Shown here: one piece after another, positions 1-64,000 of the stretch
Numbering within the stretch: the stretch's first letter is position 1
Layout of the letters: each line of letters starts with the position of its first letter
Origin: Oculina patagonica
Taxonomy: Eukaryota
Reading direction: 5' to 3'
DNA length: 64,000 nt
NCBI RefSeq assembly: GCF_052425735.1
Contig: NC_135762.1
Coordinates: 5,952,001-6,016,000 of the forward strand
Translations under genes and position numbers: made by a program
The notes under the pieces: generated by a model
Database searches by the model: none
What the model was told of the DNA's origin: nothing
The model's input: the letters and a program-made list of their open reading frames with translations, nothing else

Positions 1-3000
1 TACGTTTTCCAAGTAGAGATTTTGTTCAAGTTTCGTGGTGTTGAACACGATCCAGGCAGAAACTACTTAGAGCTTTTTAGAGCATGCTTTTTTTTCTTAT
101 ATTAGCAGATTAAAGGAATCAGGAAATCCCAGAACTCATTTTCCGGAAACTAATATACAGACTATAGCATGAACACCAAACTTTAGCACGCCAAGTTTCT
201 ATCCAATTTTCAAAGACGTGCTAAATTAGTAGTTTATTCGGACGGTAAAATCGTCGTGGAAAAAAATCCGTCTCAAATACACTGTAATTATGACATGTAC
301 GCATCCTGTTCCTAACAGGGAAAGCATCCTGAAATCATTATTCTACAGTAGATATTTCAAGTTCGGCGTGCCTTATCCGTCTCAGTTTTCCACAATCTTT
401 GCCATTTTTGGTCTTTTTTGGTTACTTTACCATGGAAAACTGTTATTTTAAGGTTTCCTTGATTTGAAGGATATTTTATACAACGCAGCAAAATATCGAG
501 TATTCTAGAGTAGTCTGAATTTCAGACGTATTCCTCCGTCGTTTGCGCGCTCCCCAGAAAGACGTCAAGCGCGCTTTCAGAGATTTTCAACTGTGATTCG
601 CGTTCTCGCACGCGCTCGGTTGGGAGTAAGTGTGCGGCACCGAGATATCCTATCAAACCGGTCCCTCAGAGTACAAATATTGCGAGATATTCGTACACTG
701 TCGTTTTGCAAGTAACTTGTACTCGTTTTAACAGAATTGGAGCAAGCTCGTGACCTTACTCATTCAGTTAGCCAAATCAAGCCGAGTGTATTCTTAAGAC
801 CTCTCATGAAATCGATGCTTTATCAATGCCTTATCCCTTAACCAATTAGTCTAGATTGGACTTATCCGGAAATGCAAGAATGATTCTTTAAGCCAGACAT
901 AACATTGAAATCCATCTAGCTGAATAGACGCAATTTTAAAGGCAGATTATTGCGCGAATAAGATCGTCGAACGATTTATGCAAGGAGATTAGCTTCGCGC
1001 GCGAAACGCGAGCAAGCGTCACGCGCGTACTTCTCGCAAATAAAGGAACGAAACTGGTGAAACAATTTTTCAGGCTACGCACGCTTTTCATTTTCAGGAA
1101 GAGGGATCTCACAACCCAAATATAGTCTCCAATTCTCCAGTTCCAATTTGTCGAAACGGTTTCCATTCAAAGTTTAAGATTTTTTACATTCCCGCGGCAT
1201 TCACGCGCAATTCCGTTCTCTAATGGATCTCTCTCAGTCATGGTCACATATCGATTTGAAAACCCGCGGCGAGCTGTTGTTTTCGACAAACTTGTTCTAA
1301 ACACATGTCAGACAAACTCTAAACAAATTAAACATCATAAAACGAATATATTAACAACGCATTTAGGCTGTTTTTCAGGTTGAATTCCCAAGAATGCCGC
1401 TTGTGGTTGAAAAGAATGCATCGCCATTAACATTAGTGAAATCGAGTTTCCTTTCGCCATTTAACACCTTTTAAGAACTTGTGCGGTTTGCCTCGGTACA
1501 TTTTTCGATTTCGAGCTACCAAGAAACCCTTTAAACGGCCAAGGTGTGATTTGTGACAAAGACAATCTTGAAAAATCTCGACACATTTTTACGTACACCC
1601 CATGAATTTACTGATATACTTGAATTTGTTTCAGAGTTTAATTCATGCTTCAAAGATTTTTTTGTCACCGAGCAAAAATGTTTAAAAGAAAATGTGAAAC
1701 GCTACAAACGGAAATGGGCGATACTACAGCGTGTAACCTGTATGCAAATAAAACACGTACTCGCTTTTTGTGTGTTCCAAAAATAATTTCAATTTGGGCT
1801 CTTGAAATAGTTTTCTTTCATTTTCAGTCGATCTTTCACTGTATCCGCTTTCCTTGCCGTGTAGTTGCAAGAACAAAAGCCGGATGGGGGTTTGTTTGCT
1901 AACCTTAAAATAGCTCATTGAAATCTGCACCATAAATAAGTACAACGAGGACCTCTTGTAGTCGAGGCGGTTGGTCTCGTGGTTTTGGCTGACAATATAC
2001 TTTGCCACTGCGAGGTTGAAACTTTGTTGTGTTAAAGAAAAGAAAACTAATAGCATATAATTCAGAACTGTTCCTTTTGAATCATAAAACCGGCAAAAGA
2101 GCATTTGTCTTGAAAATACAGCAGTTGTAATGAAGCTGGCTTTCTTTAACTTCCGGTTTTAACTTGGGTTTGAGACTTCAGTCATTTAGACAAACAATAT
2201 GGCAGTCTAAAGAAAAGTTGGATAATAAATATATTTTTTATCCACAGACAGCCATTATAAATATAAACACGTCTCGTTTAAGTTTGACGTTTGTCCGCCC
2301 AATTCAGAGCAGAGAAACTTTTGTATTTGGTGTCAAAAATGGGAGAGAAATTTAAAAAAAGATCAAAGCTTTTTTAAAGTTCTGTTGAATGAACAGGCGT
2401 TGGCTTATAAAAAAATAGGGTACTCAAAATAATAAACTTTTAAAAAAGAATAAAAACAGGGACGAATATTGACTTTGATATCAAAACCTACCACGCTAAC
2501 GAAATGATAAAAACTTAAGCCGAACCGCAGCGCTGAAAAACTCTATTGGCCGGAGTATGTTGATTTTACTGACACAGTAAACTGCGCTTTTTCTTTTAAA
2601 GGACTGGAAAGTTCTGTACTGTGTTTGATTTGATCGTAAAGGAGTGCATTAAATGTATACAGTTGTCGAATTTCAGACAATAGAAATATATACCCCACAA
2701 GGGCACATTGATTTGACGTTGAAAGCTACCGTGCTTTCAAGAGCGCAGCATAAATATTTCAAAACTGAATAACTGCCGAAAACAAAGCTGGAGTCCTTGA
2801 AAGTTACTTCACTTTTTTTTCTCCGAAAGTAAACAAGCATTTTTGGCCTGTCAATATTTCAAGGATTTCAGTACACAGACTGAATACCTCGCCTAAAAGG
2901 GAAAATTAAGAAACATTACTCACATCCGGAAAGCACGCCAGTTTTTTAATTACACCCAAGAAAATTGGAATACAAAGTTTATTAATTCCTTTTAGCGCGG

Positions 3001-4628
3001 ATGTTTTTCGTTTTTGGCTCAATCGCCGCGCTAATAACACACACAAAATCCTAGCTGGAATGCAAAGGAGACCTCACACGAAAATTGTAATCAAAACGAC
3101 AGAGATAACAGGGCAGCTGCCTTGAAAGATCGGATCTGAAAACTGCACTAACAAGTTGGCACCGAAACTGACCCTTATGAGATAAAATGGGTCCGATTTC
3201 TGAAGCTTTTAGCACGGGAAAACACCAAACAAATAGTTCACAATGACATGCTTTCGCGAGTTGAAAGTATTTACATTGCCTTAAATGATATGCAAATAAG
3301 AAAACGTCTGAATCAATGGGTCTTTTTTGGTGTATATGCAAATCCTAAGTGGGGTGTCATTCAGGATTAGAGGGCAGCAGAAAAGCCATTGAAACAATAG
3401 TGTTAAAAACAAAAGGATAGCAAGAAATGATAAACCACCACCGCCTGTCAAATTGTAAATACATCAAACAGAAGCAACGAAGAAGAGATCCGCCGATTTT
3501 CATTTCAAATCACGAACGTAACAATGAAAGTCTCTCTGTGAATTTTTACACAATTACAAAGAGATGACGCGATTGCCGATTTCTTTAACCTTTTGTGCGT
3601 TTTGAAAGAGATACGCTATCTATCAAGGAATTAGTCCTTAATCGCAAAGACAGGGCAAGGCTTCGAGGGCACAAAACTGTATATTGTGTCTAATAAGCCA
3701 ACATCATTGAAATCGCAGCGGGGAATAATAGAGACTTACATGATAAGGGTTCATCAGCGACTGATGTTTATCGCTGTCGTTGAAAAACAACACTAATTAT
3801 TTTCCTGAATCGAAGCCTTTTGAAAGCAATCACTTTCAAACGCAACAAGATACGCGTTAAAGAAAGCCAACAAAAATCTACACTCTCGCACGAAATAAAA
3901 TCAACACCGAAATATACGCCTTCAAAACAAATATCGCCTGCAAGAACTCATGCTCCAATGAAGTCTGTAAATGATAAGGGAATTAAAAAATTTAATATGT
4001 TGTAATTTAAAAAGCAACAATTCTTTCCAATGTCTCGGGGCTTTATAATAGAACGAAGTGTAACATTTCGCGCGAGATTTATTGATGAATGTTTCTCGGT
4101 GCCTTTTGAATGCATTGTCCATTTCAGCGAAGTTTCTTGACAGTTTTAACAACATCACTTAATTAATTTCGGCTTTCACAGCCTTGTAACGTATTAAAAA
4201 TTAAAGAAAGAATAGATTTTGAAAATCCAAACTTAATTGGGGCGACATAATAAAGTTTCTTTGCGTTTTGCGGTGGAGGAATATCATAAAACAATTTCCC
4301 TCGCTCTTCGCATCTTTCAACAGCCTTTTCGTCTATCCATCAACTGGTGTTAAAATAACATGTAAATCCGAGTGTAAATTTCAACATAAACTCACCAAAC
4401 CTGAAAAGTCAAACTAAATGAACAATGGCGATGAAAGGAGGACAAAATGTTCTTTAAACTACCATAATGACACACAATAATTTAAAAAACGCCATTTATA
4501 CAATTACGAGCTTTGATCGTGACCTTGCAAAAGCATCAGTAAAAACGTCATTTTTGTCGAGCGTTTAACTTCATTTACGAGTGCACCTACAAAGAGCTTG
4601 AAACTCTATCTAAACATTGTACACTAAC

Positions 4629-5636
4629 CTTCACTTTTACCACAGTAGTTGACGGAATGGAGTCCGGTCCTTTGTCTCTCGCTGTCACCTGTAGCTGGTA
4701 ATCCTTAAAAAGCTCGTAATCTAACGCAGCGTTCGTGCGAAGTTCGCCCGTTCGCGAATCCAAATTAAAAAGGTTTTTATATTGGGGTGGTCCTTGAAGA
4801 GTGTACACAATTTCAGCGTTTGTGCCAATGTCTTTATCTGTGGCGGTAACATTTAGTATAAACGTTCCCGGGTTAGAATTCTCTCTAACTTCGCCGACAT
4901 AGAGATCTTTGCTGAACTTTGGAATGTGATCGTTCGAATCGAGAACCGCAATGTTCAAACCTTTGCGTCCAATTTTACGCGGGCTTCCGCCGTCCCTCGC
5001 TTCGATCACCAAATAGTAGCTGTCGTTTATTTCGCGGTCTAGCCTTTTTGAGACGACAAGTTTGACTTGAGTGATTTCCGCAGTAGGGTGCGAGACTTTC
5101 AAGTCAAAAATTCCATCATCATTCCTCTCTACAATCTCGTAACTTTGAACAGAATTGTTGCCAATGTCTGAATCTTCGGCAACCGTTATTGGCAACTCAG
5201 CACCCATTGGAGCAGATTCTTTAACCGAAATATTCTCAATGTCTTCCTTAAAAATAGGACTATTGTCATTGATGTCTAAAACCTTGATCTCTGTCGGAAT
5301 AGCCGCCGTGAAAACTCCTTTGGAAACTTTAACCCAGATTTGAAATGTATCGTCTACAAGAGACAAGTTCTCGCGGTCTAACTTTGCCACAGTGCGAATA
5401 ATTCCAGTAGTTTCGTTGATTGCAAAGGACGTTTGCAACAATTGGTATCGAAGTTCTCCCTTTAAATTTTCATTCGTGGCTACTGCTTTGACTATAGAAC
5501 TCCCTGAAACGTCTCCCACGAATGTTCCAGCGTCTAGTTCTTCAAAAACTTCAAATTTCATAACGTCCGTAGCGATGCAGAGTGAAAGCAGTGAAAACGG
5601 GATTACGAGCTGAAGCCACGGTAGTATTCGCCCCAT
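4629..5636 (-). CDS. Protocadherin (Fat4/Dachsous-like), first coding exon: signal peptide plus about 3 cadherin repeats; gene continues beyond the left edge
   Basis: ATG at 5636 gives hydrophobic signal peptide MGRILPWLQLVIPFSLLSLCIA. Cadherin motifs: LDRE (x2), DINDNSPIF, AEDSDIG, ARDGGSP, DSNDHIPKF, ATDKDIG, LDYE. The exon ends at donor AAG|GTTAGT (4629). No further exon recognised in 1-4628. Confidence 0.9.
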
Positions 5637-7257
5637 GACGCACACACAAGCAAAGTAGACCTCAATTTGTGAACACGCCGCGATTAAATAGCAGAATGAA
5701 TAATGACGCTGATGCGGCAAAACACTGCGTAATCCGTTCGTCCACGTAAAAATGTTAAATATGCGAAGTTTTGAATAAAAGATCTTGCCTGGAGGACAGA
5801 GCGTGGTTCACGATCGTGCGACAAACTGGCGGTTGTATATATTTCAGGCACTTGACTTCACACTTTGCATACGCACGCCCCCTGTTGCAATATTTTTCCT
5901 CTTTGACTAAACTTGCCTCCCGTTATCTTTGTCGTTATAAACAGAATGGCAAATCCTGGCCGGCTGTTCCAGTCACTTCGCCAAGGTTTCGTATCTTCCG
6001 ACCACAGCTATTACATGTAAAGAGGCTTGTTCCTTTCTGTTTCGTTGACAAGGTGTTGACCAGTCAATCATCAAACAATTCCCCTGGGGGAATTTTAATA
6101 CAATTAACGCAGACAATAAATGTCACACAACGGAAGCGTGTTGAACGAACTTGTAAACAAATTCTCCACAAAGTGAAATGACTAATTGCACGGCAAACAT
6201 CCCAAAATGGATCGGATTTGCTTCGTGGTCGCGTCGAGGTTTCGCGCTTTAAAAGCTTTTCCTGCGGGTTCTGTTTTGAACGGTATTTTTGAAAACGCAA
6301 CTACAGAACACCCAATATTACCCACACGAACAATAATTCATGATCAACTCAATATCATATCTTAATGACCACGAAAAAAACTTCATTATTGTTTGGTTTG
6401 AAAACACATGCGCCGCGTCTACAAATTGTATCAAATGTTAAGAATATAAAAGCTACATGTTTTGTGTTGGGTTTCGTGTTTCTTGTAAAACAAAAATCAA
6501 ATTAAATCCCGATAAGAAAGAGCCCAATAAACAGATGACAGAATAATGAAGGTTGTAAATTATTTCTATCGTGAATAAATCAGGATCGGCTTGCAGAGGT
6601 CAAGGAAGGCCACATAATCAAAGTTTAATAGTTTCAACAAACGAAGTAAACTGTCAACCCTTTAGCGGTGTATAGTGTAACTCCTCCCTCGATGACAGCT
6701 TTTTATTTTTGTCAAAAGACTGCTAACCCGGGGAGGGAGGGGAAGGGATTGAATACAACCTGAGCTGAGTAGCGTCCGGCTTCTTAATTTCTTGCCTCAA
6801 GACAAGTTTACTCTGCGAAAGTTGTAAAAAATTTAAAATAACACACTGACAACACACTTGAGCCCGATTTGAGAGATTCTTGATTTTGTAAAAGGATTTT
6901 TCTTCGACCAGATAACATCTCATAAAAAAATCGCGCTCAGCCATGGACAATCGGGACGTTTACTGTCTGGTCGTACGCTGTTTATCGCTTTTAGCTCCGT
7001 GTGGTCCGGCCTGCTGTTGAGTGGCGTTAATTTTATACAGCTGGTGATCAATCTTAACAGTTGGGGTACTGATTCTGACTGAGATACCCTTTAAGCAACT
7101 CGGCTTGACGCTATCATACCTTAGCTTTGTCTTGTATCTTGAAATGAAACAGACGGTGCGAAAATAGCCCGGGAAACCGGGCTCAACTGCGATGTTGCGT
7201 ACCAAGGCAATTTCAAGCTTCTCCCTCACCGTTCGCTTCTACTTTTATGTTTATAAA

Positions 7258-7570
7258 TTTGCACTGTTGTACTTCTATTTTATTACTGGAAGCCATAACT
7301 ACCTTTATAGCGCACTAAAGTAGCCGCGTTTTTTGCACTAAACAGCAGGCGAACTGACACGGCTTTTTTCAAGGGCAAGATCGCTTCTCACGCTTGTAAT
7401 GTCCATCTCTTGGATTGCATTGTTGCACTTATATTTTATTATTGAAAGCCATTACTACCTTTTTTAGCGCACTAAAGTAGACGCGTTTTTTTGCGCTAAA
7501 CAGGAGGCGAAGAACTCGGCTGTTTTCAAGGGCTAGATACTTTCTCAAGTTAGTCAGGATGTCCATCCAC
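7258..7570. repeat. Diverged tandem duplication, 2 x about 155 bp
   Basis: Shared core ...AGCCAT(A/T)ACTACCTTT(A/T)TAGCGCACTAAAGTAG(C/A)CGCGTTTTTTGC(A/G)CTAAACAG... near 7290 and 7447; boundaries approximate. Confidence 0.75.
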
Positions 7571-8504
7571 CTCACGGATCTGATTACAATGTGGTGTGTT
7601 TATTTCCCCTCCAAACCAAGTACGATGAAAAAGACGTTCTGAACGAGGTCAATGTCGAAAAAGAGGAGTGCCTAATCTTAAAAAGAATCTGAAAAGTACC
7701 ACCTGAGAAAACAGACAACACTTTTCAGCAGTTCGACTTGGGTGGTTTTGTTCAGAGATCACAATTCCAGCACCCTGAAATTTTGTAAACAAAAGTGGTC
7801 AAGAGAACACCGATAAAGCCTGTTGACGCCCAATAAATGAACAGCCTAACCCGTTAGACTGGACAAGAGAGGAAAGGGGAGCCGGGGGTGGGGGAGGGGG
7901 GTAATTGCCAAGTTAACGCTGATTTCACAAATTAAAAATATTCAATTTCCTACTTTTTACTGTGCCTTACATTTTGGCACGTCAGGTCCTTGCTCATGTG
8001 ATATGAATGTTTTTACAGGCTTGCTCTATGCAACAATTGGTCACGTGGCCTACCTTTCGTAAAGATAAAAGCAATGACATGCAAATTTTTCAGACTTTTA
8101 TCTCAAAACGGTGTATTGTGTTGGCCGTTCAAAATTAGAAGAATTTGAATAAGAAGAGCAAGCCTTCCATTCAATCACACTCTAGTGCTTTGCTTACAAA
8201 ACATTGTAAAATTTCCAGTTTTCAACTGCAATAAATTCTTGTCCTTGCGGATCAATGCCCTGAAATTTGCCGATACGGTGAAAAAAAAAACTGTTGCAAA
8301 AGGCCCATTCGAGGTTCATTGGATTTAATTCAAGTCTTAACCACTTTCTTTTGATTTGGATGGACGTGGGATTTCACCTGAAATTTTGAAATCCATTCAT
8401 TGTGGCGTTGTCTAATGGTTTTGAGGCAGTTAAAAAGAAGAAGGGTAGGTACCCAAAATATTTGTCAAGCACATAGTCATTCAACACACCGTTACACGCA
8501 ACTG

Positions 8505-8768
8505 CAGGGCCGTAACCAGACCTTTGCCATAGACGAGTCAAGATCTTGCTTGCAGGTCCTGGGAGCATGCCCTCCAGAAATTTTTGAAACCTAGAAGTTA
8601 TGAATCTCTTTAAGAGACATTTTTCACGAGGTATTTCTTGGGAAAAATCAATCTTGTTCAACTGGGGATTATTTTCCCAACAAAACATATTTAGTTTTTA
8701 ATTTTGGGTAAAAATTTAGACGAGGCAAGTGCCTCGTCTTGCCTCTTCCAGTGCTAGTTACGGCCCTG
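8505..8768. mobile_element. MITE with hAT-like termini
   Basis: Terminal inverted repeats CAGGGCCGTAAC...GTTACGGCCCTG; no clean TSD seen. Confidence 0.55.
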
Positions 8769-9175
8769 AACCTAGTTCCTTATGTTTAGTTGAGATTCCA
8801 GTTGATACTAAGTCAGGCGTAATACGTCAACCCTCACATGTAACGTAAGAATACTTTGTTTAATCTTTCTCTCTATTGTTGTTATTTATATCACTGATAT
8901 TTACATATTACCTTCATACACTGCCAACACCAAGAAAGTCTCATTTTTAAATTCATAAATTGTCCTTTACGAAGCCACCTCTAAAGTAAGGAAACTGTAT
9001 TATATATGGCATACCTTTCTCTGACAGCGGGCTGAACTTAAATTTTTCAAAAATAAAAGTTTTTTTATAAGAAACATGTCTTGCAAGGAAGTCTCGCAAA
9101 AATTCTTGCAGTCTTTGGTCGTTGGTAAGTAAAAACATTCCGCAAAATGGAGCATTTCTTCCAGGCTTGCATGCT

Positions 9176-12093
9176 CTACACAGTGTGTTCTTGTCTTGAA
9201 ACTCGCTCATCCGACTTTTTTTCAGGAAACAAAAGTTCAAAAGCGTCATGAATTTCAGGAATCATATCCGTGGTCGTCATGTTTCGTCGGTACTTTGCAA
9301 ACGCCAGTCTGTTACAGGTTCTTGTTAGTGCACAGGCACCGTAGGCTGCAACCAAGGATCGACTATATAGACACGCTCTGAAATTGGAATAGAAATACGA
9401 CCTCTGTTACGATAAACGAGTTCAACAGAAAACGAAACAAAAACTGTTTGATTTTGATTGAAAAAAATTGGTATTTTATCGTGGTTAAATTATGTGAATT
9501 AGTTTTGAAATGAATTAGGCAAAGTCGTGGAAATGTTTGCGACGAAAATTTCCTTTAAAGGTGAATCGCTTCTCCCTCTTCGTCCGAGTTTTCAACGTGC
9601 CCCGAGGCCGGCGCACTTTTCCCGCCACAAACGCACGTGATCACATCCCGCGTCTAAAAAGCGCGCGAAAAGAACAGCGCGGGTGCGTTCACCCGTTCAT
9701 TTTGCTCGAACTTTTCATAAGAAAACATGTCTTGCAAGGAAGTCTCGCAAAAATTATTGAAGTCTTCGGTTACTGGTAAGTCATTCTCTACTCGTTCGAT
9801 ATGTAACTTGAATTTAGAAGTATCCTTTTCTTTTCTAGCTGTCCATTCGTTACTTTTGTCGACTTTCGGCCGCTTTCAAGCCGGGAAGTTTCATGAGAGT
9901 TCAGCAAGACCTACTGGATAATTTAGAGCTAAGAGGAAAACAATTTATTAATGGTAGAAAGAGTAATTAGCATCTCGAAAGGACACAAGATTTCTGTTAT
10001 TTTTGTTGTTTCAACTGCAAACACAGGCTACTGTCACTACGAAAGATGCTAGCTGATTTGACGCCGCTCAGAAGTCTCGCCTTCGCAGGCTTTTTAATAC
10101 CGACTTTTAGGTGAATTTTTCAATTGTTTTCGAGGACACGTTCAACTGTATTTGATAACACGTTTGACGAATTTAATTATTATCATAGAAACATATTTAA
10201 ATACATACATACCTTTCATCTTTGCTCATTTTCTTGAATGCCATATCTGCCCAGTGGAAAAATACTCCCAAAGATCCAGACAAAACGTCACCTTGCCCTC
10301 CACAGCGCCTGTTGCTGCCTTCTGTTGTACAATGAACAACTGCACAGAAGTAAAAACAACTCAGCACCATCAAAATGTATTAATCGATCTTTTTACTGTT
10401 TTTTTTCTGCCGCATTGCCCACAGCACAAACAGGTGCTAAATACTTTGACAAGGTCTCTTACGGGCAAATGACTTGTGGAAAATTAAAACTAACTGTATG
10501 CTTTGGAGAAAAAGTACGAGCCTCAAATTTAATCAGAAACTTTTTTGCTTCGCGTGTTAAGTTTAAATTTCATTGTTGTTAAAGAATTTTAATTTTTAAG
10601 GAAATGATTTTAGCTTTTATCTTAAGTTTACCATACAAACACTGCATACACGCTGTGTTTGCACTCTCGGCAATATGGCAGCGAAAACCTTGCGAGGAGG
10701 TATTTTACAACAGTAAAGAAACTGAGCAAATACTAAGGAACAAAGAGATAATTTTATGGACCTCTTAACAACAATTTCAAAAAGTGCATTCCAGCTTTTT
10801 TTTCCAAAGAAATGGTTAAATTAGATTTTTCTTACCATCTTTTCCATCGGCAAGGATGTCTTCCTGCCCTTTCCGACATATTGTGACTCCACCTAACTCT
10901 CGGCATAGCTGTGTCACATGACTTGAAGTGTCAATGGAGGGGTCAGGTTCACGGCCAAACTGGGAGATTGACACATAAAAAAGGGGTAAGTAATGACAAA
11001 ATTCTGCCTGTATTTAAGAGGTAAGTATTCAACTGCAAGTAAAAATAAACGATAATAACGAACGACGTTTCGGAGTCGTCATGACACCATTTTCACAGTC
11101 ATTCAACCAGTTTTTGTTAGCAACAAAATCGAACAAAAGCTTAAAGTACAAGAGAAAAAACCACCTATTGTAAACCAGCAGTGTGTTGTATATAGATTTG
11201 AATGCGACTTGTGCGATGCAAGTTATGTAGGATACACACTGAGGCATTTACATCAGCGCGTGGACGAGCACAAGAACAAAACATCATCTATTGGCAAGCA
11301 TTATAGAGACAAACACTGTATTGTCCCAAAAGACCTTGACAAACAGTTTCATGTCATCAAGAAGTGCAAGAATAAGTTTGATTGTTTAGTGCATGAAATG
11401 CTAGTAATTAGAGAATTGTCACCATCTCTAAATGTCCAATCAGACTCAATCCGAGCCAAACTATTTGCGTGACATTGCATATTTATTATGTTAATCTTAA
11501 GCGAACTTTTTCTGACAGTTTATTCTTTTCATTTTTGAACTTGAAAATGGTGTCATGACGACTCCGAAACGTCGTTCGTTATTATCGTTTATTTTTACTT
11601 GCCTATGTATATCAAAACCTTTGCTCATAAGTATTCAACTATAAAAAAAATTTAAAGAAATTTATTTGCTACAAATATTGCAGTTTGAAGAACGCAATTC
11701 TCCTAACTGATTATTATGCCTTTCTTTTAATGATTGTTCTGAGAATTTGGTGCTACATAAAAACACTATTTTCTTGATAATCATCATGCTGCCACAGTGC
11801 TGCACTTGAAGGAGAAAAATGGATGTTTATCGGACTGATCATAGGAAGCATGTAGCCTAATGTTATTGCACTTTGGATCAAGTAGTCTGGGTTTAAGCTG
11901 GGGGGGGGGGGGACCTTGTGTCGTGTTTTTGTGCAAGGTGCATTACTCTAACAGTTCCTGTCCACCCAACGCCAGTTATTCAAACGGTGGGTAATGCTAT
12001 CCATCAGACAAGCATCATATCTTAGGGAGTAGTAGTAGTCCCAGTACAGTCACTTTAGGGACGGACCATTAGAAAAGTGATGGGGGGGGGGGG

Positions 12094-12132
<39 letters not shown>

Positions 12133-15100
12133 GGAAAGGGGGGGGGAAAAAGGCCTTATCCTACACTGACCAACTGAAGTAAATGAAACCTGACTCCTGT
12201 TCCTTAACCATAATTATCATGTATAAACACAGTCTGTTACTGATTAATTTAATTAACAAATTAATGATCTTACCATGGTGCTGTACAGTCTTGTAAACTC
12301 CATAGCATTTGGTGTAAGAATTGCTTTGGTGTAGTTCTTGATTATGTCAGGGTAAGATGTTATCATATAGAGCCCATCCTAATGGAATAAAAATCAATTC
12401 AATAAAGCTATACAGATCTAAAAATAATATTTATTATTTTATTTGTATTACCTTAAAGTTTGTCAGTTCAATTTGCCAATACAAGGGCTCGCTATTCTCT
12501 TGTCCCACTCAATATGCAAAGAAGAACACAACTATTTCTCAATGTAAAAAAATTTACTCAACTGCATCTATGACAAGGAGTTTTCCCTGTTCCTTTGCAA
12601 GCTCAAGCACTCCCTGCAAGACAAAAAGACAATCATAACACAAGCTTCCCTTTAAAGTTTTATGAAGACATTGAATCTGACAAACTAGAAACTCTTTCTC
12701 CAGTTTACTGGTAGTTGAACTAAAAATCTTGAAATTACAGACCACACGTATCTGTATATATGTTGCAGGTTTGGTTTTCGGGTTAAATCCGTTTCAAGCC
12801 TAGTTTAATCTGTTTCAACATGAAGATAACGATCTATTGGACTTTCTTTTAATGAATTGGAGTTATTTTATGTCATTGTAAAAGTGTTTTCTTCAGGTTG
12901 AAGCAGATTTATCTAGGTCAAAAAGGGATTAAATTAACCTGAAAACGGATTTGACCTGCAACATATACCATATATATTGGATTTACCTTGACATTTTCAA
13001 TGATTGTTGGGTTTCTTCCCATTCCTGGGCCAACCACAAGGCAGTGAAGTCTTGAAAGCCAATCCTTCACCTCTTTTACTGCTGTCTTTCTATCTCTAAA
13101 GAAACAAATTCAGTACAAATGAAATCAGCCACCTATTCTTAAATTAGAGAAAGGGATTTTGAGATATTTTGAACTCAAAAATAAAGAAAGGTGCTCCACT
13201 AAGATAAAATGCTTTAATTCATTTTTTAATCTATTCCATTTTTCATTTAGCCAAAAATTTCCTCCTTTATATGAAGAATTCATGTCTGCCACTAATCTCA
13301 TCTCTTTTGTCAATTCCTGGACAATACACAGAAATTTGTATGAGGTGTCTTTGTGTACTTACAAAAGTGGATGGACAATGAGTTCAGGGCTGTATGACTT
13401 AATCACTACAGCTGCATCACTTGTGCAAAACACATGAGACAAATCTGCACCCTAAAAAATCAACAAAGTGAATATCAATGTGGTTTCCAAAATAAACTGG
13501 TTGATAATTGGTATCAAAGTTTGAAAAATCCACTTGGGACACAGGTTCATGTTTCTTCTGAAAAACATCTATTATCAGTTTCTTGAGATCTCCTGGATTG
13601 TCAGTGTGTGACCAAACTAAATAACCATCACATTTATTTTACAACCCTTGATAACTAAAAGCCCCTGAGCATAGAAAAGTCTAGTCTGAGGACACATTAG
13701 GGAGTATTCAGCTTCCATAGCATTAAAAAAAAGAGGTATCTTCCCTCCAGCTGATTGGGTGTTAGCACATTGCAGTCTTATCCACCAATCTGCTGGCCAG
13801 TACCCATTTACAACTTGGTGGGGCCAGACTTAATTAAGTTGTAAGAGTACAAGCTCTCAAGCTCTGAATGACAAGCCAAATGATCTAACCATTCTCTACC
13901 AATAAAATTAATAATGTGTATTTCAAATAAATTATACTTCTAAAATCAATACTTACAGCTTTCAATGCTGATATTGCTGCAAAATATGGAGCACCTGTAT
14001 ACCTGCAGTAGAATCAGAGGAGGGATGTTATCATTTGTGGTTTTACTTGCTTTATAATTTCATATGCCAATCAGAAGCCGAGACCAGTTTCAACTTGACT
14101 TCTGTTTGGATTAAATTAGCACAAAAGAATGACCATAAAACTCTATTAAGCCCCCACCACCTCTTTTAAGCCCCTCCCATCTTTATTAAGCTCCTCCAGA
14201 AGCAAATTTCTAGCTGTTATCTGCCAGGTTCCTGTAGCCAACAGAAAAGGGTTTTCTGCATTGTGGTTACAATGTTATTGTTTTAGGTTAAATTTTTTTA
14301 AACCAGTTAGATGATTATTCTCCTTAATGCACATTGTCATAATCTGAAACAAAAGAAAATTAAAAATCTAGCTGGTTGAAAAACTTCAAGCCAAAAAAAA
14401 CCACTATACAACTGTGCATTGGCATCACTTGTGCGTCAGTATCCAAGAGGAGATGAATTAGGGTACGCAAATTTGCCGATTTGTAGATTTTTTTGGCCTA
14501 GTCCATTGATCTGCCACTGTTTTCATTTCGTTCAAATCCAGACCTGCATTACATGAAAACTTTTTGTGGTAAAGTTTCACTGCAACAGACTGTCCATGCC
14601 TGTGTTTTGAAGCCGATTTTTCATCCTATCATTAGGACTTCACGACGATGAAAATGTGTAATTCATTACGAATTCAGTTATTAATTCACGCATGCCCAAC
14701 GAAGCGGTAGATGTCCCACGGGGGATTAAGTGACTTAACAACCGAATGCAGTTTTTTCGTTCACAAAAAACCGGTTTGTGACTACGCGAAGATCAAACAA
14801 GTAAACGAACTAGTGAACAAAGTGAAACGCTTTGAACATGAAAACTTCGATAAATTCAGTTCAGACAAGCAAACACTCTCTTGAAATATGTGACCTCTTT
14901 TTTTGAAATGATGCGCCGTAAACATTAATTTTTTTTTTCAAGAAAGTTTCGAACACGCGTACGCGCCAGCGAGACTAATTGATTGTCTATTGTAGCGTAA
15001 AGGCAAGTAGGAAAAAATGATATCTCTGGTTCTATTTGGCGTAAATCAGTGATTTAAACGGTGAAATGATCTTAATAAAAAGAAACAATGATCTACGAAA

Positions 15101-17900
15101 GTTTTTATGATGCGTCGTGAAAATATATTAACTTTTTTGCGAGATAAATTTTCTGTCATTCGGCACACGCCGGCGAGACTTGTTTGTGGAATGAATAATT
15201 GCCGACTCATTGTCTGTTGAAGCATCACGGCAAGTAGCAGAAAGAATGATTTCTCTTTGTTCTATTTGGCATAAGTTGTTTATTTAAACGGTGAAATGAT
15301 ATCAATGAGTAAAACTGATGTTCTATAAAAGTTTATATGATACGCCAGAACATTTATTAAAAGATAAAAGTTTCGGAATATTTTCAATCAACCCGCGCCG
15401 ATGAGAACTTGTCGCAACAATTGACTTGTCGCACGTGTTTATTCAACAATTCAAAAAAAAACTTTCGCTCACAGAAATATCTCAAGCACATTAGCGCAAC
15501 AATTTAATCTAAATGAGGAATGGTTTCTTTTACTGTAGTGTTCTTTGCTGTTATAAACACCTTTGTAAGCTTGTTGAAGAAGCGATTTATTTCTTGTGGG
15601 ACGCGTACGCTCCAAAAGAAAAAATATATCTGTCGGCGCGTAGGGAATATTCACGTATTAGTATAATTTCAGAGGTGATTATAAGAATTGAAGCATTCTG
15701 ATTGGTCGAGAAGCTCGGCTTATGAGGCTATAATCACCCCGCGCGAGGTGATTATAGTTTTGAAGGCCTGGTTATTTTGCTGAATGAAAATTTCTTTGAT
15801 TTGAAAGAAACCAGTCTAAGTCCTGGATATTTTAAACACTGGGAATTTTTCAAATTAACTACCAAGGCTTTTGGACCGAAAATATTTTCAAGAGATGGTT
15901 CTCAAGGCGTGAGAAATGATCGTAAACACGGCGGTTTTGGCGATCGATGAGAAACTCAGTCAGATCGATTGAGCAAACATTATTTAGTTCTCTTCTCACC
16001 GGAGCTACTCATTTTCGAGAGGATTCCCACATTCGTTTAGAAGTCATCAACAATCATACAAAGAAAACGGACATCTATCTTTCTCACAGTGTTTGTTTTG
16101 TTCTGTTTTATTGCTTTAACTAAATAAATTCTGATTGTAATCGATGAATTAAACTGGTTTACACCGTATGCAAGCGAACACTTGTGTTTGCTGTTTTCTT
16201 GTTTGCTATAGTTATTTTTTTAAGTTCTTGATGATCACCTCTAAAAATTACACTAAAACAATTATTCGCCTTAGGCTCAGTGATTATTGTTGAATAATCA
16301 CTTCGCCTTCGGCGAATAATTGTTAATTAAAAGTGAGACCAAACTCTTTGTAGTATTCACACAAATGAACACACGCTTTAAATATGAGAACCATCGTAAG
16401 TTTTATTCAGATAAGTGAACAGACGCTTTGAACATGAAAACTTAGCTAAGTAAACAGTAACACACGCTCCAAAAGTTTTATTCAAACAGGGGAGATCACG
16501 CTTCGAACTTCAGCAAGTTTACCTAAAACAAGCGAACGTACCACACACGCTTTGAACACTAGAATTCGATCAGTTTTCCTTAGATAAGCGAGCATTCGCT
16601 TTGAACATGAACCGATAAACATTTCACTATCGGAATAATATGTTTTGCTTTCAAAACCGGTTTTAACATCAATAGAAACTTGGACTCGAACCGCATTTTC
16701 ACAGCCTGCTTTGAGACTCCCAAGACGACTCGTGATTGGACGTGGGGGCTCATGAATATTAAATACCCGACCTGACTCGGGTCGGCTGAATTACACATTT
16801 TCATCTCTGCGATGTCCTCATGATAATTGCATGCTTATACCAAGGCAATGCTACAGCATTATTTAAAACACCAATATAAATATGCAGTACACCTTGAATA
16901 ATTAATTAAGGGGGTATTACGGTTACAAAAAATCTGATTTTTTTCAAAAGGCCAACCAAAAATCCATGATCCAAACTTTATTTAGGATTGATCACGATAT
17001 GAACAACAAGACAGACAGAGACCGGCATCCAGGCCAAATTTCTCAGCTGATCCATTGATTCACCATATTTTCGAAATCCACAAACACGTTTAATATATTA
17101 TAATAATAATTATGATTTTGAGTGTCAAATCTGTTGATCTGCAAATCTATTCACCCTCCTCCTCCAAGAGCTTATTTTCCATTTGGTACATAGATCATAA
17201 TTTCTCTTTAACAATTAGACTACAAGCCCGAGTTTTCTATGAGTGAATAGTCAATGAGGTGCAGCCGTGTTGACTGTCGCTCATACAAAACGAGGGCGAG
17301 TGGTCTAATTGTTTTAGTAGAAACTCTAGTCCAAAACCAAAAACAGTAACAAAACCTACAATTTTGTGCACTTTGAAGATAAAGCAAGAAGAAAAACTGG
17401 TAAGTACCGGGCATTTGTTGGATTATGATTCACATATACAGCATAGCTAGTTCCATCAGCATGCAGGAAATGTGTCCAGAACACCTGGACAAATTTTTTA
17501 GACACATACATACTGCTGTTTATTTGATGCAATATAACAAGTTAGGGCAAATAACAAAGCTGATGTGAGCTTTCTACACAAAGTGAACCAGATATGATCT
17601 ACTTTATACTCACTCTTGACATCCGCCTATCACACCTATTCTGCCCAGCTGTCCTTTGTGAGAACAATCCACAAGAGCAGGGATGGTTTCCCTCACAAGT
17701 TCCAAGCAACTGCACTGTTTTTTCGGAGCCTTGATATGAGTGGCATCTGTTGCCGATCTGAAACGACTGTTGAGCTGATTCTCTCCACCAGCGAAAGTAC
17801 TTCGTCTCGCCGCCATAACAAAACGAAAATTGGCGACGTTAGTGGAGCTAAAACGCCTCTTTGCAACATGTATGGAATTGCTGCTAAATGATCCTCCCAT
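9176..17900 (-). CDS. NAXD: ATP-dependent (S)-NAD(P)H-hydrate dehydratase (CARKD/YjeF-C family), 9 exons
   Basis: Exons 17900-17614, 14002-13957, 13451-13363, 13095-12987, 12613-12563, 12378-12274, 10959-10836, 10339-10213, 9377-9176, all GT-AG and phase-compatible. Motifs: [88 protein letters not shown]. Confidence 0.95.
11035..11627 (+). mobile_element. 5'-truncated Penelope-like retroelement (GIY-YIG endonuclease C-terminus plus inverted pseudo-LTR) in a NAXD intron
   Basis: ORF 11209-11472 ([20 protein letters not shown]...[13 protein letters not shown]) is a GIY-YIG tail. Perfect 61-bp inverted repeat 11035-11095 / 11542-11602. 13-bp flanking direct repeat TAAGTATTCAACT at 11022-11034 and 11628-11640. 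Confidence 0.85.
11537..11577 (+). ncRNA. Minimal type I hammerhead ribozyme, U3-A8 core variant
   Basis: Stem I GAAC/GTTC; core TTGAAAA (canonical CTGANGA with compensating U3-A8); stem II GGTGTC/GACTCC; GAAAC followed by GTC cleavage triplet; palindromic ACGT stem III. This layout is typical of Penelope pseudo-LTRs. Confidence 0.7.
12757..12967. mobile_element. Short MITE
   Basis: Inverted termini TATATGTTGCAGGT / ACCTGCAACATATA. Confidence 0.5.
14634..16818. mobile_element. Non-autonomous TIR DNA transposon (about 2.2 kb) in NAXD intron 1, with nested repeats
   Basis: About 32-bp imperfect TIRs: AGGACTTCACGACGATGAAAATGTGTAATTCA versus revcomp AGGACATCGCAGAGATGAAAATGTGTAATTCA. Internal duplication near 14990-15110 / 15220-15340. 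No transposase ORF. Confidence 0.6.
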
Positions 17901-18062
17901 AAGACTTCAATGTTCAAGGCATTTATTTGATCGCGTGGGAGCTGGGTTCTATATGTGGTTTACATGTCTGTTACACCACGTCATTTGCGCAGTGCCGTGC
18001 CGCGCAAACAAAATGGCGGACTTCGCGGGTCCAACGGCACAAGTTTTGATTTAGCACCGACT
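17901..18062. promoter_or_regulatory. Bidirectional promoter between NAXD and FDXACB1
   Basis: Only 162 bp separate the divergent ATGs; CpG-rich; contains AAAATGGCGG (YY1-like) near 18010. Confidence 0.65.
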
Positions 18063-21000
18063 ATGGCTTTACTAGACACAAAATTGTATTCCAATAATGT
18101 TCTGGTTGTCGGAGATGGCAACTTTTCATTCACTGTTTGCTTAGCATCTGCGTTATCAGAGACGACGGTTAAAATCGTGGCAACATCTTTGGATTCCCCC
18201 GCTGCCTTGGCAAACAATGACTTCGCTGTTGAAAACATCGAGAAGTTATCTGCTTTTCAGAACGTCGAAATCTTGCATGAAGTGGACGCAACGAATCTTT
18301 CTAAGACTTTTGGCTCAAAAATCTTTGATCGGGTGATCTTCAACTTTCCACACATTGGTGGGAAATCGAACATCGGCAAATCCAGAGAGCTTTTGGAGCG
18401 GTTCTTTGCAAGCGCCGCGCGCCATGTTGAACCTTACAAGGGCGATATTTGTGTTAGCCTTTGCCAAGGTCAGGGAGGGACACCTTTGGACAATCCGAGA
18501 AGGGAGCTTGGAAACACTTGGCAGGTTGTTTACCAAGCTGCTAAAGCAGGTACGGTTAGTAGTATTTTTAAATATTTAGCTACATGTGTTACTTTTGCTG
18601 TACCAACCCTCAGCTTTGCATTACGTTATACCAGCAAAATTTGACGTGATTTAACAAGGAAAAGTTTGTATTGGATGTACTTTAAAATCCCAATAACCCC
18701 TCCCCCCGAAAGTCAGTTCGTCCATCAGTCAGTCCACAGGCAGACAATCCTCTGTGTTTGAGGCTGCGTGACGTAAGCGTCAGGGTACGCGCTATTTGAT
18801 CTCATACGGTCACTGTACAGTCTGTAGTCTGTATTGATTGACCTCGGCTTGAGTCAACTGATCGCGAGAAATGCTAGTGCGTACTGTGACGTCATGCGGC
18901 CTCAGACACAGAGGATTGTCTGCCTGTGGTCAGTGAAACAAATCAGTCACTAAATTCACAAATGCAAATGGAAACCACAAGGAGTCCCCAGCAAAGGCAA
19001 CTGTGACAGAGCTACGTACATAATGTAGGGGGCAACTGCTAACATACCGGTGCTTTAGCCACTTTATAGTGTCACATTATATTCATTTCTATTTATCTTG
19101 CCATTTTCAAGCCCTCAGAATGTGTTGTTCCAGAAAATATCCATACATGTACCCCTCCAATGGAAGGTTTGTTGGTTTGAATCCCCTCACCCCTCTGAAA
19201 ATTCCAGTTAAGTCCCATACTTTTCTTAAACATTTTGGCTATTGATACCCCCACCCCCTCAGAATTTCCAATGACCTTCCATGGGGTGGGTATGAATGTT
19301 TTCTGGAACTGCACAATTGAGAAAAGCAAGTCATGAGGAGAAATGAGAAAGAAATGTTTTTTCTTTTGCTCTTATACAAATAAGGAAACCTGTCAAAATA
19401 TGCATGATGCATGTCAATCATGACTGTGAACTACCCCTTATTTCCAATCATTTGGCAAGAATTAAAGGAAGCTTTGGCCTTTATCTTGCAGCAAAGTAGG
19501 AAAACACTTGACCAGTTTTGATTAATATGTAAATGTTCTATTTTTAATCAGCATTTTTTATTTACTCTAGGTCTTATTTTAAATGCCGTATATCCATTTA
19601 GAAGCATAGATTATACTTCCTACAGAAGTGCAGGCTTCCGTGGACAGCTTGGTAAAGGTTTCCACACTGTCAATGGACTCACTCACATGTTTGTGCATGG
19701 AGTGCCTCTGGAAACCGTTCCAGACTTGGAGTAAGTTTCCAACATTTAAAAGTACATCTCAATATACATGTAATTTCAATTATTTTTGATAATGTGTATC
19801 TATTCTCTCAATAGTTACAATTTTTAAGACTTGACTTGATGGTTAAAATCAAGGATAGATTTTTACACAAATTATTCGTGATCACTCACCAAAAATTTCT
19901 CCTAATTTGGTTCATGCTTTGTCACCAGAGCTGTGCTCTAGCAGGGCCTGGGTGCCCCAGGCAACTTACTTTTGTCTTTGGGAGACTTGTATAGCTTTGC
20001 TCTGTTGAAAGCTTTTAAGAGCTGGGCACCCAAGATTTCTTACAGAAGAGCCCTCAAGCACCCTGCAATTTGTTATTCTAAGAGCACAGCTTTGGTCACC
20101 CAAAGCTTTATCAAAAAAATACCACTGTTGTCAATCTTTAGCCTCTCTAATTACTTTTTCCAGCATCAGTTCACAGGTCATGATACCCAATCAATGTTTT
20201 GATGTAACATCACTTGCAAGGCCTCATAATCTCTCACTGAATCTAACAGTGAAATGCACACAACATGAAATGACTTTTTCACTAACACAGCCCAAGTGAC
20301 CACTTTGGAAAGTGAATTTTTAATGACTCTTACCTTGAGAGCAGAATGCATGCTTTGAGCTTCATCAAAGTGCACAGTTGTAGTCCTATATTGTTTTTTT
20401 TTTTTTTCCTGAATGCCTTTTCTCCAAGATTTATGTTTTGCTCTACTTTCTTTTTTAACCAGGAATTTTATGTCCAACCACAAGAACATCTTAGGAGGCC
20501 TCTACCCAGCAGATGGTCTCAGTTGTGTTCCTGGTAACCCTGTTTATATTTTGGTCAACAAGCTTAAAAGTTTCTTCTCAAATTACATTATTGGTGATAC
20601 ATTTGGTAAAACTGTTGGACCATTTGACAATCACAGCCAATCAGAAGGTGTAAGCAGCACAAATCAACAAGCAGAGGAATTGAATGTCGAAGAAGAAGTA
20701 GTTAGTGACAAATCTCAAAGATCATTACTAGATACCAACTTTTCACTATCAAGCAGGGTTCTTCAAAAGATTCAAGCAAATTGTCATTCCTTTGTCTTAA
20801 GTGGTACTGAAATTGACTTCTTCCTTCCTCCATCCTCTCAATCTCACCCCATCAGTCACAAACTGGTGGCAGTGCAGATGTATGCAGAAGCTGTAACAGC
20901 TTCCAAAGTGAAAGCAGATATGGGCCGTGTTCTAGAAGAATTCATTAGAGAAATTTGTTCTTGTCTTGAAGACTTAAAAAGAGAAAGTTCTTGTCAAAGT

Positions 21001-22127
21001 TCACAAACAGATTCTTCTGATGCCACTTTAGCAGGTTCTGAGACAATCCAGTTGAAAAGCGGAAGACAAACAAAATTCCAAAATTTCAGAAATGCAGCTG
21101 GTGCAGGTACTAGATGTGAATGCAGAAAGCAAGCTGTTCAAGAGAAGTGTATTTTTTGTAGGCTGGAGAGCCACTATCTTGGATATGACATCTCTTCTCG
21201 AGTTTGCCTCAATGACCTTTTTCAACCTTTCACACAAACTGAACTGTACCATAAAGAGAGGTTGTTACTGTCTTGTGGTGTACTGGATTCTAACAAATTT
21301 TCAAAAGTTTGCTGTGGTTGGCTGATAGAAGTTAACTTGGATAACTTGGTCATGGCTTTGTGTGGGATTTCTGATGTACGACTGCTGTGGTCACAGGATC
21401 AAAGGTTTAAAGAACAGTTTTCAAGCCTGGAGGTAAAGCTATTTTTATTATTTCCATTTATTTTGTTATTAATTATTGTTTATTATGGGAGAACAATGAT
21501 ATTTTTTATTGTCCATAATTTCGGAATTGTTTATGTTTTGTTGAACAGTTATTTGTTTACCTTAAAACTATGCTTTTTTATTGAAATACACACAGAGAAC
21601 GATTCTTACAAAGCAAAATGTTTACTACTAATTACTAACTAAACTGTAAACTACGGTATGCTGAAAACTCCTTCATGATTCCGTACTAAAGGTTTTCTTA
21701 AAAACAGAAGCCTACCTGTTTAGACTTTTTTTGAGTAATTTATAAAACGATAAAAGTCCTTTAGGTTTATCTTAAGTTTGAAGTTGTATCGTTCACTGAT
21801 ATTTAGGTCCATGCATTTCCAGACGCCAGGAAAAAGTTTGTGCCATTTAGTCTCTTTCCTCCAATGTACATCCATGACATAAGTTTTTGGATAACCGAAC
21901 ATATGACGGAGCAGCAGTTCTTTCAAGATATTTACGAAACCACTCAAGGATGTGTATGTGAGGTTTGGTTCATTGAACGATACCATGATACAGAACAGGA
22001 TAAAGTGAGTTACAATTACCGAATGGCTTACAGCTCATGTGACAGGCCACTGAGCCATATCCAGACAGTACAAATGCAAAACTTGTTGAGGAGAAAACTC
22101 TTGAATTGTGACTTTCCACTCAAATAG
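18063..22127 (+). CDS. FDXACB1: Ferredoxin-fold anticodon-binding domain protein 1 (N-terminal BMT5/DUF2431 methyltransferase-like, C-terminal FDX-ACB)
   Basis: Exons 18063-18549, 19571-19730, 20463-21432, 21807-22127 in phase. Motifs: VLVVGDGNFSF, IVATSLD, VDAT, FDRVIFNFPHIGGK, GQGGTP, WQVV, DVRLLWSQDQRF, SLFPPMYIHDISFW, YRMAYSSCDRPLS. Confidence 0.9.
18735..18928. mobile_element. MITE with CACAG termini (CACTA/EnSpm-like)
   Basis: TIR CACAGGCAGACAATCCTCTGTGT(T/C)TGAGGC; 3-bp flanking repeat GTC on both sides. Confidence 0.7.
19926..20094. mobile_element. MITE with 5-bp TSD
   Basis: TIR CAGAGCTGTGCTCT / AGAGCACAGCTTTG; TSD GTCAC at 19921-19925 and 20095-20099. Confidence 0.65.
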
Positions 22128-22517
22128 CAGTTTGTGTGCATCATATTAGAACAAAATGCATAAAGCAAGGTAAGGTAATGTGGTAGGCAGGAGTAGAGGT
22201 TAATGTTAATAAGGAATTAATTATTGCAACTTCATTAGTAGGTAGCAACAGTGTACCATTTCAAACTTTTAACAAGTACATGCATTATCAAAATGTGACA
22301 TTCACTGATACAGTGTGGTAAGTTCTTATTAGTACCGGTAAGTGGGTGTGCGGCATAACACAGGAACAACATCAGATTGTTTAGTCACTTATGTGTTTAT
22401 TAAATTCCTTACAAACCATACATCCATAAATATAATCATACAGGACTCATTTAAAAAGACAAAAATGACTATTTTCTAGATAATACAATATAATATTTTA
22501 TATACAGTTAGACAATA

Positions 22518-22791
22518 CCATATTTTCTCGATTAAACGCCAGGCCCGGAATAAACGCTGGGTCTCCAAGGTAGAGTGGAAAGTGAGCCTTTTAGGCATTT
22601 ATTTGACTCAGGTGTAATAAAAATTATGCTTTACGTATGATGGCAAGATACATTCATGCCACAAATAATGATTAAAAACCCTAGTTTAATAAACAGTTTG
22701 CTCAAATAAACTGCACAATTAAAAATCCCCGCCAGATCCACTGAGCCAATTTTGAAATATACGCCGGCGGCATTTAATTGAGAAAATATGG
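22518..22791. mobile_element. Tc1/pogo-type MITE
   Basis: TA|CCATATTTTCTCGATTAAACGCC ... GGCATTTAATTGAGAAAATATGG|TA. Confidence 0.65.
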
Positions 22792-24960
22792 TATATTCAT
22801 TTGGCAACATTTTTCAATCTGCCTTTTTTTGCTAAACATTTAACAGCTACACAATTACACAAGTGACTTTTTTTGGACCTTTGCAATACCCTGTTCACAT
22901 TTCTTCTACAATTTCTCTCAGCGAACACCTTTTCAATTTGATATCTTCACAGCAGTATGTGGCAGGGTCTTTGGAAAGGCCATTTTGCAATGTAAACAAG
23001 AATATGAATTTTATTATGAGGTTGAGAAAAAACAGCAATAAGACTTCAGACTTGAGTTAACAAGTGCTGTTTTATGATAAATAGGATAACATACAGAGAA
23101 ATAGGCCTTTGTTCTAGCCTAGCCAAGAGTATTAATAATTCTGATTCCAGTTTATGAATTTTAAAGAAACACAGAATACTAAAAGTGGAATGTATGCAAA
23201 CTTAATGCTCCATTGCTTGTTTTTCCTCCTAGCAACAAAAATAAGGTAAATGTGCAAACCACACACTGAGTTTTGAAGACTTGAGAGGAAATACACCAAA
23301 AAAGAGGCATGAAATAGGTGATTTTTATTATGGGTCATGAGCATAACTTGAGTGTTTAGTCCCTATAAACATAATTTTTTTTAGAATTTTTAATGTCTAC
23401 ATTACTCAGAAAATATTTGGATTGGATTAAAAAAGAATGGCAAAATGCCCAATTAGAAAAAATGTATTAAATTATTGAACTCTTTACTTATCATTTGTGA
23501 ACAATAAAAACAACTTACTACCTGATTGGTTCTCTAAGTCTTCAACCAATATAATGATTGGTAATGTTCAATTTTTATATTACTCTGTGACTATAAGGTG
23601 AAGGTTCCCTCTCAAATCTCCAGGAATTGTGAAGAACAGCTTCCTGTAGGTCAGCTGTTAGCAATTGTTGTGGGTTAATTTATCAAAAGAAGGTACAAAT
23701 CTGTGCAAAACATGTTCTTTGAAAGTGAGTAAATTTTTATCTACAAAATGTAATAGGCTACCACTATTTTTCAATGATTTAATTTGTAAGGTATCACATG
23801 CCCATGCTTTGTAGTCATCCCTAAAGAAATTTAAGTTTTTAACACAAATAGAAAAAACCTTTTTATATGAGACCGAACATGGGAGAATGTCTGGTACAAT
23901 CACACACACAAAAAATAATGGCCATTCTACTTTGATTCCATCTGTGTGATGAAATGGAAGAGCTGATAAGTCTAGTTAGAAAAAACAAGAATGACCACAA
24001 GGGACATCTGATATCTTAAGTTTACAAGATAATGTTTTCTTACCAGAGGGTTTCTACTTACATGCCTTTTTTTGTATGCACTCAGTGTGTGTTTACAGCT
24101 TATACAATACACAGTATTTACAAAACATACAATGTTTCAATAGTTAAGTCTGAACTTGGAATGAAGGAAACACTGTCAGTATAATCATTGAAATATTTTG
24201 GGTTATAGCAAGGGCTATATATAGGGCTTTTTACAAACTGACCTTAGGGATAAAAATAGTAAAGAACTGATCTCTCATACTACATGATAATTTATATAGA
24301 AATTACTGAAATGAAAAAAAAGGTTGACTTGACATTACTGAGATTGTTTTTCACAGAGATGCTTCCTTCATCCTTAATATTCAGACTTGGCTATGAAAGA
24401 TATCAACAAAGGAATGACATTATTCAAAACAATATTCACCCTGTGATACACAAGCACTACTTTATATTCTCAAATTGTCAAATACCTAATCAAAATGCTA
24501 CTTTACTTTAGTCTGTTTGGCAAGTGGATAACAAGTGAAATTGATTTGAATATTGACATATTGTTGCTAGAGATAACTATTGAACATACGTCATATAAAT
24601 TATTGCATGCTTACTGCAGGCCCAAAATGTGTTGTTCCATAAAGTATCCATACCCCATGGTAGGGTTTTTGTTTAGCTCTGTACTGTACTAATGTTGGCT
24701 TTTGAAACTTCCCTCCCCCCTTCAAATTGTTCGACTACATTCCCTGGGATGGGTATGGCTATTTCCTGGAGTTGCACAAATTATATGCATCTGCGTTGAT
24801 CTGCAGCCAAAAAATAGTTACTGTTAGTAATAATCATTTTAGAATGGACGACCACTGGTTTTGATAATTTGTATCAAAAGGAAATTTGCCACAAATCACC
24901 ACAAAGATACACAGTTTGAACCCGAAGTAATTTTAAGGGGTATGTAGCTAACAATATTAG

Positions 24961-25510
24961 CAGTGTTCTCCCTAGGATTTTGGGAAGGCCAGGCGGTATT
25001 CTGACTGTGATTTTTAAATGCCGTCAAAACCTGATTTGTGGAACTTGTTCCCCCACGTTACTATCACTTTTCTGTCTTTTTTCCAGAGTAAAATTTACTA
25101 ATTTTAGTTTCTTTCCTAAGCAACCCAAGTCGGCTGAGTTCACCATTCTTTATATGAACACGAGAACTTTGTTTAGTATTCCATGTACGACACCTTGAGA
25201 TGCTGTAGTGTTTCTGTAGCAATTTGATAAAGCTAAGGTAGCTTGACTGCTCAACAAAACGAATGCATCACACTTAAGATTTAAACACATTAATGCAAGG
25301 GTAAATGACTTTTATAATGATATTAAAGGTGCAAAAACACAGGAAAAAAAGTGATTTCGTCTTTGCTTATGGAAAGGAATTCCAGTTCCAGATCTCAAAC
25401 AGGAGGGTTATGTTGTGTTACATCTTCAATTTTTAAGCCAGGCGGCAACGATTTTCCTGTGAATCAAGCTAGGCGGCCCGCCTGGCCTTAAATACCTAGG
25501 GAGAACACTG
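24961..25510. mobile_element. MITE with CAGTG termini and 5-bp TSD (hAT-like)
   Basis: TIR CAGTGTTCTCCCTAGG / CCTAGGGAGAACACTG; TSD ATTAG at 24956-24960 and 25511-25515. Confidence 0.75.
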
Positions 25511-27436
25511 ATTAGTTATTTTACATCCATAGTGTCTTACCTACAGTATAATTTGTACAAAATATGTGCTATTTACAGATTACACATATACATGACATTC
25601 ACCTTAGTTTACTCTTGAAGTTTCAAAAAGTGACCAAGAGTTTGGTGTGAGTGTAAGCCTTTTATCACCTTCTCTGTTTTAAGTGACTGAAAACTGTAAT
25701 GTGGCAAAGTCTTTTATGTTATAAATGTCATGTATTTGTGCAGCTGTCAGGGTACAAAGCCAAAACTCAATACCTACAACAATACTTGACACACTCCAAA
25801 ACACTCTAAAGCACTAAACTTGTACAATACAATTGACTTGTTACCCTGACAGCATAAGGCCTTGGGCACACTTCAAGGTGATTTTGTCACAAGTAACATT
25901 GATTATATTGCTGCAAGTAATTTTTGAAACTGCAGTTGGGTATAATAGTTAAATTATAGCCAAGTGTGTGGCTTCAAAGATTGCTTGCAACAACATAACA
26001 ATCACTGTAACAAATTTTGTAACTCTGATTGCAGGTGACAAAAATTTCCCAGAATGTGCCAGGCCTTGGGTGGCTTGTAATGGTTAACAGCCTTTGCATT
26101 TTAATGAATTCATACTTCCATCCTATACAAGTTGATGCTCAAGTCATGGTGAAACAGATAAAATTTCCTTGAACAGCGTTCATTTGTTACCATCAACTTA
26201 TGTGTAAGGATGAAATTCCCATCAAAGCACAAAAGCTGTCAACCATTACATGCCATTTGAGGACCTTATTAAGAATTCCACACTAGTAAACATTTAAAGC
26301 CAAACAATCCTTTGCTGAGAGGCCCTTTTTCATGCACTTCACAACATATACATTCATGGGGTAGCACTTATAAAACATAATTACCACATAACCCCTTCAT
26401 TGTTAACTTGCAATTTAAGCAACTCTGCCTGAAAAACTATACATCCAAAGTTGTGGAATTCTGAAAAAGGTACTTCACAGTTCATCTTGACTTTTAATGT
26501 TAAGTCAAATTGGTTGTTGCTCGCAAGCAACATTCACCAGTTGTAGCTCTGATTGTATTGAGCAATATAAATTCCTCGGTCCTATATATCACCTCTTGTG
26601 GTTTTAGGGCTAGGTGCAAATGGTTTGTTTCTTTAGCATCTTAATTTTTATTTATCTTGTTTAGAAAATTAATAAGATAATTTAACCTTTTCTTGCCTTT
26701 GATAAGAAGACCTCGAACTGGTCAACAAAGGATTAGTTTTTAAAGTCAGTAGTGTCCAAATGACCAATTTAATGTTTTCACGCTAACAACTACATTATAT
26801 CAGTGCAAATCACAGTAAATTGTAATGGCATAATGTACCATTTATCTCATGTCTGAATAATGCTACAGAAACGACCTATGCAACAGGCAGTGAGAAAATG
26901 AGGTGTTATTTATGGTTCTGTTTTCTTTTTTGCTAACTACTGACACTAAATAACAATCTACTACTTGTTCAATTTTGTACTTGTCATTATATTTGATTTT
27001 GCATAATCAATTTCTCTACCATAAATTTTGACTACCTTAGTAAGTAATTATTTAAAATGTGTCTCTTTGTATTAATGTAATTAGCGTAATGTATTGTACT
27101 CTGGCGTTGTATTGTAAGTAAGAATTATATTTCAGATTTAAAAAAAAATTAATAAAATAAAATAAATTTTGACTACCTGCAATCACTTAAATTGTTCGTG
27201 TCATTTAAAAAACAAAACTAGTTGCTACTGCTCTACAAATTAAAGGCAAGACCAGTGTCTAATTTAAGTAATGACTGGCTTGAATTTTCATTATCCTTTC
27301 ATTATATCATGGGAGTTAGCTAATATGCATGATTATTAGTAATATTACATATCTACCTTTTTTTCGTTTTTTTTTTTTTTTTAATTTTATGAATCTAATT
27401 GAAAAAAAAAATGTTTATTTTAAATAAAAAAGTGTA

Positions 27437-27838
27437 CTGTATTTATTTGATTAAGCGCCCACCTGGAATGAGCGCCCACCCTGAAGGTAAGAAAAGTTAA
27501 TAAGCGCCCAGCCTTGAATAAGTGCCCACCCCCCACCCCACAAAAAAACTAAAGTGCACAAGAGGAGTATTGATCATTAAAATTTACTTAGTACTACTAA
27601 GCAAACTTCCGCCATGACTGGGTTTTGTTAGTATTTTACAGAAACTTTCAATGAACAGTAAAATTCTGCTTTGGTACATCTTCACGTTTTGTCATTATTT
27701 ACGTAACAAATATAAACTTACTATTTGCTGAAAATCGTGAAAATTTAATAAGCGCCCAGCCTCGAATAAGTGCCCACTCTCAAGGTCCAAAAATTTAATA
27801 AGTGCCCAGGGTGCACGTGCTTGATCGAATAAATACGG
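27437..27838. mobile_element. Tc1/pogo-type MITE
   Basis: TA|CTGTATTTATTTGATT ... GATCGAATAAATACGG|TA; repeated internal TAAG(C/T)GCCC motifs. Confidence 0.6.
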
Positions 27839-28627
27839 TATATACAGTACAGTCAAAGTCAAATCTTTTGTGAATATGGATACTGAATGTCCCGAGTGTC
27901 TCCATTGTAGAGTGGTTGGTCAGGTACACAGGCCATAATAATGATAATGTGCATATTATGGACTTAGGTGTTTGTGAGGTGAGGTTTGACTGTATATTTG
28001 TGCATAATTTAGGTTCATTATACTACAGTGTGTATAATTTTTTGTTACAGATCCTTTTGTCTGCAAGCTGTACTGATATTGATAGAGACAAAGAAAAACA
28101 CTTACTTTCTCATGGAGACTGGATTAATTGAATATATTAAAGGTCCCATTGACATGTTACACATTACAAGTTGAAAGGTATGAAATCAATGTTATGTTGC
28201 TACCAATTTACTCAAAAAGTGCAATTAGTTGTTGTTTATAAGTGAGTTTGTGTTGTTGTTTTTGTTTTTATCATATTAACAAAAAGAGTACATGTTTCTA
28301 TAAATCAAAATTTGTTTTTAATGTCATTAACTGTCCAAGTAAAGACCATCCTTAAAGATAAGAAGCACCTCAACAAAAGTAAAAAAAATAGTACATGCCA
28401 TGTACTATTTTTTGGAGACTCTGAAATACAGTAATGAGAACTTCTAAATGATGGCACATCTATTGATAAAAATAGAAATGTATGTAGTAAATTTATTATT
28501 ATTCATTAAGTGTTGTAGTCCAGGTTAGGGAAGTTTATAAAAGAACTGACAGTTCTTTTAAACACTACCCTCACCCAGATGATCACACTTAGCTGAACTA
28601 CTAATGTTCCTAGATTCATACCATTTA

Positions 28628-28803
28628 CAGTGGAACCCCGATATAACGATCTTTGATATAACGATATTCCCGATATAACGATGAATATGTTATGTCCCGG
28701 CAATAGTAAAATGTATGGGACGGAACCCCGATATAACGATTCCTCGATATAACGATATAATTTTACTGCCCCCTTGGCATATTGTTATATCGGGGTTCCA
28801 CTG
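28628..28803. mobile_element. Tigger/pogo-type MITE
   Basis: TA|CAGTGGAACCCCGATATAAC ... GTTATATCGGGGTTCCACTG|TA; internal GATATAACGA repeats. Confidence 0.8.
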
Positions 28804-28870
28804 TACTATGAAAATGTATGATGTTTTTGTTATACTTGAGTATTCAGTAAGTTACTTTTCGCTGCCTCCA

Positions 28871-30971
28871 TCATCCAGACTTCAGTGTTGTCTCTCCAGT
28901 GACAGCTAGCTTAGTGACATAAAATGAAATGGAAACATTGATTTTATTATACTGTTCAGTAATGTATACAATTCACCCTTAGTTTTACAGTCATTTTAGA
29001 ACATTATTTGATTATACAGTTTGCATTTCTGAATGCTGATCAGTTGAGAGTGTAAAAGATGTGAGCATGGTATATTAATAACCAAGCTGCAATGTACAAA
29101 GTTAGACAGGCAAAATTTTTAGAAGGCTTTGAAATTAAATGTTTTTTCAGCTATGACTTTAATAACATACAAGACGATAGATTTTACTCATAACAGCTTA
29201 AAGAGCTCTAGTCTCTTGACTAAGCAAGACCATACTTAACTTAGTTATTTTTTAGGTTATACTTTACTGGAGTTAGTCCTTCATGATATTTATGGTGGTT
29301 TGGTTTCAGTCTAACTTAACTTACCAGATATAAAATAGCTCTGTATTTGTCTCCAATTAATGCTGTCCTGAAGACTAAAGAAAAGAGAAGAGAAATTAAT
29401 AGGAGTATTTTGTTCTAACCAGGTGCAAATATATCAAATAATGTAGACAGAACTGGTTTAAGATGGCTTCATATGATTGTAGACCTTCCTATCACTGATA
29501 TCCTATCAATTCTATCACAGCAAACCAATAACATTGACAAAAACTGTTTAGCACGAATGTATGTAGCAGCAACCACTGATCAACATGAGATCACTGTGAT
29601 GCCAAAATTAATTAATTAATTAATTGCCAAAGCTCACAAACGTACTGTCTTTTTTGGCTAAATTTAAGGTTAGTTATTTATAACATTCACACTAACTCAA
29701 TCTTCTTCACCTCCCTTCAGAGGCAAATGTGTTTGTAAAAACTGTCAGTGGGGTTCAGAGACAGCTTCAGTTTGTAAGAATTGTGGTTACTCTGAAAGCC
29801 TTTGAGGAATTTAAAATGTCATTTTAGACATAAAAAGGCATCAAAAGGTTGAATCTTAATTTATTCCTTGACAAGTGCTCCAACATTTTGTACTACCGGT
29901 ATTTAATCTTTGTCAACATCTAACTGTGAATATAGAATGCCAAAGATGAAAAGGTCGAAAAGTACTGTCAACCACATTATTTTTTATTAATATGTTATTT
30001 ATAAATAATTGGAAACAATTTACCCAAATTGATATCAGCATTCTTTGAATGATGTGGCGATATTTTAACGTCAATCTCAGATGATGTTGACAAACTTCTC
30101 CTGGTTCACACAGGGATACTACCAACACTTGGACTGTGGGTCCAGGAATTCTGTTCTGGCATAAGGACTTTATTCGATGCAAGGGAACCTTTTTTAGGGG
30201 AAGAAAAAAGGTAAACTGTAATAAATAAACAGATTGAAAACTAGTGAACAAAAGGTTTGAACAGAAACTAGTCATTTCCAAACTAGTTTGCTAACCTGAA
30301 TCTTCTACTTATATAGTAGTTTTTCTGCAACTTATTTTTCTTATAGCCAACTGTAAATAGTGTAGGTTTTGTTTTTGATTTTATAGAGATTGTAAATAGG
30401 TTCTTATTTTTGTATTTATTGTCATGTTTGTAATGCGCATTTGATTATTTTATGGAAATGCAGAAGTTGTGTTATTATTATGAAGATGATAATTATTATA
30501 ATTTTATTACTGCATAATTATTATATACCACTTTGCAAACATCTTGCGCATTCCGTATTCTGAATTTTTCTTGAGTCTGTGCTAACAGCTGGAACTCCAC
30601 TGTAACACTGTCTTCAAGACAAAGAGGGTGAAAATGTTGAGTACACTGTTGGGTTGAGTACTCATCCCCAAATGAAACAAGATGAAGTTTTATTCCTTGC
30701 TGTTCTTCCATTTGTCTGATCCATGAAGATACCCTTCCCTAGAGAAGGGAGGAAAAAGATGAAGCAAATGGCAAATATGAAGCAAACAGCAAATATGATT
30801 TGAGCTATTATATAAAGTTTATATACTTAACTAGTTTAAAAATCTTGGATTATCAGATTGTGTTCTCTTCAGGCTACATTAGGTAAAGTTGTGACTCTAT
30901 TCTGCATTTCTTTCTTTTTAATGGAGCATTTTTAAATATGTATTTTTTATATACCGGTATATTTATACATA

Positions 30972-31046
<75 letters not shown>

Positions 31047-32720
31047 CCAAAACGTTAAAAGAAACCATAAATGAGATATATTATAAAGTAAAAATTAAAT
31101 TAATAGTACACATTGATAAAACGAACCATACATGCTGTATACCAGTACTTGACAGTCCAACAAATATGTTAGGATTTCTCTTATTAATAAAAATGTCAGT
31201 GGTAGGATTGACTCTACCTTTTGGGAATCTTCTACAAAGTATAATGAATAGCGCTTTTCATTTGTTGCTGGACAGTCTTGTTCTAATACGAAGAAGGATA
31301 GTGAGGTAGTCGTACATGGTATTTGCACTGATGACTCTGACATATCTGCAAAAGAGAGGTGGTGACACCTCAGTTATAGTATGTAACAAAGCAATTGGCA
31401 ACCAAACAGAAACAATGTAGGCTTTCCTAGGTACAATATTGTTGAATAAGACCTTGCATTCAATTGACATTTTTTGGCTGGTTCAACCTTGAACATGTGG
31501 CAAGTTACAGCTTCATCATCCTTGTGCGAGGGTACTGCACTAACTATACGTCAAGTAAGGTAGTTAATAGTTAAGGTAGTTTAAATTATTATGCTGTTCT
31601 TGTTGAAACAGTTTCAAGGTGTTTTAACTAGCTTTTAAAACTGTTTACAAATAAAGAAAAACAGTGCAGCTGGTGAAGAATTCTTGGCTTTATTTAACCT
31701 ATCATGTTCATCATTGATCTCATGGATACCAAAATGTGGCTAAATAACGGTACACTACTACCAGCACCCATACTTTTTACAGGGTTGCCACAGGTCAGGA
31801 AATGGTCAGGGATAAATAAAATTCTTCAAGGCCAGGGAAAAGTCAGGGAATTTTATTTTGAGTCAAGGAAAATTGACATCTTGAAGAAATGTCAGGAAAA
31901 ATTGGCTGGAAAAAAACATTTCAGGTCAATGTGACCTCTTTGGTCAAGAAAATTTTATTTTTATCAGGGAAAAGTCAGGGAATTTTGAAAACTGATGTCT
32001 GTGGCAACCATGTTTAAATTTGAAAGTAACATGTCTTGTGTCATAGTTGATCCACCTTGAAATGCTTCTCTTTGGATTTTAATGTCCGTTATGCGGCTAA
32101 TGTTGAACAGTCGATAGCGTGAGAACTAATTATTAGCAGCGGTACATGATGGCTTACTATAAATACTGAACTACCCTATCGAACCCTATCCTTGATAAGC
32201 ATAAACAAACACGACTGAGACCAAGATACTTACTACATACAGGAACCTTCGTTCCATCTCGTCCTGCAGCACCGGGAGTGCGTTGATCTATTGTTTGACA
32301 TAAACAGTCTCTAGATGACTGATTATCTCCAAGAGCTGGCTCTGGCGTTTGAGGAACCCGCACTAGTCCAGTTACAAGAGTCTCTGAAAGTGCCGAACCA
32401 AATGGTTCAGTTTCACTGGCAGACATTGTTGCCGACGCTTCGAGTGCCGAACTACCTCGTCTTTGTTCACGTTTTGTGTCGATCACCTTGCCACACAAGG
32501 GGCACTTAACATCAGTTGCACGAGCTACAGCAGTTCTACTCCTAGTGCAATCGCATGTCTCATTTTCGCGGAATGTATTATTTGTATCTTCCCCGTAAAA
32601 CGGTGATCGTTGTTCTGCAGATTGTGGTGTTGGAGGTTTCCTGTTGTCATCTTCTACAAGGGTTTCGCACGGCTGCTCGCCACTTGCTTCCCCTATTGCT
32701 AAAACCTCTTGTTGGTTCAT
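28871..32720 (-). CDS. Cytosolic UPA-like protein A (adaptor A): low-complexity N-terminus with CPLC, UPA-like domain, no death fold
   Basis: Exons 32720-32234, 31345-31218, 30738-~30529, 30188-30024, 29367-29325, 28905-28871, phases 1,0,0,0,1. Exon-for-exon paralog of the gene at 40202-43732 (LCLEDSVTVEF ~ LAIKDVLTVRF; RIPGPTVQV ~ RVFPGASVKL; both have a 43-nt exon ending YFIS/YFS). YSLYFVEDS...EEQQGIKL resembles the UPA segment of the neighbouring receptors. The start codon is uncertain. Confidence 0.7.
30972..31046. repeat. (TAT)n microsatellite, about 25 units
   Basis: Pure TAT/TTA run inside an intron of adaptor A. Confidence 0.95.
31780..32012. mobile_element. hAT-like MITE
   Basis: CAGGGTTGCCACA ... 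TGTGGCAACCATG; internal CAGGGAAAAGTCAGGGAATTTT repeats. Confidence 0.6.
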
Positions 32721-33641
32721 TTCTGTACTATCGGAGACTCCATCTGCATCGTTTGGAACTCCATCTTCCGCCTAAAACAGAGAAAAATGTTTAAGCATAC
32801 GTCAACTATCCTTCTGTCACCTATCGGAACAAATCTGCGTTCGTCCGCTTTCGTTTTGTTGCCATTGTGCTTCCCATGTATCGGGACCCCTTACGTACAT
32901 GTAATATCATGTACAGTTAGGACAACGGCATGGTTGGAAGGTCCCTAAGGTATATTTTGGGCAAAGTGATTCTAAGCATCAGTTTCGTATAGTTCCCGGC
33001 CGTGTATAGTTCAGTTGTGGAACTTCCGACATTGTTATTTCGAAAGTGATAGTGGGGAAAACTCCCTTCTTGGTCGGCTCGCTTGATTCGCCATTTTTCT
33101 TAAAATATAAAACGAAAAAAACGTCTTTACCACAGTGAAAGGCAAACTAAATTGAAAGGAACGCCTTCATTTACCGTATTGTTTCTTGTTTCTCTCGAAG
33201 TCATTTTAGTATCTTCGTTCTGATTCTTCGTAGCGTTTTATCTTTGACTTCAAGTACGGGATATTTTCATAAATGTCACCTGATATCAAATAGAAGGTGA
33301 CTGCTGATTGGGTATAATAATTCTTATTGTCTTTCAATAGAACGGATTGGTCAATTCGGAACGGGAAAACCCCCACCTTGATTCCACGAAAACGAAAGTA
33401 CGATTACGAATATTCTAGAATTAGGCTGGATTTTCACGATAGAAAAAGCATAAAAACTTGCAGCAGTTAATTTTGTCTTTTGTGAAAAAGCCTCGTACTA
33501 TTTTAAATATTATTTTCTTTGAGCCGCGTTTGGATAGTGATTGATATAGCCAGATATATTTATCGGTTTGTGTGACCAGAAGGGTGTCACTGCCGCCATT
33601 GAACAAAGTAACTCGCAGTTTACTCTGCCCAAGTCAACGGA
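32721..33641. promoter_or_regulatory. Divergent promoter region of pair 1 with kappaB-like and IRF-like sites
   Basis: GGGGAAAACTCCC 33054-33066; ATTGG (CCAAT) boxes near 33307 and 33346; GGGAAAACCCC 33363-33373; GAAAACGAAAGT (IRF-E/ISRE-like) 33388-33399. Confidence 0.55.
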
Positions 33642-36600
33642 ATGCGGATTTGGCAAATAGGAAAGTGTATTTTTATCTGTTTTATGGTAAGTTTATCGCC
33701 CTTTATTTTTTGACCAAAGAGTCAACTTAACAAAGAGTAGGGATATGTTATATTTTGAAATGAAAGCACGCTTATTGAATGTGAACATTGTTTTATGCTT
33801 TACCAACGATCTCAAATCCTAGATTATACAGACGAAGTGAATATTTCTTTGACCTGCTTTGCACCTTTTAAAATATGCAGACACACACAACCATTTTCAT
33901 GTTTTCCTACAGGTCAACCAAGCCTTTGCTGCACAGGTTTGCCAAGATGACCAACTTTCAGTAGAATTTCCAGATGGTAATATTACCTGTTTGAAGTGTC
34001 CAATCTGCCCTCCAGGATCTGGTGCAACGGCCCCTTGTGGCAGCACAGTAGCATACAATGCCTCAGTTGAGTGTAAAGATTGCCTGCCAGAGCACTATTC
34101 TGATTCATTCTCCTCAGAGAGTTGCAAGCCTTGCTCCACATGTATGCCAGATGAAGTCATTGTGGCAAAATGTACTAAACGTTCCGACACACGTTGTAGC
34201 TGCAAGCCTTGCCCAAAGGGGTATTACCGTAATGTAACTATGTCCAAATGCCTTCCTTGCTCAGGCTGTTGCCTGGATGGTAAGGATGTTGTCGTGCCAC
34301 AGTGTGTAAGTCAAGGGATGCCACAAACTCAATCATGTAGTTACCACAAGAGTAAACCCTGTAGGTCCAAGTGCTGGTACGATGAGATGACAATTAAAAA
34401 ACATGGTGGCAAGCACATCTGTTTGCCCTGCCCAGTTTGTTCTAATGAATTTGGCCTTACCAAGCCTTGTGGAGGCTTCATTTATGATGATGTGGTTCCC
34501 AAATGTGAACGGCCCACTTTGGGGAAAACGTTTATTAATCAACAAGGGATCCTGCAGTCTTGCAAAACCTGCTCAAATGGAGAAGAAGTCATTGTCAATT
34601 GTTCTGCTAAATCTGATACAATTTGTGGTGGATGCAAGCCAGGTTTCTACTTTAATGATCAATCAAAGAGCTGTGAGGAATGCTTTTGGTGTTGTAGCCA
34701 TGGTGACAGTCAGAAGATAAAGAATTGTATCAGAGAAGGAATGTTATTTGCACAGGTTTATCATACTTCTCTACCCAGACAGCTTCTTTTGCCATCGCAA
34801 GTTAATATGCAACTTGGTCAAGTTAATCAAGAACAAGGATATCTAATGGCTTTCTTGAAACTTGATAAATCAACAATCAGTGCATCTGGTGCTTTTTTAA
34901 TTATGTTTCTCTTGGCTATAAGTTTTTTTGTTCAAAGAAGAAAGGATTATGGAAGTAAAGAAGGAAATGTTAATAATTACGAAACAATGGAGTGTATGCC
35001 ACCACAGAAAAAATGCCTCCCCGAAAATATAGAAACAGAGCAAACTAGTGGTGAGTTAAACTATTAACCATTCATTAAGGCTTTATTTTTTGTGTGTGCA
35101 ATGCTTTTTCTCTTTCGGTGTACATTGCTTTCCCCTTTATTCTCAGCTTGATTGCTTGAAAAGAACATTTTCTATCTCCATTTTGTTAGTTGTCATTTCT
35201 TTGTGAAGAGATAGACACTATCAACTGTACCCTGCCTCTTTAACCATCTTTGTTGTAATATTTAGATTGTGCATTGTTAGTCTAATTATTTTATATATAT
35301 CTGTGTATGTTTTGATGATATATTGTACTCTTTATAGATTCCAAGGAAGTGGACTCGGAATACCCTGTAAAACACAGTCCTGGCCATGTAGTATTTGAGA
35401 AGACAGGAGTTGAAGTTATTTCTCTTGATAGCAACAAATCTGCCCTTCAACATGTGGCAATTAGTGATTTCTTTTTGCAAGCCATTTCAGACTGCCTGGA
35501 TTTTCCTGGTTTGCTTGAAGATGGTGAGTTGTGTCTTAGCCCAATTATAAATTTTTTTTCAAGTACCAAGTTGGATGGACCCCTTGAGGTTCAGATACCC
35601 CATGGTGCAAATATGGTACTCTCAAGTAAGAAGTGGAAAGTCATTCTGAAGGAGTTCCGAAACAACAAGTGGGTTGTTGTTAGTGATGTGGATGGGCATG
35701 GAGTAAAAAAGTTTGTCCCTAAAAGCAACCATGTCAGTTTTGAGACAGATCACCTCTCGACATTTGCAGTTGTTGGATACTGTGATAAGAATTCTTCATC
35801 GTCAGTGTTGAAAAGAATGAAAGTTATGGCATTCTGCAGTGAGACCAGAGTTGGAGAAGATCTTGTTGTGAGGCTGTACTGCTTTGATGATTGTGAATGG
35901 TCCTTTGAGGTAAGCTTTTGAGATATGCAAGGTCCTTTTACATAACACTGGATTTTTGGTAGGGCTTGTTTAAAATTGGTCCACCAAAGCTAATAAACTA
36001 CCTACGGTACTTAGATAGTCCAACCACAGATAAAAGTGGAAACCGGCGGCAGTTTTATCTGAACCCTGTGTAGTGTAAATGGGCCCCAAAATACATAAAT
36101 CTGTCTAGTTTTGCTATTCATATCCTTTCCTGTTTCTTACAGGGAACACGCAAAAATAGTGGGTAGGTGTTAAAACTCCTTAAATGAAGTACTGGGGAAT
36201 TGAGGTGATAAAGAAGGGTATAAATGATCACATGGCTTGAAGGAGGGACCACAAATAGTAATATTATAACTCTTTGCTCATTAAAAGTCACTCCATAACT
36301 TCCAATAACATCCTCAGCCACATGGCCTTTGGGTATAGTCTTCATTTGTGGTTATGTTACTTTGTTTAAAGAAAGGAGGGATGTATTACACTGAACATAA
36401 CGTCTGTCAAAAAGCATGTTACTTTATTGGTGCATGTATCTCTTTACCTTCTCTTTACGAAACAGAGACTGATGAAAGCAGAACAGGAGAAGGGAGGAAA
36501 GCTTATCTCTTCAATTGAATCTCTTGATTTTTCTGTTACTTGTGAAGAAGATGTGGACATCGCTGTTAAGGATAGTGGTGACTGGAAGCTTGAAAGTGGT

Positions 36601-38657
36601 TGCCCAACGGTACCGTGTGCACATTTCTGTTTGTAATGCCAAGACCATGTAGTATCCAGCATGAGGAAAGAGAACGTTTGTCTCACTTTGATTACAAACT
36701 GTTCTATGCCTAATTTAATTTGGTTTTACATGTTAAGCATAGTGGAAGGCCCTGTGTGGTCATAACTTCGTAAGGTAAAATGTCTGGAATTTAAGTGTTA
36801 TTCTAAAACACTTTGTTCTCATATTTTAAGAAATAATGCAACTGTAGCATATTTGTTTGTTAAAAACACATGCTAAAGCATGTTGTTAAGAACACTTAAA
36901 CGTTTAAACTTTAGGCCCCGTTTACACGGGTCCGGACAAATTTTTGCACGGACAAAAACTTGCACGGTTCCACCTTGCGTTTACACGGGACCGGCGGAAC
37001 TGGACGAATTTTTGAACGGCAAAGTGTGCAAGTTTGGGACCTGAAAAAAGCAGGTCAAATTTTTGACCGGCACGGTTCCATATTTCGTACGGACTCGTGT
37101 AAACACCCGAACCGTGCAACTTTTTGCACAGATAGCGCGGTTAAGGCCTGGAATCTAGTTATATTTTGCCTGGTTGCTTAGCAAAAATGAAACACTTTGT
37201 TGCATTATGCCCCTATTTTGTTACATTTTGTTTTAAAAATTTAAAAATTTGAGGCAAAAGAAACCCAGAAAGCAGTTCACAGATATGAGAAGACGAGCGG
37301 CGGTACGTCGGGGGAATTTCTCCTTGTCGTTATGAGGGTACTTTTCCAAAAACATTTTGGTAACGTCTTCGTACTTGCTCCTGACCGTTTCCCAATCAAC
37401 TCCTTCCCCTGCTTTTCTTGCTTTGTAGTCTATAACTACATTAAGCAACAAATTAATTTCTTCATCAGACCACTTAAAGTTCTTGTCTGCCGCTTCTGCC
37501 GCCATGTTTGATTTGCCGCGTGCTGCATTAGCTGCAACATGATTAGCTTAAAATATTAGCGATAACCAATCACAACAGAGACGTAAAAAAGCCATTCAAA
37601 TGCCGCGACTGGTCTAAAATTTGCACGGTTCCGTGTAAACACCACTGTAATCTGTAACAAAATTTGCACGGATCCATGTAAACAGGCGGTCCAGGTACAA
37701 AATTCGTCCGTGCAAAAATTTGTCCGGACCCGTGTAAACGGGGCCTTAGATTATCATCTAGACTTTGGGTTCATTTTGTGATCTAATATTTTAGTCACAT
37801 CTAGTTTAAAATATGTTCTTTTTATTCCACCTCTGTCTATAGAACCTCAGCTACACATCACTGAGAAACTCATTCAGCATAACCCCTCAGTGTAATCTAG
37901 TGTTTAAAGCCACAAGTGTTGAAGGGAACAGCAGCTTCTTTGTTACAATTGTGTTAACTCAGTCATCCAACCAAACTGTGATGTATGCAAGTACTGCTAT
38001 CAAAGAGGTAAGATTTATACTGTCTTACTGCCTTGTTGTAGCTATCAGATTTAAGTTAAAAGCAGATAAATTTATTGTTTTCTTATTTCAGAATCCAACT
38101 TTGCATATGAATCTAAATGTGATCCCAAATATCATGAATGGTAAGTAACCACAAAGGGTGTCAGCAGGCTGTTAGATGCTGTCAAAGTAATCAGAGACAT
38201 TTCATTTACCAGTACCTTAATCTTGTCCATTTTGGTTTCATTATTTCTAAAGACATAAGAGCTAATTAAGCTACCATTCCAGTAACAAAGAATCAGGGTA
38301 TGATGAATAAATTGGGCAAAGATGTTAACCAGCCAGTGATGCTGTCTGATTAGCATCCTTGTTGCATTTCTACGAAGCTGAAATACCATCATTTGTTTCA
38401 ATTGAAAAATTGTTCCAGGAAATAATAAAATAAAAAAACACCTCAAAGATGAGTTGTGCCTTAAGTCCCTCAAGCACTGAGCGTTCACTGACTTTTCTTT
38501 AGTGGTCAGGCATGTACATGAAGTCTCAGCTGAGCCTAACAGTTCATTTTTATTTTTTTCAGAAGGGTGTCAGAAGTCGGAGGTGGTGAATACCACTATG
38601 GCAAACCATGGAGAACAGAGAGAAGATGTCTTTACCAACTGCATTATTCAGTTGTAG
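33642..38657 (+). CDS. TNF-receptor-superfamily protein A: signal peptide, duplicated TNFR cysteine-rich ectodomain, TM, ZU5, UPA; no death domain
   Basis: Exons 33642-33686, 33913-35050, 35338-35909, 36466-36609, 37843-38007, 38092-38140, 38563-38657 in phase. Signal MRIWQIGKCIFICFMVNQAFA; CRD motifs CPICPPGSG..PCG, CKPCSTC, C...SDTRC; TM ASGAFLIMFLLAISFFV; ZU5 LSPII..PLEVQIPH..DHLSTFAVVG; UPA KRMKVMAF..VRLYCFDD. Confidence 0.85.
36914..37745 (-). mobile_element. PIF/Harbinger deletion derivative retaining a Myb/SANT-like ORF fragment
   Basis: About 40-bp TIRs GGCCCCGTTTACACGGGTCCGGACAAATTTTTGCACGGAC; TTA TSD on both sides; ORF 37505-37233 FKWSDEEINLLL...VDWETVRSKY is a Myb/SANT-like N-terminus. 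Confidence 0.85.
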
Positions 38658-39198
38658 TTTTATCATAATTACCTTGTAGTGTAATAAACAGTAAACAAAT
38701 AGTAACCTTTCTAGCTCTGGAATTATCTGTTTCAAGAAAATAACCAGTAAACTATTACCTTCAAGGAGCAGGTTAAATTCATGGACATGGGGATGAATTT
38801 TAATATTATAATGCCATATTCCATTAAGCTCATTTTATTTGGCACTGTGGGTGTAAATCCAGTAAATTACCTAACATTTCAGAACCTGTTAGGCTAAAAT
38901 TTTATTTTTAAGCACCCTATACATAAGAACCATTTTAGGCTAAAATTCTAAAACAGGTTCTTATTTTCAAAAAAAGAAAAAATAATCTTCTCAAAAATAT
39001 AGTATTATCATGTTATGTTGTTTTGTATACAAGATTTATTGGGAATCATAGTGAAGGTTACAGTATAGGTTTGATTCTAACAGAATCAGATTAAAATAGT
39101 ATAGTATTTTGCTTACCGAAGCCTCCAAGAATACTGTTATTGGACATTTAAGACCAGATCATTTAAAAATTCTACTTTATTCCTTGAACAAAAGTTAA

Positions 39199-39830
39199 GG
39201 TGATTCCACTGAAATAAAAGGAGTATTAAAAATTTTCTGAAACTTGGTCCAGGTTACAATTATGTTATGAGCATTAAAAAAATGAAATAAAAAATGGGGG
39301 TCACCGTGCTAGTTTTTGTGTAAAATGGATGGGCATTATAGTAAATATACGACCCGCGAGGAAGATATTGGGAACCCTAGTAATTCGAATGGGGAACTAT
39401 TGTTTCTAGAAAAAAATCATTTTTGCATTAAAGTATTAGTCTATTTCAACAAAATAGGCCTTGATCTTATATTATTGTACAGGAATTAAGATAACGAAAG
39501 AAATTAAAGATTTTGCTTTGTGCGCACGTTAACGGCACTACCTAAAAACGTTTTTTTTACGGCATTAAAATTAAAATATCTCAATGTAGAATTTTAAACT
39601 TTTCTTTAAATCGCGTTATATTGTAGACAACCGTATGACATTTAAATTAATGCATTAAAAAACGGGGGTCACCGTGCTCGTTTAAGAGAAAACGACCATT
39701 TCTTTCCCTACCGAGCGTAGGCTGAAGGGAATCTCGTAGTGTTCTGTGTGCGCGCGCGCTCGTGCGCGCGCTAAATGACGCGAAAACGTATGCGCAGCAA
39801 GGATGCGCAATGCAATTCCGTGGAATCACC
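39199..39830. mobile_element. TTAA-targeting non-autonomous DNA transposon (Kolobok-like)
   Basis: TTAA|GGTGATTCCAC ... GTGGAATCACC|TTAA. Confidence 0.7.
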
Positions 39831-40201
39831 TTAAGAACCTAATTAAGAACCTAGTGAGCCTAATTTTACACTAAATACCTTTTATATAAGAACCTGTTTA
39901 GGCTAACTTGAAAAAACCTAGGTTCTCATATGCGGGTTAATAACTGCTTTTCTAAAGAAAAGTTTTAATTATTTTTTTTGTCATTGTCTGTCAGGCCACC
40001 AGGCCACCAGGCCACCAGCTTTTTATCAGTGGGAAGGAACTTTATTCACAAGATTTGTGTACAATCAAATGACATTGTGCTAAAATCAATTGAGGCAATA
40101 CCACTATAAGAGCAACAAAGTTATACAAAACTTAAATTGGAGTTCTTAATTGCTTAACAATGAACACTGACATAACAAAAAGACACAACAAATGGTATTG
40201 A

Positions 40202-43200
40202 TTATTTTTTGCCGTTTTCATACAGTTGCAAACGTTTTTTTACCAAAATCTTTGCAGCCTCTTGATTTTCACGTGATTTCTGCAAAATTGATATGAAAAT
40301 ATCCAAAATGTTCCCTTTCTTTGGAATAACCATAAGAAGCTGGTCAACACGATCTGCTGGACGTGGAAAAGATCTGATAAATGCTTTATCATCAGCAGTT
40401 AAGATGTTGTACTGATAAAGGAAGAAACAGATGGATGAAAGATCACCAATACTTTCAATCAGATCCACATGACAGCTCTGTAAAGTATCTCTGTCCAGTT
40501 TTGGCATCGCTGTTACTATCATTTGAAAAAAAAAGGAACAGCTGATAATTAACTTCTAATTGATTTTGTTTCCAGTTTACAATGATTCAACACAATCATG
40601 CACATAATGATAGAAGTAAAACACTGTAAAAGCACTTTTTTGCAGTAAATAATCTGTAAAATTGAATAAATAAATTTAAAGGTGGCTCTCTGTGATTTGG
40701 ACCATTTTTAAATGTGACCACAGCTAGCCCATTTATTTTGTCGTTACTGTACACTCTATTTCTTACATGGGAAAACGAGCTGATAATGATGGTGTACACT
40801 GACATCATTGAATAGCCAATCAATCAGTCAGGTATAGCCATGCACAGCACAGCACATCACATGGTTCTAGATTATGGGTAGGGGAGACGTTATTAGTAAT
40901 GACATTTTTTTACACTATTACTACATGTACCATATACAATTCATTTAAATTGCAAAACACATATAAGCTGTAAAGAAGTGATAAAAAGGTTCAATAACTA
41001 TACAGTAATGCATAACAATTAATTGGCAAAACACCTTTTATCTTATAACAGTACATTTTTTACCTGAGAAGTATTGCCACAAAGAGTGAATAACTGGCGT
41101 ATGAGACTAAAAGTGAATAAACAATAACAAGCGTTTAGTCCAGAATAACGTTATCTTCATTATTTAAATGGGTGGCATATGTGGCATACTGTAATTATAT
41201 CTATGTAATAAATGCCTGTTACACAGGTCCAAACTGTATGATACTTTATGTGTTATAAATAAAGTGTAGTCAAAAATTGCAACTGAAAAAAATGTATCGA
41301 AATTGTTTCAGTGTTTGTCTTGAAAAGAGCCTTACTGGAACAGTTCAAAGAACACAAACCATACCTTGGTGGGAATAATAATGAGAAGCTTTGCATTTCC
41401 AGTCAACAGGGTCATCCTCACTCTGTCTTCCTGAAGTGCGTTTTGCTCCCCGCTGTATTTAATGGAAAGCTTGACAGAAGCACCAGGGAAAACTCTTTCT
41501 TCACTTCTAGCCAAGATGTGTTGAACATCAAACGTCGACACCTAACATGTGACAAATGTTAACTTTTAAAAATGTAGCAGGTTCTAATCGATTGTTATTT
41601 TTTTCAACATACCAAAAATAAAGTACAGTATTACAGATCTTTTTAACTGGTAGATTCTTTAACAATTAAGAGACAGGCGCATTTCTTAAGGCATACTGTT
41701 CCGGATTTTCCTATCGAATGTTTACTACTTACATTTGCATTTGTAACTTGTCACAGATTTAATACAAGTTGATTCGTATTTTCTGAAAGTGTCAGTAGTG
41801 AGAATAGAGCTTTTAAAATTATACAGTGAGTTGATCTTTGACGCAATGTACTTTACACTTATTTGAAACCTATGCTAACACTAAATTAAATCAACAGAAA
41901 TATACGTACGCCAGCTGGGCTGATTACGGAAAAGCTTTCCCCGTGATCCATCTCAAATCTTACTGTTAACACATCCTTGATGGCCAGTTGGAGATGATGC
42001 GACACAAACACGGATCCGTTTTCTTCAATCACTACCGCGATTTCGGTTCCCTCATAAGCAGCAGCCTCTTCTTGGCTTATTTTAGCAAATACCTAAAGCA
42101 AGGGATCAATTTTGTTTTCAAATTGACTACATACTTAAATTTGTAAGTGTATCTAGTATATACTTATTTATAAGCGCTCAACGGAGTCAATTGGGTTAAA
42201 GTAAGCGATATTAGGGCTTTCCACAAGTTGCTCGGCAACTTTTTGGCAACTTTTCAGGATTCGAGCAACTTTTTCCCCTTCGAGCAACTTTTTTCCACTC
42301 GAGCAACTTGTTGCATTTTGGGCAAATTACAGACCGAAGATCTCCGAAGGTTATCCGAGCGTTGTTCACAGGCAATACGAACTTTTCCGAAGATTTACGA
42401 AGTTTGCCGAAGACTTTCCGAGGAACATCGAAGTACGTTTCAACTTTCTGCTCTTTCTGGTCCTCTTTCTGCATTAAAACATTACAAACTCGTCAGCAAA
42501 CATGACGTCATCGACTTCACGATTTTTCTCAGTTAAAGAAATCCTTGTTATTTAACAAATTTTCCCCTTAATATGTTATTAAGATACTCCTTTTGCTGAA
42601 AAATTGCACAAAACTGCTTAGACATCTTACCCTCAAAGGGAAACTAGCATATATTTAGAGAAATTATCTTGATTAGAAGCAACGTTTTGGATTTTTTGGA
42701 GCAACTTTCAAACAACTTTTATTATTAAAAGCAACTTTTTCGGATTTTTGGAGCAACTTTTGAGCAATTTTTTGAGAAATTACGGGCAACTTTTTGAGAA
42801 ATCTCGAGCAACTTGTGGAAAGCCCTAAGCGATATCGTCTTGTTTTCCTATCCTGTGAATTAACTAACATACAATCTGCAAGGTCATAGATTTTTTTTCC
42901 CAATATACACATTATAAAAAGCAACAGCTTACCAAGTGAAACCTTTCACATGGAATGAAGTAGATGGTGAAACTCGGTTCCTTTCTTGAGAGAATGCCCC
43001 TCTTGAAGACCGCCAAACGGACTTCGAGACATTCGTGGCTTGATTTCAACTTATCTAAAGAAATAAACAATGGAAGAATGAAGATAGAATATGTATTGAA
43101 AAAAGAAACAGCAGACGGGTCTCACTTCATCCTCGGGTAAACGGTTTTGCGAGTAACGAAGTGGCAAAAGGTATTACTTGAATCAGTTAATCAAGAATAC

Positions 43201-43732
43201 AATATTCTAGCGGGGAATTGATGAAGCTTTTTCAACAATGTTTAGAGTACGTACCACAAGTTCGGCAATTATCGGGTTCTCCATTTTCGTCATGTCCTTC
43301 AGTAGGCGTTTTTGAAAGTTTACTCCAGAGGCTTTGAACTTGTCCCAAAGATGTGGGGCATCCAATAGCTAAACTCTCTCCAACGCCCTCTTGTAGCGGT
43401 AGACCTGAAGTGGTATTTTCTGTCGACAAATGTTGCATAGAGGTCGTGATCAACTGCATGGAAGGGTCGTTTGGTGGAATTCCCTCTTGGCTGTCTGGGT
43501 TCATTCCTTCCGTATCGTCTTGAGGAGGATGGTACCCCTCGCGATGGTCGCTACTTCGAATAACTTGTGAATGATGCGAGTTGTTACTGTTCGTGGACAG
43601 ATTCCCGTTACATATTGGGCACGAAATGTTAACAAAGCCTCTGGAAGGTATTTGGACGACTCCACAGTTGGCGCAATCTGCCTCGACCGCTCTTCCGTAA
43701 TTGCCAAAGCCAGCTGTGTTGTCGTCCATCAT
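40202..43732 (-). CDS. Cytosolic adaptor B: Zn-ribbon (CxxC-x14-CxxC), disordered linker, UPA-like domain, C-terminal CARD
   Basis: Exons 43732-43255, 43054-42933, 42092-41910, 41541-41365, 41106-41064, 40509-40202, phases 1,0,0,0,1. The last exon (LQSCHVDLIESIGDLSSICFFLYQYNILTADDKAFIRSFPRPADRVDQLLMVIPKKGNILDIFISILQKS) has a six-helix CARD pattern. Confidence 0.8.
42212..42827. mobile_element. hAT MITE in intron 2 of adaptor B
   Basis: TIR TAGGGCTTTCCACAAGTTGCTCG; perfect 8-bp TSD AGCGATAT (42204-42211, 42828-42835); subterminal GCAACTT arrays. Confidence 0.9.
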
Positions 43733-44557
43733 TACTGAATGCTTTACAAGAGTGAAACGGAACAAGGGAAATGAATACACTCCCCGAAACTTACTCCTTC
43801 ACTCCCCATGATTAAACTGATGAATATTTTTGGCGATGAAAAGAATTTATTTCGCTTTGCTGAAAAACCACCTTTCAGCTCCGCCAATGACAATCGAGAG
43901 ATAAGTCATTCTGTGATATGATTGGTTAACTAGAGACATGAGTGGTTGGGGGATTCCCCAACTTCTGGAGTCCTGTCATAGAAATAGTCGCGCTTTCATT
44001 TGTGTGCTCCATCCCACGTCTTGCTCCCTGGAACATGCGTCGAATGCTTTAATCTACAGATTTTTCATCGTAAGTAGAACAAAATTTCTTACATTTTATC
44101 CTAGAAGCCTGCTTAAAGAACGTGCGACTGACTGCATCTGGAATCTGCAGTAATAACCTGATCTCCGGAAATGTCAAATGAACGCCACGTTTTCAAACAG
44201 ACTCATCTAGAAGAAAAAAATGTTGTCTTTTATGTAGTTAAAAAATTATCGCTTCTGCTGTCGTTAAAGCAATTTAACATAAAACAGTTTGTCAAAATGT
44301 TCAAAGGAAGCAGTTAAGATTTGAACCATGCATGCTTCCCTGTAAACAGTTTTCGAGGCGAGGAAGTAAAGCGAGGATATTTGTGCTGAGTAATCAACTT
44401 CTAAAACAATGACGTCTGCTGAAAACTCGATTCGTCAGCACATTTTGGGCGCTTATTTATCCAACGATGCTTAGTGTGCATTCTTATCATAATTGTGATT
44501 TGCAAGTTGCTTTAGTCAAGATCGTAATTTTTTGCAGGGCCTGGATGTGTGGAGATC
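43733..44557. promoter_or_regulatory. Divergent promoter/5'UTR region of pair 2 with a kappaB site
   Basis: CCAAT near 43884, ATTGG at 43921, palindromic kappaB site GGGGATTCCCC 43949-43959. Probable non-coding first exon of receptor B ending at GTAAGT near 44070. Confidence 0.6.
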
Positions 44558-47500
44558 ATGGCCAAGTTGACGGTGCTTCTCGTCCTACTAACGTTATTCG
44601 TAAGTATTTCCGCTTGTGTAGTCTTACCGGGAATGTTCATGGCCAAAATGTCATTTTCAATACAAATTTAAGAATTTTTTAGATAGGGAATCTGCTTAGA
44701 AATTCGGTAAAGATGAAGCAAAAACGATTACAGGGAGTATAACCATGTTTTTGGTACTTGTTGCTGAGTTAGGGCCAGCTCTATGGCAACCAGTTCAACA
44801 ACTACACAAATTATAATACACTGAACAGTGAAAACAATCAAGAAAAGTGGAACAACAAAAAGCCTAAATGATACTCACTCTTGCCTCTTGACAAAGCATG
44901 AACCGAGTATCAAAAAACACTTATCCCTGTGGTAAACATCTTCCAAAGGTTTTTAGTCTAACAGTTACATGTATATTACAGATTTTTAGTATACAATCTT
45001 TATTTCTTTCCCACTAGCTATCCTGTGCATGTGTGTATTCACTGAGGTGCAGGTTCAACCAGTTCACAGTTGAAAACGTGTTGGGCAATTTGTCTTGTAT
45101 TGACTGCCCTGCTTGTATGCCTGGATATGGTTTGAGTCCACAATGTGGTAATTATGTAAAATATGGTACAAAAATTGAGTGCAAACCATGCAAACTGGGG
45201 ATGACATACTCTGCTACACATAACATTGAATCATGTCGCCCATGTGGAATTTGTTCAGACCATCAAAAAGTGATAAGGAACTGTACTTTGGAATCTAATT
45301 CAAAGTGTAATCACAGCTGTAGCAAAGGGTTCTATTATGAGGAAGTGACAGGTGACTGTAAAGCCTGTTCATTCTGCTGCAGTGATGGGAGAAATACTGT
45401 GAAAGATGACTGCAAGGATATGCCATTTTATAAACAGTGTGATGCCAATGAGATCATGATCAACTGTCAGCCTAAATGTCAAGACGATCAATACCTAGTT
45501 GTAACCAAAAAAGGTGCAGTGCCATATTGCAAAAACTGTAAAAACTGCCCACCGGGATCTTCACTCTCTCCACATTGTGGAAGTATTGTAGAAAACATCA
45601 ATGACATCAAATGCGTAGAGTGTATTGAAGGCAAGACATTTTTAGAAAAGCCAGGAAACCAACCCTGCAGACCATGTTCTTCATGTTCAGTTGGACAGAA
45701 AGAACTGAGACCTTGCAATCTGACCCATGACAGGGTTTGTGGCAGATGTGAGAAAGGTTTTTATAATGCAACCGGCAATGAATGCAAACCATGTTCAGCC
45801 TGCTGTAACGATGAAAATGATGTACGTATTCCTGAATGTGTTAAACAGAATATGCCAAGAAACAAACAGTGTATTTTAACCCAGCGAGCCATCAATGTGT
45901 GCCAACAGAATAATGCTCAGCATGGCGGCAGTATAATCCAAGCAAAATCTCCTGGTCTAATCATAGCAATGTCCATAATAGCAATAGGATGCTTCACCGC
46001 ACTTACAGTAATGGTGTTCTGGAAGTACTTGAAGTACCGCAAGTATAAGGGGCTGCCAAGAAGCCAGTCATTAGCTGAGTTATTGCCATCATCACTGGAA
46101 GGTGAGGTTTTTATTTTCGACACCTTATTTTAATCAACATCACATAATACTTAATGCACTATTAATAGTTACTTAATCCAGCCTGTTTTATTCCTGGTTT
46201 TTAGTCAAGCCACAAAAGAGAATTAACTTTTAATTGTTGACACTAGCCCCTTATGTAATTATTCTGTTTTCTAACCAAAACAGTGCCAAGAAATTATTAA
46301 TGGAGCTAATTGCTAAGACCTCCTGACAATATCATATGAAATAGATATGTCCAATCTGAACTTTTAATAATATTGTTATAATTAATGGTATAATGATAAA
46401 AAACAATAATAAGAATCTCAGAACAAAATCTCTCACTCAGAAATTATTATAAAGAATCCACAAGCACTCTGCAATTACCCTTTCAAAGATGGTTTACATG
46501 AAAGATAAAGGATTACCTAATATATCTTGTAAGAGCTATAAATTGTTTTTGAATGAAATTAGTGTTATTTCTTTTATACTGCCTATTAAATCCCCAACCT
46601 CCCCACTACAAAGCAATGATACTAAAGAAACTTAAAAACCTTTCCACTTTTATTCTCCTTAGAACCACAAACTGAAAGTCACTCGACAACACTGGAAGTT
46701 GCTATAGCTCATGGCTCACAAGAGTCTTTGGCTTTTGAAAAATCAGGTGTATTAGTCCAGTTCAGTGATGGACAAAGTTTCTTTAATGATGCCCAAGGAG
46801 TTAGACTAGAAATATGCTGGGTCAACAATTTTGTCAAGACACTTCAACCTGGTGAAGTACAGCTTAGTCCAATAATAAAATTTCACCCTTATGAATTGCA
46901 ATTAAGCAAACCAGCACAGGTCAAAATACCGCACAGTGCCTTGGTTTTTTACAGTAATGGCTGGGATGTCAAACTCAAAAGCTCTACATTACATGGAGAA
47001 AAGATTGTGTGGAAAAATGAAGAACAATATGAAGTTCACAACAATGAAGTTAGCTTTCATGCTGACTACCTTCTTTCTTATGTTGTGGTTGGTGCATCAC
47101 TTTGCAATGACAAACCAACAAAGAAGCGTTTGCAGTGTGCAGTCTTTGGAGGAGAGGGCAGAGTTGGTGCAAACTATACAGCATATTTATATATCTTTGA
47201 TGACTGTGAGGCATCACTAGAGGTACTTTTCAGATAGATTGTGTGGTTCACAGAAAATTTCCATACTCACCCTGCAGTACTGAGGGATTGGAAATTTCTT
47301 GGGGTCGGAAGGGTTTCCAAGGCCAAAAACTTAAAGGAAAAACCTTGGTAGGGGAGCGTATTGGAAATTTATGGGACAACTTATGTACTGCAGCTGGAGA
47401 TTGGTTACCCCCCCGGTATAATACAAAAACTATTATTGCTATGGTAGTCATGGATGCATGTTGTTAGGTGTATATAAGGGAGTGTGTTAGACAGTTCCTG

Positions 47501-50190
47501 GAACAACGTTATAAAGATATTATAATTTTGGATATTTTATAAAGTCTTAAGTGGTCAAAAGAAATCCCGAAGGCTTAATTTTATGCAACTAATCTCATGA
47601 AAATTGACACAGTGAACTAGTACACAATGCCTTTAAGAAGGGCAATGAATCACATAAAGGGAAAGTTAATGATTGAGTGAGAATAGTTTAGTCTGCATAT
47701 AGTTTTTGGAACAGCTTACTAAGGTCACTAACATATGGTCATATCACTATTTTGAACAAATGAAGAGCTATGTCATATTTGTATTGTAACTTTCAACTAA
47801 AACAACCACTGTCATATCTACTTACCACAATGTTAATGTATTCTGGGTATGGAAAATTTAAAACCCCAATAATAGCATTTTGATCATTGAAAGGACTTGA
47901 AATCCAAATCTTACAACCCTTACCTTAAGTAAGTTGCATTTTGTACGTGCATAACTGACAGTAATTTGGAATTTAGTGGCACAACAACTCTATACTTTCT
48001 ATAATCTTTAGTGTGTCTGAATTCAAAGGACATCACTATCAGCTGCACTAATTTTAAAAGTAAAATAAGACTGGTTTTAACAACATAGCTTTTCTTGTTT
48101 TATTTAACAGAAAATCATGCAAGAAGAAAGATCACATAATAGGATCCTGTTGGGTTCCCCGCAGTCTCTGTATGTGGAGTCTGTAACTGAGACGGATATA
48201 AAGATTTCTGTTAAACAACCTGTTGATGGTTGGATTGTTGGAGAGATCAAGCCAGAGGTAACTTCTTCATGTAGTGTCTGTTTCTGTACCCTAATTAATA
48301 GAAGAATTAATTTAATTCCATTATATCTGGCAAATAATGGGCTCCAAGTCTTTGGATTTTTACTGTCAGTTGGTCCAAAAATTAATTTATAATTATGCCT
48401 GTTACTTAGATAGGGAAATTACAACAAATGGCCATATAACTGACAAAACAAATTTTATACTGGGCAACTTAGTCCTTTTCCATTTTTGAGAATTTAAAAA
48501 AAAATTATAGCTCAGATCCTGTATACTGAAGGTACAAGGGAAAAGTCATTATTCAAATCAAATTGGTAATGCTTCACCCCTTAATCTTTTTTTCCAAAAT
48601 TTGAAAAAGAGACTACTAATACATGTATAATTATGAAGACTACTTGATAAGTTGCAGCAAAATAAACAGAGGCATCCAAAGAATTCTGTTGAGCTAAAAT
48701 TGGTTGTGTCACGATTGTGTTGTTTGTATTCTCACAGGTTATAACACACAAAAGTGTGAAGGAATCCTATCAAACCATACCAAGGACAGAGATACTGTTT
48801 AAACATGACAATGGTCGGAACAGAGACTTCCTTTGTATATTTGAAGTCAGCGCTGGAAATACAACCACAACTATTTGTGCGGTTACCTCAATCAAAGAGG
48901 TTTGTGTTACTTGATTTTCTATTAATCACTCAAGTACTTAATTTGATTTTAGTTGGTGCAGTGTGTGTTATATACCAAGCAGAATGTTACATTGTATACC
49001 ATAAGATTCAGGTCATTATAAGCCCCCCCCCCCCCACTTTATAAATCCTCCCAGTTATAAGCCCCCACCCCCAGACATAAGCCCCCATCCCCAGACATAA
49101 GCTCCCCTCTGCTGGACAGGGCTAAATGTTGCTTTACTATGACTTTCTAACTTAAAAACATATTTCGATCAACACTGCTGTGGCTTGTTTCAAAACGTTT
49201 TTTTTTTTATTCTGCTAATAAGACCCCCGCTCCCCCCGTCCCATTTATAAGCCCACCCAAAACACCTTACAGAGTTTTATAAGCCCAGGGCTTATAACCA
49301 GAATTTAACAGTATGGTGCACTTCGTCTGTAGTAAATCTCTGGTATTTGATTTATAGGATCCATTTAGGAGGTTTCAGGAGTGCAATCCAGGATTTAGCA
49401 ATGACAAGCACCGGCTGGTAACTGGAAGGAATCTGTGTGGTAAGTCCGTAGCATGTGCAGGGACATGACAAATAATACTATTATTAAAACTATTTTTGAC
49501 CTTCAGGCTTTTGCTAAATTTGTTTTCCCAAAAGAGGTTTGCCACACCCCCAGATCCACCACTGCAGTTACTCTTGCAGTGTAACCTAAGGTTGGTAGAG
49601 CTCTTCCCTTAGCCACCAGGTCATTTAAGAAAATGACACACCCAGCATGCACATTGACAACAATCATTTTTGGCTTACAGATCCTCTATGTATTTTATAA
49701 AACATTCTTAAAGTTATGATTGCTGCAAAAACCTTATAAATTAAGGAAATAAACTATTTTTTCACTCAACTGCATTGCCTATTGGTTTGTAAGACATCAC
49801 CATGTTTGTTTTATAACATGTAATTTATTATTGTTGTTTTGTTCTTAAGACCCCCTGATCACCGACCAAGAGAGATCATCACCTTGTCTGCATGATCTTC
49901 CAGAGGAGGTATTGCATGCTGTGTGCATGAAACTGGACATGCCACTTAAAGGTGTTGGCAACTGGCGACATGTTGCAGCAGACCTTGGTTTCCCAGAAGA
50001 GCAAATTCAGGTTTTCCGAAATGAGATGTTGACTCCTGATGGAAGTCCTTGTACTGTGATGTTGTATGCATTGAAGACTAGGTCACCGAATCTTACTGTA
50101 GTAGAGTTTGTGCAGATTCTTCAAACTCGAAAAATTAAGCGCTTTGATGTTGTAGATGTCCTTGAGCCTTATGTTTATGACCCAATTTAA
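44558..50190 (+). CDS. TNF-receptor-superfamily protein B: signal peptide, duplicated TNFR ectodomain, TM, ZU5, UPA, death domain (UNC5-like cytoplasmic region)
   Basis: Exons 44558-44599, 45018-46101, 46663-47222, 48111-48257, 48738-48899, 49358-49439, 49850-50190 in phase. Signal MAKLTVLLVLLTLFLSCACVYS; TM LIIAMSIIAIGCFTALTVMVFW; ZU5 LSPIIKFHP..PAQVKIPH; UPA KKRLQCAVF..LYIFDD; DD LD...GNWRHVAADLGF...SPCTVML...TVVEFVQIL..RFDVVDVL. Confidence 0.9.
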
Positions 50191-50918
50191 AACAGCAATG
50201 GCGCATAGTAAAATAGTATTAATAAATAAACATTACTACAGCTTAACGGTAAAGTACAAAAAAGAGATTTCAATTCATTATATATAACCTATCTGTATTA
50301 AAACAAATTTGTTCATGTTATGGCTCAGTTATGCTCCCTGTGGACTCAGTTTGTTTGGAAAGTAGGCTATAAAGCCTATCAGAAAACAGACCTAGATTTC
50401 AGATTTCAGATTTTTTATTATCACAAAATATTAAAATAAAGCCTAGCTTTTATTAACCGTGCTGGACAGCTGGCTCTTTATTTGCCAGATTGGAAGGCCA
50501 AACAATTTGTTTGCCAATGGAGAGACCGTAATTTGTATGGTGCACTCTACCTCTACAGACAGACTAGAAGCCCATGTTTTCCCTAAGCAAAGTCAACTAG
50601 GTGCAAATGACGCAAAGAAGCAGTTAGACATTAACTGTCTGGTTTAAAGAAACTTGTTTGACTATTGTGTGTTCTTGTGAGAGAATATTTGGTTAAAGAA
50701 TAAAATCTCCATTCCTTTGTCTTTATGCTCTGATAAAGATATAATAGCCACCTCATTTTTTCGATGAGGGGAGCCACAGAGGAGAACTGTACAAGCCATA
50801 TTAAAGGAGCAAATTGACATTCTATGATCTTTATCAAATTATAAAACATAGAAATGGAGGTTATTAATTCCTTTTATGAGAATGATACAGGACAAAAATG
50901 CAAAGTAGTGAGATTAAG

Positions 50919-51084
50919 CATACCTGCCAACTCTCCAGATTTTCCCGGGAGTCTCCAAGTTTTTCATCAAGTCTCCCGGCCTGATTTTCAGAGAGTATTC
51001 ATACATTGTTTTAAATGATATCCTTACAATGCAAAGATTTCTGGACATCTCCAGATTTTTGTACTCTGGGGGTTGGCAGGTATG
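50919..51084. mobile_element. hAT-like MITE
   Basis: TIR CATACCTGCCAAC / GTTGGCAGGTATG. Confidence 0.6.
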
Positions 51085-51336
51085 GATTAGGACATATTTT
51101 TATTTAATTGCATGCAAAAAACTAGTTCATGCGACTAACAGTAATGTCACATCTATCCCAGCTATGGTATTTCCATGAGAATTACTTTTGATATTATAGT
51201 TTATATGGGATTAATAAACATTACGTAGGTAATTTAATTAGGTCTTGCACAGACATATTAAAGTTTTATTAATGTTTTTACTTCTAAATAACCTGTAGAA
51301 ATGTTGAGCAATAAAAAAGCTGATCTTGTAATACAC

Positions 51337-52020
51337 TTACTTAATATTCTGAACTGCCTGCATGACATCATCCATATTTAGAAACTTTGCTGTATTTCCT
51401 TCTTCTTCTGCCATTATCTCCAGAGGTCTCAGCCAATCATCATGAAAAGTTTCCACGGCGCACTCAATTCGCATCACTGTCTCCAGTTGGTCAGAGAATA
51501 AATGTTCTGAAGTCATATTACAACTTGTCAATATCAATTCCACCTTGTGTTTGTATTCTCCTGTCAGAAACTTTGCATGAAACGATGGCACCTTTCTCAA
51601 AGCAACAACCTTGTTTACAATCCAATGCTTCGACAATTCCCCTTCGGCAATGACACGGTCAATCTTCTTGTTATTCCATGCACAAACCTCTCTGGTGTAT
51701 ATCTTATCAAGAGCTGTTTCACTTTCCATGCATGATAAAATAAAGAGCAACCCAGCCTTGTCCATGAAAGGGGTTGCTATGGTTACCTTAGCCCCTTCCC
51801 TATCCCATTTCTTCATTCTAAACTGTAGCAAATTTGCAATGACCTTTCCTGGACATAAGCCATCGTGAATTTCAGCCTCACTTAACTCTTTTCCTTCTTG
51901 AACTTCGGGACCTGCGCAACGATCACTGAATTTGGTACTTTTGTGGTCTTCAACAGACGATGTAGATTGACCTTTGACCTTTTTACTTTCATCAACTTCG
52001 CAAGAATCGCTTGCAGGCAT
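51337..52020 (-). CDS. Intronless phospholipase-D/nuclease superfamily protein (single HKD-type motif)
   Basis: VTIATPFMD strand motif and FHAKFLTGE...ELILTSCNMT match the HxK...(G/T)SxN catalytic pattern. Confidence 0.7.
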   Translation of the reverse strand: MPASDSCEVDESKKVKGQSTSSVEDHKSTKFSDRCAGPEVQEGKELSEAEIHDGLCPGKVIANLLQFRMKKWDREGAKVTIATPFMDKAGLLFILSCMESETALDKIYTREVCAWNNKKIDRVIAEGELSKHWIVNKVVALRKVPSFHAKFLTGEYKHKVELILTSCNMTSEHLFSDQLETVMRIECAVETFHDDWLRPLEIMAEEEGNTAKFLNMDDVMQAVQNIK

Positions 52021-52033
52021 TTCGCTTTTACTT

Positions 52034-52325
52034 TCACTCTTTAGCAGCTAACAAAGGGATAGGATTGTCGAGAACATGTTTCAACTTGTCTTTAAGCTCG
52101 CAAGACTTCTTGCCTTGTATAAGAAGGGATTTTTTAATTGCATACCAAGTGCAGGTGAACAGTTTGTTTGTAAATTTGTTGGGATTTCCCTCGCCAGTCG
52201 GTCGACTCCATGTTCCTGTGTAGCCCAGTGCTGAAAAGAATTTGCCGAGTTCTTGAACAGTTCCCTGTCCATTCAAAGTGACCCTCGCCTTTTGCGGACA
52301 ACCTTAGAAATTTGGAAGAATCCAT
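52034..52325 (-). pseudogene. Frameshifted N-terminal extension of the PLD-like ORF
   Basis: MDSSKFLRLSAKGEGHFEWTG joins TVQELGKFFSALGYTGTWSRP...CTWYAIKKSLLIQG after a +1 shift near 52263; a second +1 shift near 52040 would join it to the PLD ORF. Confidence 0.45.
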
Positions 52326-53592
52326 GAGCACATAGGCTAGTGCATTCTTTGCGTTCGCTTATCGTCTCGATCGCCTTGGAATTTTCCCGCCAATTGTCCC
52401 AGACAGTCAGATGCAGCTCATGTGATATGGTAATGAAACCTAATTGGATAAACTTGGGACACAAATAAAAGGCATTCTCTGATTGGGTAGATGGGAAAAT
52501 GACGTCAAAATTAACCAATCATACTCCAGGTACTATTTTGTAAACAGTAGCAAACAGAATAAAACCCGACCCATTCATAAAATCTACTGTCTTGCTTTTT
52601 TCGGTGAAGAAGTGAGTTTTTGTCGGTTAGATTTGACGTTAAACCTATTCGACACTTGCTTTCATCTCGTTTTTGGCCTACGAAGCTACGAGGAACTAAA
52701 CAATGCCAAATGGATGTCCTAGGAGCTTTGCTGTTAAAAACTTGTTTTTAGCCGGCGTTTGCTTCGTCGACATCTCATTCAGTAACCATGACGCAGTTAG
52801 AGAGAAGGGTAGGATTTTAACAGTTATCAGTTTGCTAGTATAGTTTCTTTCCGTAGCAAAAATTCCTTTTTTCAGCCTCTTTCGGAAATTTCGTTTGCGA
52901 ATTTTCTCCGAACGTTTGAATTCCTTAGGTGGATGACACAGGCTTCACGGCAACGCAACAGCCTCGGTTGCCGAATGTTCGCTGTGCTAGTACATTTAAT
53001 CTTAATCTTACGAGTAAGGTGAGTAGTTTTATACTAAATGTGCACCGCTTTTAACGGTATCTGTCTTTTGGTGGTTAGTGCTAATTTTGTGTTTTGAAAC
53101 CAGAGATTGTAAAAGTAGACGACGACACGTAGGCGTTTAATTCGAAAGAATGTGCTGCGTAATCATTGTTTGTGAATACAGCTCGTTTTACCGTATCCTC
53201 GCTAGAATTGTTGTGTTTATAGAAAGTCGAAGTGAAATTTCAATAATCCAAAGCCGTGAATGAAACTTAGTGAATTATGTTTTGTAGGGGCGATTGTAAC
53301 TTAAATCAAGCTTAAACATCGTACATTTGCCTGGCTGGTTGCTGCACTTGGAACTAATTGTGTTTTTTTGCCAATTTTGGCACCAAACTTTAAGTAATTT
53401 TTTATTTTGACGTTAGAGTTTGGTCTCTTCGCGAGAAGTAAACTTACTCTTAACGATACTTTGTACCAATATTTTTCATTAATAATACTGCTAATTAAAT
53501 ATACCTGTCTTTATCTGCCATAAAAACATCCTCGAAAGAGAACCGAAGTTTCCGCATAGCACTGCATCTCTAGTATTGCATCATATCAAGAT

Positions 53593-56500
53593 ATGACGTC
53601 ATTAGCGTGTTGTACATGTACAAGATTGACAGATACCTTGATAGAACAAAAAAAAATCAGTAATATGAATAAATATTTTGTTTTTCAAAAGAAAACAAAA
53701 CCAAAGTATGTTAATTTGGTAAACAATGAAATAAGTGATTTGGGAAACGCAAAAGTTAGTTTTGAAACAAAAATAAGGTTTAAAAAAGAAAATTTAAAGA
53801 CAGGTGCAACACAAGAGATGAATCATTTTTTTAAAGATAAACAACCGCATGTTTTTAGCGAACATAATAAACAACAGATAAAACAAGAGTATGATAAATA
53901 TATTGATATAATAAAGGGACAGATTGAGGCTTGGTCACAACGTGGCTCAGGGTGGGAGGTTGAAAGAATAATGGCTGCCTACTTAAATGTTGCAAGATAT
54001 CAGCCATTGCGCGGAGGAACTTACTTACCTCTTCCTGCCAAATTGGCAAAAAAGAAAGCAATTATTAACGTGCAAAACAGGGATAACGAATGTTTGAAGT
54101 GGGCTTTGAGAGCTGCTTTATTTCCACCAAGTGATGGGAAAAATCCACAAAGAACAAGCAAATACCCTGTTAACGACGGAATTAACTATGAAGGAATTGT
54201 CTTTCCTACACCTGTAAACCAGATTGACAAGCTTGAGGCGCAAAACAGCAACCTTGCGATAAATGTGTTCGGCTGAAGATACAATCGTGTGATTGTGCAC
54301 AGAATGAGCGAAAAAGAAAAAACCATTCCTCGTATTTCCCTTATTTTGATTGAGTCAGGAGAAATCCAGCACTACTGTTTTGTAAAAAAAGAAAGCGCTT
54401 TGCTTTACGATCAGAGCAAACATCAACATAAAAAACACTTTTGCATGATGTGCTTGACAGGTTTTACAAGAGAGGACTTGCTCGAGAACCACAAAAAATA
54501 TTGCAATGGTGTTAATGGCAGGCCGACAAGGATCGAGATGCCTGAAAAAGGTGAAAATTACCTTTATTTTCATAACTATAACAAACAGATGAAAGTTCCT
54601 TACGTAATTTATGCCGACTTTGAGGCATTGGTTAGAAAGATTCCTGGCTGCGAGCGTAGTCCAGAGAACAATCAAAAAAGCTACACAGAAAAGACAGAAA
54701 AGCATGAATCATGTGGTTTTGCTTACACAGTTGTAAGGAGTGACGGCAGAAGCACACGTCCATTTGTTTACAGGGGCAAAAATACTGTTGAAGTGTTTTT
54801 GAAGCATCTTTTAAATGAAGAGAAAAGAATACGAAGTAGTTTGAAAATACAAAAGCCACTTTTGATGACGGCCAAAGATTGGAAAGAACACAAAAACGCA
54901 ACAAGTTGCCACATTTGCAACAAAAGTTTGATAAGAGATTCCTTTTTAGACTCATTTCCTGTTTAAGACCATGACAAAGGTATTTATTGCGGCCAAAGCC
55001 ACAAATGTTGTTATTACGAGGCACTCAAAAAAATAAATTTTGTTGGGCCAAAAAGAGAAAGAAAAGAAAAAGACAAAATAGACCAATGGATTGCAAACAA
55101 TCAGGAAAAATGTTTGTTTTGCGCAGAACCTTTTACGAAGCAAAATTTCAAAGATTCTGTCAAAGATCATTGCCACATAACAGGTAAGTTTCGAGGATCT
55201 GCGCACAACGCATGTAATCTAAAATTGCGAATAAACCCAAAGACGGACCAAATACCAGTTGTTTTTCACAACCTGAGGGGCTATGATGCACACCATTTAA
55301 TGCAGGCGATGTCAAAGCTGCCGCTTGCATCAAAGAAAGAGGTGAAATGTGGTGCCAACAACATGGAGGTAAAATGTGTTGCCAACAACATGGAGAAATA
55401 CATTACATTTTCATTAGGTGGTTTGCGTTTTATTGACAGCTTAAACTTTCTTCAAGGAAGCCTGGATTCACTTGTAAGTGCGACACCAAAGGAGTCATTA
55501 AAAATAACAAAATCTCAAAAGTTTCTAAAATTTTGAACTTCTTTTCAAAAAGGGGATCTATCCTTACGAATACATGGACTCATGGGAAAGATTTAATGAG
55601 ACAAGTTTGCCTGAAAAAGAAAAGTTTTATAGCAAGCTTAACGATGAACACATAACTGACGAAGAATACGAGCATGCAAATAGTGTGTGGAAAACTTTTG
55701 GGTGTAAAACGCTTGGAGATTACCATGACCTTTATGTTGAAACGGATGTAACTCTTTTAGCTGATATTTTTGAGAACTTTCGCAATATATGTAAAGAAAA
55801 GTATGAGCTCGATCCAGCAAACTATTTTACTTCTCCTGGACTTTCTTGGGACGCACTATTGAAAAAGACAGGAGTACAGCTTGAGCTACTGACAGACTAC
55901 GACATGCATCTTTTTGTGGAAAGAGGAATAAGAGGAGGAATTTCCATGGTAAGCAAGAGATACGCAAAGGCAAACAATCCTTGTGTTGAAGGCTACGACC
56001 CAAGCAAGCCAAAAAAACACATAATGTACCTTGATGCGAACAACCTTTATGGATGGGCAATGAGCAAGCCACTGCCGAAAAGTGGTTTTAGATGGAAAAG
56101 AGTTATGCCAACAGAAAAAGAAATTATGAGAAAAAAGGAGTTTGAAAAAACTGGCTGGATTTTGGAAGTTGACCTCGAATACCCTGCAGAACTGCATAAA
56201 GAGCACAACAGCTACCCATTAGCACCAGAGAAAAAGAAAATAAATAAGGACTTGTTTTCACCCTACCAAAAAAAATTAATAAAAGACCTTGATTTGGATC
56301 CGCCTGACAGTGAAAAGCTCGTATTGACTCTTGAGGACAAAACTAATTATGTTGTGCATTATCGAAACTTGCAGTTTTATCTGAAACAAGGAATGAAGCT
56401 GAAAAAGGTGCACAGGGTGTTAGAGTTCGAACAAGAATGTTGGATGGAGCCTTACATCAGGATGAACACAGAATTCAGGAAAAAAGCGAAAAACGACTTT

Positions 56501-57307
56501 GAAAAGAACTTTTACAAGCTCATGAATAACTCAGTTTTCGGAAAAACAATGGAAAACCTGCGTAACCGTGTTGACATAAAAATAGTGCGAAGCGACGAAA
56601 ATAACAAAATAAGAAAACTAGTTGCTAGTCCATTATACTCAAGACACTTTCTGTTTTCAAACGATCTGGTCGGAATTGAAATGCGAAAAAGCTTGCTTTT
56701 TCTTAACAAGCCTGTCTACACTGGTATGACTATCCTTGACAACAGCAAGATACTGATGTATGATTTCTTTTACAACCATCTGAAAAAGATATACGGCTCG
56801 CGTTGCGAGCTATTGTATACAGACACAGACAGCCTTTTGGTAGAGATAGAAACAGAAGACGTTTACGAAGACATGAGGGTTGACAAAGAAAAATACGACA
56901 CAAGCGACTATCCCAAAGATCATCCACTTTTTTGTGAGAAAAACAAAAAGGTATTGGGAAAAATGAAAGACGAATGCGCAGGAAAGCCCATTGCAGAGTG
57001 TGTCTGTTTGAGGCCAAAAATGTATTCAATACTGACAGAAGACCAAAAAAAAATAAAGAAAGCAAAAGGAGTAAAAAAGTGTGTAGTAAAAAAGAAAATC
57101 TTGCACGAAAATTATTTAGAAACGCTTTTTGGAACAAAGCAGTTATGGCATGGAATGAACATACTTAGAAGCGAGGGTCATGAGATTTACGGAATGCATC
57201 TCAACAAAGTCTCGCTGTCGCCTTTTGACTCAAAGCGATGGATAGCGGATGATGGGATGCATACAAATGCTTACGGGTATAAGTTTTGCGAAACAAAGCC
57301 GACATAA
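53593..57307 (+). pseudogene. Protein-primed family B DNA polymerase with inserted endonuclease VII-like Zn domain; 2 nonsense codons and 1 frameshift
   Basis: Motifs GSGW, ExoI YADFEAL, DHCHITGKFRGSAHNACNL, ExoII FHNLRGYDAH, KGIYPYEY, YLDANNLYGWAM, KLMNNSVFGK, YTDTDS. In-frame stops at 54274-54276 and 54964-54966; frameshift near 55520-55535. Confidence 0.92.
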
Positions 57308-57316
57308 ACAGAACGT

Positions 57317-58310
57317 TTATAGCTTTTCTGGTGGTAACTGTGTATTTGGAGGAATAACAAGCAATTCTTCACGCACGAAGCCGCGCTTTGGACCATCGTG
57401 CAAGTAATAAAGCACTGGCTGATCAGGTTTAGTAACAGACCTTTCGAGGCTGTAGACTTTTAATGACCAAATCGGATCTGTTGCCCTTTTTACGCCGCCT
57501 TCTAGCTCGCCAGGTTGGTAGAGATAGCGCACATTAACGAGAGAGGGTATTTTTTTTTTCTTTCTGGCCAACAGGCCTTGTATATTTTGAGGACGGTTTG
57601 GACGAAATAGCCTTTTCTTTGATTGCAGCAGCAGGTTTTTTTCCAGTAAGACTGGTAACTTCGTTGTTCAGAGCGGTAACAACTTCGGGAAGCCTTTTTA
57701 CCCACGCTGTCGACCGCTGGCCAGATGGCAGGTTCATCTCGACACCGTACTGATAACCAAACAGGCGCCCTGCCAGTGTTTGATTAAAACGTTCAACAAT
57801 AGCTTGATCTCTGTGGATATTAACACGCCCGCGTCTAATATAGGTTTTGTGATTTTCCATTTCTTTGGTAACAGCTCCCATGAATTCGCGACCGGGGTCA
57901 ACTTGAAGCATCTGTGGCCATTTTAGTGCACTTCGCCTGTAAATTGTCTGAAAACCTTTTGCAACCTCAGTTGAATCTTTGGAGGTCAAAGGCTCGGCCT
58001 CTTTGAATCGGCTGGCAACGTCAACAACAGTCAGAGCGTATTTGTAAACTTTTCGCCCTCGCGGCAGTTTGTCGTGTGGCAGAAAAAGAAGGTCCGCCTG
58101 GTGGACCGCGTTAGGAGAAGAAACATCAAATTTTGGGCGAGGAACGTATCGTGGTGCCGGAAGGTAGATCTGCCAAAGGGCCTGCTTAACGAGCCACTTT
58201 TTAGCAGCATCTTCGGAAACCTTGGCCGCCTCGGCTAATTTTTTTATCGCTGCAATTCCCTTCCAGTAGCCCTGGGGGCTATAGTAGACTTTCGAGATCT
58301 TTGCATCCAT
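57317..58310 (-). CDS. Retroviral-type (rve) DDE integrase, frameshifted in an A10 run near 57550-57559
   Basis: HQADLL, LTVVDVASRF, QVDPGREF, IVERFNQTL. The C-terminal piece (57571-57317, RATDPIWS...FVREELL) continues in another frame. Confidence 0.88.
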
Positions 58311-58337
58311 GCGTATACAAGAAAAAAAAAGAAACGT

Positions 58338-58763
58338 TTAAAGAAACCGAAAGGCAGCGTACCCAAGAGCAAGAGCGCCAGCGCCAACAAACATCAGTTC
58401 ACCTTGTTTCTGCTGCTCGCTTGGCTGATAAAAATCAGAGAACTTGGGTTCTTTCGGAGGAATCATTTTTTTGTCAGGATGTGCCTGGTTGTAGAGTTTG
58501 AAAGCGTAGTCTGTGTTCGTGAAGTTTTGTTTCGCTTGCTCTTTTATCATTCCGTTGGTTTCGATCCAGTCGAGAAGCTTCGTGCGGTCGCGAGAGTACT
58601 TCGCGTAAGCTGCCTGGTAAGCCTCGAGAGCTTTGTCGTGTCTTTCTTTTTCTTTCAAAGCGGCGTCATCTCCGCCACCCAAAGCACGAGCAAGGTAGTT
58701 GCCGCCAATGAAAGCAGCAGCGTTTAAGATAGCTCCCCCAGCCATAATAGCGATGCTTGCCAT
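58338..58763 (-). CDS. Polinton small protein: hydrophobic Gly/Ala N-terminus, charged helix, hydrophobic C-terminus
   Basis: Intact 141-aa ORF with T-run/TATA-like upstream; function unknown. Confidence 0.7.
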   Translation of the reverse strand: MASIAIMAGGAILNAAAFIGGNYLARALGGGDDAALKEKERHDKALEAYQAAYAKYSRDRTKLLDWIETNGMIKEQAKQNFTNTDYAFKLYNQAHPDKKMIPPKEPKFSDFYQPSEQQKQGELMFVGAGALALGYAAFRFL

Positions 58764-58797
58764 TTTTGAACTTTTTTAATATATTATTAACATTTTT

Positions 58798-59016
58798 TTA
58801 ATTGTCAGGAATAATTTTTTTGTCTTCGAGGTACTGTTTGAGTGCAATGCTGCCTGCCATGACGGCTGTGAACTTTGCATAGTTCATAAAACTGCTGCTT
58901 GGGTCGGATGTAAAGTTTTCTTTAACAATTTTTTTGGCAGCCCAGCCAATTCCGGCTGCGAGGCCAGTAAGAGTGGCGGCATCCATTATCGTTTTAACGA
59001 GCTTGTTGTCGGACAT
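58798..59016 (-). CDS. Polinton small amphipathic protein (72 aa)
   Basis: Intact ORF with AATLTGLAAGIGWAAKKIV and FTAVMAGSIAL helices. Confidence 0.65.
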   Translation of the reverse strand: MSDNKLVKTIMDAATLTGLAAGIGWAAKKIVKENFTSDPSSSFMNYAKFTAVMAGSIALKQYLEDKKIIPDN

Positions 59017-59396
59017 GGCGTTTTGATATAAAATAAAAATAAATCTTTAAAGTAAAAACAATTTTATGAATTATTTTCAATCTCATCGAAGAGCTCTTTT
59101 AGTTTTGTTCATTGGAAGAATCTAAGACTCCATCAAGTAATCTTAATTATACTTTTTATGCGTTCTTTGCAAGCATAGAAGCCCTCAGCATATATTTTTC
59201 TTCTCTCTTTTTCTTTTTCTTTTTCTTGTCCTTCTCTTTCTTTTCTTTGTTTTTCAAAATTCGTGCCTCTCCCGTCAAAATAGAAAGGTAATAATACAAA
59301 TACTATCCAAAGAAAATACCGCTAATAAAAAAGGCAGCCTTTACTGAATCGATTTGGAAACCATTTTTATAATAAAGAAAAAAAAATCTTTAACAG

Positions 59397-59771
59397 TTAA
59401 AAACTTTCGTAGGTCAAACCAACATCATGCACCGCAGAATTTAAGGTTTTTTCCATTTTAGCAAAAACCAAACTTTTTGCTTCTTCAATCTTCTCTTTTC
59501 TTTTTTCTTCATTTTCTTTTTTTTCATACTCTTTTTCAAGTGTTCTTAAATCCTCATACTGCCTGTTTAAACTTTCCACAGATTTCTCAGTAATAGCATT
59601 TAAAATTTTTAATTCTTCTGGTTTCAGCCGGTTTAAAAAGGCTTTTGTCCCTTCCACAGCAGCTGTTGCTCATGCCTCATCTTCTTTAAAGCATTTTGCA
59701 AGCATAGAAAACGCAAAAAAGTTTCCAAAATCCATTGGGTCAGGCATAGTGTATGTCCTCGTGTAGGTCAT
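59397..59771 (-). pseudogene. Polinton coiled-coil ORF interrupted by TGA at 59672-59670
   Basis: ATG at 59771 (MTYTRTYTMPDPMDFGNFF...) is in frame with track ORF 59657-59397 across one stop. Confidence 0.55.
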
Positions 59772-59827
59772 CGTGTTTCGTATACTTAAAAAAATAGAAT
59801 GTTTAAATGAAAATTTTTAATAATTTT

Positions 59828-60340
59828 TTAATCTATCGGACGGATTCCTCTTTGTGTGCGAGGTATAATGACATTTTTGATTGTCGAAGCTGTTGGTTGT
59901 GTGTCGGCTTGTGAGTCATCAGTTATAAGAGTTGGTGGAGCTTTAAATGTTGGACTTCTTTTTTCGTTTATAAAGGCTTTTATGTCTTCGCGTTTCACAT
60001 AAGTTGTAACGATTGCAACGCCGATACCAAGCAAAGAGATCAATTGATTTGTGGTGAGACCGCTTGATTGCGGCTGAGCCTCGGTTACTGGCAGAGTTAC
60101 ATTTCGCTTTGCTGACGCAGATTTCTTTTCCTTTTCTTTTGCAATTATTGCAGCAGCCTCGACAGAAGCTTTTTTCTGTGCTTCACGAGCCTGTTTTGTT
60201 TTTTCAGCTGCAAGCTTGCCAGCAGCAACTCGCTTTGGATTTTTGGCAGGCTTTGTTGCTGGAGTTGTTGAAGTAACTTGGTTCTGTACTTCTTGGGCAA
60301 TCGGAGTTTGTGATTGACTTTGTTGTTCGAGCTCGGCCAT
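59828..60340 (-). CDS. Polinton basic, Ala/Lys-rich protein with one hydrophobic segment
   Basis: KNPKRVAAGKLAAEKTKQAREAQKK and LISLLGIGVAIVTTYV; TAAATG start context. Confidence 0.7.
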   Translation of the reverse strand: MAELEQQSQSQTPIAQEVQNQVTSTTPATKPAKNPKRVAAGKLAAEKTKQAREAQKKASVEAAAIIAKEKEKKSASAKRNVTLPVTEAQPQSSGLTTNQLISLLGIGVAIVTTYVKREDIKAFINEKRSPTFKAPPTLITDDSQADTQPTASTIKNVIIPRTQRGIRPID

Positions 60341-60439
60341 TTATAATAAAAAAAAAATAATATTTAAATAGAAAATTGCTCAGCAAGATTTTTTGCTAAG
60401 CAATTGCTAAGCATTGTTCAGTAATTACTTAGCATTTTC

Positions 60440-61084
60440 TTAGCATTGCTCAGAAAAATCTTCAGTAGTGTTTGTGTCCGCATCTTTGGAAGCACCTTTG
60501 GTTTCGCACAGCGAAGTGTCCGACTTTGTAGCTTCGTTTAAATCAATGTGCTTTGTTGTGATGAGCGCAGCATTGGCAAGGGCAAGAAAGCGGCCGCATT
60601 TCAAAGCCAGACCGCCTGCCAAAGTGGACAGCTCTTTGCTGATGATGTAGTCGTTTTTGAGTTCCTTCTGATAATCATTGACGTCCTTGATATTTACGGC
60701 CATACCAACGGCTTTGGTTGCAAGAAAAATAAAGCTGTCAATCAAGCTGTCGTTTGTTTTAGTCCCAACGTATGCCTCATATCTCTTGAAGTACTTTTCA
60801 ACTTCTTTATCTGTCAAGCGCTTCACCTGCTCGTATGTAAGCTGCACACCGATTGCTTCTTTGGCTTTTCCTGTTGAAACAAGGATTGCAAGCTGTTCAC
60901 GCATTGCAGGAATGTCGGGTCTTTGAATGGATGCCATAGCGCTTTCTGTACTTTCTGGTTCAGCTCCAAGCAGTTCCATTACGGAAGCAAATTCTTGTTC
61001 ACTTGCAGCCGCGCTTGGCGCGGGTACCCTTTGGGTCCCGTGGTTCACGCTCTCGGAAGGGGAAGTTGCGAAAGGATCACTCAT
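60440..61084 (-). CDS. Polinton hypothetical protein (214 aa)
   Basis: Intact ORF in the minus-strand block directly downstream of the ATPase. Confidence 0.7.
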   Translation of the reverse strand: MSDPFATSPSESVNHGTQRVPAPSAAASEQEFASVMELLGAEPESTESAMASIQRPDIPAMREQLAILVSTGKAKEAIGVQLTYEQVKRLTDKEVEKYFKRYEAYVGTKTNDSLIDSFIFLATKAVGMAVNIKDVNDYQKELKNDYIISKELSTLAGGLALKCGRFLALANAALITTKHIDLNEATKSDTSLCETKGASKDADTNTTEDFSEQC

Positions 61085-61091
61085 GATTATA

Positions 61092-61709
61092 TTACGCTAA
61101 AATTATGTTCAATAAAAAAAATTTTGTTCCGTAAGGGTGGCGATGAGAAATGACAAGATGCGAAAACTTATTTTTTTTTAGCTTTAAAATGATTTCTTTG
61201 TAATCCTCATGGGCAAGTTCGCCAGCGTAATCCTCAAAGATTGCCTTCGTGGTCTTGGCAGAGGGGGTGTAAAAGAAAACGATTGCCGCTACATTTTCGC
61301 GGAATGAGGCTGTTATGCTTGTCAATTTTTGAGTCAACACCCATATGCTCAAACCTGCGTGGCGAGCAGAGAAAGCAAGATTGACCAACTCCCCTGTTCT
61401 TCCCTTTACATCTTTCGAAGCAGCGCAGTCGTCGAGGATGATAAGCGTGTTCGTACCCTCAAAAAGAAATCTTGTTAGCCTTAACCAAGATTCAACCTCG
61501 TGCTGCTCGCAAATAAAAACATAAAAGCGGGGATCTTCCACCGCAAAGCGATAATAAGTCTTGTTGTGCTCGAAAGTCGGGCAGATAAGCACGATGTAGT
61601 CAAACTTGCCTCGGAAAGGGCCACAAAGCTGATTGACCACGTATCTTGTTTTTCCTGAGTTCGTTGGTCCCACAATGAGGGCGTTGAAGGGTATATTGGC
61701 AGGATCCAT
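61092..61709 (-). CDS. A32/FtsK-like DNA packaging ATPase
   Basis: Walker A GPTNSGKT, Walker B LIILDD, arginine finger ARH, motif VLTQ. Confidence 0.9.
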   Translation of the reverse strand: MDPANIPFNALIVGPTNSGKTRYVVNQLCGPFRGKFDYIVLICPTFEHNKTYYRFAVEDPRFYVFICEQHEVESWLRLTRFLFEGTNTLIILDDCAASKDVKGRTGELVNLAFSARHAGLSIWVLTQKLTSITASFRENVAAIVFFYTPSAKTTKAIFEDYAGELAHEDYKEIILKLKKNKFSHLVISHRHPYGTKFFLLNIILA

Positions 61710-61724
61710 CTTCGTTCGTTTATA

Positions 61725-62979
61725 TTATAAAAGCACAGATTCTAACTGCCTGCCAATTATATTCATTTGGGCGTCGCTAATTACGTAAATGTGGCAGTTC
61801 AAATTACCTGAGCCGCTTGCTTTCCTCTCTAGCTCAAGCTGGACACCGTCCTTTGTGTTCACAAGGCGCGTGCCGCTTCCGTGCATCGAGTGGTCAGCCA
61901 TGGAACGCAGATCAATAAGAAGGCCAAACTTGTCTTCTGTGTAAAACTTTTGCAGAGTCATGTGCTGCGTTTTATTTTTTTTCTTTCATAAAGAATCTTT
62001 TAACTTCTCCCCAAATGTCCATTCTTTCGATGCCGTTGTTGTACAGCATGTTTGGCGAGCCGTTGACAGTGATGCTTACTTTTGTAAGGTCCGGGTTAAT
62101 GTACTTTTCCGAGCTCCTTGCACCTTTGTTATTTTGCTCAATAAATAGGAGCAAGATACCTTTCATGGACCTCCTCTGCGGGTTGACCCTAAGATTCAGA
62201 CGTGTGTCGGAGCCTTTTGCAAAAGTCACCACTTTATCCCGCTGGATGTGGTCGTAAGCGAACTCTTTACCGCCCGAATAAGCGCTGAACGCTTCATCTG
62301 CAATTTCCTTGCTTCTTATCATCTCGTACTCCAGCTGGATGTTTGTCAACTTGTATTTCAGTTTTGTTGTATCTGAGCCTCTGACCACATGTTCGGCTGC
62401 CGCGAGCTTCAGTTCGAACACAAGTTCATTGAATAGAGCCTGAGGATAAAATGCCCCATGGTCAGTTAAAATCTGGTGATCCAGACGGATGCGGTATTTA
62501 TTACCATATAGCTCATTCAGCTTTTTTTCTGCTTCGACTCCTGAAGTTTTCTTATCGCCAGCATTTGAGCGAATTTTGTTAAGGTCCTCGCTCTGAATGC
62601 CCTCTGGCACCCTGTCGTCGCGCTCCTCCTGCGAAAGGAAAAAATCCTCAAATATTTTGTACATGTCATAGCCCACCGTGTCCTGCACGACGGTGCCTTC
62701 GTACTTTACAACAAACTTGTCGACCAGAGCTCGGCTGACGTTGTCAACCAGAAAGTTGTTGGCATGGCCTCCGCTCAAGTCGATGTTGAAGCGCAGCGCC
62801 AGCGAGCCAGGCACAATGACCTCGTTTTCGTTCAGCTTTGGCACTGAAACATACAACGTTTCCTCTGGATTGGCTTCAGTGCGGTCAAAAGTGATTCGTT
62901 TTACAGCGCGCTCGGCTTTCAGTGCGCCGAGTATTTTCTCTGTGCGTCCCGGTCGAAGGTTTTCTTGAACAGCAGCCAT
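61725..62979 (-). CDS. Major capsid protein (hexon-like), split by a frameshift in an A-run near 61975-61982
   Basis: 335-aa and 78-aa beta-rich ORFs join to about 420 aa (KEK|NKTQHMTLQKFYTEDKFGLLIDLR) next to the packaging ATPase. The capsid assignment rests on size, position and family resemblance. Confidence 0.75.
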
Positions 62980-63041
62980 CTCTCGATTGGTTTTATTGTT
63001 AAATTGAAAAGTTTAATTTGAAAATATATATAAATTACGTG

Positions 63042-64000
63042 ATGGCGGAAGGTGGTGGTTATTTTGGACACGAGGACCCTGTTTTGGACCAAGATCTTGA
63101 CCACAACAGTGATAACGATGATGAAGAGGAACAAGAGGTCAACAGAACCAAAGCATTTAATCCCCCGGTTGTATCCACACCCAACCAAAAAGGTGAAGAA
63201 TATGAAATGCAAACAATGCAGCACGAACAGAGCGGGCTGCCAGACACATCCTACGAAGAAACACCATTGTTACCTCATTATGTCGAAGACATAGAAGAAA
63301 GACTAAGAAATTTAAGAAGGAACACAAATACTTCATTATTGGACATAAGAAACGTTTGTACTAATATTACGAGTGACATTTTATCACCTGAAGATCAAGA
63401 AAAAGAAATACAAAATGTAAAAGATTTTATAAAGAAAAGGTACCAAAAAGTGGATTTTGGAAAACTTGGGCCAATTCGTTTTTCATCAAAAAAACCAATG
63501 GAAATTGTTGTGGCAGGTCCAAAGGGTGGTGAAACAAAGATAGTATTAGATGACGGAAGCGGTTTGCGTTCTGATTTCTTAAACAAAACTTTCGTAAAAG
63601 AAGCACTTGGTCCAAAAACCGAAACTCTGATTTCACAGGAAAAAGAAAAAATACAAAATGAACGCAAAAGATTAAGAGATGCCGAAAAACAACTTAAAGA
63701 AAGACAAAAAATTGAATTTGAAAAAGAAAAAGCCGCCCAAGAAGTGCAAGATCTGAGAATCAGAATCGAACGAACAAATGCCAAGATGGATCAACTTGGG
63801 TCAAATGTTGAAAATGAATCAGAATTGCACAGACTTAAGCAACTGAAAAAAAATCTTGAAAAGGATTTTGAAAACGCAAAAAAAGAAGTTGCTGCTCTTG
63901 AAAAACAAGCTAAGCAGAAAGAGAAAGATCAAACACGAGTCGACCAACTCAGGGCAAGCATTTCAGAAAAAAATACTGAAATAAGCACAATGCAAGAAAG
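63042..64000 (+). CDS. Polinton acidic N-terminus / long coiled-coil protein, open at the window edge and absent from the ORF track
   Basis: ATG at 63042 (MAEGGGYFGHEDPVLDQDLD...) with no stop seen through 64000; heptad-rich E/K/Q C-terminal half. Confidence 0.75.
   Translation, partial: MAEGGGYFGHEDPVLDQDLDHNSDNDDEEEQEVNRTKAFNPPVVSTPNQKGEEYEMQTMQHEQSGLPDTSYEETPLLPHYVEDIEERLRNLRRNTNTSLLDIRNVCTNITSDILSPEDQEKEIQNVKDFIKKRYQKVDFGKLGPIRFSSKKPMEIVVAGPKGGETKIVLDDGSGLRSDFLNKTFVKEALGPKTETLISQEKEKIQNERKRLRDAEKQLKERQKIEFEKEKAAQEVQDLRIRIERTNAKMDQLGSNVENESELHRLKQLKKNLEKDFENAKKEVAALEKQAKQKEKDQTRVDQLRASISEKNTEISTMQE

Follow-up and report, generated by a model that had tools for sequence, protein, structure and literature searches.

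A duplicated head-to-head gene pair for a TNFR-ZU5-UPA receptor and a predicted UPA-like adaptor in the coral Oculina patagonica

Organization of the locus

The window, which is the whole 64,000-nucleotide stretch of O. patagonica DNA that was analysed (contig NC_135762.1, positions 5,952,001 to 6,016,000), contains four spliced and expressed genes that are arranged as two cassettes. Each cassette features an adaptor gene on the minus strand followed by a receptor gene on the plus strand, in the order adaptor A, receptor A, adaptor B, and receptor B (Table 1). The adaptor exon joints were taken from RNA contigs of public runs. The start codons of the two genes are separated by 922 bp in cassette A and 826 bp in cassette B, and the RNA contigs and gene models agree with the head-to-head layout and the spacings of about 920 and 830 bp given in an earlier reading made from the sequence alone. 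A conserved two-gene unit, transcribed divergently from a region of less than 1 kb, is present here in two copies that stem from an ancient duplication. Within the window, tblastn identified paralogues of the TNFR and ZU5 exons only, and the adaptors were not detected by this method.

Table 1. Positions of the genes and features within the window
Feature	Position	Strand	Details and evidence
BMT5-like methyltransferase exon	17955-18641	+	Pfam PF10354, 3e-35; conserved neighbour anchoring synteny with the Nematostella locus
Adaptor A, coding region	29357-32771	-	335 aa in RNA-supported form; RNA joints, translation, profile match
Adaptor A, exons	32234-32771 (coding from 32720), 31218-31345, 30529-30738, 30024-30188, 29325-29374, then 28909-	-	stop 29357-29359
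Adaptor A, last exon	28600-28909	-	joint 28909/29325 (RNA run X1); 3'UTR in the 50-nt-exon form
Adaptor A, 5'UTR exon	33174-33237	-	joined to 32770/32771; joint 32770/33174, CT..AC, run X1 only
Receptor A	33586-38950, CDS 33642-38657	+	719 aa; Pfam, RNA joints, model, hydrophobic span
Receptor A, exons	33642-33686, 33913-35050, 35338-35909, 36466-36609, 37891-38007, 38092-38140, 38563-38657	+	
Adaptor B	39900-44070, CDS 43732-40202	-	438 aa; RNA joints, Pfam CARD, full-length orthologues
Adaptor B, exons	43732-43255, 43054-42933, 42092-41910, 41541-41365, 41106-41064, 40515-40202	-	RNA contigs
Shared divergent promoter/5' region, cassette B	43255-44069	.	unstranded RNA contig, splice signals
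Receptor B	44538-50190	+	805 aa; Pfam, model, orthologue conservation
Receptor B, exons	44558-44599, 45018-46101, 46663-47222, 48111-48257, 48738-48899, 49358-49439, 49850-50190	+	

A single unstranded RNA contig from cassette B covers adaptor B exons, continues to 44069, and is then spliced to 44538 (GT..AG, plus strand), an acceptor just upstream of the receptor B start codon. The sequence GTAAGT is found at 44070 and CAG at 44535-44537, and the loose end of the contig at 44070 matches 44539-44567. Because a single contig spans the adaptor B exons and the splice to 44538, the 5' ends of the cassette B transcripts overlap or abut. In cassette A, about 350 bp separate the 5'UTR exon of the adaptor from position 33586, the 5' end known for the receptor A transcript. 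Divergent gene pairs can stay conserved through promoter sharing alone.

Receptors A and B

The models of both receptors feature seven coding exons and the same intron phases, as had been proposed; the phases are 0,1,0,0,0,1, and RNA covers only some of the joints. RNA supports the joints between exons 1 and 2 and between exons 6 and 7 of receptor A (33685/33912 and 38140/38563) and the 5'UTR joint of receptor B; the remaining joints, including those of the middle exons of both receptors, are placed by GT-AG sites, reading frame, and orthologue conservation. A 43-nt candidate for exon 6 of receptor B (49746-49788) was rejected, as the 82-nt exon (49358-49439) alone is in-frame with splice sites in Stylophora and Pocillopora, where this exon and its splice sites are conserved.

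Both proteins have the same order of a signal peptide, TNFR repeats, a membrane span (residues 335-355 in receptor A and 327-349 in receptor B), ZU5, and a putative UPA; receptor B then ends in a death domain and receptor A in a tail of 31 residues. Cysteine-rich repeats, hydrophobic N-termini, and one membrane span each are the features of the TNFR superfamily found in both receptors. Pfam TNFR_c6 (PF00020) matches both large plus-strand exons with E-values of 1.5e-19 and 1.3e-20, and ZU5 (PF00791) matches the exon after the TNFR exon at 4.2e-8 in receptor B and at 0.0022, which is below the cutoff, in receptor A. The UPA exons in the window give no Pfam match on their own; full-length orthologues from Stylophora, Orbicella, and Pocillopora carry precomputed PF17217 matches that are marked as weak. 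The Death profile (PF00531) matches positions 49912-50187, in the last exon of receptor B (49850-50190), at 3.2e-6. Receptor A is ZU5-UPA only and the death domain is absent; its 49-nt exon is followed by the tail EGCQ...CIIQL, which is confirmed by the RNA joint between exons 6 and 7. The ZU5/UPA junction reads DHLSTF in receptor A, where it is kept in Stylophora, DYLLSY in receptor B, and KLGVAY in Nematostella. The two receptors are 29% identical over 674 aa (E 1.5e-78). By their domain content, both are predicted to be type I membrane receptors whose TNFR ectodomain is joined to a cytoplasmic ZU5-UPA module, and copy B ends in a death domain.

Adaptors A and B

Adaptor B is encoded by six coding exons with phases 1,0,0,0,1, and its 43-nt exon is confirmed by RNA. 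The protein features a disordered N-terminal part, a UPA-like domain in exons 2-4, the 43-nt exon, and a CARD exon at 40202-40515. Pfam CARD (PF00619) matches 40205-40522 on the minus strand at 5.4e-7, so that both death folds previously assigned to this cassette, a death domain in the receptor and a CARD in the adaptor, are upheld by profile matches. The helical C-terminal domain of the AlphaFold2 (AF2) model matches the CARDs of Apaf-1, caspase-9, and CARD8. No death domain was found by Pfam in adaptor B or in its orthologues, which are full-length in P0011, P0013, P0027-P0032, and P0044. A linear motif, SNSHH.QVRRS.D.REE, is conserved in the N-terminal region. A zinc ribbon was rejected as a family feature of adaptor B, as it is absent from the B-type adaptors of other corals.

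The N-terminal region of adaptor A carries a CxC...CxxC motif, which is conserved in A-type adaptors, unlike the zinc ribbon of adaptor B; exons 2-4 encode a UPA-like domain, and a CARD is absent. The protein is collinear with the adaptor-B family profile (22 bits, conditional E 1e-8), and the alignment agrees on homology; a database search with exon 1 returned unspliced ORF calls only. Six coding exons are counted, with RNA-supported phases of 1,0,0,0. In three RNA runs the small exon is 50 nt rather than 43 nt long, and its acceptor lies 7 nt upstream of the site that would preserve the frame. The 50-nt exon shifts the frame and therefore leads to an early stop, so that the protein ends in ...SSGQH. 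With the 43-nt acceptor, 7 nt downstream, the last exon would encode AVTGETTLKSG (stop 28871-28873); the start of this exon resembles the first residues of the adaptor B CARD exon. Of the exon plan read from the sequence, the six exons and the phases and 43-nt exon of adaptor B were retained and the 43-nt exon of adaptor A was replaced; of the two short tails assigned to cassette A, that of the receptor stands and AVTGETTLKSG is not the end of the RNA-supported adaptor. The adaptor A contigs also show intron retention. No death-fold exon is spliced onto the cassette A transcripts seen, and profile searches of all six frames of 20000-40200 detected no CARD or death-domain remnant, which agrees with the prior assignment of this cassette as free of death folds.

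Predicted fold of the adaptor middle domain

The UPA-like character of the adaptor middle domain had been proposed from the sequence and is supported by its predicted fold, in AF2 models and structure searches, but not by sequence profiles. Pfam UPA (PF17217) and UPA-FIIND (PF23679) gave no match at E<=1 in adaptors P0011 and P0013 and none at E<=10 in single exons, and a PDB sequence-profile search with the adaptor returned CARDs only. The whole-protein AF2 model of the adaptor (pLDDT 46) matched CARDs and generic beta sandwiches in Foldseek, with no UPA; the poor quality of this model made cropping to the domain necessary. The cropped model has a pLDDT of 68 and a pTM of 0.64 and represents the orthologue P0032 (~42% identical to adaptor B) rather than the window protein, with a 16-row alignment and a disordered loop. 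Its best structural match in VIA-align is UNC5B residues 689-828 (Z 9.3), followed by ankyrin-B 1290-1423 (Z 7.6) and the FIIND of rat NLRP1 (Z 6.8). Among the Swiss-Prot AlphaFold models, 29 of the 30 top matches are UNC5A-D/unc-5, SH3BP4, MACC1, UNC5CL, or ankyrin-1, and the aligned residues in the UNC5, UNC5CL, and ankyrin matches are the UPA region. The proteins that a language model ranks as most similar to the middle domains of the coral and Nematostella adaptors, which serve as leads only, all belong to UPA/FIIND families.

The adaptor exons 2-6 and the receptor exons from UPA to the end have the same number of introns and the same phases (0,0,0,1), a pattern whose chance of matching is estimated at ~0.04. 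This fits an origin of the adaptor as an old inverted partial copy of the cytoplasmic part of the receptor, with a CARD replacing the death domain. In hhalign, the adaptor UPA aligned to the receptor ZU5-UPA or UPA alignments with a probability of <1% and with scores no better than those of 200 column-shuffled controls. Since UPA-UPA sequence similarity is undetectable, the evidence for a partial copy consists of the fold and the intron phases.

Conservation and duplication of the pair

The head-to-head pairing extends to other species, as had been anticipated: Stylophora, Pocillopora, Orbicella, and Nematostella all have it, and the annotated ends of the two genes are separated by 408-740 bp. 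This sample covers three robust corals and Nematostella; two Montipora orthologues represent complex corals outside it. The order of the four genes is identical in Stylophora and Pocillopora. Nematostella features a single pair with a BMT5-like neighbour and the same 3' plan of 183, 174, small, and CARD exons. Its receptor orthologue matches ZU5 at 7.6e-16, and the last exon of this receptor was not recognised as a death domain; the receptor B orthologues of Stylophora and Pocillopora carry TNFR_c6, ZU5, UPA, and Death matches. Because the pair is single-copy in Nematostella, it predates the anemone-coral split. The separate A-type and B-type orthologues in other corals, as compared with one pair in Nematostella, support the view that both genes of the pair were duplicated together before the sampled robust corals diverged; duplication as a unit is in accord with the sequence-only reading.

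The death-fold-less state of copy A is common to its orthologues in other corals. Stylophora has an A-type gene for a 412-aa ZU5-UPA protein without a death fold, the Orbicella adaptor A is a death-fold-less protein of 365 aa, and a 327-aa UniProt entry, whose accession pattern points to Stylophora, is a death-fold-less A-type protein with UPA at 156-321; the Orbicella receptor A was left out of the comparison because of assembly gaps. These data support a matched loss of death folds from both copy A genes. Cassette A might instead be a decaying duplicate whose genes are turning into pseudogenes and no longer form a functional regulatory pair, as suggested by the loss of both death folds, the frame-shifting acceptor and intron retention in adaptor A, and the missing TNFR repeats in the Stylophora A-type receptor model. 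However, the two genes give rise to spliced transcripts with long open frames, the same truncated architecture persists in the Stylophora, Pocillopora, and Orbicella orthologues, and conservation is seen both in DHLSTF at the ZU5/UPA junction and in the CxC...CxxC motif, which makes decay very improbable.

The two genes of a pair could also be neighbours by descent only, arising from an inverted partial duplication and kept together by a compact bidirectional promoter, with proteins that serve separate pathways. The short conserved spacing and the 5' overlap fit promoter sharing, and the adaptors evolve much faster than the receptors (identity to Orbicella is 35-55% for adaptor B and 69-80% for receptor B). 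This explanation is considered rather unlikely, as pairing that has survived since the anemone-coral split, duplication as a unit, and the loss of both death folds from the same copy are better accommodated by a functional unit.

Relation to known systems

The cytoplasmic part of receptor B has the same order of ZU5, putative UPA, and death domain as UNC5, UNC5CL, PIDD1, and the ankyrins. The coral receptors differ from UNC5, which has an Ig/TSP ectodomain, in their TNFR-type ectodomain, and receptor A lacks the death domain of this supramodule. An HFS or SFS motif at the ZU5-UPA junction is a mark of the autoproteolytic proteins PIDD1, UNC5CL, NLRP1, and CARD8; the corresponding residues are HLS in receptor A and YLLS in receptor B. 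To our knowledge, the UNC5, UNC5CL, PIDD1, and ankyrin families have no counterpart to the UPA partner gene next door. RAIDD binds via its own death domain. In the PIDDosome (PIDD1-RAIDD-caspase-2) a ZU5-UPA-DD protein works with a CARD adaptor, and the coral pair has both parts; however, RAIDD consists of a death domain and a CARD, and the coral adaptor has no death domain, so that coupling cannot be DD-DD and must use other surfaces, such as the UPA or the N-terminal region. The analogy to PIDD1-RAIDD that was drawn earlier is therefore a poor fit, and the CARD8/NLRP1 UPA-CARD fragment is the nearer parallel. Receptor B shares cysteine-rich repeats, a single span, and a C-terminal death domain with TNFR1, Fas, p75NTR, and coral TNFRs (PMC4979521) but differs from these death receptors in the ZU5-UPA module that follows the membrane span and precedes the death domain. 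The reviews of invertebrate TNFRs that were searched make no mention of ZU5 or UPA.

In CARD8 and NLRP1, the UPA of the C-terminal fragment is held by a ZU5 and promotes both oligomerisation and the assembly of CARD filaments (PMC3210808, PMC7794386). This fragment is the closest known parallel for the adaptor, as the CARD directly follows the UPA in both. The coral UPA-CARD differs in being encoded by its own gene, with a ~160-residue N-terminal region, no ZU5, and no autocleavage; it thus departs from the full FIIND-CARD architecture of ZU5-like, UPA, and CARD in one polypeptide and resembles the cleaved fragment. Pfam FIIND and UPA-FIIND did not match the adaptors. The candidate ZU5 partner in the coral is a membrane receptor from the neighbouring gene, unlike in CARD8 and NLRP1. 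The adaptor could alternatively be a free-standing inflammasome-like effector, similar to the released UPA-CARD, that is controlled via its long N-terminal region (e.g. by degradation) and not by the receptor. The CARD directly after the UPA, the nearest non-family CARDs in the library, which sit in amphibian multi-CARD FIIND proteins, and the N-terminal motif as a potential regulatory site are consistent with such a role. It is judged quite improbable, as it does not account for why the adaptor stays paired with a ZU5-UPA receptor across species or why cassette A lost the CARD and the death domain in parallel.

Plant head-to-head NLR genes likewise comprise two immune-type genes with a short shared divergent region, duplicated and retained as pairs. 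These are unrelated protein families, and their functional pairing is proven (e.g. RGA4/RGA5 and RRS1/RPS4), whereas the functional pairing in corals is inferred.

Proposed mechanism and significance

The receptor and adaptor of a pair are somewhat more likely than not to function jointly. The adaptor, with its orphan UPA, would dock on the ZU5-UPA module of the receptor, much as the NLRP1 and CARD8 UPA-CARD is held by, and oligomerises via, ZU5/UPA contacts. When a ligand clusters receptor B, the adaptor CARDs would be gathered and could then recruit a caspase with a CARD or some other CARD partner, alongside signalling by the death domain. In pair A the ectodomain, ZU5, and UPA are retained but no death fold is left to pass on a signal, so that this pair would not trigger death but would modulate, compete with, or divert signalling. 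We infer such functional coupling of the paired proteins, with cassette A as a putative decoy. A more specific and unlikely version is a FIIND-like switch that is split over two genes and gated by a cell-surface receptor. Here the receptor ZU5(-UPA) would hold the UPA-CARD of its neighbour in trans, and the UPA-CARD would be freed or clustered to nucleate a CARD filament once a ligand binds or the ZU5/UPA junction is cleaved. Such a switch would be a forerunner, in the anemone-coral ancestor, of the NLRP1/CARD8 and PIDDosome platforms, and the death-fold-less pair would be a built-in antagonist in corals.

Each of the domains is known, and it is the combination of a TNFR ectodomain on a ZU5-UPA-DD tail with a fixed pairing to a stand-alone UPA-CARD gene that seems undescribed; no published description of TNFR-ZU5-UPA-DD with a paired UPA-CARD gene was found. 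If the proteins work together, TNFR death receptors, UNC5/PIDD-type supramodules, and UPA-CARD inflammasome fragments would be linked in one ancient module, and CARD assembly driven by UPA would have a starting point in evolution. The TNFR expansion in corals is a known and unexplained feature, and in that case the genes described here would be candidates for coral apoptosis, stress, or bleaching responses. The natural contrast between pair B with death folds and pair A without them, along with the single pair in the tractable Nematostella, makes the idea directly testable. The orthologues are all labelled 'uncharacterized protein'.

Organization of the Locus

Four genes occupy 28.6-50.2 kb of the window, whose DNA is AT-rich, eukaryotic and gap-free; by position they are adaptor A (-), receptor A (+), adaptor B (-) and receptor B (+). 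The distance between the two start codons is 922 bp in cassette A and 826 bp in cassette B, in line with the roughly 920 and 830 bp of the sequence-only reading. Domains were located by a Pfam run on the large open frames of the window, and both receptors feature a hydrophobic N-terminus and a single membrane span. No further copies were found elsewhere in the window, nor any remnants of a CARD or death domain, which were sought by profile in all six frames of 20000-40200. The flanking regions contain a FAT-like cadherin-repeat exon (4590-5720, -) and a retroelement integrase ORF (57537-58310, -), both unrelated to the gene pairs.

Exons, domains and motif of the two cassettes (window positions)
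Feature	Position	Strand	Basis
Adaptor A exons	32234-32771 (ATG 32720), 31218-31345, 30529-30738, 30024-30188, 29325-29374, 28909 downwards	-	RNA joints
Adaptor A 5'UTR exon	starts 33174	-	RNA joint
Adaptor B exons	43255-(ATG 43732), 42933-43054, 41910-42092, 41365-41541, 41064-41106, 40202-40515	-	RNA joints
SNSHH.QVRRS.D.REE motif	adaptor B residues ~47-66, ~43535-43594	-	adaptor alignment A1, columns 55-75
TNFR_c6	both 1.1-kb exons	+	Pfam
ZU5	exon next after each TNFR_c6 exon	+	Pfam
Death domain	49912-50187		Pfam
CARD	40205-40522	-	Pfam

Transcripts and Gene Models

Public RNA runs contain cassette sequences, and contigs were mapped onto two 6-kb stretches. The RNA evidence consists of assembled, unstranded contigs from coded runs, in which contig depth does not equal expression level. 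The adaptor introns are GT-AG throughout after the reported cut offsets are applied. For adaptor B, the contig joints confirm the phases 1,0,0,0,1 and the 43-nt exon that had been read from the sequence. Adaptor A shares the first four phases, but three RNA runs give its small exon a length of 50 nt rather than 43 nt: splicing uses an acceptor 7 nt upstream of another AG, from which a 43-nt exon would result. The 50-nt form shifts the frame and reaches a stop inside the small exon, giving a 335-aa protein ending in ...SSGQH*, so the tail AVTGETTLKSG* that had been predicted is not the RNA-supported end. The 43-nt form would read DSINWRQIQSYFIS, similar to the adaptor B small exon, and then end in that tail. 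Contigs cover adaptor A intron 29375-30023, which indicates some retention. A minor joint in adaptor B (41539|41611, within 41540-41907; depth 19 vs 253 for the main joint in X1, one public RNA run) would retain part of intron 3.

Both receptor models have the seven coding exons and common phases (0,1,0,0,0,1) claimed for them. The RNA backs part of these joints, namely the first (E1|E2, 33686|33913) and the final one (38140|38563) of receptor A, where contigs lead to the tail EGCQ...CIIQL* and a 3'UTR to at least 38950; all other receptor joints were set by GT-AG sites, reading frame and conservation. Cassette A was described as a pair without death folds, and this description holds: the CARD is absent from both the 50-nt and the 43-nt forms of adaptor A, receptor A ends in its short tail, and no remnants lie nearby. 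Exon 6 of receptor B is 82 nt (49358-49439), with its frame and both splice sites conserved in Stylophora and Pocillopora; a 43-nt alternative was rejected because, unlike the 82-nt exon, it is not conserved.

A single RNA contig in cassette B spans the adaptor exons to 44069 and then a + strand GT-AG intron to 44538, which is 20 bp upstream of the receptor ATG. Since one contig covers the adaptor exons and the receptor 5' leader, the 5' ends of the two cassette B transcripts overlap or lie directly side by side. The spliced leader of receptor B also contains an out-of-frame upstream ATG at 44545, overlapping start codon 44558 (region 44545-44560), which is a possible upstream ORF.

Over several intronic and intergenic stretches (28600-28800, 31800-32000, 38700-39900 and 42100-42900), contig depth rises into the hundreds to thousands in every RNA run and loose ends are numerous; these stretches have the appearance of expressed families of repeats or transposons rather than of parts of the four genes. 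A long AAT/ATT microsatellite in adaptor A intron 2 (30958-31054), which ORF lists show as poly-Asn or poly-Leu, was excluded from read mapping as a repeat.

The Adaptor Middle Domain

Sequence methods do not identify the middle domain of the adaptor. A Pfam search gave no match for it, a PDB profile search with the adaptor returned CARDs only, and hhalign of the domain against the receptors' ZU5-UPA scored no better than shuffled controls. A library-wide search by the CARD exon led to full-length spliced adaptor orthologues, and later searches added those of Stylophora, Pocillopora, Orbicella and Montipora, every one of which is annotated as uncharacterised. The whole-protein AlphaFold model of the adaptor is poor. 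The domain-only model of P0032, an orthologue ~42% identical to adaptor B (residues 187-362, 16-row alignment), has a pLDDT of 68 and a pTM of 0.64. Its best structural match in the PDB is the UNC5B UPA (3g5b residues 689-828, Z 9.3, 129 residues), and further matches are the ankyrin-B UPA (Z 7.6) and the rat NLRP1 FIIND (Z 6.8); generic beta sandwiches match at Z 7-8.6. Among the Swiss-Prot AlphaFold models, 29 of the 30 best matches are UNC5A-D/unc-5, SH3BP4, MACC1, UNC5CL and ankyrin-1, and for UNC5, UNC5CL and ankyrin the aligned part is the UPA region. The top two matches in the AlphaFold DB clusters are the B-type adaptor of Stylophora and a UniProt entry of 327 residues whose sequence stops directly after the domain, followed by UNC5-like proteins; the accession pattern suggests that this entry is the CARD-less A-type adaptor of Stylophora. 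Language-model look-alikes of the coral and Nematostella domains, whose scores serve as leads only, belong to UPA/FIIND families only. With some residual doubt, the middle domain is a UPA fold as predicted from the P0032 model, which upholds the UPA-like assignment first made for it. Apart from the coral family, the nearest CARDs among the proteins searched are those of frog proteins (P0006 and P0025; Hyla, Eleutherodactylus) with 7-12 tandem CARDs, FIIND and UPA-FIIND.

Between the start of the UPA and the gene end, adaptor and receptor genes alike are interrupted by four introns, of phases 0,0,0,1. As placed by the author's reading of the alignments and the model, intron 1 lies past the first beta hairpin, immediately before a K-I-x-Q-x-E-like stretch, intron 2 past the next three strands, intron 3 past the last strand, and intron 4 past a short linker exon, ahead of the death-fold exon. 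These positions and phases suggest that the adaptor arose as an inverted partial copy of the receptor cytoplasmic part, with no sequence similarity detectable by hhalign.

Conservation and Divergence of the Pair

Head-to-head pairing extends beyond the window. Stylophora pistillata has a B-type receptor (804 aa; TNFR_c6, ZU5, a weak UPA hit, Death) 416 bp from a 461-aa CARD adaptor B on the opposite strand, and next in order a ZU5-UPA gene closest to receptor A (51% identity in ZU5), 424 bp from a gene that carries the CxC...CxxC motif of the A type; this arrangement is that of the window. Pocillopora verrucosa has the same gene order, and its A-type receptor carries TNFR repeats. In Orbicella faveolata, 740 bp separate receptor B from adaptor B, and an orthologue of adaptor A adjoins this pair, the rest being hidden by assembly gaps; an adaptor is present in Montipora. 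Nematostella vectensis has only one pair, in which a 790-residue TNFR-ZU5 gene stands head to head with the CARD gene LOC5517729 at a distance of 408 bp. A BMT5-like gene lies next to the pair, and a BMT5-like exon (17955-18641) lies on the corresponding side in the window. LOC5517729 finishes in exons of 183, 174 and ~31 nt followed by a CARD exon of phase 1, a plan that matches that of adaptor B (183, 177, 43, CARD). The single pair, its neighbour and the matching exon plan place the pair before the anemone-coral split. The four-gene order in Stylophora and Pocillopora and the single pair in Nematostella agree with the proposed duplication as a unit, and the split into a B type with death folds and an A type without them is older than the divergence of the sampled robust corals.

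The Stylophora A-type receptor model (412 aa, Stylophora locus L003 19970-21521) has a membrane-span-like segment and no TNFR repeats, unlike those of the window and Pocillopora, which may reflect lineage-specific ectodomain loss or an incomplete model. In P. verrucosa, the first exon of the A-position adaptor (locus L006 23133-23557) matches parts of the annotated B-type adaptor protein at 60-100% identity, above the 77% that the first exon of the B gene itself reaches; this could stem from gene conversion, from a chimeric gene model or from a problem in the assembly.

The copies diverged strongly, as had been proposed. Receptors A and B are 29% identical over 674 aligned residues; the adaptors, at 20%, are barely alignable pairwise. 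A profile of adaptor B and its orthologues gives a collinear match to adaptor A across its middle domain (22 bits, conditional E 1e-8), and a multiple alignment reveals common motifs across exons 2-4. Adaptors evolve much faster than receptors, with identities to Orbicella of 69-80% for receptor B vs 35-55% for adaptor B; adaptor B of the window is ~42% identical to that of Orbicella, and Orbicella and Stylophora adaptor B are ~50% identical. A-type adaptors keep a zinc-ribbon-like four-cysteine motif, CxC...CP.C(G/S)K, across species (window 32480-32560; database proteins P0002-P0004; L003 22219-22746; Orbicella locus L004 24225-24638). Adaptor B of the window has a similar motif, which the B-type adaptors of other corals lack. 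The SNSHH.QVRRS.D.REE linear motif is conserved in the otherwise disordered N-terminal region of the B-type adaptors of Orbicella, Stylophora, Pocillopora and the window.

Possible Mechanism

No earlier description of the TNFR-ZU5-UPA architecture or of the gene pair was found in a full-text literature search with most subscription journals outside its scope, in keeping with the sequence-only reading, and the invertebrate TNFR surveys searched do not mention ZU5, UNC5 or UPA. Self-cleavage of CARD8 and NLRP1 between ZU5 and UPA is established (PMC3210808, PMC7794386), as is the fact that the UPA-CARD fragment remains attached to the ZU5 part; on release, the UPA promotes oligomerization of the fragment and the growth of CARD filaments. 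In effect, the coral adaptor amounts to a fragment of this kind with a gene of its own, and the ZU5-UPA module is supplied by the adjoining gene, on a TNFR. The preferred reading, slightly more likely than not, is that the receptor ZU5/UPA would bind the adaptor UPA, so that receptor clustering would assemble the adaptor CARDs in parallel to death-domain signalling; pair A would in that case act as a regulator that does not trigger death. Less likely but possible alternatives are that a common promoter alone keeps the two genes adjacent, that the adaptor acts independently of the receptor, and that cassette A is decaying. The PIDD1-RAIDD comparison made earlier is less apt because the coral adaptor has no death domain.

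The ZU5/UPA junction of receptor A (35751-35759) reads DHLSTF, as does that of the Stylophora A-type gene (L003 19391-19960), and a His-x-Ser at this position is absent from the B-type receptors and the Nematostella receptor. Judging from these residues, self-cleavage like that of PIDD1 or UNC5CL may occur in the A type only.

Follow-up and report, generated by a model that had tools for sequence, protein, structure and literature searches.

The window, a 64,000-nucleotide stretch of the Oculina patagonica genome, contains an expressed six-exon gene on the minus strand (43732-40202) that encodes a protein of 438 amino acids. Its ATG is at 43732 and its stop codon at 40204-40202, and its exon joints were taken from transcript contigs of four runs, each from a different study. 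The neighbouring gene lies on the opposite strand, and the features of this gene pair are as follows.

43255-43732, minus strand: exon 1 (residues 1-159 plus one base), putative N-terminal regulatory region, mostly unstructured; donor joint 43255/43054 in four runs
42933-43054, minus strand: exon 2, predicted first UPA beta-hairpin (LAVFKRG...FTIYFIP); family HMM positions 152-188, E 1e-4
41910-42092, minus strand: exon 3, predicted UPA, long form; family HMM positions 191-252, E 1e-10
41365-41541, minus strand: exon 4, predicted C-terminal UPA strands; family HMM positions 252-306, E 7.5e-6
41064-41106, minus strand: exon 5, a 43-nt microexon encoding the UPA-CARD linker; joints 41365/41106 and 41064/40515 in four of four runs
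40202-40515, minus strand: exon 6, CARD (Pfam match at about 40265-40492) and stop codon (40202-40204)
43733-45032, no strand: divergent intergenic region of about 1.3 kb common to both genes; putative bidirectional promoter
45033-50190, plus strand: receptor B (partner gene), with TNFR cysteine-rich ectodomain, transmembrane segment, ZU5, UPA and death domain

All five joints (43255/43054, 42933/42092, 41910/41541, 41365/41106 and 41064/40515) are of the GT..AG type on the minus strand. A preliminary description of this DNA had proposed a spliced gene from 43732 to 40202, and the joints found in the four runs uphold it, with the 43-nt microexon as a refinement. A five-exon model without the microexon, in which the CARD falls out of frame, was replaced by the six-exon model: the microexon (41106-41064) shifts the phase, and only with it is the CARD read in frame. 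An equivalent microexon is present at a paralogue locus (L003). Exon 3 ends at the donor at 41910 rather than at the alternative GT at 41964 (joint 41910/41541, four runs). Transcript and genome run colinearly upstream of the ATG, and an in-frame stop lies upstream of 43780. The CARD had been noted as an isolated 106-aa ORF, which was located at 40202-40522, and the contigs of the four runs show its exon to be joined by splicing to the upstream exons and not transcribed separately. The other sequence features described were likewise all found on the minus strand at the positions given for them. The five larger exons match the family HMM colinearly, and the spliced protein matches it over the full length (238 bits, E 7e-75).

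A C-terminal CARD, a UPA-type middle domain and no ZU5

The assignment of the C-terminal domain as a CARD was confirmed by Pfam (PF00619; 30 bits, cut-off 23.9, E 5.4e-7), above the gathering threshold, and CARD was the only Pfam match on full-length relatives. When the family profile was compared with PDB sequences, the best hit was the CARD of RAIDD (E 1.4e-4), followed by those of BCL10 and caspase-9; this search matched CARDs only and no UPA. In the relative P0028, the CARD region is modelled by AF2 as a helical bundle (pLDDT 75-90). CARD identity among close relatives is 51-86%. On sequence, the domain is thus classed as a CARD that is closest to that of RAIDD.

The middle region had been thought to resemble UPA, on the basis of LAVFK...FTIYFIP (exon 2) and ISQEEAA (exon 3), and this resemblance extends to the predicted fold. 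No Pfam UPA profile (PF17217, PF23679 or PF23640) was matched by the exons of the window (E<=10) or by three full-length relatives (E<=1). When the domain was compared by hhalign with a UPA-FIIND alignment of just two sequences, the match was not significant (E 0.38 over 11 columns), and no sequence-level similarity was found between the UPA of this protein and that of the neighbouring receptor. Evidence for the fold comes from an AF2 model of the domain from P0028, which is 42% identical to the window protein and stands in for it (pLDDT 68, pTM 0.66; medium confidence). An earlier run with full-length P0028 and ten sequences gave a poor middle domain, and the domain-only run was used instead. 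Foldseek comparison of this model with AFDB Swiss-Prot returned UPA regions of UNC5A-D, MACC1, SH3BP4, UNC5CL and ankyrin-1 as 27 of the top 30 hits. UPA domains also ranked first in the PDB, both by Foldseek and by VIA without Foldseek, as they did in AFDB Swiss-Prot. They gave the longest structural alignments, covering 112-134 residues where other folds reached about 90-105; the model superposes better on solved UPA domains than on other folds and does so along most of its length. An ESM feature search using the domain alone placed CARD+UPA-FIIND clusters on top (score 0.79), which is taken as a lead only. The middle domain is accordingly modelled as a divergent UPA beta-sandwich, as opposed to another fold.

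The claim that this UPA-CARD gene lacks a ZU5 domain was borne out, as Pfam analysis identified none in the window protein or its relatives, and no ZU5 is encoded by either gene or transcript. The approximately 170 residues that precede the UPA gave no ZU5 or FIIND match (Pfam) and no predicted strands (AF2, P0028), and no H/S-F-S autoproteolytic motif occurs ahead of the first UPA strand in the spliced protein; the gene is therefore not to be filed as a FIIND protein. A Pfam FIIND search of the Oculina genome itself also found nothing, a result that is uninformative since control genomes gave no match either. The protein differs from the ZU5-UPA-DD supramodule of UNC5, UNC5CL and ankyrins in lacking both ZU5 and death domain, with a CARD in the place of the latter and the UPA lying between an unstructured region and the CARD. 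It also differs from RAIDD/CRADD, which it resembles in the CARD only, as its CARD lies at the C-terminus and Pfam detected no death domain in the window protein or its relatives.

The architecture had been described as non-standard, which holds for the lack of ZU5 but not for the order of domains, since UPA followed by CARD is the arrangement of the FIIND proteins NLRP1 and CARD8 (PMC7794386, PMC3210808). What is unusual is the missing ZU5 together with the conserved pairing with a receptor gene, UPA-CARD as such being known from C-terminal fragments of these two FIIND proteins. A literature search, which was not exhaustive, found no paper on a ZU5-less UPA-CARD protein or on the cnidarian gene pair.

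Conserved motifs of the N-terminal region

The N-terminal region of about 170 amino acids is mostly unstructured yet carries conserved motifs. In P0028 the region equivalent to exon 1 has a pLDDT below 40 and no secondary structure (AF2). Twenty-one exon-1 homologues were compared, with identities of 46-100%, and the following features were recognized.

43610-43675, minus strand: Zn-ribbon-like CxxC-x14-CPxC (C20, C23, C38, C41)
43538-43582, minus strand: conserved motif NSHHSQVIRSSDHRE (residues 51-65), present in both coral subfamilies
43388-43399, minus strand: PLQE (residues 112-115), fitting the TRAF2-type consensus [PSAT]-x-[QE]-E
43292-43321, minus strand: conserved motif KLSKTPTEGH (residues 138-147)
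43256-43267, minus strand: third CxxC (C156, C159) at the end of exon 1, both cysteines invariant in 21 sequences

A Zn ribbon, CANC-x14-CPIC, had been proposed, and its four cysteines are indeed well conserved: C23 is the same in all 21 sequences, and C20, C38 and C41 are each conserved in at least 90% of them (mean column identity 45%), while 18 of the 20 closest relatives in the alignment with the window protein keep all four. The Pfam match of the N-terminus to Zn_ribbon_FGT1_1 (E 0.045) is below the cut-off, and binding of Zn by this motif is a prediction at motif level. The ribbon is confined to one subfamily, being found neither in the paralogous coral subfamily nor in Nematostella, and so it cannot be essential for the core function of the family. 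The motif at residues 51-65 is shared more widely, with the consensus YSNSHHTQVRRSxDxREE in subfamily A1 and NSHHSQVxRSSDHREG in subfamily A4, both of which are aligned by the family HMM.

The P-x-Q-E consensus for TRAF binding is well established. Of the three TRAF motifs suggested previously, PLQE fits this consensus and is conserved, whereas PPQD and DSQE are present but lie outside [PSAT]-x-[QE]-E; DSQE shows no conservation, and of PPQD the PQD part is mostly kept within the subfamily. P112 and E115 are invariant in subfamily A4, and PLQE aligns with PQQE of the family in the family HMM. P-x-Q-E is present at the homologous position in 46 of 53 family sequences (18/21 in one subfamily, 27/31 in the other and, as PIQES, Nematostella), against 4% expected by chance when the N-terminus is shuffled. 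This makes it a candidate TRAF-binding motif in an unstructured segment. Receptor tails of the CD40 and TNFR2 type are similar in this regard, as the adaptor has a single conserved P-x-Q-E(S/T/G) in an unstructured segment, but here the candidate motif is found in a cytosolic adaptor instead. Within KLSKTPTEGH, residues K138, S140, K141, P143, E145 and G146 are invariant among the 21 sequences, and a P-x-E-x-x-D in this region bears some resemblance to a TRAF6-type motif.

Family distribution and pairing with a TNF-receptor-like gene

The UPA-CARD family is anthozoan-wide, with members found in stony corals and in Nematostella. Full-length relatives of 386-459 aa were identified in transcript assemblies, Montipora and Nematostella. 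Forms lacking a CARD also exist, namely P0029, an isoform X2 of Orbicella (358 aa), and the coral protein A0A2B4RUF0 (327 aa), in which the UPA lies near the C-terminus. Searching the whole genome with the family profile revealed no copy besides this gene; a further gene of the window, adaptor A (28871-32720), gave only faint and non-significant matches to the family.

ORFs of receptor B were matched by Pfam to TNFR_c6 (1.3e-20), ZU5 (4.2e-8) and Death (3.2e-6), and the gene is orthologous to the neighbour of P0020 in Nematostella (tblastn E 8e-73). Seven loci were compared: the window, one of Nematostella (L001) and five from four coral assemblies (L002-L006). In all seven the adaptor gene lies head-to-head with a TNFR_c6 receptor gene, with a spacing of about 0.45-1.8 kb in L001-L006, and ZU5 and/or Death ORFs were detected beside it in six. 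The pairing survives tandem duplication of the whole adaptor-receptor pair. A BMT5-like flank, confirmed by Pfam, is common with Nematostella; the Carb_kinase flank was inferred by eye only. The head-to-head placement in every anthozoan locus examined suggests that the adaptor and the TNF-receptor-like gene are an old, undescribed receptor-adaptor pair. Divergent pairing could also reflect shared regulation without physical contact. A complex prediction using the ZU5 of the Nematostella receptor and the adaptor UPA left the partner unfolded without an alignment, and speaks neither for nor against binding.

Proposed role of the UPA-CARD adaptor

In the human NLRP1 and CARD8 inflammasomes, the part that is active and forms filaments is UPA-CARD, which arises only after autoproteolysis of ZU5 and degradation of the N-terminal part. 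The adaptor resembles this fragment in possessing a UPA, a short linker and a C-terminal CARD, and it shares with CARD8 a disordered N-terminal region. It is distinguished from both by its putative N-terminal Zn ribbon, by its P-x-Q-E motif and by the pairing of its gene with that of a membrane receptor. Unlike CARD8 and NLRP1, it has no ZU5, and hence no FIIND, no SF/S autoproteolysis, no non-covalent ZU5 lock and no DPP9-type control. UPA promotes CARD filament formation in NLRP1 and CARD8 (PMC7794386; summarised in PMC11874512), and the lowering of the CARD filament threshold by UPA in these proteins is the best available mechanistic model for the adaptor (PMC7794386).

The PIDDosome, formed of PIDD1-CC (UPA-DD) and RAIDD/CRADD (CARD-DD), is similar in combining UPA and a RAIDD-like CARD in one death-fold pathway, with a ZU5-UPA-DD protein (here the receptor) as likely upstream partner. 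In the adaptor, UPA and CARD are instead in one polypeptide, which has no death domain, so that the DD-DD bridge of RAIDD is not available to it, and a TNFR-type transmembrane receptor would take the upstream place that a cytosolic LRR protein has in the PIDDosome.

The reading judged reasonably probable is that the gene encodes a death-fold adaptor of 438 aa for cell death or immunity, which is co-regulated with the receptor and acts downstream of it; we infer its binding steps and output. Its parts would be, in order, the N-terminal Cys4/motif region, a UPA without a preceding ZU5, the microexon-encoded linker and the RAIDD-like CARD. The activated receptor may recruit the adaptor through its UPA (UPA-UPA or ZU5-UPA) and/or through TRAFs bound to P-x-Q-E. 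Clustering by the UPA would then lower the threshold of CARD polymerisation, as shown for the corresponding fragments of NLRP1 and CARD8, and a CARD-bearing caspase or other CARD effector would be recruited. As there is neither ZU5 nor autoproteolytic site, activation is expected to occur by recruitment and clustering rather than by release of a pre-cleaved fragment. The protein probably works close to the receptor, as an adaptor in which the UPA favours assembly of the CARD. A more specific proposal, possible but distinctly more tentative, is that of a split UPA machine roughly half a billion years old, in which a free UPA-CARD adaptor would dock on the ZU5/UPA of the ZU5-UPA-DD receptor, once the latter opens or autoprocesses, and nucleate a membrane-proximal CARD filament. 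If true, this would be a recruitment-activated relative of the NLRP1/CARD8 UPA-CARD unit, wired to a TNF-family receptor and TRAFs.

It is unlikely that the protein is a stand-alone cytosolic sensor or adaptor like CARD8, independent of the receptor, with the pairing due to a shared promoter or chromatin domain. The domain order does resemble CARD8 minus ZU5 (PMC7594595, PMC9213247), the conserved N-terminal motifs could serve as sensing or degron elements, and adaptor-receptor contact has no computational support, the single complex prediction giving no verdict either way. Retention of the pairing in 7/7 loci from sea anemone to stony corals, even through tandem duplication, argues against independence, and in a protein without ZU5 autoproteolysis N-terminal degradation of the CARD8 type would destroy the whole molecule. 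Slightly less likely still is a negative regulator or decoy that occupies the ZU5-UPA module of the receptor, or caps CARD assemblies like CARD-only proteins, and so dampens the signal. The CARD-less forms (P0029, A0A2B4RUF0 and possibly adaptor A) are in line with this and suggest modulators within the family, but the well-conserved CARD (51-86%) and the kept P-x-Q-E of the gene are more in keeping with a signalling adaptor than with a passive decoy. The least probable reading is that the middle domain has no relation to UPA and is an Ig-like beta-sandwich of a generic kind, its UPA matches being an artefact of a medium-quality model, as UPA ranks first in three structure searches with the longest aligned lengths and the sequence-feature search points independently to UPA-FIIND+CARD proteins.

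The gene is a candidate, and a testable one, for connecting TNF-receptor-type sensing to CARD/caspase signalling in cnidarians. It is also relevant to the pathways of stress and cell death in corals, among them those of bleaching and disease. From Nematostella to reef corals the family encodes UPA-CARD directly, beside a TNFR-ZU5-UPA-DD receptor gene, and may inform the evolution of the UPA-CARD arrangement. Its members are at present annotated as uncharacterised or CARD-containing only, the UPA being unrecognised by Pfam, and a new family profile would thus improve the annotation of many coral genomes.

Gene model and transcripts of the UPA-CARD adaptor

The gene studied here was shown to encode an expressed UPA-CARD protein without ZU5, to carry conserved linear motifs and to be divergently paired, in a conserved arrangement, with a TNFR-ZU5-UPA-DD receptor gene. 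It lies in eukaryotic, GC-poor DNA of a 529 Mb genome, and its spliced model (minus strand, 43732-40202) was assembled from GT/AG sites. A five-exon model was rejected as its CARD exon falls out of frame; the frame is open for 438 codons once a 43-nt microexon (41106-41064) is included.

Transcript contigs from four public runs (four studies, three organism labels) were aligned to positions 40000-43950. Such contigs reveal neither the strand of the mRNA nor its 5' end; the joints found in those of the four runs (43255 to 43054, 42933 to 42092, 41910 to 41541, 41365 to 41106 and 41064 to 40515) are all GT..AG on the minus strand. A single contig joins exons 1-3, another joins exons 1-4 and the microexon, and exon 3 is used in its long form. 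Because these joints connect the exons, the CARD exon belongs to the same mRNA as the upstream exons, as the preliminary description had proposed, and is not a separately transcribed unit. From exon 1 to past 43950 the contigs run colinear with the genome, and the reading frame has a stop just upstream of 43780; therefore no coding exon, and hence no ZU5, is spliced before the ATG, and no ZU5-coding exon was found in the contigs 5' of it. Contigs reaching beyond 43950 may fuse the two divergent transcripts.

Intron 5 is retained (40488-41093) at lower depth in contigs of all four runs. These are colinear across the microexon and the CARD exon acceptor and coexist with the spliced form; they may represent pre-mRNA before splicing or an isoform terminating the protein ahead of the CARD. 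Intron 2 contains a high-copy repeat (42112-42903) with internal AAAGTTGC-type reiterations. In all four runs contig depth at this repeat is 10-100x exon depth, and partial contigs and loose ends are numerous. The repeat is probably a short dispersed element that is transcribed.

Domains and conserved motifs

Searching the CARD exon against 1.84 billion representatives returned full-length proteins of 398-426 aa, and further searches returned proteins of 386-459 aa from transcript assemblies. Named entries (Montipora capricornis, M. foliosa, Orbicella faveolata and Nematostella vectensis) are annotated as uncharacterised or CARD-containing only. The family HMM matches the five larger exons in order, and in a genome-wide profile search the gene is the sole match in its own genome. 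Pfam identifies its last exon as a CARD (E 5.4e-7, exceeding the gathering threshold); among solved structures the family profile best matches the RAIDD CARD (E 1.4e-4), with BCL10 and caspase-9 next.

The middle domain (exons 2-5, ~170 residues) has no Pfam match, whether single exons or full-length relatives are used, and a rival reading is that it is not a UPA. Its fold was modelled on the closest full-length relative, P0028 (42% identical to the window protein over residues 173-435), from an alignment of twelve relatives and three exons of the window gene. The model (pLDDT 68, pTM 0.66) is a beta-sandwich of eight long strands. Foldseek ranks UNC5B first in the PDB (E 6.7e-4), and 27 of the top 30 AFDB Swiss-Prot hits are UPA segments of UNC5A-D, MACC1, SH3BP4, UNC5CL and ankyrin-1. 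A protein-language-model feature search with the middle domain alone placed UPA-FIIND+CARD clusters at the top (score 0.79), a lead only. This medium-confidence model of a relative agrees with the UPA-like region first proposed and points to a divergent UPA, predicted to be nearer in shape to the UNC5-type than to the FIIND-type.

Residues 1-~170 contain no ZU5 or other Pfam domain, which, with none spliced upstream of the ATG, bears out a UPA without ZU5; no secondary structure is predicted for the equivalent part of P0028. Among 21 exon-1 homologues (46-100% identity), C23 of the Zn-ribbon-like cysteines C20xxC23 and C38PxC41 is invariant and C20, C38 and C41 are conserved in at least 90%, while a third CxxC (C156, C159) is invariant. 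The motifs NSHHSQVxRSSDHREG, SG-L-P-L-Q-E-G (G110, P112 and E115 invariant) and KLSKTPTEGH are also kept. Neither the sister subfamily nor Nematostella has the putative Cys4 ribbon, which is therefore a subfamily feature.

The NSHH...RE and P-x-Q-E motifs are alignable to the sister subfamily as well. A single P-x-Q-E occurs at the homologous place in 18/21 and 27/31 sequences of the two subfamilies, with PIQES in Nematostella, and arises in 4% of shuffles of the window protein's N-terminus. P-x-Q-E conforms to the TRAF2-type consensus, so by sequence the conserved P-L-Q-E is a putative TRAF2-type motif. The two further motifs originally listed beside it, PPQD and DSQE, are off this consensus; DSQE is not conserved, and the PQD of PPQD is mostly kept within its own subfamily.

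Receptor pairing and proposed mode of action

Receptor B (45033-50190, + strand) is the head-to-head neighbour of the gene and contains TNFR_c6, ZU5 and Death domains (Pfam). In Nematostella the gene's orthologue, P0020, and a 790-aa TNFR_c6+ZU5 gene are transcribed divergently and separated by 450 bp; the latter is orthologous to receptor B (E 8e-73), and after it come BMT5-like and Carb_kinase genes. In the window, Pfam confirms a BMT5-like ORF (17955-18641; 3e-35); a Carb_kinase-like ORF (17610-17900), which has no Pfam match, was identified by eye only, and the relative order of these ORFs is as in Nematostella. Between window 17610-22000 and 14948-23609 of the Nematostella locus, the BMT5-like methyltransferase and the adjoining receptor-adaptor cluster agree in order and orientation.

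At five more coral loci from four assemblies, TNFR_c6 is on one strand, and adaptor exon 1 and a CARD ORF lie on the opposite one; ZU5 and/or Death ORFs were also called at four of these loci. The pairing is kept in all seven loci examined. On one coral contig both subfamilies are present, 38 kb from each other, each paired with a separate receptor and each with the six-exon structure; the receptor-adaptor pair was duplicated as a unit. Two of the coral loci (L005, 15961-18051; L006, 13945-16947) have retrotransposon ORFs (RVT_1, RNase H, rve) in introns between the UPA exons and the CARD exon, or adjoining the gene, and the CARD ORF persists downstream.

Among known arrangements, the UPA-CARD C-terminal fragment of CARD8/NLRP1 comes closest. 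This precedent was overlooked when the architecture was called non-standard; the absence of ZU5 stands. The protein would act like FIIND, ZU5-UPA-DD and RAIDD systems yet falls in none: it has neither the ZU5 nor the cleavage motif of a FIIND, and the defining tests of ZU5-UPA-DD proteins and of RAIDD exclude it. A literature search of incomplete coverage found no description of this architecture or gene pair. In NLRP1 and CARD8 the UPA associates with itself and reduces the concentration required for CARD filament formation (PMC7794386; PMC11874512). Activation through release of a pre-cut fragment, the CARD8/NLRP1 route, cannot apply to the adaptor because the ZU5 and autoproteolytic site are missing; the simplest alternative is recruitment-driven clustering. 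The adaptor would be co-regulated with the receptor and drawn to it through UPA-UPA or ZU5-UPA contacts and/or TRAFs, and its clustered CARDs would engage a CARD-caspase or similar effector. Rival readings take the protein for an independent sensor or for a decoy.

Second pair and other elements of the window

Upstream second pair
28871-32720, - strand: adaptor A, head-to-head with receptor A
33859-~38000, + strand: receptor A, TNFR_c6 (1.5e-19) and a weak ZU5 (Pfam)

The first exon of adaptor A has CxC-x17-CPLC and later DCLCQT, a Zn-ribbon layout like that of the studied gene; it has no significant similarity to the studied family and no CARD was detected in it. The coral protein A0A2B4RUF0 (327 aa), with a UPA so close to the C-terminus that a CARD would not fit, may be of the same kind. 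The ZU5 of receptor A ends in DHLST (35700-35800), resembling the H-F-S autoproteolysis motif, that of receptor B in DYLLS (47080-47130) and that of the Nematostella receptor in TKLGV (~6750 of its locus). Judged from these residues, only receptor A of the three looks able to cleave itself.

A mobile-element-like block (~53500-63000) combines an rve integrase (E 1.2e-6) with a Pox_A32-type packaging ATPase (E 8.7e-11). One long ORF in it shows polymerase-B-like motifs by eye, more ORFs have no Pfam match, and the block is consistent with a Polinton/Maverick-like insertion. An exon at 4587-5720 (- strand), unrelated to the studied gene, encodes three cadherin repeats (Pfam Cadherin 5.6e-43, FAT4-like N-terminal domain).
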